From Haliotis cracherodii (lineage: Eukaryota), in assembly GCF_022045235.1 (NCBI RefSeq), contig NW_027266286.1, positions 28,334,001 to 28,398,000 of the forward strand: 64,000 nucleotides of DNA. Reading direction: 5' to 3'. Shown in pieces: positions 1 through 64,000 of this stretch. Below the pieces are notes generated by a model. That model searched no databases. It worked only from the letters and a program-made list of their open reading frames with translations, and had not been told where the DNA came from. Both the position numbers and the translations under genes were made by a program. The stretch's first letter is position 1. Each line of letters begins with the position of its first letter.

Positions 1-342
1 TTTCCAACACCCACCTCACATATTAATCTGTTTGTATCTGATTGGTATTGTAGTATGTTGGAGAATATGGACTGGTATTGAAGTGTGGTGTTATAACTTA
101 TGGTTAAATATTCCTTTTGGGTCACAGACTTACTTATGGCTATGTTTTATCCTAAAATGGGAAGAGTCGGCCATTTTTACTCATTTTTGCCATTGCTTCA
201 CGTTAACCAACGTGTTTGATTTAAATAATTGACACTACAAAGTGGTATTAAGGTAGATGAAATATGTTTCTGTATATCTTTCATTGATTCGTATGTGATG
301 TTTTAGTTTGTTTGGACAAGCCCAAACAAACGTTTTTGATAG

Positions 343-497
343 AGTGAGTGAGTGAGTGAGTATAATTTTACGCCGCTTTTAGCAAAATTCCAATAATATC
401 ACGGCGTGGGACACCAGAAATGGGCTTCACACATTGTAATCATGTCGGGAATCGAACCCGGGCGAACGCTTTAACCACAAAGCTACCCGACCGCCCC
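343..497 (-). mobile_element. tRNA-derived SINE family 1
   Basis: A box GGTAGCTTTGTGG, B box GGTTCGATTCCC, body ACAATGTGTGAAGCCCATTTCTGGTGTCCC and (ACTC)n tail. Confidence 0.85.
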
Positions 498-552
498 GTC
501 TTTTATTAATATACCCAGCGCGCCCCTATAATGTGGTGGGTTGGTACATATA

Positions 553-1169
553 TGTCACAGGAACAACAAAGTTCGTGCTCTGGGCTGATGTTTTATTTAT
601 GATGAAGAGTCCTGTAATTATAACAAAATAACATATTACATGGCTTGGTGGTCCGGCATGGTGTGTCCTCACACTAACCATGTAGTTGTTTTTTACTACT
701 ATATTATTGATATTCATTTCAATAAATAAACAGTTATCTACTATATTATTGATATTCATTTCAATAACTAAACAGTCATCTTCTATATCATTTATATTCA
801 TTTCAATAATTAAACAGTTATCTGGACTAATATAATTCACACATGAAGAATTAACCTATTTGAATTTAAATTAAAAAAAAAGATTAAAAGAGCATTCACG
901 CAACTCATTCAACATACCTGTAATTATAACAAAATGACATGTCACATGGCTTGGTGGTCCGGCATGGTGTGTGCTGGGTTCCTAACACATGCAGTCTTTA
1001 TAGAGGACAGTCATGTGATCTGCCTCTACATCATTTGCAGGGACTGCATGTGCCAGGGCCCTGGATGTACCTCACAGACCACAGTTAAGGTGGGCTGTTC
1101 AAGCCAATATTAGATATGGAAACAAGTTGGTGACATAATTAACAGATTAGTAAAACTTAACCTCTGACA
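553..1169 (-). repeat. 3' LTR of the Gypsy element (617 bp)
   Basis: TGTCA...TGACA termini directly after the PPT. Contains a 42-bp x3 tandem repeat (701-835) and an approximately 55-bp direct repeat (611-665, 917-972). Confidence 0.75.
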
Positions 1170-3075
1170 CTCTCCCCCCTTCTGTAAAATGTCGTCCCTG
1201 ACATTTCAAATACGAACTGCATCTGAAAATAAAAACCAACAAATTAGCATATAGATATACAAATTGTCTAAACAACTTCAGAATTCAGACAAAGATTTCA
1301 GTATCAGCCTGATGCTGCATGACCCAGTTGCCATCATTGAACCAGACAGGTGGTCTTCTTTCACGACGTGATCGCCGTGGAACAAATGGGCTTGAATTTG
1401 GATCAAGTGCCATATTCTGTTCCTGAGTTGTATTTTCAACATTAATTTCATTGGAAATCTGTGACGCAGTATTATCCGTCTCAGTGGAAGATGAAGTGAT
1501 GGAAATATCATGGTTTCCATGCCCACTCCCAACAGAGAAAACTACCATGTCCTCGCAATCACTGTCCTCCGTCGAGGAATGATCGGATTCAGGTATCTCA
1601 CGTTGACTTGGTTGACTTTTCCTAGGTTCCTGCTCATGTGGAACTGGAAGAGACAAGTAAGGAAGCAGCATATTTCTGTTCAAAGTTTTTGTGGGGCCTT
1701 GTCCATCTTCTCTTTTGACGATGTATACCGGGATGTCTCGGTTGGGCTGGTGAAGAACAACATAAGACTCACGAGACCAAAAATCTGCTAACTTATGTTT
1801 TCCATTAAAACCTACATTTCTCACAAGAACCCTGTCACCTTCAGAAAGAACAGCTTCCCTCACTCTACGGTCATATCTCTTCTTGTGCCGACTGGCAGCC
1901 TTTCCCGATTCTGCAGAAGCAACCATGTAAGCAAAATTCAACCTTTCCTTCAATTGTGAAACACAATCTGTCCCAGAATTTTCGTGCAAATCTTCAGAAC
2001 CAATACCAAGAAAAGCATCAAAAGCTAAACGTGGATGCCGCCCGAACATAAGAAAAAGAGGTGAATAGCCTGTACTATATATGTCTGGTAGAATAGTATG
2101 CATGTACGAGAGCTGGAACATATATTGTCCAATTTCCCTTCTGATTGTCCTCCAAAGTACCTAGCATTTTGAGGAGAGTGATTAAACCGTTCTACCATAA
2201 CATTTCCCATAGGATGATATGGTGAGGTGCTAGTCTTAACTGTACCTGCAAGCCTACACAAAGCTCTAATGACCTTAGATTGAAAGTTGCGTCCTTTGTC
2301 ACTATGCAGCCGAGCTTGAAATCCATAGTGAAGGAAAAAATCAAACAATGCCTTCGCTGTTGTGTTAGCAGTCTGATGTCTGGTAGGAATAGCCTGTGCA
2401 AACCTAGTAAAATGATCAGTGATAACTAGGATATTACCACAGCCCCTAGCTTCCTCAAGTGAGAGATAATCTATACAAACCAACTCCATGGGTTGACTAG
2501 TGGTCACATTAACTAACGGAGCAGCAACTTGGTTTGGATAATTTTTTCGTCTGATGCATCTCCCACAACAACGTACCTTTCTATCCACATCACTGGTTAA
2601 ACCAGGCCAATAGATTCGTGATTGTGCTAAATCCAATGTTCTTTCGCGCCCTTGGTGACCCATATCATCATGCAGTGCATCAAGAACAAGTTTTTGCCAT
2701 TGCTTTGGTAAGACAAGCTGATGTCCCAAACTGTTTTGATGCCACCTCTTCCTGAAGAGGACACCATTCCTCAAAACAAACTTGGACCATTGTCCTAAGA
2801 GTCTACGAACTGTATCAGTCTCCTTACTCAATTGGCGTGACGTAGGTTTTCTCTCGTTCAAAATAAAACCTGCTACCCTAGCTATATCCGGATCCTTAGA
2901 TAGTTCAAATGCCCAATCAACATGATTAAAATGGACTTTGCTTTCCTCAACAGCTGGACTAACAGTCAAGCACTCTAAAGCATTCACGGTCTGACAACAA
3001 CAAACTGCTTTTACTACATCTTCCTGAATATGCTGAGAAAACTGAGGGTGTCGAGATAATGCAGCTTGGCTGTTA
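553..3075 (-). mobile_element. 5'-truncated Ty3/Gypsy LTR retrotransposon (end of RNase H, integrase, 3' LTR)
   Basis: ORFs 2025-3110 and 1285-2121 (frameshifted) give AALSR, the HHCC finger (LHDDMGH...CCGRC), the DDE core (CIDY, HSDKG, VERFN) and YSP.FLMFGR.PRL. The polypurine tract AGAAGGGGGAGAG (1182-1170) abuts the LTR start TGTCA. Confidence 0.9.
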
Positions 3076-3639
3076 ACAAAACATATGTATAAAATATTTA
3101 TACTTTTCATGTTTATTCCGTTTATCGTCTTCTATCGTCATAGTTGCTGCAGTGTAAACGATTTTTTTAAACATCGACGGTAAAAACTAAAGAATTGGTC
3201 ATGTCCAGTGTGGCTTCCCATGACGCATATTGTGAAATTTCAGGCCATCGTTACATGCAGAGTGCGAAGCGCATTTTTCAACCTCACGACCAAAACATCA
3301 GTAATATCGTTAGCGCAGTGTTGTTCTCGGGAAAACATTCAGGCTGCGGAGACGAAGATACTGAATGTAACCTGCTCAATGGCACATTTAGGCACTTGCT
3401 TTACACTCAATGACATACTTTTCTACATATACACGTCGGGGGAGGGGGATGGGGGCATTGACATAAACTTTAAGACAAGGTCTCCTGAGCGTCTCCTGAT
3501 GACGACAACTGTCATCAAACTGAAGGAGAGATGGCATGTACTTTCACTTGTTTGGAGAGATTAATAACATTGTAAAATTTGTTTCACTAACGAGAAGTAG
3601 ATTCACCGACTTTGCATCGGTGTCAAACTCAATGGTTTT

Positions 3640-3769
3640 AGACAAGACAAGACAAGACAACACAATGTTATTCAGTATAGAGGCCAGTGGCCCAAAATAC
3701 AGACAGACATATAAAGGTTTCATTTCTGAGCGCTATTTTGCATCCATACACACAAACACACACATACAT

Positions 3770-3814
<45 letters not shown>

Positions 3815-4095
3815 ATATATACCGTATGTAGCATTCTTGGAAAATAGGTATATTAAGTGGTATCGAACATATTTCTTATATTTTGCACATTGAATAGGTA
3901 TAAACAGAGATCACTTATTGTTTGTGTATTTTGAGTCTTCATAATATTTATGAATATGTTTACTGCACTGTCATTTCTGATGTATTTACTAATATACTTT
4001 TTTCTCATAGAGGTATATGCATCACATACAAGTAAAACATGAATTTCGTCTTCTAAATACATTTTGTCATTTAGCCTACAATGAGGGCAACGGTC
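3640..4095 (-). mobile_element. 3' fragment of a LINE (RTEX-like)
   Basis: C-terminal EDEIHVLLVCDAYTSMRKKYI zinc-knuckle motif, followed by (TA)n/(TG)n and a (TTGTC)n tail at 3640-3660. Confidence 0.7.
3745..3821. repeat. (CA)n/(TA)n microsatellite
   Basis: Direct reading. Confidence 0.9.
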
Positions 4096-4612
4096 ATATA
4101 TAGTATGGTTTTAGAGTGATTACTAAATGTAATGTTCCATTGATCGTATTTAGTTTCAAGTATATCATTGCCTTGAAAAAATCATAGAGATATAGCTGAA
4201 ACTGTCTGTGGAGGGTCACGGTAAGTATGAATAGTAAGCAGTAACCCAGATTGTGTTGTGTAGGAAGCGCCACTGCGGCCATCATGAGAATAGACAAAAT
4301 ATGCATCGCTTCGATGCTAACATAGAGCTATTGTATATAGGGTGTGTAACAAACATATTACTGCTCTCGTGTCTCACAGATATCGTTTATCTTTAAACTC
4401 ACTTTGTTTTTAAACGTATACATCTCGCCTTCGCTCCACAGACACGTTTTGACTCGTAACATAAATTGCAGCTGAAAGACATGTACACTCGTGTAGTAAT
4501 CTCTATCCATTCTTCAAACAATATTTTACTGCATTCCAGGTAGTCCACAGCTGTTGTGTCTGGATAATTACAACTGGACCTATAACGATTAACATTTCCA
4601 CAGTTTGTCAGC

Positions 4613-7600
4613 ATGGTCAAGTACAAGGGCATACTACTGGTTGGTATGTTCTTGGCTTTCATGACCTCTTCCTACATCTGGTTGGGACAAACAGTTCAAA
4701 ATCGCTGTCCTTTGATACCTCAAAACCTACGTAAGTGGATAAATAATTAAGGCAAATCAAATTGTTGTTTTTTCTTATTATGTTGAAATAACCCCCAGGT
4801 TATGAAAAAATGTTGTACAGTCGACAAACTAAAGAGATAGTTTCGAGAAACGAATAGAGAATTTGGTTACTCAGTGCAGGCTCAATGATGAGTTCACCCT
4901 TGTCAACGGTGTTTGGCACCAGCAGTTTATAACACATGTATGATCAACTTTGAAATGTTTGATAGGCAATACTTAGAAACTCAATATTGTCGAGAAATGC
5001 AAAACAGCATTAGTCGAAATATGAAATCTACATATACTTTAAAGCAGGTTACATTTACAGTATCCATGGGGATCAAAACTTCAAGGGAATCAATGCTCGG
5101 GTTAATTGATAGCTCTTGCAAATGTTATTTATACTGTGTATTTCATAACACTTCGTTTTAATTCTCCTGAAAGAACTGTTTATCAAACTGATAAATGATG
5201 ATTGCTCTGATCACACAGGGATGTAACAATGTCAAAGTTTTAAAAATTGAACTGTTACAAAGCCTTGTCCTAGAATAAAAAAGACATTTAAAAATAGATG
5301 GTAAACTTAACTTTAAGACGACCGGTTTGTTTTATCAGGACATGTATCATGCAGATGAATGTTTCAGTGGGGGCTATTTCACCACGGATGAAAGCTTTGT
5401 CTTTTGAGGAACTGGAAAGGCAACATACAGAACTAAATCTTGGTGGTCGATTCACACCTCTGGGTTGCATAGCTCGTCACCGAGTGGCCATTATTGTGCC
5501 CTATCGCGACCGAGAGTCCCATCTCAAGGTTCTCCTCAACAACCTTCATCCCATGTTGCAACGACAGCAACTAGATTACGGCATCTACGTCGTGGAACAG
5601 GTAAAATTATTTCAAATATCTATGAGGAAACTCACGCTCTTGGACACACATGGATAAAAATCAAATTCAACATTCTAGACGATTACGATTAGGGACATAA
5701 AAAAACACAAGGAGTAATTACTCTGGTCAATTAAATAATGAATCCAAACAGGAATGGAACGAGCCACCTAGGGATTCACAGTATACATAAAATATTATTA
5801 AAACACACCAATACCAATAATGATATATATAGTTTATGTAACTGATGCTGTTTGAATTGAATTGGGAATATCCATATTGCAGGCTTTGCCAGTCACATTC
5901 AACAAAGCCACAATGATGAACGTAGGATACACAGAGGCATTAAAGGACTTTGACTTCCAGTGTGTTATTTTCCACGATGTGGATCTCATCCCCGAGAATG
6001 ACAATAACCTATATACTTGTCCTGTGAATCCACGTCATATGGCAGTTGCTACTGACAAGCATAATTACAAGTAAGTATCGGTGGTGAAATGGTCTAGAGG
6101 TTAATGCGATCGCTTGTCATGTACATGGTCCTTGTTTGATTCCTGGTGTAACAATAGACTGGCACGGGCAACCTATTTCTTAAAAACGTGTCTTCATTGT
6201 ATTGTTTCAACATTACACGTCATATGTCACAGATTGCCTTCGGTTAATAAGTTTAGTTCTTTTTCAATAAATCCGAGGCGACACCAATTTTTCTTGTTTA
6301 CGCGTCCGTGACCAAGGCAAAATAAGGATACTATATATGACAATTAAAACTTTATTTTTCAATACCAGACCGATCCTTGTGTCTATTAAGTACACTGGTA
6401 TTTGAATAAAAATTAAACATTCCGATCAACTGAATAAACATACACAATGAAATCAAACCCAGATACTCTTTGAAAGTCAGAAGAACAATGTCAAACAGTG
6501 CTCAAACCAATAAAATGGCAGCACATTTTATTTCGACCGACCCACTGTTAATGGTGATAGGAAAGTAAACGCAGAAAAACCGTTCTGAAAAAAATAGCTT
6601 AAACTATCAGCATGTCAATATTCCCGTCCGACTGTCCTCCCGTTTCAATATCCAAAATAAGAGTTCACTCACAGTTAAAAAATATGGATTGGAAAATCTT
6701 AATGTCATTAGACTGAACCTGTGTATTATTAAGTTGCTGCACTTGCTGCTGAAATAAATACCAACGCCAACCGTACTGGCAGAGAGTATGACAGACGGTG
6801 GTGTAATTAGATTACAATAAAGACTAATGGAGGATATATACATGTAACTGTCAGACACCCATCTGTCTGTCAGTCGGTCCGCCTCTCGTTTTCTATTTCC
6901 TGAGCATAAATCAAAATGAGTTGATCAGTTTTGCTTGTATTGCTCATTCTTTGCATTTTCAAATTGAATAAATCATGTTTAAAATTATGGTTGTATTTGG
7001 TAGAGACGCGGGGTGGTTTATTTTTAAACATAATGTGTAGTCATATGGTTCCAGAAGCGTTCAGACTACCAGTTGAAATGCTGCAAACAGTACAAGTTGG
7101 CTGGTTATAAACAACTACATCAACACAAAATTGGGAATAAGACATATATACGCATTTATCTACATGACGAAACGAATCTGGGATCTATGCATTTTCAACA
7201 GAGTCAGTCTTTGCATTACAGTTAATGTGTTCGTGACATAAACTAAACACGTCAATATTCGCGTTGAAGAGTTATTTTTCATTTATGAATTAACATGTTT
7301 ACGGTACAGCAATTTGCTGTACTTTGATGCCTCCATTAAGGAGTGACAGAAACCCCTTGTGGGTTCCAATCCAGATTCGCCCCGATTAGGATCATTACGA
7401 TAAGCATGGAATGCTTTGGACCATTGCTTTTGTTAAAAAGGAAGATGTAGCAATCAGCGACATGGCGATTCAATCCTGTTTTGGACTGACCAATTATCCA
7501 CCTACATTCCAATAACCATACATGTGGGGAAAGTGATTGTGACCATATAGGCAAACGCAGACCTTGCAAGCACAGCAAGACAACAAAACCGTCTGTCCCC

Positions 7601-10600
7601 TCAGGTTACTCGAACCTTATCTTAGACGCTCGGCCAAGGGGTTTGAAATCTAGTTGACCATTAATCATGGCTTAGAAAAAACAGTTGGTTCTGTCGGAAC
7701 CTGCTGCCCTGGCGGCCATATCGCACGACAATCGACAACGACATCCCCAATCATAATATACGATGGTCACACCATTCACAACGCCGAAGTCAGTAATATT
7801 CCAGCTTTATCATGGCGCCCTGTAAATAAAAAACAGTGGTTGATATCATTTGAAAGTCACACAACGTTGGGATACGATGACAATCAATCAGCCAAATTAT
7901 CAATCTCCAATCTAATCTGTTTATATTGCGCCGAAGTTTCAGTTTAACTGTGCACAGGCACTATACATGCAACATATATACATCATATACACAGAATGCT
8001 CATTAAGAAATTGTTGCTACAGGAATTCAGAATTGGGAACTGGTAAGTTTTAAGATTTTTCGACATGATGCTGGCGTTTCTGATAATTTGGTGTGTCCTG
8101 GAACGGATTTCACCTGAAGCAACCCATAGTTGTTTTGCCCTGGGTCTTTTATCAGAAGCTCTTCATCTTGTGAAAGCAGTATATTGTTCCGACATATTTG
8201 CGCAATTTACTCAATAATAGAGATCATCTTGTTACGCAATCTCTGACAAACATAATTACTGATTACCACAGTAAAAATCCGGGGTAGAATAGGTCTTCCG
8301 CAACCCATGCTTGCCGTAAAAGGCGTCTATGTTTGTCGTAAGAGGCGACTAAAGGGGTCGGGTGGTCAGGCTCGCTGACTTGGTTGATGCATGTCATCGA
8401 TCCCAAGTGCGTGGATCGATGTTCATGATATTAATCACTGGATTGTCTGGTCCAGACTCGATTATTTACAGACCGCTGTCAAATAGCTGGAATATTGCTG
8501 AGTGCAGCGTTAAACATCAAACCAAGCAATCAATCTTACAATAAGAGGCTGGGGATAACCGTTCAGTTCTTCGAGTTAAAAAATAATGAAGTTTGCAGTC
8601 AAGTTTATAAAAGTTCTTAAGTGATCATGAGTTGATTGAAACTTTGTAGAAGTTCGAAAATATTTGTCTTCGATTAACTCTTGTAACATGGATGTTGATT
8701 TTGTAAGACGGTCATTGATATTGGACTATCGATATGTGCAACAGTCCTCATATATTTTAGCACATAAAAGTAGGCTTGAAATGGCAAGGTTAAAATCCAG
8801 ACTTTGATCAAGCTGACCTTGGAAAGAGGTGGTGGCATCATGCATCCACGGTTTCAGTGTCATAACATCATAGAAGATGTTATCTCACTTAACTCCATCA
8901 TCCCTACTCGTCACAGAAAATAAGAGCTGGTCAATTACCATATAGTCTGATTATTTGATTATAATATTCGTTCGCACAGACTGTTCTATAACGGCGCATT
9001 TGGCGGAGTGCTCGCACTTACCAAGGAACACATGAACAAAGTCAATGGCTTCTCTAATAGATACTTTGGCTGGGGTCTGGAAGATGACGACATGTTGAAA
9101 AGGTAAGGTCGTGGTTTAATATGAATAGAAATGCTTCATTGCATTCATAGTGTTTGTCAAATCAGATATTACAAACTTATATGGTGTTTTAAAATTTAAA
9201 AAAATATCTTCCTTAAGCGCCTCCGTGCAATGTTGTTTTATAAGGTGGAATGCAAACAGATAATGACTTTGGTCGCTGAGGAAGTAAGAGTGAGTTCGAA
9301 TCCCCATAGTTATATTATGAAAATATATGAGCAATACGTTTGTGCAGTATTTGGGTATTTCTTGCTTGTTATATTATAACGTCCCTTTCACACTGGCATG
9401 CAAACTGTACGGTGCAAACTTACAACATCCCCGAACATTTTACATAATGATTTCTTTTTTCAGAGTTAGATACAGTGGATTAACATTTAGTAGACCACCA
9501 GCAGAAGTTGCTCGGTACAGAAGTATATTACACAAGCGAGACGAAACAAATCCAGTAAACAAGGATCGGTAAGTTGAAGGTGATGAGATAAGTTATTAGA
9601 ATGTTTTATCGACGATCTTACTGAAATATGAAAAAAACATAATATTACAGCAAAAGGTAACCACTCAGTGTAAGGGTGTCCTCGTATTTTAAATGACAAG
9701 AACCACAATACCTGAAGTATATCATCATCCTTTACCAATCAGCAAGATCCGTGAGATCAGAACACAACCTGAATGGTTGACAGTACATTTTTGGCTGCTG
9801 CGCCTGGTCTGTAGAACATACACCCACTTCGCCTTGAGAAATTCAAAAGAGATGTTCAAACGTACGTTTATGTAACTTTTCCATTGTAATTGCCTGTTTT
9901 ATTCCCGTGACTGAGCAGTACTGGTTGGATATAAGCCGCTATGTTGATTGGTTCGGTAAGATAACTGGCGTTGGTTCGTGAGTATGTAGCAATCAGATCA
10001 GTGGCGGAATTTTAGGCAATAGTAAACATGACAAGGGGAAACACTTTTCGTGCACCGACCTTTACATGTACAACAGACCACATTTCCTGTGTATGCTTGC
10101 GTAATTCTCATCCCATACTGAATTGGTTCCGCTACCAGTTTTTATCTCAACTGGGCCGAAAGGCCAATTTGTCCGTTTTTGACGTTTTGGCTGATGGATT
10201 CAGCTGAAATTTTTCTGGATGTTTGTTGCTATAAGGGGGTGCAAGTTTGTTCAAGGTATCACTTTTGAATTTCAGTATCGCCGCCAGATACGCATCTTTG
10301 ATTTTTTGTTTTTATCTATTCATAAATCTTCTTCTACAAAACTTGAAAGGCCAGTGATTTGAAACTGATCTGTCAGAAATTGTTTGCTGAAAATCTTGAA
10401 GGTTGAGGTCAAATGGGCAAATTCATTTATCATCCAAAACTGGCTCCCACAGGAGATATCGCTTGGGTGAGATCAAGCGATATCTATACTGTAGATATCG
10501 CTGCAATGAAATTGCATCACAATGCTTTGCAGACCATTGTGACGTCATTGGTTACCATGGCGTCACAATCAAATGACATCACTAATGGCTCTGCTACTGA

Positions 10601-12425
10601 AGCTGTTAGCAGTACTTTTTATACTTAAGACACTGTTTATTACTTTCTACAAACTGAAAAAAGTTGGAAGAATGATGTTGGATGATAAATAAAATCTCAC
10701 CCTCATGTCTTTTGATATCAAATATATCAACACTCGTTGATAAAAGCAAGCCTCGGAGTTTTCCCACTTTTATCAACTCGTGTTGATATATTTGATATCA
10801 AAAGACACTCGGGTGAGATTCTCTATATCTCCAGCGAGAATGTCACGAGACTCCATTTCGAAGGATTCGTTCACAAATGTTCTGTGAGGAAGCAATTCAC
10901 ATATGCTCTCAACAAAAGTTGTGGATGCTCGGAGGTTAACTTAAAATTTCAAACATTGTAAGAGATAATAGCTGTATGATAATTACGAACTGGGAACACG
11001 ACACAACCGGAAGTGAAGTATTACAGTAGATTTTATGACCACCAATGATCGTAAGATGATCCCGTTAGTCGCCTCTTACGACAAGCATAGTCGGCTTTTA
11101 TGGCAAGCATGGGTTGCTGAAGACCTATTCTCCCCCGGATCTTCACGGGTCAGTTGCGTTTGAATCCCAAGTTGGGTGAACTATGATGATAAGTTTGTCT
11201 GTAGAGTTTGAGACGCGTGAAGATTCCGGGGTAGAACAGGTCTTCAGCAACCCATGCTTGCCGTGAAAGGCGACTATGCTTGCCGACTAACGGGATCGGG
11301 TGGTCAGGCTCGCTGACTTGGTTGATGGATGTCATCGATCCAAATTGCGTGCATCGAGGCTCATTATGTCAATCACTGGATTGTCTGCTCCATACTCGAT
11401 TATTTACAGACCGCCGTCATATAGCTGGAATATTGCTCAGTGCGACGTTTAACAACAAACAAACAACTCTGCATAAAGTATTGCTGCATCTTAGTCAACT
11501 TGAAAAACTATCTACTATCTGTCTTTTTTCGATCAGACATAGTAAGAATGGTAAAAAAGAACTACTTGAGATATGGAAATACTTGTAAGAAACAAACCTA
11601 TGGAAGATATTGAAACGAAACCTCATGGACCTGTATGACAGAATAAGTATGAAAATTGGATTGATTTCATGCAACATATTTAAGGACTTTGTAATTGGGT
11701 TTTTGTGTCCTGTCTTTCATTATTGAGTCTTGTCAAACTGTTTCTTTTGAATAAGATAATTTATTATCTTTATGTCATGTACATGTGCTCTATACTTTTT
11801 GTTTTGGTAAATCATGAGAAAAGTAAAGACCACACATAAACTCATTGTTTGCCTCACTCATGTGTGACTTTTCAAACAATTCAGCCTGGTAGTGAAATAG
11901 ACTCAACAAAGAGCAACGGAATAATTTAGGTTGATGAACTTGATGCATCTAATTCTGTGTTTGATAATAAATCACCCTCTATGTCGATGAGGGAGCGTGG
12001 GTGGCCCAGTTGTCTACGGCTGTGTTAAAAGCGGCGTTAAACCCAACTCACTCACTCACTCACTATGTCGATGACACATTCCCATAACTAACCGGCCACT
12101 ATTTCCTGACTTGTTATTGCGATGGGGCTATGAATATTTCATGCTTTTTTATTTTCAGAGTAAAAATTATAAAACAGGTTGCCAAAGGCATGAAAACCGA
12201 TGGACTAAATTCACTTAGCTATGAATTACTGAAAAAGGAGTACAGAAAACTGTACACCTGGATCTATGTGAAGATAAATAGAAGGTGAGGACACTCAGTA
12301 TTTTTTTCAAGTTCGATATGTGAAATGTGGTAAAAGCAAGTTCCACCATCTGTTGCAAAATTACAAATGATAATGATGATTTGCTTTCTTTCCCAAACAG
12401 ATCTGATTTTCCTGAGAACACATGA
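4613..12425 (+). CDS. GT7 beta-1,4-glycosyltransferase (B4GALT/bre-4-like), paralogue 1, about 305 aa, 7 coding exons
   Basis: Exons 4613-4730, 5368-5600, 5883-6070, 8980-9102, 9464-9568, 12159-12284, 12401-12425, all GT-AG and in frame. If the last intron is retained the stop is at 12288 (298 aa). N-terminal anchor [16 protein letters not shown]; motifs [39 protein letters not shown]. Probable 5' UTR exon donor at 4221 and acceptor at 4539; AATAAA at 12676. Confidence 0.92.
8273..8533 (+). mobile_element. SINE-like family 2 (non-tRNA structured head, (AAAC)n-type tail)
   Basis: CCGGGGTAGAATAGGTCTTC...GTCGTAAGAGGCGACTAA...GGTCAGGCTCGCTGACTTGGTTGA...GGAATATTGCTGAGTGCAGCGTTAAAC. Confidence 0.85.
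10693..10820. repeat. Long palindrome, probable end of a non-autonomous DNA element
   Basis: AATCTCACCCTCATGTCTTTTGATATCAAATATATCAACACTCGTTGATAAAAG ... CTTTTATCAACTCGTGTTGATATATTTGATATCAAAAGACACTCGGGTGAGATT; arms of about 54 bp. Confidence 0.7.
11060..11466. mobile_element. Two family-2 copies head-to-head (11060-11150 minus, partial; 11211-11466 plus, full)
   Basis: Consensus matches in opposite orientation 60 bp apart. Confidence 0.85.
11991..12062 (+). mobile_element. Internally deleted family-3 SINE (head fused to tail)
   Basis: GGGTGGCCCAGTTGTCTA joined to TGTTAAAAGCGGCGTTAAACCCAACTCACTC; TSD CTATGTCGATGA. Confidence 0.8.
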
Positions 12426-12759
12426 ATCGACGGGTAATGATGAATGGACCTGACCAACATTCACTTTTCCTCAAACATGTTTTCACTTTGTTTAACCCAT
12501 CCATTTATACAAGAAATATACACCCTCTAGGATGGGTTCATTGATATAATGCGACAACAATATACAGCTCACTTCAAGAAGCGATATCCTAAAACAAGTA
12601 ACTGTGCAGAAATGGCGAACTCGGTCGATATTCATTATATATACCAACGGGAAAATGTGACTTAAAATACAGTTCAATAAAAATCAATTTATTCTTAAAT
12701 TAAATAATGCAGCTTTCAATACATGTTCATGAATACATCTCTTCTTTTATGCGGTGATT

Positions 12760-13530
12760 CACAATTTATGCACTTTGGATGTTTTCGTGTTTATTGGGAG
12801 CAGCATGTGAACAGAACTGTAAATAACGCTTACACAATGCCAATGCTTGGTGAAAATCAAAGTCTATGCGCCGTTGGTATTCAGCAAACAGGAATGGCGC
12901 AAAACGAAGTTTCAAGACATTATAATGTTCTTCGAGGCACAATTTGGAGACGTAATCTACAGCAGAGCAACATTCATGACTTACCATGGGCAGACCGTAC
13001 CAGTGTGACGTTAGGTAAACAAGACAACCATATTTGGTTGGTACATCTACGGAATCGATACCAAACTGCCACATTTAAAGCAGACCAATTAATGGCATAA
13101 TCGTATGCAACCGCTTGCAGGAGCACAACATCCGGCCCCTATGTCCAGCGATACGCCCAATTTTGCTTCCACGTCACCCTGTAGCACCATAGCTTGGTGA
13201 AGACAGCCTCTCAGGTTCAGACAAAAGACTGGGACAGTCATCTGCTCACAGATGAGTCCAAGTTTCATCTGGACAACTCTGATTGTCGTGCAAGGGTGTA
13301 CAGACGTCCAGATAAACGTTTTACCGACGTATGCGTTACTCAACGTCGTCTGTTTGGGGAGTAAATGAAGTGGTATTGGGTGGCATCACAACTCATGGGA
13401 GAACACGACTCATCATTGCTAATGACGATATGAATGGAATATGCTTTCAGAATAATGTTCTACCCTTTGTGCAAAAGCAGAGACGAAATGTGTTGTGGGG
13501 CAACAGTAACATTGCTATTCTGCCATGGCC
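12760..13530 (+). mobile_element. Degenerate Tc1-type transposase relic
   Basis: HTH-like GMAQNEVSRHYNV, DLPWADRTSVT..QDNHIWLVHLRNRYQTA (DRPRSGRPRVTT-like), TDESKF near 13248, GGITTHGRT and ILPWP; several frameshifts. Confidence 0.75.
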
Positions 13531-13714
13531 AAACGTTTTTAATAAAGATATGCAAATATTTGTGTAATTATGTATGCACTTGGGCAACTAGTGGGATGGG
13601 TGGGTCGGGATTGGTAGGGGAGCACGTCTCCTGTCTTGTTTAATCTGAACTGTTTGGCCGCGCATTGTGCGCTTGGATGTATGCTATGTTACATTTGTAT
13701 CCGGCCTGAGCCGT

Positions 13715-13749
13715 ATAAATAAACTTTGACTTGACTTGACTTGACTTGA
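13715..13749 (+). repeat. AATAAA plus (TTGAC)n, probable LINE 3' tail
   Basis: ATAAATAAACTTTGACTTGACTTGACTTGACTTGA. Confidence 0.55.
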
Positions 13750-14193
13750 GAAGCAGCTTCACGTCAAATATCATGAAAAGATCACTAAAATGTGTGGTTA
13801 TATTTTCTCAAAATGTATTTATTATTTTATCATCATTATTATTTTAGTCACTGACACATTCTCAGGCACTGTTACATTCATTTGTTCAGGATAAAAAAAC
13901 ATATACGACATTCAGTAACTGTCAACAATTCCTTCCAATAAGTTCTTTGTGCTTTCCAACAATTACTGCTTTCTGTGTTCCACACGCGATGAATCGAAAG
14001 AATTTCGACCACGTCCACACTCGAACTATTTTAGTTGCTTAGCTATCGCGTGTATTTTCTACCAGTTTGCACTTTGGTGTTTCGATTCATGAACCGAAAA
14101 TTATAGTCAATCCTGAAATATATAACGGGTTTTTTATATATCAATGCCGACAGCAGCTCATGTTAAGTGCAAAGTTGCATAATATCATTTCGA

Positions 14194-14348
14194 GTGATTA
14201 AGTGAGTTTAGCTTTCAGCAATATCTCAGCCATATCACGCCGGGGGACACCAGAAATGGGCTTCACACATTGTACCCATGTGGGGAATAGAACCCGGGTC
14301 TTCGGTATAACAGGCGAACGCTTTGACCACTAGGCTACCCCCACTGCC
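14194..14348 (-). mobile_element. SINE family 1 copy
   Basis: Same consensus; TSD AATATCATTTCGA. Confidence 0.85.
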
Positions 14349-14590
14349 AAATATCATTTCGAATGAAAAGTAATCTCCTTTGTAAGCAAAACGTGTTCGC
14401 ATTACGCCGTCTATTTTAAAGGTGCGCCGAACATTGAAGACATGTATCTTTAATGGTAAAAATAATACTTCCTTATTATTAATGACTACGTTTTATGTAA
14501 CCTTCTTGGACAATCACCAGGTCGAATGGCCTGACTTCCAAATGCTCTGTATAAGTTGTTGTTTGTGAAACTGGTATTTGTCCATGGCGT

Positions 14591-17500
14591 TTAAATCTGT
14601 AAACGAAAAGGACTTAATCATAATCAACAGCTCGTCAAACAATGTTTATAATTAGCTATATCTGCAGTGGACATACACATGTAGTTCTTATTCTTTCAGT
14701 TTGACACATGCAGCACTATGACACGGCCTACAAATAAAAGTCAGGACCATTCAAACCAGTGGTCAATATTATCAGCAACGTTCCACGATCGACTAAGATG
14801 ATACACAATCAAACAAATCACTGAGCCTGATATGTGCCCGATTTCGTATAGTCGCCTTATAGGCTCCCGGACAAGTATAGGTTACTGGGAACGAATGTGA
14901 ACATGGAATTAAAAGACATGGACATGAACAACTACGTAATGTTGAAAAGAAAAATTAACACATCCTCACCTCATGTTTGTCATCAACTTGTACATAGACC
15001 CAGGTGTACAGTTTTTTATACTCCCTTTGCAAAACATTATAACTGAGTGTATTTAGTCCATCGTTTGTCATGACTTTTTCTGCCTGGTTAAAAAGTTTAA
15101 ATCTGAAAAAGATCAAGTGTAAGATACATGTACTTTATATATGTGTCTTATGACTGAGTTAGTGACAGAGTTTGATCTGTTAGCAATATTCCAGTAATAT
15201 CGCGCAGGCAGCTCAACTGCTCCAGTACAAGCATCATTCTGATTGGCGCATTTTCATGAAATGATCCTGGAAACACAGAATACAATAGCACGTTTATTCC
15301 ACTTCACTTCCAGTTACAGGGGCGGTCGGATAGCCTGGTGGTTAAAGCGTTCGCTCGTAGCGCCGAAGACCCGGGTTCGATTCCCGACATGGGTACAATG
15401 TGTGAAGCCCATTTCTAGTGTCCCCTGTCGTGATATTGCTGGAATATTACTGAAAGCGCGGGACTGAAACCATACTCATTCACTCACTTCCAGTTTCAAT
15501 CAGCAGACTAATTGATAATAATAATCATGCATCCACAATGAGCTCAGCCGTTTGGACCACACCTTTCCTCTTGCACCCTCCCCCCAAAACTTCCTTCGTC
15601 ATGCAATTGCATCACAATACAATAAAATATATATACATTGAACATACACAATACAGAATTAAAATACAAACGAAGCTCGCGCCTCAAGAGAACTAGAAGA
15701 AGTGAATAGCATGCGACACGTATAACATGTAGACTATTTGAAAATATACCGTAATATATGCTTTGTTAAAAATACTAATTGCAAATCTGAGCTCAAAACT
15801 TAATTATTTAGTTACAACATACCAATATTTAATATATTAAGGTTATTCGTTCGATGAAGGGGTAAGCATATACTCCGAAACGTTGTGTTTCTCATTATAA
15901 AGAAGTTGACATCCATAAATTCTCATCCTTATGTGTATCACTTCTAAATGCCTGATACCAATATTTGTTTACTGGTTCCGTGTCACATCATTCCTGGGAT
16001 CAATTAGTATGTAAATGGATACGATACATTAGAAACGTTATACAGTTGAGTAGTAACTGATTCGCGTTTATTCGTAGTTAGTTTAAGATTTGGATGAAAT
16101 AACTTTTTATTTAACACCATAAGCAGCAATAGTCCAGCTTTTATGACGGCGACCTATAAATAAACTAATCCAAGTGGACCTAGCAATACAGGGATTTATA
16201 TGAAGAGCAACGATCAACGTCGTCGTGGTACATAGTTGGCTGGAGACTCGTTCCAACCAGGATTCCACTCAGCTTTACATACATAATTTCCCATTCTGAT
16301 AGAGTGTGAACATCCCAAGTGAGCCCTTCCTTTACAACCTACCGAGATTTGTTCAGTGGATTTGTTGCGTCTCTATTGTGTTTTATCATCCTGTATCGAG
16401 CAACGGTTGCTGCGGGGCGAGACATTACCAAACCACCTTTTTTAATTCTGGAAAAAGAAATCAAGTGAACGACATAATGAGAACACTGCAAGAATCTTAT
16501 TGACGATTCGTAAGTCTCCATATCAGTGTTAACTTTAATCCGATCATCTATGCTGTTTGCAATCCCTGCATGATGATTTGATGCGGAAATATGCGGCAAT
16601 CCAATGTAGACTTCAATAAATCATCTGTTTCAGTATTGAGGCCTCAGTCCCAGGTTCAATCAATACAATGAAGGTGCAACAGCAAATATTTACAATTGTA
16701 AAGATCGGAGATTGACTGCATCTTTAATGTAATTTACGAAATGTTTTAGATTGATAACATCGGAGAATTGCAGCAGTGTTATAAAACTATCGCTTCGATT
16801 AGCATAAGTATGGTCATTGAAAAATGGGAAATATTTAGAACGAATATTTACATATGCGAAACATATCAATACAAAATGAATTTTCTTTTCAAGTACATGT
16901 AAGTTCCAAAATGGACAAAACCAATGTGTCTTATCGATGCCCATTCTCCACCCTATATTATGCACAATTTCAAGTTCACTAATCCTAAATAAGGATGCAT
17001 AGGTCCAGGCCGTCTACAAGGGTGGCTTAACTTCGGTTAACCTGAAGTTGTCAGATGACCTTTTCTCTCTGGCCTCTTTCAAAGTTAATGGTAGAATTTT
17101 GATATCCATTTTTATACATAAAACCTATATGTACATAGCCTGCAAGTTGACTTTCATATAATGTATATTGTAAGCATGCACAAAACCTACAGTTTGACAG
17201 TTACGATAAATGAAACACCCATGCAATGTGCGCCTTAGTATATTTCTATGATAATAGGGACTTATTCAACTTCATAACGTTCCCGAGACAAGAGGAACAC
17301 CTGTGAATATGATAAGGTTTTATCTGTCTGATTCAAAACGTTTCAAAGAGAATAGAACAACGCACACAACGTCCACCATCAAACTCTAATTCTAGCTGCA
17401 GTTACTCTTTGCGTTGACAGGAAGTATTGTCTTTGATGGAACGTTTTTAACAAGAAACCAAGTGCCTAAAAGAATATTGTTCCTCCGGGTATATCTGTGA

Positions 17501-20500
17501 GTTACTATTTTTCACTCTTGTTAAAGGAGTGCATCAGAGAAGTCTTAGGGAACTAGAAATAATCAAATATAAAAATGTATATTTGACAGGCAAGCACAGT
17601 GCATGAATGTTTAGTGCCTTGATATGTGCATATAGGAGTCAAGAATTTACACGCTATAACCCGACAACCTAGACACTGCTACTCAGTATCACGAGCCAAG
17701 CCAGCTCTTACCCCAAACAGGGTGTGTTGGGGACCCAATCTGTCTACGATTTCGCGTATGACTAAAAAAGGTCATTTTTGGCTTGGACGTGATATTAAAA
17801 ATAATATACAACGAAGGGATTCCAAATTGGATTAGTATGCCTAATATGCATGCACATCTATGGGAATCTAACGAAACATTGGTGTTGAAATTATACCACA
17901 ATCTTACCTTTTCAACATGTCATCATCTTCCTTGCCCCAGCCAAAGTATCTATTAGGGAAGCCATTGACTTTATTCATGTGTTCTTTGGTTAGAGCAGTC
18001 ACCCCTCCAAATGCGTTTTCATAATTAAGTCTGTGTTAAAAAGAATATTGTAATTAAATACATACTAGTTCTATAGTACATCTTGACAATTCAAATGTGC
18101 TCAGATGTTTCGTTATAAGTGTATAATATATGTTCGAGGGAGTGCTTTGCAAGATAAGTGTATGATATATGTTCGAGGTAGTGCTTTGCAAGATAACCGT
18201 ACGTTTGTTTCATTGCAGGATAGCCTCGCACTCAGCAATATTCTGGCTGTTTCGACTCTGGACAAAGCAGTCTGTTACTGTTCAAGACATGTATGTCTAC
18301 GTATAAGCAATAGAAACGACAAAACCCTTTCCATACTCAATGGAAAAGTTTAGCCATCGATTCCAGATCGGAATCCCTCAGCAACATAGGTTTGTCGTCC
18401 TACTGATAAGTTATAATAGCAATACCAAACACGGGTTTACCTTGAATACTGCTGAGTGCATTGTTCAAAAACAAACTATCATACAAAATACCATGTTTAA
18501 CAATTCATTTTCATTGCATCCTGGTAAGTAATACATCCACCAGCAAGTAATGACGAATTGGACTCCTATTTGAATGTATAGTGAAAAGCATTAACTTTGC
18601 AAGGCGTTAGAGAATAACAGCATGCAGTTGCAATCTGATACCATTCGGATCGAGAAATACATGCATACGGCATCCATCTTCCCGAGGCAAGAGAGTTAAC
18701 TGACTTTAAAAGTCCAGTTTCCGCACTTGCCAAACTAGGCTGGTATTATGGAGTTACATTTTGGCTGGGCTAACGAGTCTATGCATAGTCCAATCAAAAT
18801 CGCGCACCGAATTCGAAATCCGGTTCGTAAACTGTCGTGCAGATTTCGGTCGATCGCAGGATTTGCAAAGCATGTGCACCGCCAACTCATTGTCAGCAGA
18901 CATTTTCCAAATCTTTTCATGTTTTTAATCAAGGTGATCACGTGATTTGATGCATTTCGCAATGTAAGACCCGTTTTATCACAATATAGTACTTGATTAT
19001 CGATCCAATTGTCCTGACTGGGCGCCACCATTTTGTGTGAAGCAAACACAAGTGACACGTGAAGGGGAATCTGATTGGTCCATAGGAGAGGTTTAGAAGG
19101 TACATAACTGGTAATAGCCACTGGTGGCGCTACGATCGAGCCCAGTAATTCCAGCCTATTTCGGCAAAGGTGGAAACTGGACTTTTAAAGTCAGTTAACT
19201 CTCTTGCCTCGGGAAGATGACGGCATCCTGAAACCAGTTTAAGTACCATGCTTCATGCTAACATAAAGGGGAATCTAAATGCACTTCCGGTCAAATGACA
19301 AAACTTGCAGCCTGAGGAAACCCGTGAACAAAACCTTGAAAGTCACAGTCCTCTCGCTATTCGTGTACATTAGCGTTTCAAACTAGAACGCCATATGCCT
19401 CTCTACTTCATGAGCAAGAAGTTGTATGCACTTCATGATTGGGACAAAAACAAACATCTCATGGACGATTTAAACTGTATCACATTTCTCTGACTAGCTT
19501 CATAAGAAAGTTGTATTCAGTTCTTTAATTTCTTTCAAAGAGGACGTCCTATGCCCCGAGCAGTGTTACATATACACTACGGGTTTAATGACATACTTGA
19601 TTATTTCTAGTTGGTTACATGGGTGCACCAACACACTTTACACCACCATTAGCTATTGGTTCAGATCACATAGAGGCGTAACTTCTTTCAAATGACCATT
19701 CCAGCGACCTTGACCTTGACTTTCACCCACCTTACCACTTCAACCCAAATATGATAATCTTCCAAATTTCATGACAATCACGTGGCCTTCAACCACCCAA
19801 AAAGCAATAAAATACTTACTTATAATGAAACTTGTCAATGGAAACTGACAAATGAAGTGGATTCTCAGGACATGTATACAGGTTTTTGTCATTCTCTGGA
19901 ATGAGATCCACATCGTGGAAGATAAAGCACTGAAAACCATAGTCCTTCAGTGCTTCTTTGTATCCAATGTTCATTAACATGGCTCTGTTGAAAATGGTTG
20001 GTAAAGCCTGTAATGTCCAAAATGTTCCAACATCATCATTCTAAATGTTATTTCTTTGAAACCACCAGATGTCACTTTATATTATAAGATGTCTTTAATT
20101 ATCAAGTTACATGTACAATGAGCCCAAGGTCATCCAAACAAGATTCCCGGATTATTCATTCGATTCCTGGTTACAGAGCCTCTGAGTGTGGTATCACTCC
20201 AATGTGGTGTCATTGTATGTCACAGAAACAGTGTGGATAAGTTCCTCATACCAGCAAACGCTAAATAGGCCAAACTGGGCTTTGTAAATATTAAGGTCAA
20301 TGAAAGAGATCCAGATTTTCAAGGTAAACTGATGTTTTTTCAAAGCCTCTACCCGTTCACCGACAATAACAACCACGTGTTTTTCAAACAATAATGTCGG
20401 TCCACTTGATTCGAGAAAACGTACTGGCTTATATTTTGAAATGCATACCTTTTGGGGGGTATTTGGAAATATTCTTTCCACCAAGGTTACAAGTGGTAAT

Positions 20501-23196
20501 ACAACATCAGCCTAAAGGTTCCATATACCTTTTCGGTATCTACAGTGAAAAACAGATACACATGTGCAATGTTTGTAATACACGTTTCACCTGTTCCACA
20601 ACGTAGATGCCGTAATCTAGTTGCTGTCGTTGCAACATGGGATGAAGGTTGTTGAGGAGAACCTTGAGATGGGACTCTCGGTCGCGATAGGGTACAATGA
20701 TGGCCACTCGGTGACGGGACGTACAACCAACAGGGTTGAAACGACCACCGGGTTTTAGTTCTGTGTAGCGCCTTTCAAGTTCCTGAAACGGCAAAGCTTC
20801 CATCCGTGCAGTAATATTCCCTACTGAAACAACATGAACATGATTCCATTCCTGATCGAAAACAGGGACAAGAAACATTGATAACATACATTAAATATAT
20901 ATTAATTACACGTTGTAACTATATTTACATGAACTGAGTCGAGGTTAGGGCGTCATGTGCATTGTATGACAGACAAGAAATCAACACAATGATTAAATTA
21001 TTAATCCAGTTATTTTATAAATAAAACTAAATATATAGAAAATATAACTTTAATTTCTCATTGTTGGAAGGCGTTTAATAATAGTTTTTGTTTGATTGTT
21101 TGTTGTTAAATGCCGCACTCAGCAATATTCCAGCTATATGAGGGCGGTCTGTAAATAACCGAGTCAGGATGTCAGTTTAACGTGAGAGCAGGATTGCTCT
21201 TAGACGTTTTCTTGACCCCGCGAGCATAAGTAAGGTGGTGCCAATCAAGGGTCATTGTCAGTCGAATCTGGGAATCGAACGAACAATCATCGGAACTGTG
21301 CCTTGGATTCCTGGGAAAATACCCCACAATAGAAGTAACAAGGTAATGACTAGGTTGACTCTTAAACGAACGTGATGCCTCATTGACTGGGTCCTTACGC
21401 ACATTCCAGGAAAATTTGCAATATTTCAGAACCGTTTGTGACGATATGATTGAAGAAAAACATTATATGATAAAGAGGCTATAACTCTTGCTAGCTGTTG
21501 GGTGGTAAAAATCATGTATTAGGAACAAACACAATATGTAAATTTTGCTCACCAAGGTTCGCTAATGACAATAGTTATTCATATTACATGATATATTCTT
21601 GCCATCAGAAAACTCGCGTGATAACCTCCATACATTATGGGTAATATTTATTGGGACCCATGTGGAACCCAGTTGGCAAAACCCCTGACAAGCTGTTCAC
21701 CTGTCCCACTCTAAACCCAAAGTCGGGTCCATCTGTTCATGCTGGCGGGGATCTTGTAACCCATTTACGTTTTCGTCATTCTACAGGGCAGTTTTTCTAT
21801 CTCTCTTATGTAACTTCCTTACAGCACGCTCACTCACTTCTCAGCCGCTTTATTGTTCACTCGGGTGTGACTGCTTGGTCAGTCAACTTCTATTGTCTTT
21901 TTTCTTCGATGAACAAGATTCAACATTCAATCATTTTCTTGTATATCTGTTAAATTTCTTACCAAACGTGCTGGACGTAATTGTATATAAGGAAAGACTT
22001 TCTTTATATTCGCATGGGGTATTTGAGCCAAGTGACATTTCTACCGTGTGAATTTTTCAATAGCGCATAGGATATGCTTCTTTATTTTGCAATCTAAGAA
22101 AACAACCAAGTTCAGTTATGTCAAAACATGTGATGTTCAACTATGTACACCACTATACCACGCGACATTTTTTAGAAAAAAATGAATTCCTTGATCCATA
22201 ACATTAATTACTAAAGGTAATGCAATGTTCTCGCGTTTCACATGTTTCGACCTACGACCGACGTTTAATGCTTACACTAGAGGAAATCCCCACCACCACT
22301 TGGGAAGGATCTTTGGCAACTATTTGCGTTTACACGAGGAAGTAACCCACTACCCAAATTGGGTAAGATGTATGTTTCAACCTGTGGTACTACGATATGT
22401 ATGCTTGTACATGCCGCAAATTTCACATTTGTAACGGAGACGGAGAAAAGTTATCATACCTCCCATGTCTGAATGATGAGATCTTATTGGTCCACGTGAT
22501 CTTGATAAAATACTGTGTATCCCGTCTTGGAGGGGAATATATTTCTCAGTGGAAGAATAAATGCCTTATACCCCGCCACGAGCAAGTCAGGATGCCCGTG
22601 GATTTCTGAGAGGCAGAATAAATATTTTATACCACGCTTCAAAGCAAAGAGTCCACGCTTTTTCCTAGTCAATGGAAGTCACATGAAAGAGCGCAAGGTA
22701 ACCTCAGCTGTTTTCTATACATTTTGACTTTGTTTGAATTATTTTACAATGTCATATTAAAACATGTCGGTGAGATAAATCTGTTGTAGCAGGATAACTC
22801 GGGGTACATGGGGTGTTATGCGTCCCACAAATCGGAGGCGTGTGGTATTAAACCGAACAAGGGACGCATAAAACCCCATGTACCCCTCGTGATCCTGCTT
22901 TTATTGTCCTGAACATTTGTCCCCTTACCAAGGTTTGGCGATATCGAAGGGCACGAATTTGGAAGAGTCTTATAAGTGTCGGTTGAAGTTTTCATACTTG
23001 TTGCACTTTTCGAAATATTGCTCCACTGACGTACATGTAGCAAAGGCTGGTTGAGATCTTCAAACTTCCCCGAGTGAAATGGTTTAGTCAGGAAACCATG
23101 TGAAAAGTTGCCAACTGTCCGCTCCAAATATATGTTGCAAATAAAGATCAAGGTGACGCACAACCCCACCAGTAGTAAAGCGTTGTACTTGATCAT
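14591..23196 (-). CDS. GT7 beta-1,4-glycosyltransferase (B4GALT/bre-4-like), paralogue 2, about 351 aa
   Basis: Exons 23196-22929, 20823-20591, 20007-19820, 18030-17908, 16447-16343, 15102-14970, 14596-14591. Read-through alternative stops at 14955. Same internal exon sizes and phases as paralogue 1. Motifs PYRDR, FNRA, FHDVD, AFGGV, FGWGKEDDD, YRMIKH. Probable 5' UTR exon donor near 25316. Confidence 0.92.
15319..15483 (+). mobile_element. SINE family 1 copy
   Basis: A and B boxes, tail; TSD-like TCACTTCCAGTT on both sides. Confidence 0.85.
15852..15915 (+). repeat. Second, core-mutated copy of the hammerhead-containing repeat
   Basis: TCGATGAAGGGGTAAGCATATACTCCGAAACGTTGTG...GAAGTTGACAT matches 29224-29285, but CUGAUGA is altered to UCGAUGA. 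Confidence 0.6.
18675..19219. mobile_element. MITE, 545 bp, 48-bp perfect TIRs, 8-bp TSD (hAT- or P-like)
   Basis: TIR CATCTTCCCGAGGCAAGAGAGTTAACTGACTTTAAAAGTCCAGTTTCC at both ends; TSD ACGGCATC at 18667-18674 and 19220-19227. Lies in an intron of paralogue 2. Confidence 0.9.
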
Positions 23197-23719
23197 GATG
23201 GAGATGGTGAAACTGGAACTTCAGTCCCGATCGTTGATATCCTCCAGAGACGTCTGGTCTTGATGACGTATCTGTAAAGCAATATAAGAACAAAGGATGA
23301 TTCTGTTACAAAGTCAGTCAAGACTGGTTGTCTATGAAAAGGTCTTACGGTGAATGTAGTCAATCATGATTAAAACGTTGGTAAAACTCATTTGGTACTG
23401 CTGCCAGTCGATTTACAAGTAAGACATCTTGTAACAACGGATAATGACAAACTCAACTGTGAAGAAAGTGTTGATCCATGTCAGTTGGGTTTGTGTCAAG
23501 TTTCATGTTGGCTTTGTTTCCAAGGTGAAAAGTGAGTGAGTGTTGGTATGCGCTGAAGTCAGTTATATTACAGCAATACCACAGAAACATGTAAATAATT
23601 AAGCCTGAGGTAGGCACATCAGTGGTTTATATAAAAAGCATTGATCGAAACTGTAACGAGCCAATACTTGAGCCGAATAAATTGGGCCCGTCTGAGAACC
23701 TTTTAAGACCTTGTAGTGT

Positions 23720-23938
23720 TGGAACTCACCAATATTCCATCTATATGACGACGATGTGTAAATGCTCGAGTCTGGACCAGATAATCCGCTGATTGACATC
23801 ATGAGCATTGATCTACGCAATTGGGAAACGATGACATACATCAACCAAGTCACCGAGCCTGATCACCCGATCCCGTTAGTCGCCTTCACAGCAAGCATGG
23901 GTTGCTGAAAACCTGTTCTTACCCGGACCTTCACGGGT
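23720..23938 (-). mobile_element. SINE-like family 2 copy
   Basis: Reverse-complement consensus; starts ACCCGTGAAGGTCCGGG. Confidence 0.85.
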
Positions 23939-26708
23939 GTGTGGCTGTATACAGTTAAGGAAGGTATGTATTTTTATTGATGTTAATGTTATGTTGTCTG
24001 ATTGGGCACCATACATTAGTAGCAAGTGCTAGTGTTTTATGATAATGTGGATGCCACTTCGAACTGTCTCAAATAAATGAAGTAGTCGGAGGGGATACTT
24101 CATAGAGATCTTTGTTAATTCTTGTTATCCGTTTTGTAAATGAGATACGAATTTGAATGTTTGAACTTTGAACTTTTTAAAATTTAACAGATATAAATAG
24201 ATTACTCAAGCAGTCCCCGTTAGATGCCATTTTTTTCATTACGTAATCTTATTTGTAATAAAAACAATATTTAACGGTTTGAATATCATCATTTCTTCAT
24301 TACTCAATACACTTTGCACATTATGGAAATTCAACGTTGAAAAACATCGTTGGTTTAAGGGGGCGTTTGAATACAACTTTCAGATTTGATGATTCGCACA
24401 GTCTGTTGAGTCAGGTGAAAACTGGCAATGAAGTGCGCAGCTTTCTTTTCAAGATTAATCATTTTAAAAAGCGATACATTGCAGATTCTAAAATCGTGTT
24501 CATAATATTATTTTTAGAAACGTCCGCAGTTAAAACATTTGTATTTTAGTTTTTGAGGGGAGCTCGAGACGATAGACTCATCGAAACATGTCATGTTTGC
24601 TATGTTTTATCATACGAGTCAGCAGATGAAATTAGTTGTAATTACCAAGGACCAAGGTTTCACAGCACTAAACTGCAATGGTTGACATGAGGACGACATT
24701 TCTGATGACTGTCCTCTTTGTCCAAGGGGTTCTACTCTCATGACGTTCAAGGTCGCACGTAGACGTATCGATGAAGGTTATGATAATCTTTCAACATAAT
24801 ACTTAGTTTATTAGTAATGTATGGGCCTTATGAAATCCACGATGCTTGCACTCCTACAATACAAAAGTGATAGCCGGAAACTCCATTTGTTTGATAGATC
24901 ATCTGTATTCTGCGACAGATCACAGGCAACTTATAAAAACACACGTACTTGCCATTTTCAAGTGAAAGATGTCACTAAATATGTATGTATGCGTAGTGTG
25001 TCAATGCATCACTTGTGTTTTGTGAAAAATAGTTGTGTCCATCGGGAGTAGAGTAGACGTTGCAGAGTACAATTGCACAGTGCTACCGACATTGCCATTC
25101 AAATGGCGGGACAGTTTTTAATTATAAGTTGACGCACCGGTGACAAAAATGATGTCAGATGCAATTCCCTTTGCGTTATTTTACCGTGTTCTTTTAAGTG
25201 AAAAATTGGCTTGCCTTTGCATGTTTTTGTGACAGTTGCCACCTTCGTCCTCTAAAATATAGTGGTGCGTGAAATAATGAAATTCACTATGAACAAAATA
25301 AAAAATATAAACTTACCTTTAATGCTCGCTTCACGTGTGCCCTTGAGGATGTAAACAGCGACACAGTGATGTCATGGCTAAAATATCCTTTGGATACACA
25401 TTTGTGTTGACATCGTGCTCTTCCCACTCACAGAGACTCTACCGCACACTATTTGTACACCGTTTTGGTGAAGAAATCGACAACACAAATGTTTTAATAT
25501 AGCACGCCATGAAGCCACACCGTGGCTCTGTAAGGTTTTATATAAAAGCTAGAACAATCAATGAACGGAATATTAGTTAGAAATCAATGGTTTCAGAATT
25601 CTGTATCCATGGTGTATTAAAGAAATATGAGCTTCAGTGGCTCGCTTAATTGGAAGTGTGTTGTTAATATTTCCAAAGATCAACCAACATATATCGATTT
25701 TAAATGGTTCCAAAACAATGCGTAAGGAACTAACATTTAGCAAACGTTTTGTTAATATCGACATTTGAGCATGCCAGTGTGACGTAAGGTCATACTTTAC
25801 AGCTTTTTTTTACTGGTGATTTAACTCGAAACATATTTTGTACACAAATGAACGTGACAATTAATTATTGGAATATGTTGTGCATCAAAACCAGAATGGG
25901 CGACATATATCAATACCGACACAAAATATGGAAACTGTTGAAATGACTGTCTTGTGGCGATAAATGGCTGGAAAATCAATTTCGGGCGTGTAGATCAATA
26001 GCTGGTGTGTCCACCGTGTTGGGCGATACATTTCATTTTGATTAGATGTTGCGTTCACATGCAACGCCACGGTGTTGAAAATGTACACAATGTACTTTCA
26101 ATCAGTTGTTCCCTTATTTTATGCCGGTAGGAAATATATGTCGACACTTCGTATCCAAACAGGGGGTCCCGGGATGGGTTTGGTTCGACACAAGTTGGCT
26201 CAGGCGCCAGAATTCATTTGCAGTGTTGCGTGTCTTATGCCGTGATTTTATGGTCGTTGTTTCGAATGAATCTTGCCATTTATTTCGCCCTCATCTTTAT
26301 CCTTGGTTTGTAAGCACATTTCCCGTGCTGATGGGTTTCTCTTGAGCTTTGGACTCTTCGTCACTACTATACTCCCACATTGTGCTGACACACTGTCAGC
26401 TGTTGCTTCGACTTTTCAATCGGTTTTCTGTAAAACACGATCTTGTGTCATGTAGTATTCTATCAAGTTAGTTCAATATAACTCAGGGGTATCGAATGAA
26501 CCTTCTATACAATCTGTTACGCCTTCACAAATCAACAAGGGTAGATATTTGACTGCTAATAAATAACAAGCCGTATTGAAGTAGCACATGTAATGCTTTG
26601 TTTGAAGTATTTTAAGCTGTCCGTTTAAACTTTAATACGCAAAAGCATGATCTGAGGACAAGCCTTAAAGCCGTATTAAACGTAAAAAATGACTGATAAT
26701 GTATGAGT

Positions 26709-26960
26709 CGTCTAAGGCGCCGCGATTGGCTGTGCAGAGTTGCGTCCCCTGGACACGCCAGAAACCTATGATTGTGGGTTCGAATCCCGGTTCACCCCGA
26801 TTATGTTTCTAGGTTTGTCAGCACCATACCCGTGCTCGTGGGTTTCACCGAAGTGGTAAACGTTTGAGACCTGCATCACTTCGGGCTTTCCTCCCACATT
26901 AAGCTGACACGCCGTGATATAACTGGAATAATGTTAAAAGCGGCGTAAAACCCAACTCAC
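26709..26960 (+). mobile_element. SINE family 3 copy, 5'-clipped
   Basis: 19-bp TSD TGACTGATAATGTATGAGT. Confidence 0.88.
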
Positions 26961-27121
26961 TGACTGATAATGTATGAGTTTAAAGATCAAAGAACAAAGG
27001 CCACATAAGGATCAACATTGAGCATATTGAAATACATCTCTGCTGAAGGCCACTTATATCATACACCGACACCATACCTTAGTTCACAATTTTCGCTATC
27101 ACGTTTCCTTCATGTGCCTGA

Positions 27122-27283
27122 GGGGCAGTCGGGTAGCCTAGTGGTTAAAGCGTTCGCTCGTCACGTCGAAGACCCAAGTTCGATTCCCGACATGGGTACA
27201 CTGTGCGAAGCCCATTTCTGGTCTCCCCCTCCGTGGTATTGCTGGAATATTGCTAAAAGCGGCGTAAAACCATACTCACTCAC
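27122..27283 (+). mobile_element. SINE family 1 copy
   Basis: A and B boxes, tail; TSD TCATGTGCCTGA. Confidence 0.9.
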
Positions 27284-27335
27284 TCATGTGCCTGAATTTA
27301 AACTGATTTCGCCTGATATGTCTTACTAGACACAA

Positions 27336-27577
27336 GACCCGTGAAGATCCGGGGTAGAATAGGTCTTCAGCAACCCATGCTTGCCGTAAAAGGCGACTAT
27401 GCTTGTCGTAAGAGGCGACTAACGGGATCGGGTGGTCAGGCTCGCTGACTTGGTTGATGCACGCAATGGGGATCGATGCTCATGATATCAATCACTGGAT
27501 TGTCTGGACCAGACTCGATTATTTACAGACCGCCGTCATATAGCTTGAATATTGCTGTGTGCGGCGTTAAACAAACC
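27336..27577 (+). mobile_element. SINE-like family 2 copy
   Basis: Full length from GACCCGTGAAGATCC to TTAAACAAAC. Confidence 0.9.
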
Positions 27578-27895
27578 AGGCAACTACTATAACACAAAGC
27601 AAACTTATTGGTGCTAATAAACACTTTGAATACGATTAGAAACTGAAATGCGGATAAGATGGTAACAGCCTCTGGCCTGGCTGATTGTTTGGTATTTTGC
27701 CAAGATGGTTGTCTATATTATCAATCATCTGTATGCCTTGATGTAGCTATAAAATTTATGACAGTGGTATTAACTATTATCTACTCAGTGCACCATACAA
27801 TATTACAAAAGGACCACAATGAATGAAGAAACATCATAGTACCTTAATTAAATGAAGAAACGTCATAATACCTTAATTAAATCTGTATAATTACC

Positions 27896-28165
27896 GACCC
27901 GTGAAGATTCCGGGGTAGAATAGGTCTTCAGCAACCCATGCTTGCCGTAAATGGCGACTATGCTTGTCGTAAAAGGCGACTAATGGGATCGGGTGGTCAG
28001 GCTCGCTGACTTGGTTGATACATGTCATCGGTCCCAATTGCGTGGAGCGATGCTCATGATATTAATCACTGGATTGTTTGGCCCAGACGCGATTATTTAC
28101 AGACCGCCGTCATATAGCTGGAATATTGCTGAGTGCGGCGTTAAACAACAAACCAAACACAAAAA
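27896..28165 (+). mobile_element. SINE-like family 2 copy
   Basis: Full length; TSD TATAATTACC(G). Confidence 0.9.
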
Positions 28166-28901
28166 TATAATTACCGTAAAAGTAAGATTGATGATGTTCC
28201 TGTTACGGGACTGAAGTCATGATATTGAAAATGAGGTCAAGTTCATCGTTGTCTTGCTGAGTTTGAAAACACCCACAGGCACCTTGACACCAAACAGGTC
28301 GTGGACACCTGGAGCTAAATCATTTCCACTTAAAATGTGCATTGTACTTATTTCTAAATGTATATGCCACTAAAATATACATTTACTCTTCAAAATACAA
28401 ACGCAAAACGGATATTTTGGGGTACAAAAGCAAAGTTAGCGGACCAAGAGGTGCAAAATGAAGAGGTTTAAAATGTTATATTGTCAGTGACAAATTTTCC
28501 CGATCAAAATGATCACAAGGACATGCAATCAATTAGTCGGGAGACACGCACGATTCGGAAAAACGCACCCAGTGCATTAACAAAAGGGCCATGGAGCTGT
28601 GCGTACTGCACGTGCAGCAGCACTATGAACAACATCTATATATATGACTACATAACTAGATTCCATGAGGGCCCCATGTTGGAATTCGTACCAAGTACTC
28701 TATCCTTGGCATATGAATGAATTTACATGTTTGCAGTGGTCATATTTAGATTGTCGCTTACATTTAGAAGTTGGTAGAACACGAAGACTTGACACTTTTT
28801 GGGTAAGAATGCTTTATTATATTTAATAACCTTTTCAGTGTGATTTCTTGCTTTTTAGGAGGTGAGCATTTGCTTGAAAAGGCGATGTGGACATGTGTGA
28901 A

Positions 28902-31900
28902 CTAAACTTGACCATTCGATTCATGAGGTAGGAATCTGTTGGGGAAAGCAAACGAAGTAATGACAATGTCAACATTTTTCAACCGTTCATCAATTTCCGG
29001 CATATACCTTGAAAACATAGGACTCTGTTCTGATAAAAGAATAAACTTCGAACTCACCTTTTTTCACCAACCTGCGCATAGACCCAGGTGTACAGTTTTT
29101 TATACTCCTTTTTCAGTAAGTCATAGCGGAGTGAATTTAATCCATCAGTTTCCATGTCTTTGGATACCTGCCGTATGAGTCTGAATCTGAAAAGCATCAA
29201 GTATACGTTACATAAGAGAGAGAATGTCAACTTCCTTATTATGAGGAACACGACGTTTCGGAGTATATGCTTACTCCTTCATCAGGTGGATCACTTCTAA
29301 TTGCCAGCCAACGACTTTATACGTAACATGTACGTGAAGTAAAAATATACGTTATTTGTACTTGAATATGTGGATATTTTGACCTCCCATATGTTGCGAA
29401 CCAGAAGGAATTGAACTGTTTGACAAGCATTTTAAGTAACAGTAAAGACAGGTCTTTTTTATGGATGACAACTTCTTTATTCAATTATGATGTGACTTTT
29501 TCGGTGCAGATCCTTACACCGGGCGTTTTGCATGGCAAATTATCATCCACTATTGTAAATTTCAGTATTTGATGTCATTGGTATTTGTCCAATTGCATGT
29601 GTCCCTAAGTTTCACATTCACCCAGAATACTTGTGGTAAGGACTAGAACAGTGAATGTCTCATGATAAAGGGGTTAACCCTCTGCACTTTGGTTCTTTTG
29701 TTAAACTGTTTAACACGTGTATTCCATATAACTATGCCATGAATTAACTTACGGCTTATTATGTGAGTTATTGAGTTATGTTGATTTAGGCTGTATTGCA
29801 TCGAGACTGTACCAGACATATCAGGGTCCAGTGGCACATAACCTCACGCAAATGTTGATGCATTTCATCTTTAATTTTGTGTCAGGGACTTTGTTTCCCG
29901 CCATGTGCTTCTTTAGAAGCAGGTCGTGACTTTGACCTTATATATACGGATGCTATGTGTACTGTATATTCGGTTATATGAAAGAAGCAGCAAGATCCAA
30001 GCACTATTTCTCAATACCGGTGTATGATTTATACCAGATATATTTATTTGACTTAACACAAACATATTTATCCTTTTGAAAACATTCAAATGATTTCCTG
30101 ATGTCTAAATAAGGGATACGGACAGCTTAAGTGGAGATATTTAATGACTTTTTCAAGTTTTTTTGTTTCCAATTTAAGACAAAAATGTTTCTGACTGAAA
30201 TTCTGCAAAATATATTAGCTTCGCTTTGTGTCATTGCGTTTGCTTGACTGCAAATTTAAGCTAAGAACTCCATGGGGACCCGGGGTAGAATGTGTCCCCA
30301 ATACACCATTGCTTGTCGTAAAAGTCGACAAAACTGGGCAACCCGTTTGCCGTGGCTTGCGCCGCTATGTCGGTGAAGGAAGTGATTCTGGTGACCATAT
30401 GTCATCTTCGACTGAACTGCAGTGAATTTAAGTTTCAGTCCTGTGTACAAAGGATTAAATGTGTGCAAAGGATCAGCTATACCGATGCCCGGAAACAAGC
30501 AAACTTAGTTACAGCTGCAAACACAACAGGGAATTGTTATGCTTCCGTAGTTAAAACAATGAAAACGGTTCAAACAGCATCAGCTCTCTGTCAGACAGAT
30601 ATATGTCATTGACAGTGTGAGACATGCCAAAGCACGTTTCTGAAATTGAAATTAACCAACCTGAAACAAACCATGTTACAGCTTTAACATCAATCCCTGT
30701 CAACCTCAACATCAAAAGAAACAACCCCAAAAGCTATAGCAATAACAATTGTTGCAAGACCTAAAAAGAATTAAAACTGACTGAGTGCCAAAGGCACTCA
30801 AAGATCTTGTGCTACTCTACAACAGGTATGGATTGTTCGAGAATATGGATACGGAAGTATCCCGTCACGTGAGCACTGGTGGTCATACAAGTGATCACTC
30901 TTCCCAAATGAAAATCAGGAGTCGATCCCCTGTTACTCCACATTCATGAGTAACACATATGATTAATTCAGTGGAATTGCAGAGGTCTCAGGACCATGTT
31001 TTATTACTACAAACTGTTAAAAGCGGCGTTAAACCCAACTCACTCACTCACTCAACTTGTTTTAAAATCGAAACTGTGAAAATCTAGTTATCATTCTGCC
31101 CATGGATGCCAGGTTTTCATTCAATCTAAATATATTCATTATAAAATGTTTAAGTTCCTGTCACGATATGGCGGAAATACTGCTGATGTGACGTTACCTT
31201 TTAACTCACTCACTCTTACCGCTTATCCCTTCAGCTACAACGTACCTGTCCTTGTTTACTGGATTTGTTTTGTCTCGACTGTGTTTTATCGTCCTGTATC
31301 GAGCAAATATTTTTGATGCTCGAGTTATTTTTAAACCACTGTGTTTAAGTCTGAAAATAGAAATACATAGTTTACTATAAGTTCTTTCTCGACGGTTAAT
31401 GCGACTGAACATTAGATTTTAACTTCATTCCTTTACGATCCTTTCACAGCAACAAATGCCTATCGTAATAGTTATATTTCTCCACATGTTTTACATAGCT
31501 TTTTTTCATAATGGTGGGGAATGTAACGTTTTACCCAAGAGCTAACAGAAAATGCACCGAAAGTGGCAATTTGTCTATCTGTCATTTCACTAAGACCAAT
31601 TGCTGGACCTGTGAAGATCCGGGGTAGAATAGTTCTTCAGCAATCTATGCTTTCCGTAAAAGGCGATTATGCTTGTCGTTAGAGGCGACTAACGGGATCG
31701 GGTGGTCAGACTCGCTGACTTGGTTGATGCATGTCATCGTATCCTAATGACGTGGATTGATGCTCAAGACTCGATTATTTACAGACCGACGTCATATACC
31801 TACAATATTTTACTGAGTGCGGCGTTAAACAACAAACAAACAAACCAATTGCTGAGCACAATGTCCACTCATAATTGAAACTGTAATCCTAGCTGTATCC

Positions 31901-34900
31901 GCTCTAGGTCAACGAAGGTTTCCACAGGACTGTGAGTTTATCGGTGAGTAGGTATGACCGAGATATTGCCTATGCGACGATTGAACTCACGTTCAGGAAG
32001 TGCATTTGAAAAACAAGTGAGGAAACCTTGCTTGAATGTGCCGCAAATGATTTACATTAAAGCAAGACACTCTGATCATTCGCCTTTTCGGCAAAGAAGC
32101 AGTAAATGTTAAGTGTCTTGTTAGCAGTCATTCAGTCTGAGATACTGTCTTTCAAATAGGGACAGTGGAGCGAAATATATACGTCAACTGCAGAGATCAA
32201 CCAGTCTCGATTATCCGTCGAAACAGAATCCATTGGGCGTAAGAGACAGAAAAGCGGTGAAAAATATATGAATGGATCAATGAAAATGAGTCATGACACC
32301 AGGCGTTCGCAACCTTTCTCGCTGCGACTTGGAATGGAGACTGTTATCCGGGTGTCACATATGCAGAAACCACAATCCTAAATACATTGTATCCTTGGAG
32401 CAGTGGTAGACTGCCTTTGTCCAGTCTCCTCAGAGATACAGTACTTCGTAACAATGTCCCAGGACTAATAATCCTGAGGAATTAATGTCAGGTTCTGCAC
32501 TTTGTTCAGGAACAAATGACCGCGCCAAACAAAACTAACACTTTCAGGTGTATCATATGCATTGAGGTGTGTCAGCCAAAGGAATACCTTTGGGGAAATT
32601 ACATACTATAATAGATGGCAGTTCTACAGTTCATGCTGTGATTCTGATTGGACTATTCTAATGAGCTAACAGTGAGTATTCAGATCAAACCACGTTCTTA
32701 CCTTCTGAACATGTCATCATCTTCCATACCCCAGCCATAGTATCTATTTGAGAAGCCATTGACTGTGTTCATGTGTTCTTTGGTTAGTGCGATCACCCCG
32801 CCAAATGCGCCCTGATAGAAAAGTCTGTGTGATAGATAATTGGTTGTTACATTGATAAATGGAATTAAATGAAGATTAATACTATGGGTCTTTTCACTTC
32901 GTATGAACACTTTCTTGATAAGTGTTTTCTTCTCAATTCCAAATTTGAAAAACTTGTCATTCGGCTTGGCGCAATGGATACCTTCACTATTTATAAGAAC
33001 AACTTCAATTTAGTTTCATCGGGGTTCAGGTGTCACGGAAGAACGTGACGTCATCCATGGTATCATCACGCGGTTAGCTGTCAGGATAAACGTAACGTGT
33101 AAAGCTAAAATCATTACGCTTGAGGACGTTCTCAAATAGGAAATCCACGTAGGTTTACGCGTAACGCACTTGTTACACGCAAAGTTGCCTCTTACGTATA
33201 AGCTAGTAATTGTATGCACAAAGGTAGTTGTTTAATTAACGCATAAACGTAGTTGCCTAACGCGTAGAGGTAGTTGTTTTACGCGTAAATCTAAATTCAT
33301 CACACGTTAATGGTTCAAACAATAAATACTCAATGTTTTATTACGCTTATTACACATTTCGTGGAATTTTCATGTCTTTAGACTTGAATATGACCATTTG
33401 CATTTAAACTGTGTGCATGACAAGAGTGGGAATACATTGCATCCCTATTGGTCTCATTATTTGTACAGAGTACAATATTTTACGATGCTGCAATCTGTCT
33501 TGTAAAACTAAATCAACAGCATTAGGATCAAACTTTTATACATAATGAATTACATGTACGTTACCAAAGGCCTACTTATGTTGATTCAACTACAGATAAT
33601 TGTGTACACCATCTATATAGTGTGTGTAAGGGGATTATCTGATAAGGAGGCGTGTGATTGTGACAACAGTGCCAATAATGTTAACAAGGGAGAGATTATA
33701 TAGATTCACGACAAATGTGACTTATTTGACGATTTTACAAGAAGTAAAACTCGAGGTAAATAAAAGAAAATACTAACTTATACTGATGCTTATCAATGGC
33801 AACTGCCACATGACGTGGGTTCTTTGGACAGGTGTACAGGTTCTTGTCATTCTCTGGGATGTGATCCACATCATGGAAGAAAAAGCACTGGTAGTCATAT
33901 TCCTTCATTGCTTCTGTGTAGCCTATGTTATTTAACATAGCTTTGTTGAAAATGCCCGGCAAAGCCTGTAATACGTATGTCCACAATTTGAAACACCATC
34001 AATCAAAATGTTTTATTTCTCTTAAATAAAAGCGACAAAACCCTTCGTTTCCATTATCATATGAAATATCTTCTGAAAGCAGAGTCCGTTGTACGATTCA
34101 GACTACATCATGAGCATGTGTTTATGAATCACTATCAAATAGTAGTGATACCAGGTGATCGCGACATCCTTTTGGTCACTGATGCATCAAATTTAAAAAT
34201 GTCGTTCACATTTCTACCATAAAACTTGTGCTGTAAGCCTGATCAAATAATTTTAAGCAAGAGTCTTATGACGCTCTTTGAAATCGTTGTGGAAAGTTAT
34301 GAAATCTTGACACCATAGACTGTAGCTGCTGGCATATGGCCCAACATAAAGGAAAAGTAGACATTTGGAAGGCGGTTCCATTGGTAGCCTTCATTTCTAG
34401 CTCAGGTTGGCTAACTTAAAGTCATATTATTTTGCCAATCCATGAAGAAATTCCGATTCATCTGTATAAAGAAGCATTTTAGTGGGGAGCACAATTGGTA
34501 CCCATGGGGATGCCTACTTCTTGCCTAAATGTCTTATCTGAAAAGAAATCTCTAGGTTCTTGGTTTGTTTCTGAGACTGCAAATATTCAAGCAAATATTT
34601 TAAGCCTTCGAGAAACCACACGGTATTAATTTTACTTGTCTGAAATACTTTCTCTGACTATAAACAAAGGTTTTCCTTATTCAATTTGTATTACGAACTA
34701 TTGTTGATCTTTGAGACAGGGATTTCTTGATGTATTTACTGGAACCATCAATATATATCTCTTTGTACGTAAGGAGCTTTGGAATCTCGTACAAAAGTGG
34801 TATGGACATGTCTTTAGGTTTTAGAATGAAGCCCAGAAGATGATAGTACTGATGCGTGCCTTTGGCAGATTTCCTCCTCAGTCAACATACTGGCCTTATT

Positions 34901-36273
34901 AGTGGCTTTGTTTGTTATGTAACTTATACCATGTTCTTTGATCAAACAATTAATGTACGTGTAAAAACCTGTACACATCTACTTGATTTGCGAATATCAA
35001 TAACCAAATGTTAAAGTTATAGGCATGTTTCTATACTAATTTCGGCAGTTCCATCCACTGTGAACGTGTGAGGCAAAGGCCCAGGGTGGATCAACTGTTA
35101 AAAAGACTTGACATACAAGATTTACCTGTTCCACAACGTAGATGCCATAGTCTAGTTGCTGCCGTTGCAACATGGGGTGGAGGTTGTTGAGGAGGACCTT
35201 CAGGTGGGACTCTCGGTCGCGATAGGCAACAATGATGGCCACTCGGTGACGGGACTTACAATCGGGAGGTGTGAACCGACCACCGGGTTTGAGTTCTGCA
35301 AATCGCCTTTCAAGTTCCTCAAAAGGGAGAGCTTCCATACGTGCGGTAATATTTCCCACTGAAACATAGATAATCATGAAACAATCCCGTTTCCAAAAGC
35401 AGGCGGTGAATGGTTAAACATTAAGACTTACTGGAGTCAATGAATTGAGTTACAGTCCCATTGACCAATATTTCAGATATGGTATATAAGCTTAATGTTG
35501 GAAGAAGCCGTAGTAATGACATGGTGCTGACAAACCAATGGTCATAATCTGTGAAGCATGACCAGTGGACATGACATGACGCACCTCTGCACAACTACAT
35601 GTACTTATGCAGTATTGCAGGCGGTGACATATGATTCCCCATATGTGTACAGTGTGTTAAATGCATTTCTAGTGTCCCACTGCCGCTCTACGTCTGCACT
35701 ATTGCCAAAAGCTTCGAAAAACTCTACTTCTGCAATATTCATTTGTTTATTGTACAAATATGTTTATTGCTTTCGAAAGAGACAAATACATCTCACCTCG
35801 ATAAATTAGGTTTAAGGCGATCATTGTCCACGAGGAGGCCTCTTCAATCATTAAACCTACTTAAATTAGTGCCACATATGCTGCCTTCTCTGCGACCGCA
35901 TTTTATGTTCAAATATTCCACTGTTATATGATCAACCATGCTACACATCGTTATCAGTACCAACGTGAGAAAGAGATAAGTTTATTTTGCCCTGACTATA
36001 TGTCCACTTACCTAAGTTTGGTGGCACCTGAGGACACAGATTCGGAACCGTGTCATCGCCATTGAAAGAGTCTGGCAACGTTTTCATACTTGATGCACCT
36101 TTCGAAATATTACTCCACTGACTTAGCAAAGACTTGCTCGAGTGAAGAGAATAAGTAGACACACTACGTGCACTATTACTGCCAACAGTCAATCCCAAAT
36201 GTTTGCATTCGAAGTAAATGAATAACAAAGCGAGACAAACACAGATCCGAAGTGAAGCCTTGTGAGGGATCAT
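28902..36273 (-). CDS. GT7 beta-1,4-glycosyltransferase (B4GALT/bre-4-like), paralogue 3, about 357 aa
   Basis: Exons 36273 (or in-frame ATG 36294)-36012, 35358-35126, 33965-33778, 32824-32702, 31350-31246, 29186-29058, 28935-28902. Read-through alternative stops at 29054. Motifs AYRDR, FNKA, FHDVD, AFGGV, YGWGMEDDD, YRTIKH. Probable 5' UTR exon donor near 38439; AATAAA (minus) at 28818-28813. Confidence 0.92.
29249..29289 (-). ncRNA. Minimal type-I hammerhead ribozyme motif (Penelope-associated type)
   Basis: CCAC-CUGAUGA-A-GGAGUA(agcaua)UACUCC-GAAA-C-GUC-GUG: intact core, 6-bp stem II, loopless palindromic stem III, 3-bp stem I. Confidence 0.6.
30265..31054 (+). mobile_element. Internally deleted I/Nimb-like LINE relic (structured 5' end, ORF1 remnant, possibly 3' tail)
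   Basis: The 5' end matches the family-2 head. ORF 30352-30612 contains VQRIKCVQRISYTDARK...YASVVK, typical of an I/Nimb ORF1 C-terminus. A shared (ACTC)n tail lies at 31010-31054 but may be a separate insertion. Confidence 0.55.
31606..31843 (+). mobile_element. SINE-like family 2 copy
   Basis: TSD ACCAATTGCTG defines the 5' end at GACCTGTGAAG. Confidence 0.9.
34100..34950 (-). mobile_element. Degenerate reverse-transcriptase relic (Penelope-like)
   Basis: Minus strand 34517-34482 encodes VGIPMGTNCAP (RT motif B); surrounding frames are broken. Boundaries approximate. Confidence 0.5.
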
Positions 36274-37717
36274 GATGCTGAAGATGGTGAACATGATACT
36301 TCAGGCCCGATTGTTGATATCAATCCAGAGTTGTCTGGAATGCAATAAAGCATTTATTCGTATCCAACGTTCCTGTTTTAAATAAACTTCAGCCTGGTCT
36401 CTTGTTAACACAAAAGGGTTACAATGAATGTAATTAATCATAACTGTCTTAGTTTGTTTTCATTTTCACATTTGTGCCACCCTTTTGTGAACACCTGGTA
36501 GCATCTCTATTTGATGAGCATTCATAAGCACCAGCTTTTAGCGGGCACAGTTTTTAGCTGTATTAATAACAGAGAGAGACTGACTGCTTGCTTTTAATAT
36601 GTCATATGACAAAATCAGAAATATTTCATCAATGCCACAGTATTCTTGACCAGGCACACCAGTGTTTCATATCAGAAGCATTCATTTTGTTCCTCTGAGA
36701 AACTTACTCTAACCTCAGAAGCATGTAGTTGTATTCTTGTTTGTTTTTTTAAATAATACTTATAATTTTATTATTATGTTCATTACAGGTAAAGATAATT
36801 GTAATTTATTGCTTTTGAAATATAGAAAATCATAATGGAAGGGATGTAGTAAATGGGTCATTAAAGCGTTATACACACTTTGTAGTAAAGCCTGGATCAT
36901 GGTTACAAAGTGTGAAAGATATTATATATTAGGTGATACTGTATAGATTTAGGCACGATTTTACACAGGTAATACAACATTAATTATCTTTATACCGCTA
37001 CAGTTGTACAGTAATTGACTCCCAGGTTGAATGGTCTTTGGTGTAAAGGATGTGCAAGCACATTAATGTGCTAAAAATGAATAACATTTTGAATTATAAC
37101 TCGGACTATGTCACACATAAACTAATATTGAGGAACAAATCCATACCTGCTTCAATCCATGTAATCCATCTTGTGTCATATAATATATTAATACTAAATG
37201 GATCGGGATCATGTTCTTGGTCCCATCATCACGATCCCACGGTGTGGGATGCCAGTCAATACCTTGTCTTTTCCAGACACTATTACTTCCAGACGCCTGG
37301 AATATTGCTGACTGTGAAATTATAAAATGCTAAAAGAAAACGATGCAATGATAAGATGGAAAGATTCAGCTATGGGTTCCTATCATGTCGCCATACCCTG
37401 CTGTCACACTATGTCGATATATATCGATGTGTTTCTAATGACGGTTATACATCAGAAAGAAATAATATCATGCATAATACTATCTCTGCCAGCCAAAATT
37501 ACGCCATTATTATCGCTGCTAAATAGCAGTAACAGTGCGGAACTTCTAATCTCAAATGTAACGTGTTTTAATGCGATTAACAATTAACAGTTCCATGACC
37601 AATTTGTGTCTGTATGTGAACTTGTATGTTTTATTTCATTTATTGCTTGTATTTATTATTAAGGTAACAAAAACTACTACCTTGTACTATAATCCATTTT
37701 GGCTAACTTAAGGCGAG

Positions 37718-38017
37718 GTTCTGTTTTCGCCAGTTGGTGCCGTTTTGCTGAGGTGTCAAAAATCCTTAATACACAGCTGCGTTAAACAAGCCAAGCAAAC
37801 AAGTATGGGATGTACTTCATATAGATGTCCAGTGCTCTAATGCCTTTAAAGTCGAAGGTTTTATGAAATTAATAACACCATGTGTTCTAAAACGTATGTG
37901 TAAATCAGGTAAATCAGACATACATACCATACTTGTTGGCTTGGCTTGTTTAACGCAGCTGTGTAAAAAGGATTTTTGACACCTCAGCAAAACGGCACCA
38001 ACTGGCGAAAACAGAAC
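37718..38017. repeat. Foldback inverted repeat, 97-bp arms, 106-bp spacer
   Basis: 37718-37814 versus 37921-38017, about 4 mismatches. Confidence 0.9.
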
Positions 38018-39399
38018 TTAGTGCCTTGTGTGAAAGACAAAAATGCCCTTGACAGAGAACATAACACATCAATTAATATTTTTGAACATGATTTGGCATA
38101 CGTGTAAAAGCAAAGTAACCAGTTCATGTTGTTTGTTCTTTCTGTAATTTATGAGATTTCTGATTTGAAAAAGATGGCATGGCTTTGAAATGATTCTGTA
38201 TTGAACAGCATTTTTAGCATTTGACATCCATCAGGTCGAGCTTGCAAGCATACTGTTTGCACGAAAATCACATATTGTATTGACCTTTGAACCCTGATCT
38301 TCGGAAGTTATTGGTCTCTGGGAGCATGCTTTCACGCAAGACCCTTACTGATCAGGATGAAGATACAAACAAATATTTGATAAAAATAACAACACAATCA
38401 TACGAAAATAATTTGGCCAGTTTTTAAATAATTACTTACCGTTCACTCCTACTGTAAATCGGGCTTGGTGATATTTTAAAATGACATAAGGCTTGACATT
38501 CTATTTACGATGTATTCACACTCTGTTGGACACTCTGGCTCTACATCAAGGTATCCCGACACCGTTTGCCCTGACTATCCAATACACAAGTGCAGTGTAC
38601 AGCAATATGACTTCATACCAGATAGAATTACACAGTCGCTTGGTTAGATTAATAAACACTAGATCAATGACTTTACAATTCTGCATCTACGGTATTAAAA
38701 GCAAGGAAATGTGAGATACAATGGCTGATTTAATCGAAAATGTGTATCAAATATTACCATACATTTACATCACCCCCAAAATATCGGCAATGTTCAAAAC
38801 TGATGAGTATTTATTTCCAGTGCTAAGAAAAAACTAGACGACAGAGTTTTTCCGCGTACACTTCAATAATTGAGTTGGGTTAAAAGGGGATTGCCTAAAA
38901 GTCGGGCCAAGAAAAGTCGGGCCGGGCCGGGCCGGGCCAGCGGGTAATACTAAAAAATGGATTGCAGAATAATAAAACGAAACGCAAATATCTAGGCAGA
39001 TCTCAAATGTCCACAAACGTATAGTTTTGCTCATTTAATTGAGTTTGAATAAAAATGCACCTTCAACAATGTGATAAACTGATGATTATGACTACATACC
39101 GTGAGTCTCGTAAAAAGTCAGTGTCTTGACTGTGTGTATCTTTGATTAGAATGATTCTCACCGACCTTGGCGTGTAGGGGTGTGACGTCCTGGGCAGGAA
39201 ACGACAGTGTTTTGACTACTCATCTTTCATTAATTAACGTGTTGGGCATCCCTAATTAACCTATACTAATTCGTGTTAAACCAACACAGGATGTTTTCTG
39301 GAAGTGGATATTCTCGAATGTCAAAGGACTGACACGACACGTGTTAATAACTGTCCAAGCACTTCTAAAGTTCCTAACATTCTTTATATCTAAAGATTA

Positions 39400-40412
39400 G
39401 TATTACATCTAATTATATACCGCTTAATTGTCTCATATGTCAGTAGTTAAAGGAAACACAGAGCTCAAAGTGAAGCCCTTTTCACTCTACATTCTCAATA
39501 GTCTTTATCAGAAGTGTTTGGCTTATGTTGGGTCCGACTTTAAACACACAAATGTATCATCAAATGTCTTTAAATCTATAGACTAGCATTATATCTACCT
39601 ATATACAACTTTATAGCGTCTCAGTTCGCTGTATTTAAAGAAAACAAGGTGCTCAAAGTGAAGCCCTTTTCCCTCTACATTCTAAACATAGTCTCTATCA
39701 AAAGTGTTTGGCTTGTGTTCGGTCCGACTTGGTCGGGGTTGTCAAAATCAACTTTAAACACATAGATGTATCATCAAATGTGTTTACATCTATAGATTAA
39801 TATTTTATCTACCTATATACCACTTTATAATGTCACAGTACATCGTATTTAAAGAAAACTGGTCCGTTAAAGTCAAACACTTTTCCTGTATTTTATTAAG
39901 AAAATCTCTGTCTGAAGTGTTGGCTCCGACTTGGCCCGGGCTGTCAAAATCAACTTAAACCTCACAGATGTATATTCAAATGTATTCACATCGATAAACG
40001 AGTTTAATATCTACCCATATACCACTTTATAGTGTCTCAGTACATCGTATATAAAGAAAACTGGTCCGTTAAAGTCAAACACTTTTCCTGTATTTTGTTA
40101 AGAAAATCTCTGTCAGAAGTGTTGGGTCCGACTTGGCCCGGGCTGTCAAAATCAACTTAAACCTCACAGATGTATATTCAAATGTATTCACATCTATAAA
40201 CGAGTTTAATATCTACCTATATACCACTTTAAAGAATCTCCGTTCGCTGTATTTAAAGAAAACAAGGTGCTCAAAGTGAAGCCCTTTTCCCTCTACATTC
40301 TCAACATAGTCTCTATCAAAAGTGTTTGGCTTGTGTTGGGTCCGACTTGGGCGGGCTGTCAAAATCAACTTTAAACTCACGGATGTATCATCAAATGTGT
40401 TTATATCTATAC
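39400..40412. repeat. About 200-bp tandem array, about 5 units
   Basis: CTACCTATATA anchors at about 39595, 39809, 40011 and 40213. Confidence 0.85.
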
Positions 40413-40599
40413 CTTGTTTTCTTTAAATACGATGTACTGTGACGGGAACATAAACATTATAATGATAATGATGATGATAGTTGTTTATGATGAGGATGAT
40501 CACCATATTTCAACGTCTATGGTGTGATTAACAAGGAGGCCTTTCATGATTGAATTTAATCGTGCACTATTGCACATATTTATTTATCTGAAGATCCTT

Positions 40600-41560
40600 T
40601 TGTGAAGCATGTCAAAACTGAAAAAAGTCATTCAATGGATTTTCCTAAACGACCCATTGATGCAGTACTGAATATCAATGTTAATGTTTATTTTGTTGAT
40701 GGTGCTGGACGGTACAGAAATGAGTGTCAATCAAGCGAAGTGCCATATCAAATCGACCCAGAACCAGTCACTTGCCACTCAAAACGTCAATGTGTGATTT
40801 TGTGTCAAAGTTGATGTCCAGCTTGACACAAACACAGTATCTTTGGCATGGTTCGATCCTCTTGTTACCGTAATGTGTGGTTTTGACTCCGAGACCATCA
40901 ATGGTACGACCCAGAATATGCTGGGGGCGTCGTGGGAAAGGATAATTACATATAAAATTCTTTGGTATACGCCCACATACAGAGTCAGACGTATCCAAGC
41001 GAACAAACCTGATATGGTCCTTTTTGATAGATCCAATGAAAGCATTGTATGACCGATTTATCTGTTTCTTTTGAAACTAATGAGATTCAGGAGAAACAAG
41101 GCAAAGACAGTATGAGGACCGTACTAACGAAATGTCAAGCTAGCTTCCCAAGTTGTTATACTCGCCATTTATAACAAGAAAAATCCCGTTTCCTGAATCT
41201 TAAAATAGTGTTTATATTAATAAAAATGCACACATTTCCAAATATTCGAAATATTCCAGTGTCCATACCGTCCACTATCCTTGAAGGATAATGATGACAT
41301 AGACGACAAAAACGACAACGACAACAACGATGTGCTGGATTGACTTTCAGAAAGCATATGATTCTGTCTGTTTGGGAATGTTTGGACATGTTGTAAAAAT
41401 TATCGTCAGTGTCCACATCGTCCACTATCCTGGAAGGTGTATCTTGCCACATATGTTTGCGGGTAGAGACACAAAACCAAATAAAGACATGACACATGTG
41501 TATGCATACAATTTGGAATAAAATGGACAATCCTAGACACATTCCACATTAAGCCATGTT
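40600..41560 (+). mobile_element. Rearranged relic of an RLE-type (R4/Dong-like) non-LTR element
   Basis: ILWY...IQANKPDMVLFD (restriction-like endonuclease PD motif) at 40955-41030 and CWIDFQKAYDSV (RT motif A) at 41333-41368. Confidence 0.55.
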
Positions 41561-42010
41561 AGATCATGTTTACACTGCTGTTTTATGTATGAGAACACAA
41601 GAAAGTTTTGTCAGTCATTCAAATCTCGGGTTCAGCAAAATTTTTCGTATCTATTTTTAGTAAAAATCGTTAGGAGTTTTGCGATCAGGGTGTTAGTTGT
41701 CAATGTTAGGTGCTTAAAATGCACTTTAATGAATCCTTGGAGTCTGTAACCTTGAGAAACGTTGTAATGTTATTAATACAAAAATCAGTGTAAGATAAAG
41801 CATATATTTTGTGACCGGAACCCTGATGTTCGAGGTAAAGATTACGTTTTGTGTACCATCAAAAGCATGCCAGTGATGACATTTCTTCAAAACATGACAA
41901 AATCCCAATCATCCACAACATGAGAGATATTGACCACGAATGTGTGTACCGAACACTCGAACATATTCTCCGATCACGACCGCCTCACCATAAAAATACA
42001 TATAGATTTG

Positions 42011-42290
42011 GACCTGTGAAGATCAGGGTCAGAACAGATCTTCAGGAACCTATGCTTGTATTAAAAGGTGACTATGGTTGTCGTTAGAGGCGACTAACGG
42101 GATCGGGTTGGTTGTCAGGCTCGCTGACTTGGTTGACTGGATGCATGTCATCTTATCCCAATTGTGTGGATTGATGCTCGTGATGTCAATCTCTGGATTG
42201 TCAGGTCCAGACTTGATTATTTGCATGACCTCCGTCATATAGCTGGCATATTGCTGAGTGTGGCGTTAAACAACAAAAAAACAAAACAAA
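42011..42290 (+). mobile_element. SINE-like family 2 copy
   Basis: Consensus match with A-rich tail. Confidence 0.85.
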
Positions 42291-43689
42291 ACATATAAAT
42301 TTAACCTCTTATTTCAAATTCGAGATAAAAATACATAGCGCCATCTCGAACTCCCAATCTGACTTTACTATAGAACTGTGTACCATGATATCGAAGTTTG
42401 AATTTGCCCCCGTGATAGCTTTAAGAAATCGAATTTTACTTAACTGTAAACAATTCTCCTCGATACAGGTTGAGGAATCGTAATGAAGCCAAAGAAAGTG
42501 ACCATTTGCAACATTGTCAAACTTAGTTTCATCCACAGAAACCACGGACTTTTTTCGCAAAACTAAAATTCAACTCAATCCTTCACTTGTTTTTCTGTCA
42601 CAATGTTTATTGATTATTACCTGCGAAATACATTTCAATTAGTCATCGAGATACATGTCAATTAGCCACACCTTACACCTGTTGTATTCAGAATTGATCG
42701 TCTATGCAATCGTATTTCTATGGATCTATAATACACTGTCTGTTACTCAGTTTTATTTCGCTTATTGACTTTCTACATAGGTGAACAGGGACATTTATTT
42801 TACATGTAAACAACATGTTATTCAGGAAAATATAATTACATGATAGGGGTTTGTGAACACACAAATAATTATTTATTCAAACACCTCTTCAAGCGATTTA
42901 CTCCGAAATACCTAATTATGTTTCACGTTTTTGGTTGGTGATTGTTCATTAATGTCATGTGTGTATGTTGCATCAATAATATGTAGGTATGATCGCCGAT
43001 AATGAAGTAATTAGCCAATAACACTTTGGTCCGTCTTGGCCCGGTCCGGCCCGACTTTTAGGCAATACCGGTTAAAAGCCTCTTTGAACAGTATTTCAAT
43101 TATATCACGGCGTGTCAGCTGAATGAGGGAGGAAAGCCCGAAGTGATGCAGTTCTCGCACGTTTACCCCTTTGTTGAAACCCAGGTCATAGGTATTCTGC
43201 TGGAAACCTTTAAACATAGCCCGGGCGAACCGGAATTCGAACCCACGATCATAAATAGATGTGACGTGCCCAAGGGATATAGTCTTTAGAATACCAGCGT
43301 CAAATCGGACACCAGGCACTGTGATTTAACTCACACTAATGAACGCGACAGTAAAGTATTACGTGGGAATATGTAGCGCATCAGGAAACACTCGTGCGAA
43401 CATTCAGGTTGTTATATTCATGTATATGTATACAGTTCGTATTCCAAGAGGGGGCGTGGTTGGCCCACTCGTCTAAGACAGAAACTGGGTGAGATTATTG
43501 TTGCACGCATGTATTTTCAATGGGAAATAATTTATCAAAAACTCCCCTCATAAACTACAAACCACGACCATGCTCTATAACTCACCTGGTATATGACAGA
43601 CATCCGATTCATATGAGATGTCACCATGGAATACAGCAATCGAAGTCACCTTCTCTAATGTTATTATCAAAGCAGCAGAAGCAGATTCC

Positions 43690-44850
43690 CTATATTACAT
43701 AGATACGTTGCCTCAATTTCACATAATTTCCTCAATTACATAGATACATTGCCTCAATTCCAAATATTTACCTCAATTTCACAGATACATTGCCTCAATT
43801 CTATAGTAATAACCTCACTTCCATAGATACATTGCCTCAGTTCCACATAATTTTCTCAATTATATAGATACATTGCCTCAATTCCAAATATTTACCTCCA
43901 TTTCATAGATATATTGCCTCAATTCTATAGTAATAACCTCATTTCCATAGATACATTGCCTCAATTCCACATAATTTCCTCAATTACATAGATACATAGC
44001 CATAATTCCAAATATTTACTCCAATTTCACAGATACATTGCCTCAACTCTATAGTAATAACCTCATTTCCATAGATACATTGCCTCAGTTCCACATAATT
44101 TTCTCAATTATATAGATACATTGCCTCAATTTCAAATATTTACCTCCATTTCATAGATATATTGCCTCAATTCTATAGTAATAACCTCATTTCCATAGAT
44201 ACATTGCCTCAATTCCACATAATTTCCTCAATTACATAGATACATAGCCTCAATTCCAAATATTTACTCCAATTTCACAGATACATTGCCTCAACTCTAT
44301 AGTAATAACCTCATTTCCATAGATACATTGCCTCAGTTCCACATGATTTCCTCAATTACATAGATACATATTGCCTCAATTCTATAATAATAACCTCATT
44401 TCCATAGATACATTGCCTCAATTCCAAATATTCACGCCAATTTCACAGACACATTGTCTTAATTCTATAGTAACTACCTCATTTCCTTAGATACATGGCA
44501 TCAGTTCCCCAGTAAATATCTCATTTCAGTGGACACATTATCTCAATTCCACAGTAATTACCTCAATTCCATGGACACTTTGCCTCAATTCCAACGTAAT
44601 TACCTCAATTACATACATAATTAATATCACATTGCCTCTGTCATTTCGAAACATTGTCCCAATTCCACAGTAATTACGTCTATTCCATCGCAGTTACCTC
44701 AGATTTAGGATACATTGTCCCAATTCCATACACACATTGCCTAAAGTGCACAGTAATTACGTCAATTCCAAATATATATTGCCCCAGTTCCAAAATATTC
44801 ACCTGAATTCTATGGATACATTGCGTCAGTCCCATAGTAATTACCTCATT
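43690..44850. repeat. Minisatellite of 20-22-bp monomers with 124/248-bp higher-order structure
   Basis: CATAGATACATTGCCTCAATTC-type monomers; CTATAGTAATAACCTC recurs at 43801, 43925, 44049, 44173, 44297. Confidence 0.92.
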
Positions 44851-44922
44851 TCAATACAAGCTCTCATGATAGCACTACGTGTAGGTGCCAGACGTTCTAA
44901 TGTAATCTGTTTACGCCTATAT

Positions 44923-45146
44923 ACCCGTGAAGATCCGGGTTAGAATAGGTCTTCAGCAACCCTTTGCTTGCCGTGAAAGGCGACTATGTCGTCAGAGGCG
45001 ACTAACGGGATCGGGTGGTCATGGTTGACATGGTTGATGCGTGTCATTGTATCCCAATTACGTAGATCGATCTCATGATGTCAATCACTGAATTGTCTGG
45101 TCCAGAATCCATTATTTACAGGCTGCCGTCATATAGCTGGAATATT
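44923..45146 (+). mobile_element. SINE-like family 2 copy
   Basis: Consensus match; tail truncated. Confidence 0.8.
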
Positions 45147-45664
45147 TAATATTATGGTGATAAGGTAAGGATGTCAGTAGCTCAGTGTCGGTCCTACTAC
45201 ATCTTCAAACATCTGTTCCTTTAATAACTGCAGTGAAGCCAAAAGTCCAATTTTAATAACAACTGTACGCTCCAGAGTGGGTCCATCGATATGTTCTGCT
45301 CAATAATACTACAACATGTGTACAGTCTTCTTGTCATGTTTATACCCTGTCGAAAAGAACTTGTACCATTCACTCAGCATGAACAATATACTGTAGGAGA
45401 ATCATACGGCATATCAGTTCTGCCAAAAACCTCAAGGATACGCATACCTTTTCGCAAAGACCTGATGTCATGTGATATATAAACACATGTTGTCCCAAAG
45501 GTACAATTTCTTATAATCATGGAAATGTTATTGTGAAATGAAATGTGTCAAGGGAAAGCACATCACCAATTGTTCGATGTATTTTTTCTCCATTCCATCA
45601 TGGTAATAACATGACCTGCCACCAGAACTTTCAAATATGCATGCAAATAGCCTTCAAATCACAA

Positions 45665-45830
45665 AGGGATAGCCTCGTGGGTAAAGCGTTCGCTCGCTCG
45701 TTTCACACAAAAGACTCGGGTTCGATTTCCCACATGAGTACAATGTGTGAAGCCCATTTCTGATGTTCCCCGCCATGATGATTCTGGAATATGTCTCAAA
45801 AAGCAGTTCTATGCTTGCTCACTCACGCAC
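45665..45830 (+). mobile_element. SINE family 1 copy (diverged)
   Basis: GGTTCGATTTCCCACATGAGTACAATGTGTGAAGCCCATTTCTG. Confidence 0.75.
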
Positions 45831-46143
45831 TCCAACAAAAAACACTCTATGTGCGTCAGAAGATGATGGGGGAAGCTATTTTTATGAGATGGTGACATCG
45901 TATCCTGAACGAATGCATAGTGGCCAACTGGCCTTGGCTTTTCATCATATAGAAATTGAGATATAATACAATGGTCAATGACGATTGGGGACAACATCTT
46001 TGAGAAAGAAAGTAGCTGCCAAAGGATATATTAGTATTTATTGAGTATGTAAGAATGTCTCATTTGCCTTGTCATGTGAAATCCATGTGTACAGGAAATC
46101 TACATCCACTGTTTGACGATTCTGTAGGAGACGCCGTGTACGC

Positions 46144-48677
46144 TCAGTTGGTGGTGCAGCTGTTACCGGTGATGCTGTATGTCCCCGCATACTCACTAAC
46201 TCCACTGTAAAGAAAGAAACGAAAATATGAATAAAACATGTCATTTAATTATTGTTTTACAAATAGCTTTTGCCGAAGAGACTTCCTACCATCAAAGGAA
46301 CATAATATGGTGGTGCGTTGACGAAATATTCTAGAATCAATTCCCCGGATAACATGTTCCCAAAACATACAGGGTACTTTATTGTTGTTGGTCTCCTCTT
46401 TTCATTTACAATCATATCTATGATATATTTATTACCCATATTGGCTCAAATATGCAGTGTAATATCTTTTTGATATTTGCACAGTGTACAATTAGTGAAT
46501 CTCGAAGCTGATTGGTCAGTTGAACAAAGCTCAATTTTCATTGGACAACGGGACTATTTTTTTCTCATCCCATTCATTCGGATGTTTTACGTGCTACAAT
46601 CTCTCTAAATCGACATTTTTAAGACAAGAAACATGGTTTCATATCAACAACATGATTTCAGATTATTCTTTTTCATTTATTTCACATGAACTTCGTTTTA
46701 CAGTAAAAACCAAAACTACGTCTGCGTTTGTAAACAAACATGGCTGGCCATTTGACACCTGTCAAAGTAAATGACCTCGTTAAAGCGGACGGAGATCTGA
46801 CTGACATGAAGAGTTATTCGTATAATTCAACTCTGAACACATTTTATGTCTTTGTTGTCAAAACTGTATATGGCCAGATTGAAGCTCCATGATTCAGATT
46901 GCGATGTTGGCAGAAACTGTTCCTAGTGCGCCAAGATCACCACGAAGTCCGGGTTTGCGTCTGCGTTAGAGGACGTGCTGTTTGATGAATTTTTCGACCA
47001 CCCGAATCCAAAACCCGGACATGTTTGCCTTTGTGAACGATGATGACATCGATATCTGCCAATGAAAATGAAAACACAATGAAAAAGACTAAACTTGACA
47101 AGTGAACATGAACTTACTTCACAAATTTATACAGGTAAAAAAAACGCGAAAAATAGCTCACACTTTCAACGATGGCATAAGAATAAAAAGAAACTCATTT
47201 TGCAACAACTTTTAGACTTTCCGAAAGACAACATAAAGATCCATTATTTCGTATAATTTTGTAATATTGTGTGAAGAAATAAGAACGTTGTGACACTTTT
47301 GTATACTGTGTGAATGTATACGTTTTCAGAATCCGAAATGTCTACTTTGAAGGAGATCAAGGGTAGCATAGATTGTTACCTGAGCGACATGATTGCCAAC
47401 ACTTGCTGAACTCGGAGAGGTTTAGAAATGAAAACAAAAATATTTAAAAATACAAGGAAAAGAAAACTTACCCCAGCGAGCTGATCCTGTGTCCGATATT
47501 GAACTAAATGAACTTCGTGAATGCGGACAGCTTGTCACCAAGTCTCCGAATACCGTGTTCGTCTATCAACAGCTATTCGACCATTAGCCTGTGAATCACA
47601 TCAAAACATAAACTAACTCCCGTCATCTACTCGGCTTTGTCCACCCCACAAGCCTGTTTGACAAGTCTTCCTAAAATCCCACATGGACATGTTTCCAATC
47701 AGTCACACATGTCTCAAATCACACACGATGCTCATTAAACTTGTTGTCCGGATTAAACTGTAACGCCGGTTCTCTTGTCATTCCGGGTTTCGGCTGTCTC
47801 ATATCTGTGTCAAGTCGGGTCATTCATTCCGACACTGTGACAGCAATCCTACTTTTCAAAATTTACCTACTATTCGTAACTTATCTCTAACAAACAAGAC
47901 TTCTGTACATTCCGTCTATGTTGTTGTTATAGGTTTTGGGATATTTTTCAAATGACACATAAAAAATTGACATTTCTTCCGTGTTTCCTCTCCTCAATGT
48001 GAAATGTACGTCTCTGCCGATGCACGAAGGCGGCTGTCTGTCAGTGACGATATCTTGTCAAAACAAGCCTTGATTTAAAAACCTGATGAACCTTTTTGGA
48101 AACTTGTCTTCTTTATCAATGCTAAATAGTGTACGCTGTGTGAATGAGACAGAAATATAACTGCAATAATGTGATCTTTTAGTTTTTTAACATAACTATA
48201 TTTCTCACGCGTAACAACACGTTCAGTGAGTAATGCGATTGGAGTGAGTTGACAGTGTTTTTTTCACACGCGGATTGATACAAAACAGCTGATTCTTGAT
48301 CGGCGACAGTTTATTTCCCTTGAAACGTCTTTAATATGATTATGGGTAATAAATAGAATAACCCACTCGGTACAAGTGATTACGGAAAATATGTCACTCG
48401 TGAAAAGCTCGGAACTAAAAACATTAATTTCGCTCGTGACATATTTTCCGTAATCACTCGTACCTCGTGGTCTGTAATTAGTTCAAGAGAATGGCGTAGA
48501 ATATTGCTGGTCTCCTCAAAGAAAAAGCTGATCGAGGTCAAATATATTGTTTTTTCGAAATTGTGCAAACTTAAGCGCAGTTGAGCTAACGTTTGTAATA
48601 CTAGACTTGTAAGTCAGTTCCACATTTCGGCTGATAGATCATGGAACATGCGCACTTTGCGAAGGTTGAGGTGCTGG
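46144..48677 (-). pseudogene. Kazal paralogue C: degraded exon 2 (48677-48575) and intact exon 3 (46204-46144)
   Basis: Exon 2 reads STSTFAKCACSMIYQPKCGTDLQV*YYKR*LNC with two TAG stops and a TTAAGT donor. Exon 3 encodes the same GVSEYAGTYSITGNSCTTN* and is followed by AATAAA at 46042-46037. Confidence 0.8.
46426..48470 (+). mobile_element. About 2-kb non-autonomous DNA element with a subterminal IR and a long 3' palindrome (Crypton/Helentron-like)
   Basis: 15-bp IR TATTTATTACCCATA (46426-46440) / TATGGGTAATAAATA (48341-48355), then a palindrome with 35-bp arms (48363-48397 / 48436-48470). Lies between exons 2 and 3 of Kazal copy C. Confidence 0.6.
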
Positions 48678-50735
48678 CTGGCTGGTGGGTGGGGGCAGGA
48701 GTCAGCTGTGAAATATACATAATCTTGCATTTTGGTAAAATTTCATTTATAAACCAAAGTATAAACAATATATTACATTGCGATATTTGCTGTTATGTGG
48801 TTGTGTTTATTTCGTTAATAGGCTACCGACCTATTATACAGGTTAAAGTGATGGCTAATAGTTGCAATTATATAAGGGACATCTTATGAAGATACATGGC
48901 GATTAATAGATATAGCTGAGTGTTTCTGTGTCACAACTATCACATATCAATTATGAATAACATATGTAATATGTTTTATCGAGCATGCTACATTTTGTTC
49001 ATTCCTAATATAAGATATTTATCATACGAAGGTAAATAATCGTTTTATCATATAATGTCATTCTTAAATAATCGATGTTTTAGACTAATTCAATGTTTAA
49101 GATGTCTTTGAATGAACTGCCCCATTTATCAAATAGTGCCAAATGATGTGCAGCCTTGTTTGTTCACAGAATCACCCACACATTGGGAAAGACCCATCTG
49201 AACGTACATGTATTTGGAAAGTTTTTTTAGCTATCAGATATTTCATCGATGTGAACTTGAAAGTTCTTCCTGCTAGGTGACTGGTATCAAACATATGTGT
49301 GAGATTGAATTCCAGGCCCGTGATTGGCTACTCCATGGTTATGACCTGAGGTCAGATTTCGACGGACAATTTTGAAATGTCGCCTAGAATCGTTTAGAAT
49401 GTTTTGGGAAATACGCAAACACAAACACCGAAGTGTACGTTCCGCCATTTTGGATAGTGTTTACAAAATCACGTTTCAGTTGCTGTTTATGAGACGCCTA
49501 TTAGATCACGTATATTTCAAACTCAGCTGCGATGCTTGCATCCCTGAAATCCTCATACACTTTAGAATCAAATGGCCTTTGTTACCAATACAAATTATCT
49601 AGATGAAATATAGGATAGTCTATGGTCTGTCTCTTAACAACTGTTAAGCTATTCAGTACTTTTGAATAAGGAAAACTAACCAGCACCGGGTTCGTTACTC
49701 AGTTCATGTCCAAGAAAATATATAAATAAATGGAATAAAGAATCTGCTTCTGTTTTTATTTATGTACCTATTTACAATAAAGACTTAAATTGTGGGAAAA
49801 CCTTTATAGAAGTAGCCCTCATTAAATACTGACTGTATTTTAGGACAAATAAACAAATATAGGAAAATTTAATTGTACAATGAGTTTGGCCTCTGCTCGT
49901 AGACCCTGTCACTGTGTCGCTTTCTTCAACCACACCACCTATATCCGTTCCCACAGAAAAAAAACCATTTCTGGTTAGTGTCCATCATTACCCACAACAG
50001 AACAGAGTCTTACAATGTATCTGTGTTTTCATGAATTACGTGACTGGTCAGTTAATGGTGGTGACATATCACACAGCTGCAGTAAGATGTCTTACTACTC
50101 TCCGAATGTTTGGTAATATAAAATGATTTGTTTAGGTTTGTAACTTTGATCGTTGACTACGACCTGGAATGGATCCTATGATTGTATTCATCATATAGGT
50201 GACAAGTTAACCTCACGTTTGTTTGCACAGTTCCAGACAACCACTTGTATAGTGTAGTAAACTTAGATTATAGTTTAGTAGAGTTCAAGACTTCAGTAAA
50301 CATAAGTCTACATTGTCTGTATAGATACATTGCCATTTGCCAGTCAGATGGATCAGTTTTGCATTGTGCCGTATATAACTTTCTGTCGGCAGCAAATTTA
50401 CCTTTGAAATGAACATAACTGCTATCTGGCAAAAGATTTTGTATAGAAAATACTGTCTAGGTAACTCACTACATTTAACTGTAATGAAAATTATCATACA
50501 AGAGTGTAAGTAGTATTGTAAACCTTTCCTGCAAATAAAGTGAATACAGTTTGATCTATCCCCTTTTAGTTCGTTTTTATTTATCCATAAACTGCGGGAA
50601 GAATCCGACTGATTAGTGTTATTGATATAAGATGGATGGTGCTGTTTAGAATCCAGCTGCTTGAACATAGATTAGACGACCTCACATTTGTCAATTTGTT
50701 GGACATGAACTGAAAACTAAAATGCTGCAGTTTAG

Positions 50736-51156
50736 TTTTTCGTTATTCAAAAGTACTGAAAAACTAAACAGCTTTTGGACGATGTAAGACGAACCTGCTG
50801 TCATATATTAATTGAGTATCAGTGTATTTGACCACATTACTGTAGTTGTTTAATATATAGTCTTTGAATAACGAACCCTGTGCTGGCTTGTTTTTCGTTA
50901 TTCGAAAAACGAATAACGAATAACGAACCCTCGGGAAATACGGTATCTTATATTTGTTATACCAAGTCTGAATAACGAACCCGGTGCTGGTTTGTTTTTC
51001 GTTATTCAAAAGTACTGAATAACTAAACAGCTTTTGGATGATGATGTAAGACGAACCTGCCGTCATATATTAAATGAGTTCCAGTGTATTTGACCAGATT
51101 ACTATAGTTGTTTAATATACAGCCTTTGAATAAAGAACCCGGTGCTGGCTTGTTTG
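50736..51156. repeat. Direct tandem duplication, period about 259 bp
   Basis: TTTTTCGTTATTCAAAAGTACTGAA.AACTAAACAGCTTTTGGA at 50736 and 50995; internal GAATAACGAACCC motifs. Confidence 0.85.
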
Positions 51157-52049
51157 ACTTCAGGTCCCTTGAACCCCACTGCTGCCACTATCACAGCATT
51201 AATATTAGTTTCGTTATGATAACTTAAGCTACTACCACGACAACCACTACTGTCACTACCACTAACAGTACATACATTCACACAGCCTTGTTGGGACAAT
51301 AAACGACAAATTACAATAACCACTGTTATTGGACGCGATGTCACAGCTGTGTGTAATCGATACATAGTGTTCACATTACTGTCCTCCTAATGCAAACGGC
51401 ATTTATCATCACAAACATTTTCCAAATCTATACATGTTTTTTTCATATAGTTGGTAATTTAAATCAATGGCCCCCAAGCAAGTATTATCTAAATAGTATT
51501 TGATAAACACTTTCGGATGGGGTTTATGTTAAATGATATTTAACTGTGAAGGAGAACTTACACTGTTTAGAGCAACATAACAGCCATACAGCGTCCCGTA
51601 ATCGAGTCAGGATAAGCCCGTTTTCGGTAATATTAACGATCCATCATCTTTTAAAGTCAGTAGGTCACTAGTCTATAATAGTTTTTTTATGCTTTTCGTT
51701 CCCACTTTTTCCTGCAAACCTTTTCTTAATTTACAGTGGCTGTGTTCTGTAAACAATTATTCTGACTGGTAGTAACGTTGCTGGTGTGTGCAGTACTTTT
51801 CAGTGGCTATCATATATCATGAGCATTGGGATCAATTACGAAATGGTGAAAATATGTTGTGTTCTCGAAAACGTGTACGGAATTTTGTAACTTAGGCCAA
51901 TACATTTCAGAGTTCTTATGCAATCAGTGGATATCAGAGACATAAACTGTTGATAAACAGAGCGTTCATCAAGACATTCTTTCCTTTCCTTATTTTTCAC
52001 ACACCTTTAATACGTGATAGTCATCCTCTATTTACATTCTTAGTATTGC

Positions 52050-53350
52050 AGTACAGGCAAAGTCGTTCTGTCGTTCCTCACGTGAAGTGTTAGAGCGTCG
52101 TCCACATTCAATTGCTAATCTAAAGTTGTTATATCTGAATCTTGAGATAATTCTTTTGCAACACAGAGGAAGCTCAGATGATGATAGTATCGCTCAACAT
52201 TGAGTAAGGATTTGTATTGTGAGTAGTATTGACATGTAGGTGAAGTTTCCAGGAGATAGGTTCAAATTTTGGTAGAGACAGTCGTGTAATCTTTGTTTTC
52301 AAATACTTTAAAAAAACATTTTATATCACTGATTTCTTGACTTAACCATGCAAAACCGTATCCATATTGGAAGAAGAAGGTCCTGATGTGGGTTGTCCAT
52401 GTTGTTTTACCACAATCATCCAGTGACTTAAGCATAATTGCATAATTAAGCATATATGCATGTTGTGCTAGCCTGCGACTCCCCATATTAAAGAGCCTGC
52501 ATCAATAGTTGACTGCTCTTGACATGTAACGATGCTGCAAACGGGTTCTGCCACTCACATTTTATCACAGTCTATATATGTTAAAGTGTTGTTGAAATTG
52601 GTTGATTGGTAATAATGCCTTAGTGGCTTGTGCTGCTAAACATATTGATGATTGGACCATGAGAGTTTGGGAGTGAAAAAAGTGCCAAGATATTTGTAGT
52701 TATTCACAGTTTCTATTTACCGTTTCTCATAATGTTTAAGTGGTCCGCCTTTTCTGAATACAATGATCTTGATAGTCTTGTTGAGATAGATATACATTCC
52801 TGTAGCATTACAAAACTTTTCAACAATATTAATTTTCTTCTTGAGTTGGTCTTTAGATGGAGACTCAAAACAGAACAGCATGATCAACAGTCAAAAAGCT
52901 TTTGAAATGTCAATGAAGAGACAGTAAAATCGGCCGTCTATTTCACTAGATATTTTAGTTTCATAGCCTCAGGTGTACAAAAACGCCAACAGTAGAATAG
53001 TTCGTCCGACAACCAGCTCTGATTTACGGTATTAGTGTCACACCACCGTTTTAGTCTTTGATTTACCACACTTGTCAACACTTTACACAATGAATCAATC
53101 AGGGATACACCTGTATACTATACCCATAGTTGTTTGGATCATTCACACTGCCAGACTTATGAAACGGCCATATAATACTCATTCCCTAGACATCTGGGTT
53201 GCTGAGAAGCATTTTATTAAAAAGTTTAGTAAGCAGTGAAGTTATATGGTATCTTGTTTGTTTTAAAACATTCATTTCCCATTCCACCAGGGCAATGTGA
53301 TTATGCGTATGCTCTTTAAACAGTTTTAGATGTCATCTTCTTGGAAAGTA
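52050..53350 (-). mobile_element. Degenerate LINE ORF2 relic (RTEX-like)
   Basis: Fragments CLFIDISKAFD (near 52900), YKYLG (near 52690) and GKTTWTTHIRTFFFQYGYGFAWLSQ (ORF 52262-52486); many frameshifts. Confidence 0.7.
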
Positions 53351-53587
53351 TGTGTAATAAATCAGAGTTAATTTGCTCGTCATCATCACAGGTACTTTCT
53401 GATTGTTCATGAAAGAGAGATTAAAAAATCTGTCGGGTTACTTGTGTGAAGCAGATTATTAGAGTGATCAAACCCATGGGTTGTTGAAATGTTTGACATA
53501 GATTGATGATGACCGGACACAGTTCAGATCGCATTCATGGCTGTGGTAGATTCAGTGTCACAGACGGGGACCCGGATACGGGACATA

Positions 53588-53760
53588 CAGTAAAGTACGT
53601 TTATAACGAACACGCTTATAACGAACTGACGGATATAACGAACTGATTTTTTTATCCCGACTATTTGCTATTGTTATTCTGTATATGCTTATAACGAACT
53701 ACGGTTATAACAAACTAAAGTTAGTGGTCCCTTTGAGTTCGGTATAACCGTAGTTTCCTG
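53588..53760. mobile_element. Tc1/mariner/pogo-type MITE, 173 bp
   Basis: TA|CAGTAAAGTACG...CGTAGTTTCCTG|TA with internal TTATAACGAA repeats. The empty site is visible in the inverted paralogous copy near 58655. Confidence 0.8.
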
Positions 53761-54422
53761 TATAGGCACTCACTGTTGACGGAGGTAGCTGCATTGACGA
53801 GGAACACAAGGTTACCTTGTGGTGAATCAATATCGGGTTTTTTCAGTCATTGCTGACATTATTGTTTGCTTTTGTAGATAAATGTCTACATATGACAACG
53901 GTTACGTCTGAACAAAGTAAGAGGTATAAACAACAATTTCGTCAACTGTTGATAACATTGTCAACATACTGAGACCTGTTGACACAGTTTGGCATATGTT
54001 CATTTTTGACACCCTTCATACCTAGGTTATTGATTCACCAATAATGATGCTAACTATAAAAACTTTAGGATATCAATAATTTGGAGGAACTTTATGATGA
54101 TAAATGGTGTTTGTATCAGAAGTACCGTAATGTACAGAGTGTATGAGCCGAATACACATTGCTGTGACATCGCGTCTATCTGCCATGCAGACGGTTCATG
54201 TTTCTGTGTGCTCTGGTGTTTATGGAAGGACGATACCAAATTAAACATAGTTGATGGTAACAACAAGAATGATTTTGGTAATAAGTCGTTCTGTGCGTGG
54301 CTGTGCGAATGTATGTAGTGTTAGTAGTATGAACAGTAGTGGTTGTCATGGTGGCAGCAGTTGTAATCATAATGATAATACTAATACCGTTTGTGTTGGT
54401 GATAGTAGTAGAGTTCACGGCA

Positions 54423-54430
54423 TGTGTGTG

Positions 54431-54461
<31 letters not shown>

Positions 54462-54493
54462 ATGCATGCGTGCGTGCGTGCGTGCGTGCGTGC
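54423..54493. repeat. (GCGT)n microsatellite
   Basis: Direct reading. Confidence 0.95.
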
Positions 54494-54984
54494 GAGTGAG
54501 TTAATGGATATAATATATTGATGTAACAAATGTTATATTTGGGATAACACTTTCTCAGTAAAGTACAGATTCTAGTACTTTTGGGGATTGAGTCTCATCC
54601 GGAGTGAGTGAGGCACCTAACGGCCAGCTGACAAAGTCTGAGATCTGACCCAGTCAGCCACTGAGGCTTCCACAAAAATGTTATATCCTTGACACAGCTG
54701 TTATATTGTTATGACTGTATTCATGGTTTAACCATAATAACACAGTCACCGAGGCCTCTCTACGCAGTGCTAACCTTGTTAGATCCGACTGTTTCTTGTT
54801 ACACTTGTTATCTTTATGAGAGTCTTCGTGAATTAGGCCTGACACGACCTTCCACGGTCGACATTACATTATTATGGTGCAATGTTAGTGAGGTTATATC
54901 TTGTATAAATGGACAACAATTTTGGGCTTCCTTTTTGTCTTTGTCATTGAACTTTTGTAAGCTGAGCCTTGCGATCAGATAAAT

Positions 54985-55027
54985 ATGAAGACTGTTGCTC
55001 TCGTTGTTCTAGCTGTGTTTTTTTGTG
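54985..55027 (+). pseudogene. Kazal paralogue D, orphan signal-peptide exon in inverted orientation
   Basis: ATGAAGACTGTTGCTCTCGTTGTTCTAGCTGTG encodes MKTVALVVLAVFFC, homologous to exon 1 of the intact gene. The donor reads ATTAGT; homologous TATA context at 54904. Confidence 0.65.
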
Positions 55028-56129
55028 ATTAGTGATATATATAGATGACTACACGGTAAGTGATATATTACTAAAATGTATCTTCCCTAATATGCAATAA
55101 CCGAAATAGGCTGGAGATACAATAACGTTAACATAGACAATTAAGAATTGACCTTCACTTTGTGTGAGTTCATTGGAGTATGAACCTTCATAGAATGAGG
55201 GCCAAACTGTATGAACGTCGGAGCTTGCGACGTATATCGTGTAAACTTCAAATTAAAAAATCATTATACTTTAACATGTAATGGATAGTGTTATCGATGC
55301 AATAAACCATTTCGATAAACTCGATATCATGATCCGATATAATATGCAACTAAGGTCACCTAGCAGGAAGGACCTTCAAGTTTCATACTTCGATTAAATG
55401 TCTGAATAACTTAATAAACTATAGACAAACTTTCCAAACAACTTCAGACGGGGGTTAACCAACATTTTATTTATAAGTTGGTATTTCAATGTATATTTTT
55501 AACGGGCATTGTCCTTGATATTTCGCGGCTGACAGCGTCAGCTGGGACTCCTGTTATGCTGCCCAGCCCAATGCATAAACGAAATATTTATTAAATATAA
55601 TCCGCAAAGCATAAACTCAGGTTCTTTGTCGGGTGTATTTTAAGTTTTAGGGACAACAGAGACCTTCAAATTTGGGCGTTTTTGTAGTTGACTCTGACGT
55701 CATATCCTTTGTTTCACAATGAGCGGTATGATATCATGATAGTGGCATGTGATATAGAAAAAAAAACTTACAAGGTTTGATTAATTTGGTTTTGGGGTTC
55801 ACACTTCATGTTAGCTTATCCGGAATAAATGCGAATAACAAAGCATCTCGATGTTGAAAAAACAATGTTCAATCATATCAAACACCATGCTTTTTTCGAT
55901 GTTTTCGAAACTCAGATTGACAACCAAACTCAACCATTGGTCGTTTTTTCCGTTTAGCACAATTGGCAGTGACAAACGGTCAAAGGATACCGTTATCTTT
56001 AATTCCATAATGTCGGCCAGTAACTGGAACCGATGTCCACTTATATATAATTACCATGTTAACCTTTTAACCTTTTAACGCTTTAACGTCCTTTCATAAT
56101 TGTAGGTTTTATGGTAAAGAGGTACTTAT

Positions 56130-56232
56130 ACGCACTTAAACTGACATTCGTTGCCATAGACATTTAGGTTAGTGCCACATTTCGGCTCATATATCATGGG
56201 ACAGATGCACTGTGCGGAGGTCGAGGTGCTGG
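56130..56232 (-). pseudogene. Kazal paralogue B, isolated exon 2
   Basis: 103-nt exon encoding STSTSAQCICPMIYEPKCGTNLNVYGNECQFKC with an intact acceptor. The donor reads ATAAGT instead of GTAAGT; no matching exon 1 or adjacent exon 3 was found. Confidence 0.7.
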
Positions 56233-56564
56233 CTGGCAGGAGGAGAAAGCACAAACGTGAAACTTCTTGAAATTTCAAGAACGGTCCCAATTTATGATCT
56301 GATTGATGTATAAACAATTCTTTTCATGTGAATAAAGACATTTGACATAATGAACTTATTGAAAATATTATGAAAATAACAAGCGTGACATTACAATAGT
56401 AGTATCTAACAAGTTTCACACGTTTTAGATTGGCCTAATTATAACATTATAATATCTGTCTCAGGGGCATTGTACAGTTTATTTGTGAAAGTTTACTTTC
56501 ATCAAATTTCATATTAATTATATAACACTGACTACAATGGTGTATTTATTTTTTATTTTGTATC

Positions 56565-56842
56565 GGGGGGTAAGGGTGACCTAGTCGTCTAAGGCGCCGC
56601 GATTCGCTAGGTATAGTTGCGTCTCTTGGGCACACCAGAAACCTATGATTGAGGGTTTGAATTCCGATTCGCCCCGATTATGTTTCTAGGTTTGTCAGCA
56701 CCATACCCGTGCTCGTGGGTTTGAACGAAGTGGTAAACGTCTGAGACCTGCATCACTTCGGGCTTTCCTCCCACAATAAGCTGACACGCCTTCATATAAC
56801 TGGAATACTGTTAAAAGCGGCGTTAAATCCAACTCACTCACT
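56565..56842 (+). mobile_element. SINE family 3 copy
   Basis: Near-identical to 61257-61532. Confidence 0.85.
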
Positions 56843-57365
56843 ATTTTTTATCAGATATAACTGACCTTATATTTCACAAGAACTAATGTGAGTAGAATAC
56901 ATTATTCCATCATTCCACGCTGGCAGTTTGCAACAGATGGGCATGAATTCACAGCCGTCGTATACATTACAATGTACTTTGATCTTTATCAACGTAAAGC
57001 TTAACATACTATTTCGACCCTGAAAACTGAACATAACAAATATGTGTCAGATTTTCTTTGCCGTGTGGAAAGCCGTGTCTGTATATTGTGTCTCATAGTT
57101 ATACATAATTATTATTTCATGATACCAGCTCATTATTGTTGGGTAGTGTGTATCCATAGCTTTATGTTGTCATCCGCGAAACGCACAAAAAACAAATTAA
57201 TGATAGAATAAAAAGATTTATCAATATTCCCTGAAACACAATATGTAAGCACCTGCAATTACATATAACAGTAATGACATTCTATAAATTATTGCACATA
57301 GCTTATTTCGTGTTTTAATGTGTCCCTTTTATGATGACTTGTCTGTTTTGAGACAATAAAACTAG

Positions 57366-57665
57366 GTGAGGTGAAATGGGGTTTAACGTCGCGTCCAAGA
57401 TAATTGCACTTATAAAGCGACGTGCATGTACGTGTGTGTGTTTGTGTGGCTTCTTGCATTTGTCCTGACTGATCATGTCGATTTTTAGTGCTAGCTCACT
57501 GAGATACCATGCGGCAGTTTAACATGAATACCCCACTCAGACACAGTTTTCTGAATCCAAGCCGACCAGTCCTTGCCAGACAGGGTAACAGCAAGTACCA
57601 TCTTTCAACGTCTTTTGGTATGAGGCGGCCGGGGCTTCGGTCGGACGCTCTACCTCGGAGGCGGT
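57366..57665 (-). mobile_element. MetaSINE-like SINE (family 4)
   Basis: GATTTTTAGTGCTAGCTCACTGA...CCCCACTCAGACACA...AGCCGACCAGTC...GTCTTTTGGTATGA resembles the Meta domain as I recall it. A second partial copy lies on + near 59215-59345. Confidence 0.6.
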
Positions 57666-58049
57666 CTGACAATAAAACTAAAGGGTATGAAATACGTGGA
57701 GCTAGTATCTGGCACATGTCCAGTAACAAATCATCTACTGACATTAATGCCCTCTTACCCATGTTTCGGGATAACCACCAGCAACTGGAGGAATGTGAAG
57801 GTCATATTTACACACACTCAAACGCCTATGAAGCCTATAAAGCCATGCACAACCCATGTCGGTCTTGACACAATCAACTTCACATTACTTCGTGGGACAA
57901 GACGGGCTACTTGGAAAGCTTTTAAATAATTTTGTATCCATTGTATGCGATTTCTCAGGTATTAAAGGGAGAGGAAATGATGGTTGTCTCATCAATTCTG
58001 CATATCAGTTGGAAGCTTCGTCTCGCCACCAACAACCGTTCAATAAAAA

Positions 58050-58207
58050 TGAGTAAGTGAGTGGGTATGGTTTTACGCCGCTTTTAGCAATATTCTAGCA
58101 TCATCACGGCGGGGGACACCAGAAATGGGCGTTACACATTGTACCCATGTCGGGAATCGAACCCGGGCGAGCGAACGCTTTAACCACTAGGCTACCCGAC
58201 CGCCCCC
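58050..58207 (-). mobile_element. SINE family 1 copy
   Basis: Same consensus as 343-497, with a similar internal deletion. Confidence 0.85.
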
Positions 58208-60481
58208 AATCAAAATGAAGACTCATGTATACCCTGTGTAGACGCAATGTAATGTAGCGTCAAGCTAGGTGTAACTAGAGGTGTTGAAATACTTTTGCAA
58301 GAAAAGAATACATTCATACAGGTCATGTGCTATGTACTAATGATTGTAACGTTTTTAACATTATACCTAAGTTAGATCTATACATTATCATACAAGACAG
58401 AAGCATTTGAATAGGCAGCCCGAACAACTACCGCATATTAATGATAGGATTCGTACTGTAACTCACTATCAGTAGACTAATCAGTGGCCAATAGGAAGAG
58501 TTTAGCTACAAATAAGAGTAACATTTTATTGCAAACTAATCGCGTATATCCTCGATTTATACTGGGAAGATACTTACAAATTATGGTAATAATAAAGCGT
58601 GTTAACCTTGTGTATGTTTCTTTAGTTCACCCACATCCGTCAACAGTGAGTGCCTATGTCCACGTACCCGGTCCCCGTCTGTGACACCGCCTGAGTCTAC
58701 CACAGCAATGAATGCAAGCTGAACCGTTGCTGTCTTCGTTGATTCGTGTAATGGTATCCATATTGCGTACTAAATACGCATGATGTCGACCACTGGAACC
58801 AGACTCGATTATTTTCATACGGCCGTCATAGAGCTAACATATTGCCGTCGGTTGACATACATATCTGGGAGTTGGCTAGGAGGCTGTCACAGGTTAAATT
58901 ACATAGAATTTTAGTATTTACACTGTGTTGGGCAAGATGTCAGCTACGTCTGTGCCGCCTCTTTTTGTGTGGGCTTTCCTTCCGAGCTGCCACGTTCCAC
59001 GGACTTGGAGTCCAGATTCGTAACCATGGTCACCATTGGTCAGGAATAGTGAAATAACAGAAATAAGCACTTTTGATAATTTAATTTATTTAAATCTATT
59101 AAATCTGAAGTTACACTTCGAACACAGATATCATTCTTTGTATAAAAAAATCAATACAATTATATTTCAACCAAATTGGCACCCTCAACAGTAACCTTCA
59201 TATCAATTCAAACTGACCCATACCTCACACAACAAAAAGGACGAGTGAAAAGATGGTGCTTGTCGTTAACCTGCCTGGCGCATTGAGGAACGAAACAAGG
59301 ACTGGTCGGTTTGCAGTGTACTGAGTGTGATCTTCGTGTTAAAACTGGGGGATATATAAGTTTAGACGACATGTATCAGACATATCAGACTGCACTTGTG
59401 GGTATCACTTTGAAGACGCAATTTCTCTTTTTCTATACCTGTCAAAAATACCATAATATCAGAAACACTATGTACTTCTACACACATGGGTATGATTTAA
59501 AAACGATATTACATGGCAATAGTTCAGTTAGCAGTTCTACAAACATGACTATTCTTAAATTAGTTCACGATTTCATTGTCAAAAGCAAAAGATTCGAGTA
59601 GCTTAATTTTATGCATGTAGTAATGGAAAACTGCCATATCTTATTTCACAGAAACCACTTGTATTGGCTTCATATATTTCATTTGTGCATTTAGTATGTT
59701 TATGTTTAGCACTATCTTACATTATATAATCTGATATATGACCAGTTGTTGTAAAGTTATTACCTGGAGAGGTATTTACATAAGCAAGTTTTGCTTGTTT
59801 ACCGATCCAGATTTCTTTTGAAATAAAAATATGTTTAAACCAAATAGCCCCTCTTGTCCCACGAAGTACCGTGAAGTTGAATGTTTCAAGACCGATGTGG
59901 GTTTTGATTTGCTGTATACGCGTTATAGGTGTTTGCCCTTTCACATTCCACCAGCTGCTGGCACAGAAACCTGGTGTCATGTTTTCTAAAAGCATTCCCG
60001 AGAACACGTTGGCGATCAATCGAAAATATTTGATTCTGATTGGTCAGTCAAAGATTACAATCATTATATCCGCCTGTGATTGCCACAGCTGATGTGACGT
60101 CCGCATCACAGAAATCACTTTTTCCTTTAGCATTGTTAGAAGGCATTTTGAAATATGCAAAATAGCAGTTTACAAAATGCGATTATTACAATTTTACGTA
60201 GGGCAATGCATTTGGGTAGACATCACGATAGAAATCTACTAAGAGAAACTCAGTGTATTTAAAGTCTTCGGGACAAAAATGTCTTTACATTTGGAACTTT
60301 CTATTTTAGAGTGTGACAACATATCGTGTGTCATTGAGCCATGTGACGTCAAACCAGCGACGTGTTGTGTTGAACTAATTCTTCATGTCGACTTACGAAG
60401 TATAAACAAGAGTCTTTGAGCGGAAACAAGCGATACTTTGTTTCAAGGCAAATATCGATGTTTCCTTAGTTCAAATTGACA

Positions 60482-60621
60482 AGGGCAGTGGGGTAGCCTA
60501 GTGCTTAAACCCGAGTTTGGTTTCCCATATGGGTACAATGTGTGAGGCCCATTTCTGGTGGCCCCCGCCTTGATATTGCTGGAAAATGCTAAAAGCGGCG
60601 TAAAACAATACTCACTCACTC
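60482..60621 (+). mobile_element. SINE family 1 copy
   Basis: GGGTAGCCTAGTG head, body and (ACTC)n tail. Confidence 0.8.
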
Positions 60622-60818
60622 AGATCGACAACCCACTCAAAACTTTTTTTCCATAAGTATATATGTGGCGTGTTGTTTTTGCTTAATTCGTTTATGATTA
60701 CACAATATGTTCACACGTACAAGTTTGTCATGTTGTGTAAGTGGTCAACGGTGTCCGATTCATATTATGCACTGAAAGTTCGCAGTGATCATGGGTTCCA
60801 ATACCGGCTCGTCGTTTC

Positions 60819-60963
60819 NNNNNNNNNNNNNNNNNNNNNNNNNNNNNNNNNNNNNNNNNNNNNNNNNNNNNNNNNNNNNNNNNNNNNNNNNNNNNNNNNN
60901 NNNNNNNNNNNNNNNNNNNNNNNNNNNNNNNNNNNNNNNNNNNNNNNNNNNNNNNNNNNNNNN
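60819..60963. other. Assembly gap (145 N)
   Basis: Run of Ns. Confidence 1.
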
Positions 60964-61163
60964 CAACCCGTGTTTGCCGTAAGAGGCGAGTAATTGCGGG
61001 ACTGGGTGGTCAGGCTCGCTGACTTGGTTGATGCATATCATCGTATCCCAAAATCGTGGATCGATGCTCAATCACTTGATTGTCTGGTCCAGATTCGATT
61101 ATTAACAGACTGGCGTCATATGGCTGTAATATTACTGGGTGCGCTTTAAACAACAAACAAACA
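60964..61163 (+). mobile_element. SINE-like family 2 copy (5' end in gap)
   Basis: Consensus match starting right after the Ns. Confidence 0.8.
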
Positions 61164-61256
61164 ACCTATAAAACCTGACTTCAGTCATGCTCTATATCTA
61201 TGCGGCTCGCATTTCGGTAACCCTACACTGACCCCTCATGAATCCATTTCCGTGGT

Positions 61257-61532
61257 GGGGGGCACGGGTGGCCCAGTCGTCCAAGGCGCCGCGATTCGCT
61301 GTGCAGAGTTGCGTCCCTTGGGCACGCCAGAAACCTATGAATGTGGTTTCGAAACCCGGTTCGCCCCGATTATGTTTCTAGGTTTGTCAGCACCATACCC
61401 GTGCTCGTGGTTTTCACCGAAGTGGTAAACGTCTGAGACCTGCATCACTTCGGGCTATCCTCCCACATTAAGCTGACACGCCGTGATATAACTGGAATAC
61501 TGTTAAAAGCGGCGTTAAACCCAACTCACTCA
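61257..61532 (+). mobile_element. tRNA-derived V-domain SINE (RUDI-like), family 3
   Basis: Head GGTGGCCCAGTCGTCCAAGGCGCC, B-box-like GGTTTCGAAACCC, V-domain-like GTTTGTCAG...GTGGTTTTCACCG...TCCTCCCAC, (ACTC)n tail; TSD CATTTCCGTGGT. Confidence 0.85.
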
Positions 61533-61876
61533 CATTTCCGTGGTTCTCGTGATCTCAAAATAACAATTAACGCTTAAAACATATTGAAGCAACTTCTTAA
61601 TTGAACGTCTATCTAAAAAATGCCTAGTTTGAGACAGCCACGGATTAGTGAAACGTCATAGGTCTACAAAGAGAAGCCCAAATATATAGTGGTGCAAGTT
61701 TTTCTGTGTAAATTGCTGTTTGTTTCTATTATGTGCTCATAAGATACAGGCTCAGCGATTCATGTCATTACTGTATTTGGTTATTAGTACAATGAACTCC
61801 ATGAATCCTAATATTTTGCTCTTTCAGTCCTTTTACAAAAGAAGGATACACTCTTCGAAAAATTATCTCAAACTTA

Positions 61877-62122
61877 GACCCGTGAGGAACCGGTGAGAAG
61901 AGGTCTTCAGCATCCCATTCTTGATGTAAGAGGCGACTATGGGATCGGGTGGTCAGGTTCATTGACTTAGTTGATGCATCGTATCCCAATTGCGTAAATC
62001 GATGCTCATGATGTGAATCACTGGATTGTCTGGTTTAGACTCTATTATTTACACACCGCCCCCATATTGCTGTAATATTACTGTGTGCGGCGTTAAACAA
62101 CAAAAATGAAAAACAAACAAAC
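61877..62122 (+). mobile_element. SINE-like family 2 copy just downstream of the Kazal stop codon
   Basis: Consensus match, antisense to the Kazal 3' UTR. Confidence 0.85.
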
Positions 62123-62202
62123 ACTGTTGCAATAGGATTTAGTTCGTGCACAGGAAATCTACATCCACTGTTTGACGATTCTGTAGGAGATGCCGTGTAC
62201 GC

Positions 62203-63934
62203 TCAGTTGGTGGTGCAGCTGTTACCGGTGATGCTGTATGTCCCAGCATACTCGCTTACTCCACTGCAGAAAATAAACGAGTAAACTGAATTTCAATACA
62301 TTTAGGAGATAAACATACTGGGGGTTTTATTTTAGAGCTGGGTCACCTGTTGATTTAACCGCACTAAATTGAATTTGGAAACGACCACACAACAGTTTAA
62401 TAGTGACTTGGGGAAAAAACGCGATACTAAATGGTAAATCGTTGGTTTCAAATCAAACTAACCACATCTTATTGTAACAGTTGATTTAACGACTTCTTCA
62501 CCGCGGGGGATACTATTTCTAACAAAGTACTTTTTCTCAGTTATTGTCGGTAGGCATCGTGATATATGTACACTGTGTACCAATACATTATGGATAGAGA
62601 GCAGGCGCCGACCAAGCGAGTGTATTTAAAGTTTGAGGGACAACAGAGAGCTTCAACTTTATGTTCATGGTCAAAACGTTACCCTACGACACAGCTGTGC
62701 TACACACGTTCAATGCCTGTAATGATCGTAAATGATTGTCTCAGTGGAAATACTTTTAAAAAGATTGGTTTCTCCGTTTGCCATTGTTGGCAGGTTAAAT
62801 CGGTAAAAGAATAACATTATCATTAAATCCACGACTTTCGCTGTTGAAAATAGCTCTGATGTCCACTTATGTTTTAAGGAACTTCCAATAGTAGGATTTA
62901 TCGTAAGTAATGTGTGTACTTACGCACAATTGAGCTGACATTCGTTGCCATAGACCTTTAAGTCAGTTCCACATTTCGGCTGATAGATCATGGGACAGAA
63001 GCACTCTGCGGAGGTCGAGGTGCTGGCTAGCAGGAGGAGAAAAACATCCGTGCTTTTTATGTAATCTTAAAACATTTTGCAAACATTCTCGTGAGACGTC
63101 AAGTGTACATTAATAAGTCATAACACGGAGCTTAACATCGCTGACATAGGACTTAGGGGCTTTGATCACCTCACGTTAAACAAGCGTTAAGGAGATCTCA
63201 GGTTTTATATGTGTTGTAAATAAAATGCCACTTACCACTATATTAACAATCAACACCATCAGGGTGACATGTAAGAAACTCAACCGATATGACTGGGTAA
63301 GAGTTTGCTCAGTGGGAAATTGCTCCTCTGGAGGTTATTGAATTCGTACATCAAAACAATCAGTATTGCAGATGTATCTCGGTGTATCAGTATGTTGATG
63401 ATGATAACCTGAGGTGATTATCTTACACGTGTACCACCATGGTGAGACCCGCGGACACGGGGAAGGTGCTGATAAAGTGAGTGCGTGAGCATAGTTTTTA
63501 CGCCGCTTTTGGCAATATTCCAGCAATATCACGGCGGAGGACACCAGAAATGGGCTTCACACATTGTGCCAATATCGGGAATCGAACCCGGGTCTTCGGC
63601 GTGACGAGCGAACGCTTTAACCACTATGCTACCCGACCGTCCCTGTCGACAAAGAACTATAATTAGGGTGACGTGAGATTCGAACCAACGAACAAACGTT
63701 TCTTGACTCTAGCTGCTAAATCATGGTAATGTATCGATCCGCTTTTACTATCTGAAAATCACGCCTTCATCTCGATCTACTGAAGTCGATACTGATTTTG
63801 CTGCGGTCTCCACAAGAACAAATGTACTAAAACAGCTTCATACCATTGTTCCCAAACTATTTATATAAAAGTCTAGTGTACTCACCACAGAGAACCACAG
63901 CTAGAACAGCGAGAACAACAACAGCAGTCTTCAT
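62203..63934 (-). CDS. Secreted single-domain Kazal-type serine protease inhibitor, 70 aa
   Basis: Exons 63934-63886, 63026-62924, 62263-62203 splice in frame to MKTAVVVLAVLAVVLCASTSTSAECFCPMIYQPKCGTDLKVYGNECQLNCAGVSEYAGTYSITGNSCTTN. This is a signal peptide plus six Cys in Kazal spacing with PxCGTD..Y.N.C. Confidence 0.9.
63477..63644 (-). mobile_element. SINE family 1 copy in Kazal intron 1
   Basis: Full-length consensus match. Confidence 0.85.
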
Positions 63935-63977
63935 CTTGATGTGATAGCTCATTTGATCATACAACAATTTCTGGTCT

Positions 63978-63984
63978 ATTTATA
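63978..63984 (-). promoter_or_regulatory. TATA box of the Kazal gene
   Basis: TATAAAT about 45 nt upstream of the ATG. The context TTGTATAAATrGAC recurs at 54901-54914 upstream of the paralogous signal exon. Confidence 0.55.
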
Positions 63985-64000
63985 CAAAATATGAAGTCAC

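What the first reader, a model, noticed from the sequence alone, without database searches (positions are those of the whole stretch)
4613..36273. Three-gene GT7 cluster with non-canonical sugar-donor residues (Ala289; Lys or Arg228): candidate GlcNAc- and GalNAc-transferase set
Seen: aligned to bovine B4GALT1 LPYVQY289FGGV, the paralogues read [20 protein letters not shown] and LFYQGAFGGV, so all have Ala at 289. At FNR228A, paralogues 1 and 3 read FNKA and paralogue 2 reads FNRA. Established: Tyr/Phe289 selects UDP-Gal and Leu/Ile (bre-4, Y289L) admits UDP-GalNAc. R228K raises gluco-donor use, and the snail Lymnaea has a GT7 enzyme that uses UDP-GlcNAc. Inference: paralogues 1 and 3 may be beta4-GlcNAc/Glc transferases and paralogue 2 a GalNAc transferase. 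Ala leaves an even larger pocket, which might accept bulkier C2-substituted donors. The cluster could be a co-located, lineage-specific glycan-building module that automatic annotation would simply label bre-4-like.
Basis: partly seen in the sequence, partly recalled or inferred. Interest (0 to 1): 0.75.

Follow-up and report, generated by a model that had tools for sequence, protein, structure and literature searches.

The report
Abalone GT7 sugar-transferase cluster, altered donor pocket
Three neighbouring, intact and transcribed genes for Golgi sugar-adding enzymes belong to an abalone-only branch of a well-known enzyme family in which the residue that normally chooses the sugar has been replaced by a much smaller one, so they may add an unusual sugar, but which sugar remains untested.

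Summary
The window holds three intact seven-exon GT7 genes: P1 at 4613-12425 (+), P2 at 23196-14716 (-) and P3 at 36294-28902 (-). Three database proteins named Haliotis cracherodii "bre-4-like" thread through them exactly.

A gapless HMMER alignment to bovine B4GALT1 puts Ala at Tyr289 in all three. Lys sits at Arg228 in P1 and P3, and Arg in P2.

New here:
- Ala289 is rare. It occurs in 15 of 223 motif instances among the 341 GT7 proteins fetched: 14 Haliotis and 1 tick.
- It marks one Haliotis-only clade of 13 rows from four species (SH-aLRT 95). That clade is nested among Ile289 gastropod GalNAc-transferase-like proteins.
- All 14 Haliotis Ala289 proteins also lack Gly316, the hinge of the Trp-loop.
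- The cluster has a fourth member about 38 kb past the window. Two more Ala289 genes lie on the same contig.
- The paralogues are under purifying selection (dN/dS 0.30-0.36). Spliced P1 transcripts and P2-like transcript pieces occur in public runs.

Which sugar each enzyme transfers was not tested. The GlcNAc versus GalNAc assignment remains a hypothesis. I class this as a new variant of a known kind, of moderate interest.

The parts
4613..12425 (+). P1: GT7 gene with 7 coding exons (4613-4730, 5368-5600, 5883-6070, 8980-9102, 9464-9568, 12159-12284, 12401-12425). It encodes 305 aa with almost no stem region. Donor-pocket residues are K228, A289 and L316.
   Evidence: Database protein P0219 threads exactly through these exons, with GT..AG at every intron. 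Pfam PF13733 and PF02709 match exon by exon. The spliced joint 12282>12399 is seen in contigs of 3 of 4 runs laid.
14716..23196 (-). P2: GT7 gene with 7 coding exons (23196-22929, 20823-20591, 20007-19820, 18030-17908, 16447-16343, 15102-14970, 14727-14716). It encodes 353 aa. Donor-pocket residues are R228, A289 and K316.
   Evidence: Database protein P0336 threads exactly. Pfam matches. Contig pieces like P2 cover exon 4 (17908-18036) and exon 6 (from 15103).
28902..36294 (-). P3: GT7 gene with 7 coding exons (36294-36012, 35358-35126, 33965-33778, 32824-32702, 31350-31246, 29186-29058, 28935-28902). It encodes 364 aa. Donor-pocket residues are K228, A289 and M316.
   Evidence: Database protein P0258 threads exactly. 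HMMER alignment to B4GALT1 chains.
8996..8998 (+). P1 codon GCA = Ala at the Tyr289 position
18012..18014 (-). P2 codon GCA = Ala at the Tyr289 position
32806..32808 (-). P3 codon GCA = Ala at the Tyr289 position
5904..5906 (+). P1 Lys at the Arg228 position (FNKA)
   Evidence: the coordinate is worked out by hand from the offsets
19984..19986 (-). P2 Arg at position 228 (FNRA)
   Evidence: the coordinate is worked out by hand from the offsets
33942..33944 (-). P3 Lys at the Arg228 position (FNKA)
   Evidence: the coordinate is worked out by hand from the offsets

Best explanation
**What they are.** The three genes are active, Golgi-type (type II membrane) inverting beta-1,4-glycosyltransferases of family GT7. 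They belong to an abalone-lineage expansion that descends from the invertebrate beta4-GalNAc-transferase (bre-4 / beta4GalNAcT) stock.

**Shared mechanism (inferred from homology).** They should work like B4GALT1:
- Mn2+ is held by the DVD motif and His347.
- The UDP-sugar binds first.
- The short Trp-loop and the long C-loop then close over it and create the acceptor site.
- Asp318 acts as base for transfer to O4 of a terminal GlcNAc. The N-acetyl pocket residue Arg359 is kept, position 360 is Phe or Val, and position 363 is Ile or Phe.

**What is special.** The donor-sugar pocket is remodelled:
- The gate residue Ile/Leu289 is Ala.
- The loop hinge Gly316 is Leu, Lys or Met.
- P1 and P3 also carry Lys instead of Arg228.

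**My committed reading (inferred).** All three still use UDP-HexNAc donors. P2 (Arg228) is mainly a GalNAc-transferase. P1 and P3 (Lys228) have relaxed C4-epimer selectivity and therefore more GlcNAc (or Glc) transfer. The paralogues differ mainly in acceptor choice, because the exon that encodes the C-loop is the fastest-evolving part.
For: **Family and fold**
- Pfam PF13733 and PF02709 match above cut-off, exon by exon.
- P0219 matches bovine B4GALT1 chains at E about 1e-79, with a gapless 247-residue alignment.

**Catalytic residues kept**
- DVD, Lys279, Tyr286, Trp314, Glu317-Asp318-Asp319-Asp320, His347 and Arg359 are kept. The Cys residues aligned to Cys176, Cys247 and Cys266 are kept too (alignment; exon translations).

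**Genes intact**
- Exact threading, with GT..AG at all 18 introns.

**Selection**
- Paralogue dN/dS is 0.30-0.36 at dS about 0.53.
- The core block of exon 2 has pN 0.01-0.02 at pS 0.13-0.39.
- Exon 5 (C-loop) has dN/dS of about 0.7-0.94.

**Transcription**
- Spliced P1 contigs occur in 3 of 4 runs laid.
- P2-like exon pieces occur in X1 and X3, and the same joint is listed in X5.

**Descent**
- A Haliotis-only clade (SH-aLRT 97) has an Ile289/Gly316 protein as its first branch.
- Inside it is a 13-row all-Ala289, non-Gly316 clade (SH-aLRT 95).
- This is nested among Ile289 gastropod proteins.
- Orthologue pairs between the H. cracherodii and H. rufescens entries are 94-98% identical.

**Role of positions 228 and 289**
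- PMC7185993, PMC4202792, PMC7943597 and PMC7955280 (passages read).
- Position 316 is the last residue of the 'W-loop', and the C-loop is bovine 345-365 after conversion from human numbering (PMC11734692, passages read).
Against: - No enzymatic datum exists for any Ala289 GT7 that I could find. The effect of Ala is extrapolated from Leu, Ile and Asn mutants of a vertebrate enzyme.
- The R228K effect was measured in a Tyr289/Gly316 background, not in this one.
- A Bombyx enzyme with Ile and Arg already transfers some Gal and GlcNAc (3700, 158 and 66 nmol/h/mg for GalNAc, Gal and GlcNAc; PMC7943597). Residues 228 and 289 therefore do not fully set the donor.
- Residue 316 varies (L, M, K, S, C) even between orthologues: P1 has Leu in one species and Met in the other (labels). 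This could mean relaxed constraint rather than design.
- The 289-316 coupling is not significant once relatedness is allowed for: 10 independent pairs, median sign-test p 0.375.
- P3 expression was not examined.
- The transcript contigs may come from sister species or, for P2, from the near-identical fourth gene.
Confidence: 0.4

Rival explanations
1. All three are ordinary beta4-GalNAc-transferases (LacdiNAc synthases). On this view Ala289 is functionally equivalent to Ile or Leu, since it merely leaves room for the N-acetyl group. Lys228 and the residue at 316 are near-neutral. The paralogues differ only in acceptor, tissue or timing.
For: - The clade is nested inside Ile289 GalNAc-transferase-like proteins.
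- Any smaller residue at 289 (Leu, Ile, Asn) is reported to regulate donor specificity (PMC11734692, PMC7185993, passages).
- LacdiNAc is a common mollusc antenna (PMC8699351, passages).
- The fastest-evolving exon encodes the acceptor-forming C-loop.
- Residue 316 is not fixed within the clade.
Against: - Ala289 is invariant in 14 of 14 Haliotis clade proteins from four species, although paralogues have dS about 0.5.
- By the standard genetic code, Ile or Leu to Ala needs two nucleotide changes.
- Gly316 is kept in 188 of 193 Ile/Leu proteins but in 0 of 14 of the clade.
- The genome also keeps canonical Ile289/Gly316 genes (L002, L003, L004). These could cover the ordinary GalNAc-transferase function.
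Confidence: 0.35
2. The pocket has been re-closed in a different way. The long side chain at 316 (Lys, Leu or Met) takes the space freed by Ala289, so the enzymes prefer plain hexose donors (UDP-Gal or UDP-Glc). This would be an independent, non-vertebrate route to a beta4-Gal/Glc-transferase.
For: - Ala289 and non-Gly316 appear on the same branch.
- A beta4-glucosyltransferase activity of unknown gene exists in a snail (PMC8699351, passage).
- Lys228 favours Glc in the bovine enzyme (PMC7185993, PMC4202792, passages).
Against: - The tools give no coordinates, so whether residue 316 can reach the C2 pocket is unknown.
- The early-branching clade members carry small Ser or Cys at 316, which could not fill a pocket.
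- The coupling is not significant after phylogenetic control.
Confidence: 0.12
3. The enlarged pocket serves a donor, or an acceptor geometry, outside the usual four UDP-sugars. Alternatively the proteins are catalytically weak or regulatory paralogues.
For: - Ala gives the largest cavity seen at 289 in my sample.
- Tyr289 also belongs to the hydrophobic patch at the acceptor/alpha-lactalbumin face (PMC7565966, passage).
- P1 has almost no stem, which is unusual.
Against: - I recall no bulkier natural UDP-sugar known in molluscs.
- All catalytic residues are kept and selection is purifying. This argues against dead enzymes.
Confidence: 0.08

Closest known systems
Invertebrate beta-1,4-N-acetylgalactosaminyltransferases (C. 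elegans BRE-4, Drosophila beta4GalNAcTA/B, Bombyx BmGalNAcT), family GT7
   Same: - Same two Pfam domains and the same catalytic motifs.
- The three genes share one exon plan.
- The clade is nested among gastropod members of this group.
- Public annotation names the genes 'bre-4-like'.
   Different: - The hallmark Ile/Leu289 is Ala.
- Gly316 is replaced.
- Two of the three carry Lys228.
- The expansion is restricted to Haliotis in the databases searched.
Vertebrate B4GALT1 (bovine and human; PDB 1O0R, 1FGX, 2AE7 and others)
   Same: - Gapless alignment over 247 residues, E about 1e-79.
- DVD, Trp314, EDDD and His347 are kept, as are the Cys residues aligned to Cys176, Cys247 and Cys266.
   Different: - Tyr289 becomes Ala.
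- Gly316 becomes Leu, Lys or Met.
- Met344 becomes Ser (P1) or Thr (P3), and stays Met in P2.
- Phe280 becomes His (P1).
- Arg228 becomes Lys (P1, P3).
Engineered B4GALT1 mutants Y289L and R228K (PDB chain 1yro_B reads FNKA)
   Same: The natural proteins combine a small residue at 289 with Lys at 228, the two substitutions reported to broaden donor use (PMC7185993, PMC4202792, PMC7955280, passages). Chain 1yro_B is the best PDB hit of P1.
   Different: - Ala rather than Leu at 289.
- A natural, selected background with a changed Trp-loop hinge.
- Activity is unknown.
Lymnaea stagnalis UDP-GlcNAc:GlcNAc-beta-R beta4-N-acetylglucosaminyltransferase (Bakker et al. 1994), as cited in PMC8699351
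   Same: A mollusc GT7 relative that uses a gluco-configured HexNAc donor.
   Different: The Lymnaea protein that I did fetch (P0212, 377 aa) is a canonical Ile289/Arg228/Gly316 protein.

Membership tests
CAZy GT7 / Pfam Glyco_transf_7N + Glyco_transf_7C | Both Pfam domains above the gathering score | tested here: met
   Tested for P1 and P2. PF13733 scored 72-100 bits (cut-off 27) and PF02709 scored 65-66 bits (cut-off 23), on separate exons. For all three database models, both domains are precomputed.
CAZy GT7 / Pfam Glyco_transf_7N + Glyco_transf_7C | DxD metal site (DVD), the WG-x-EDDD motif with catalytic Asp318, and His347 | tested here: met
   The alignment of P1 to bovine chains keeps all of these. 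The exon translations of P2 and P3 show DVD, GWGKEDDD and GWGMEDDD, and the His of IKH.
CAZy GT7 / Pfam Glyco_transf_7N + Glyco_transf_7C | Type II membrane topology (short tail, one N-terminal hydrophobic span) | tested here: inconclusive
   A hydrophobic N-terminal stretch is visible in all three models. No topology predictor was run.
Invertebrate beta4GalNAcT (bre-4 type) | Ile or Leu at the position of bovine Tyr289 (donor determinant; PMC7943597, PMC7185993) | tested here: not met
   Ala in all three genes.
Invertebrate beta4GalNAcT (bre-4 type) | Phylogenetic placement inside the group | tested here: met
   nested among gastropod Ile289 proteins. The tree was built with the quick method and rooted at the midpoint only.
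Invertebrate beta4GalNAcT (bre-4 type) | Preferential transfer of GalNAc from UDP-GalNAc to terminal GlcNAc | not testable with these tools
   Needs an enzyme assay.
Vertebrate-type beta4-galactosyltransferase (B4GALT1-6) | Tyr or Phe at 289 | tested here: not met
   Ala.
Lymnaea-type beta4-GlcNAc-transferase | Orthology to, or shared donor-pocket residues with, the characterised Lymnaea enzyme | not tested
   The sequence was not found among the 341 proteins fetched.

The most novel reading that the evidence does not exclude
The abalone lineage evolved a natural 'hole' version of the GT7 donor pocket (Ala289 with a rebuilt Trp-loop hinge, plus Lys228 in two sub-lineages). This gives at least some of the six paralogues a donor specificity not seen in canonical bre-4 enzymes. 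Examples would be efficient GlcNAc-beta1-4 or Glc-beta1-4 capping, or tolerance of bulky N-acyl donors. The result would be abalone-specific glycan epitopes and a ready-made biocatalyst for C2-modified sugars.
Probability: 0.3. Interest if true: 0.6.

Novelty: new variant of a known kind. Interest (0 to 1): 0.45.

Why it matters
Position 289 is the textbook single-residue switch between vertebrate Gal-transferases and invertebrate GalNAc-transferases. A clade that has abandoned both states makes the 'one residue sets the donor' rule directly testable in a natural background. That clade has kept Ala through several duplications and four species, and it has also changed the loop hinge next to the catalytic EDDD.

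If donor use has shifted, three things follow:
- It would assign genes to unexplained mollusc activities such as the beta4-GlcNAc and beta4-Glc transferases.
- It would predict abalone-specific glycans.
- It would offer natural enzymes for chemoenzymatic labelling, where Y289L is now used.

If donor use has not shifted, that shows Ala, Ile and Leu are interchangeable at the gate. The interest then moves to acceptor divergence in the C-loop.

Tried and rejected
**Searches that fell short**
- The whole-library phmmer search used P2 exon 2. Most of its best 150 hits were exon-sized fragments. In one search only 37 proteins gave 38 motif instances under the strict pattern, none with Ala. A looser look at the unmatched long proteins then found one Ala (P0054).
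- A region-restricted search around residue 289 with P0258 returned 8 candidates, of which 5 passed: four Haliotis clusters and one Ile-bearing Lingula protein. This method needs shared 5-residue words, so it cannot prove that Ala289 is absent elsewhere.
- I could not obtain the Lymnaea GlcNAc-transferase sequence.
- Four key papers were not held: PMC1850938, PMC2365515, PMC2974045 and PMC3610539.
- The search of earlier findings by words gave nothing. By place it gave only an unrelated SINE note.
- No paper found in searches or 57 mentions Ala at this position or GT7 enzymes of abalone. These searches cover only the held library, and supplements were closed.

**Ideas tested and not upheld**
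- 289-316 co-variation. The raw table is striking, but the phylogenetically independent-pairs test is not significant. I report it as an observation only.
- Gene conversion as the cause of the identical 43-residue block in exon 2. I reject it for P1-P3 and P2-P3 (pS 0.39 and 0.29). It remains possible in part for P1-P2 (pS 0.13).

**Steps not taken**
- Structure prediction and fold search were not run. Homology to solved B4GALT1 is unambiguous and the tools return no coordinates for pocket geometry.
- I made no search with a joined spliced model of my own. Exons were searched one by one. Full-length searches used only proteins returned by the database tools.


Full report
**1. What is in the window.**
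The window is an intron-bearing animal sequence, G000 contig C23:28334001-28398000, from a genome of 1.18 Gb.

The DNA pattern for A-F-G-G-V occurs three times against 0.06 expected. Each hit sits in a short exon flanked by other exons that match the two GT7 Pfam domains. One search tested P1 and P2 and gave PF13733 at 72-100 bits and PF02709 at 65-66 bits.

Three database proteins thread through the window at 100% identity, with GT..AG at all 18 introns:
- P0219 (305 aa) is P1, at 4613-12425 (+).
- P0336 (353 aa) is P2, at 23196-14716 (-).
- P0258 (364 aa) is P3, at 36294-28902 (-).

Exons 2-5 have identical lengths in all three genes (233, 188, 123 and 105 nt). My first models, read from the sequence alone, ended one short exon too early. 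The seventh mini-exon of P1 is confirmed by a spliced joint 12282>12399 (GT..AG) in transcript contigs.

The sources name these proteins 'beta-1,4-N-acetylgalactosaminyltransferase bre-4-like [Haliotis cracherodii]'. Orthologues are listed for H. rufescens, H. rubra and H. asinina.

**2.
- HMMER aligns LFYQGAFGGV to LPYVQYFGGV of human and bovine B4GALT1 chains.
- The full P1 protein aligns to bovine chains over 247 residues without a single gap, at E about 1e-79, so residue equivalence is secure. The bovine numbers use an offset I inferred from recalled construct boundaries. That offset is consistent with FNKA meeting the Lys of chain 1yro_B.
- Ala stands at 289 in all three genes. Lys stands at 228 in P1 and P3, and Arg in P2.
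- The best PDB match of P1 is chain 1yro_B, whose sequence itself reads FNKA.

Kept residues:
- DVD, Lys279, Tyr286 and Trp314.
- Glu317-Asp318-Asp319-Asp320, His347 and Arg359.
- The Cys residues aligned to Cys176, Cys247 and Cys266.

Changed besides 228 and 289:
- Gly316 is Leu in P1, Lys in P2 and Met in P3.
- Met344 is Ser in P1 and Thr in P3, and stays Met in P2.
- Phe280 is His in P1.
- Phe360 is Val in P1.

**3. How unusual is Ala289?**
*In this genome.* A PF02709 scan finds about two dozen GT7-type exons. The residue before FGG is:
- Ala in six: the three window genes, L011, L005 and L013.
- Ile in three (L002, L003, L004).
- His in three, Leu in one and Arg in one.
- Tyr in the more distant copies that read AGG or IGG.

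*Among fetched proteins.* The 341 proteins fetched gave 223 motif instances: 137 Ile, 56 Leu, 15 Ala, 9 Tyr and 6 others. Fourteen of the Ala cases are Haliotis proteins. The fifteenth is a long-branched tick protein (P0054).
- The eight best relatives of P1 are all Haliotis (62-100% identity). Identity then drops to 58%.
- A search restricted to the region around 289 found only Haliotis clusters plus one Ile-bearing Lingula protein.

This sample is biased towards near relatives and cannot show absence elsewhere.

**4. Descent.**
I built a 59-row tree (IQ-TREE quick, SH-aLRT support only, midpoint root). The rows were chosen by hand from named hits. No rows were dropped after choice.
- A Haliotis-only clade has support 97.
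- Its first branch is an Ile289/Gly316 protein (P0259, the kind of L004).
- The remaining 13 rows (support 95) all have Ala289 and a non-Gly316 residue (Ser, Cys, Lys, Leu or Met).
- Lys228 occurs only in the P1 and P3 orthologue pairs.
- The sister groups (Patella/Lottia, then other gastropods including a Lymnaea protein) are all Arg228/Ile289/Gly316.

On this midpoint-rooted tree the simplest reading is one Ile-to-Ala change, which needs two nucleotide steps. It is inferred on the same branch as the loss of Gly316, after a duplication in the abalone lineage. The Lys228 state arose later. The P1 and P3 pairs are not resolved as sisters (that fork is drawn open), so one or two changes to Lys are equally possible.

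All six Ala289 genes and the Ile289 sister lie on contig C23. The fourth cluster member (identified as P0334 by its donor-pocket motifs, 90% identical to P2) lies at C23:28436056-28447360. Its second-exon match begins about 38 kb past the window.

**5. Are they working genes?**
- Paralogue comparisons give dS about 0.53 and dN/dS 0.30-0.36.
- The 43-codon core of exon 2 is nearly invariant in protein (pN 0.01-0.02). Its silent sites differ (pS 0.29-0.39; 0.13 for P1-P2). The identity is therefore due to selection, with at most some conversion between P1 and P2.
- The highest dN/dS (about 0.7-0.94) is in exon 5. This exon encodes the long C-loop (bovine 345-365), which closes over the donor and forms the acceptor site (PMC11734692, passages, human numbering +4).

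Transcript evidence comes from contigs of four coded public runs:
- P1 exon 6 joined to exon 7 appears in X1, X5 and X8. There are 0-2 mismatches in exon 6.
- A P2-like exon 4 piece appears in X1 (6 mismatches in 129).
- A P2-like exon 6 piece starting at the acceptor (15103) appears in X3. The matching joint is also listed in X5.

Limits of this evidence:
- These are contigs, so they show presence and splicing, not level or strand.
- The organisms are coded and may be sister species.
- The P2-like pieces could stem from the fourth gene.
- P3 lay outside the stretch and was not examined.

**6. How it most likely works.**
*Shown:* family membership, intact catalytic residues, purifying selection, and splicing of P1.

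*Inferred from B4GALT1:*
- The order of binding is Mn2+ and UDP-sugar first, then loop closure, then acceptor binding.
- Asp318-assisted inverting transfer goes to O4 of terminal GlcNAc.
- The N-acetyl pocket is Arg359/Phe360/Ile363 (PMC7565966, passage). It is kept as R/V/I in P1, R/F/F in P2 and R/F/I in P3.

*Donor choice.* Papers read in passages state the following:
- Y289L makes room for the N-acetyl group, and R228K shifts Gal towards Glc (PMC7185993, PMC4202792).
- Ile289Tyr turns the fly enzyme into a Gal-transferase (PMC7943597).
- The Leu mutant accepts 2-keto-Gal and GalNAz (PMC7955280).

Ala gives still more room, so HexNAc donors should fit. Lys228 in P1 and P3 should loosen the grip on the axial 4-OH. 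I therefore rank the readings as follows:
- UDP-HexNAc donors, with relaxed C4 selectivity in P1 and P3: 0.40.
- All three are plain GalNAc-transferases: 0.35.
- A pocket re-closed by residue 316, favouring hexose donors: 0.12.
- Something else: 0.08.

None of these is tested.

*The 289-316 association.* All 14 Haliotis Ala289 proteins lack Gly316, against 5 of 193 Ile/Leu proteins. The association loses significance when relatedness is controlled: 10 independent pairs, median p 0.375. Residue 316 even differs between P1 orthologues, so I report it as an observation.

**7. Comparison with the known, and novelty.**
The genes are members of GT7. They descend from the bre-4/beta4GalNAcT stock, yet they fail that group's hallmark residue. 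They also fail the Tyr/Phe hallmark of vertebrate Gal-transferases.

The Lymnaea GlcNAc-transferase, the natural precedent for a gluco-donor GT7 (PMC8699351, passages), could not be compared because I did not retrieve its sequence.

In the held library I found no paper on Ala at this position or on abalone GT7 enzymes. Four central papers were not held, and supplements were closed. The supplementary donor predictions of PMC7185993 may bear on this claim.

Verdict: a real, already-annotated gene cluster. It represents a new variant of a known enzyme kind, with a specific, cheap and decisive biochemical test. Interest is moderate at 0.45. It would be higher only if donor use proves to be shifted.

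Noticed in passing
G000 C23:28436056-28447360 (outside the window; locus L011 holds its exon 4): A fourth GT7 gene of the same cluster, on the + strand. It reads YYENAFGGV and GWGK, identified as database protein P0334 by these motifs; P0334 is 90% identical to P2. Two further Ala289 genes (L005 at 11.63 Mb, L013 at 5.80 Mb) and the Ile289 sister (L004 at 5.75 Mb) lie on the same contig.
   Followed up: partly
window 9464-9568, 16343-16447, 31246-31350 (exon 5 of P1, P2 and P3): This exon encodes the long flexible C-loop. It is the fastest-evolving part between paralogues, with dN/dS about 0.7-0.94 against 0.30-0.36 overall. That pattern suggests divergence in acceptor choice or loop dynamics.
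   Followed up: partly
window 4613-4730 (P1 exon 1): P1 has almost no stem. Only about 8 residues separate the membrane span from the first conserved Cys, against roughly 60 in P2 and P3. The catalytic domain would therefore sit close to the membrane.
   Followed up: no
window 14070-14467, 15264-15462, 15861-16059: These stretches show summed contig depths from thousands up to several 100,000 in all four runs laid, with many loose ends. They are members of very abundant, transcribed repeat families, located beside and within the 3' part of P2.
   Followed up: no
Several lie inside introns of the three GT7 genes. It is not the element at the very high-depth places.
   Followed up: partly
window 1288-3131 (-): Two long open frames (291 and 368 aa) that I read by eye as integrase-like and retroelement-like; no search was run on them. 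They look like a retrotransposon remnant just upstream of P1.
   Followed up: no
L001 (G000 C7:14195924-14199151): An intronless 318-aa open frame whose motifs recall B4GALT7, reading FVGG and GWGREDDE. If it is active, GT7 enzymes would tolerate a large residue at the position of Gly316.
   Followed up: no
L016, L018, L019 (G000 C45, about 55.4 Mb) and L020: Another local GT7 expansion carries His at the 289 position (YKYHFGGV, with T/MWGGEDDD). One further copy carries Arg. These are more non-canonical donor gates in the same genome.
   Followed up: no
window 60819-60963: A run of 145 N (gap or masked stretch). I left it untouched.
   Followed up: no
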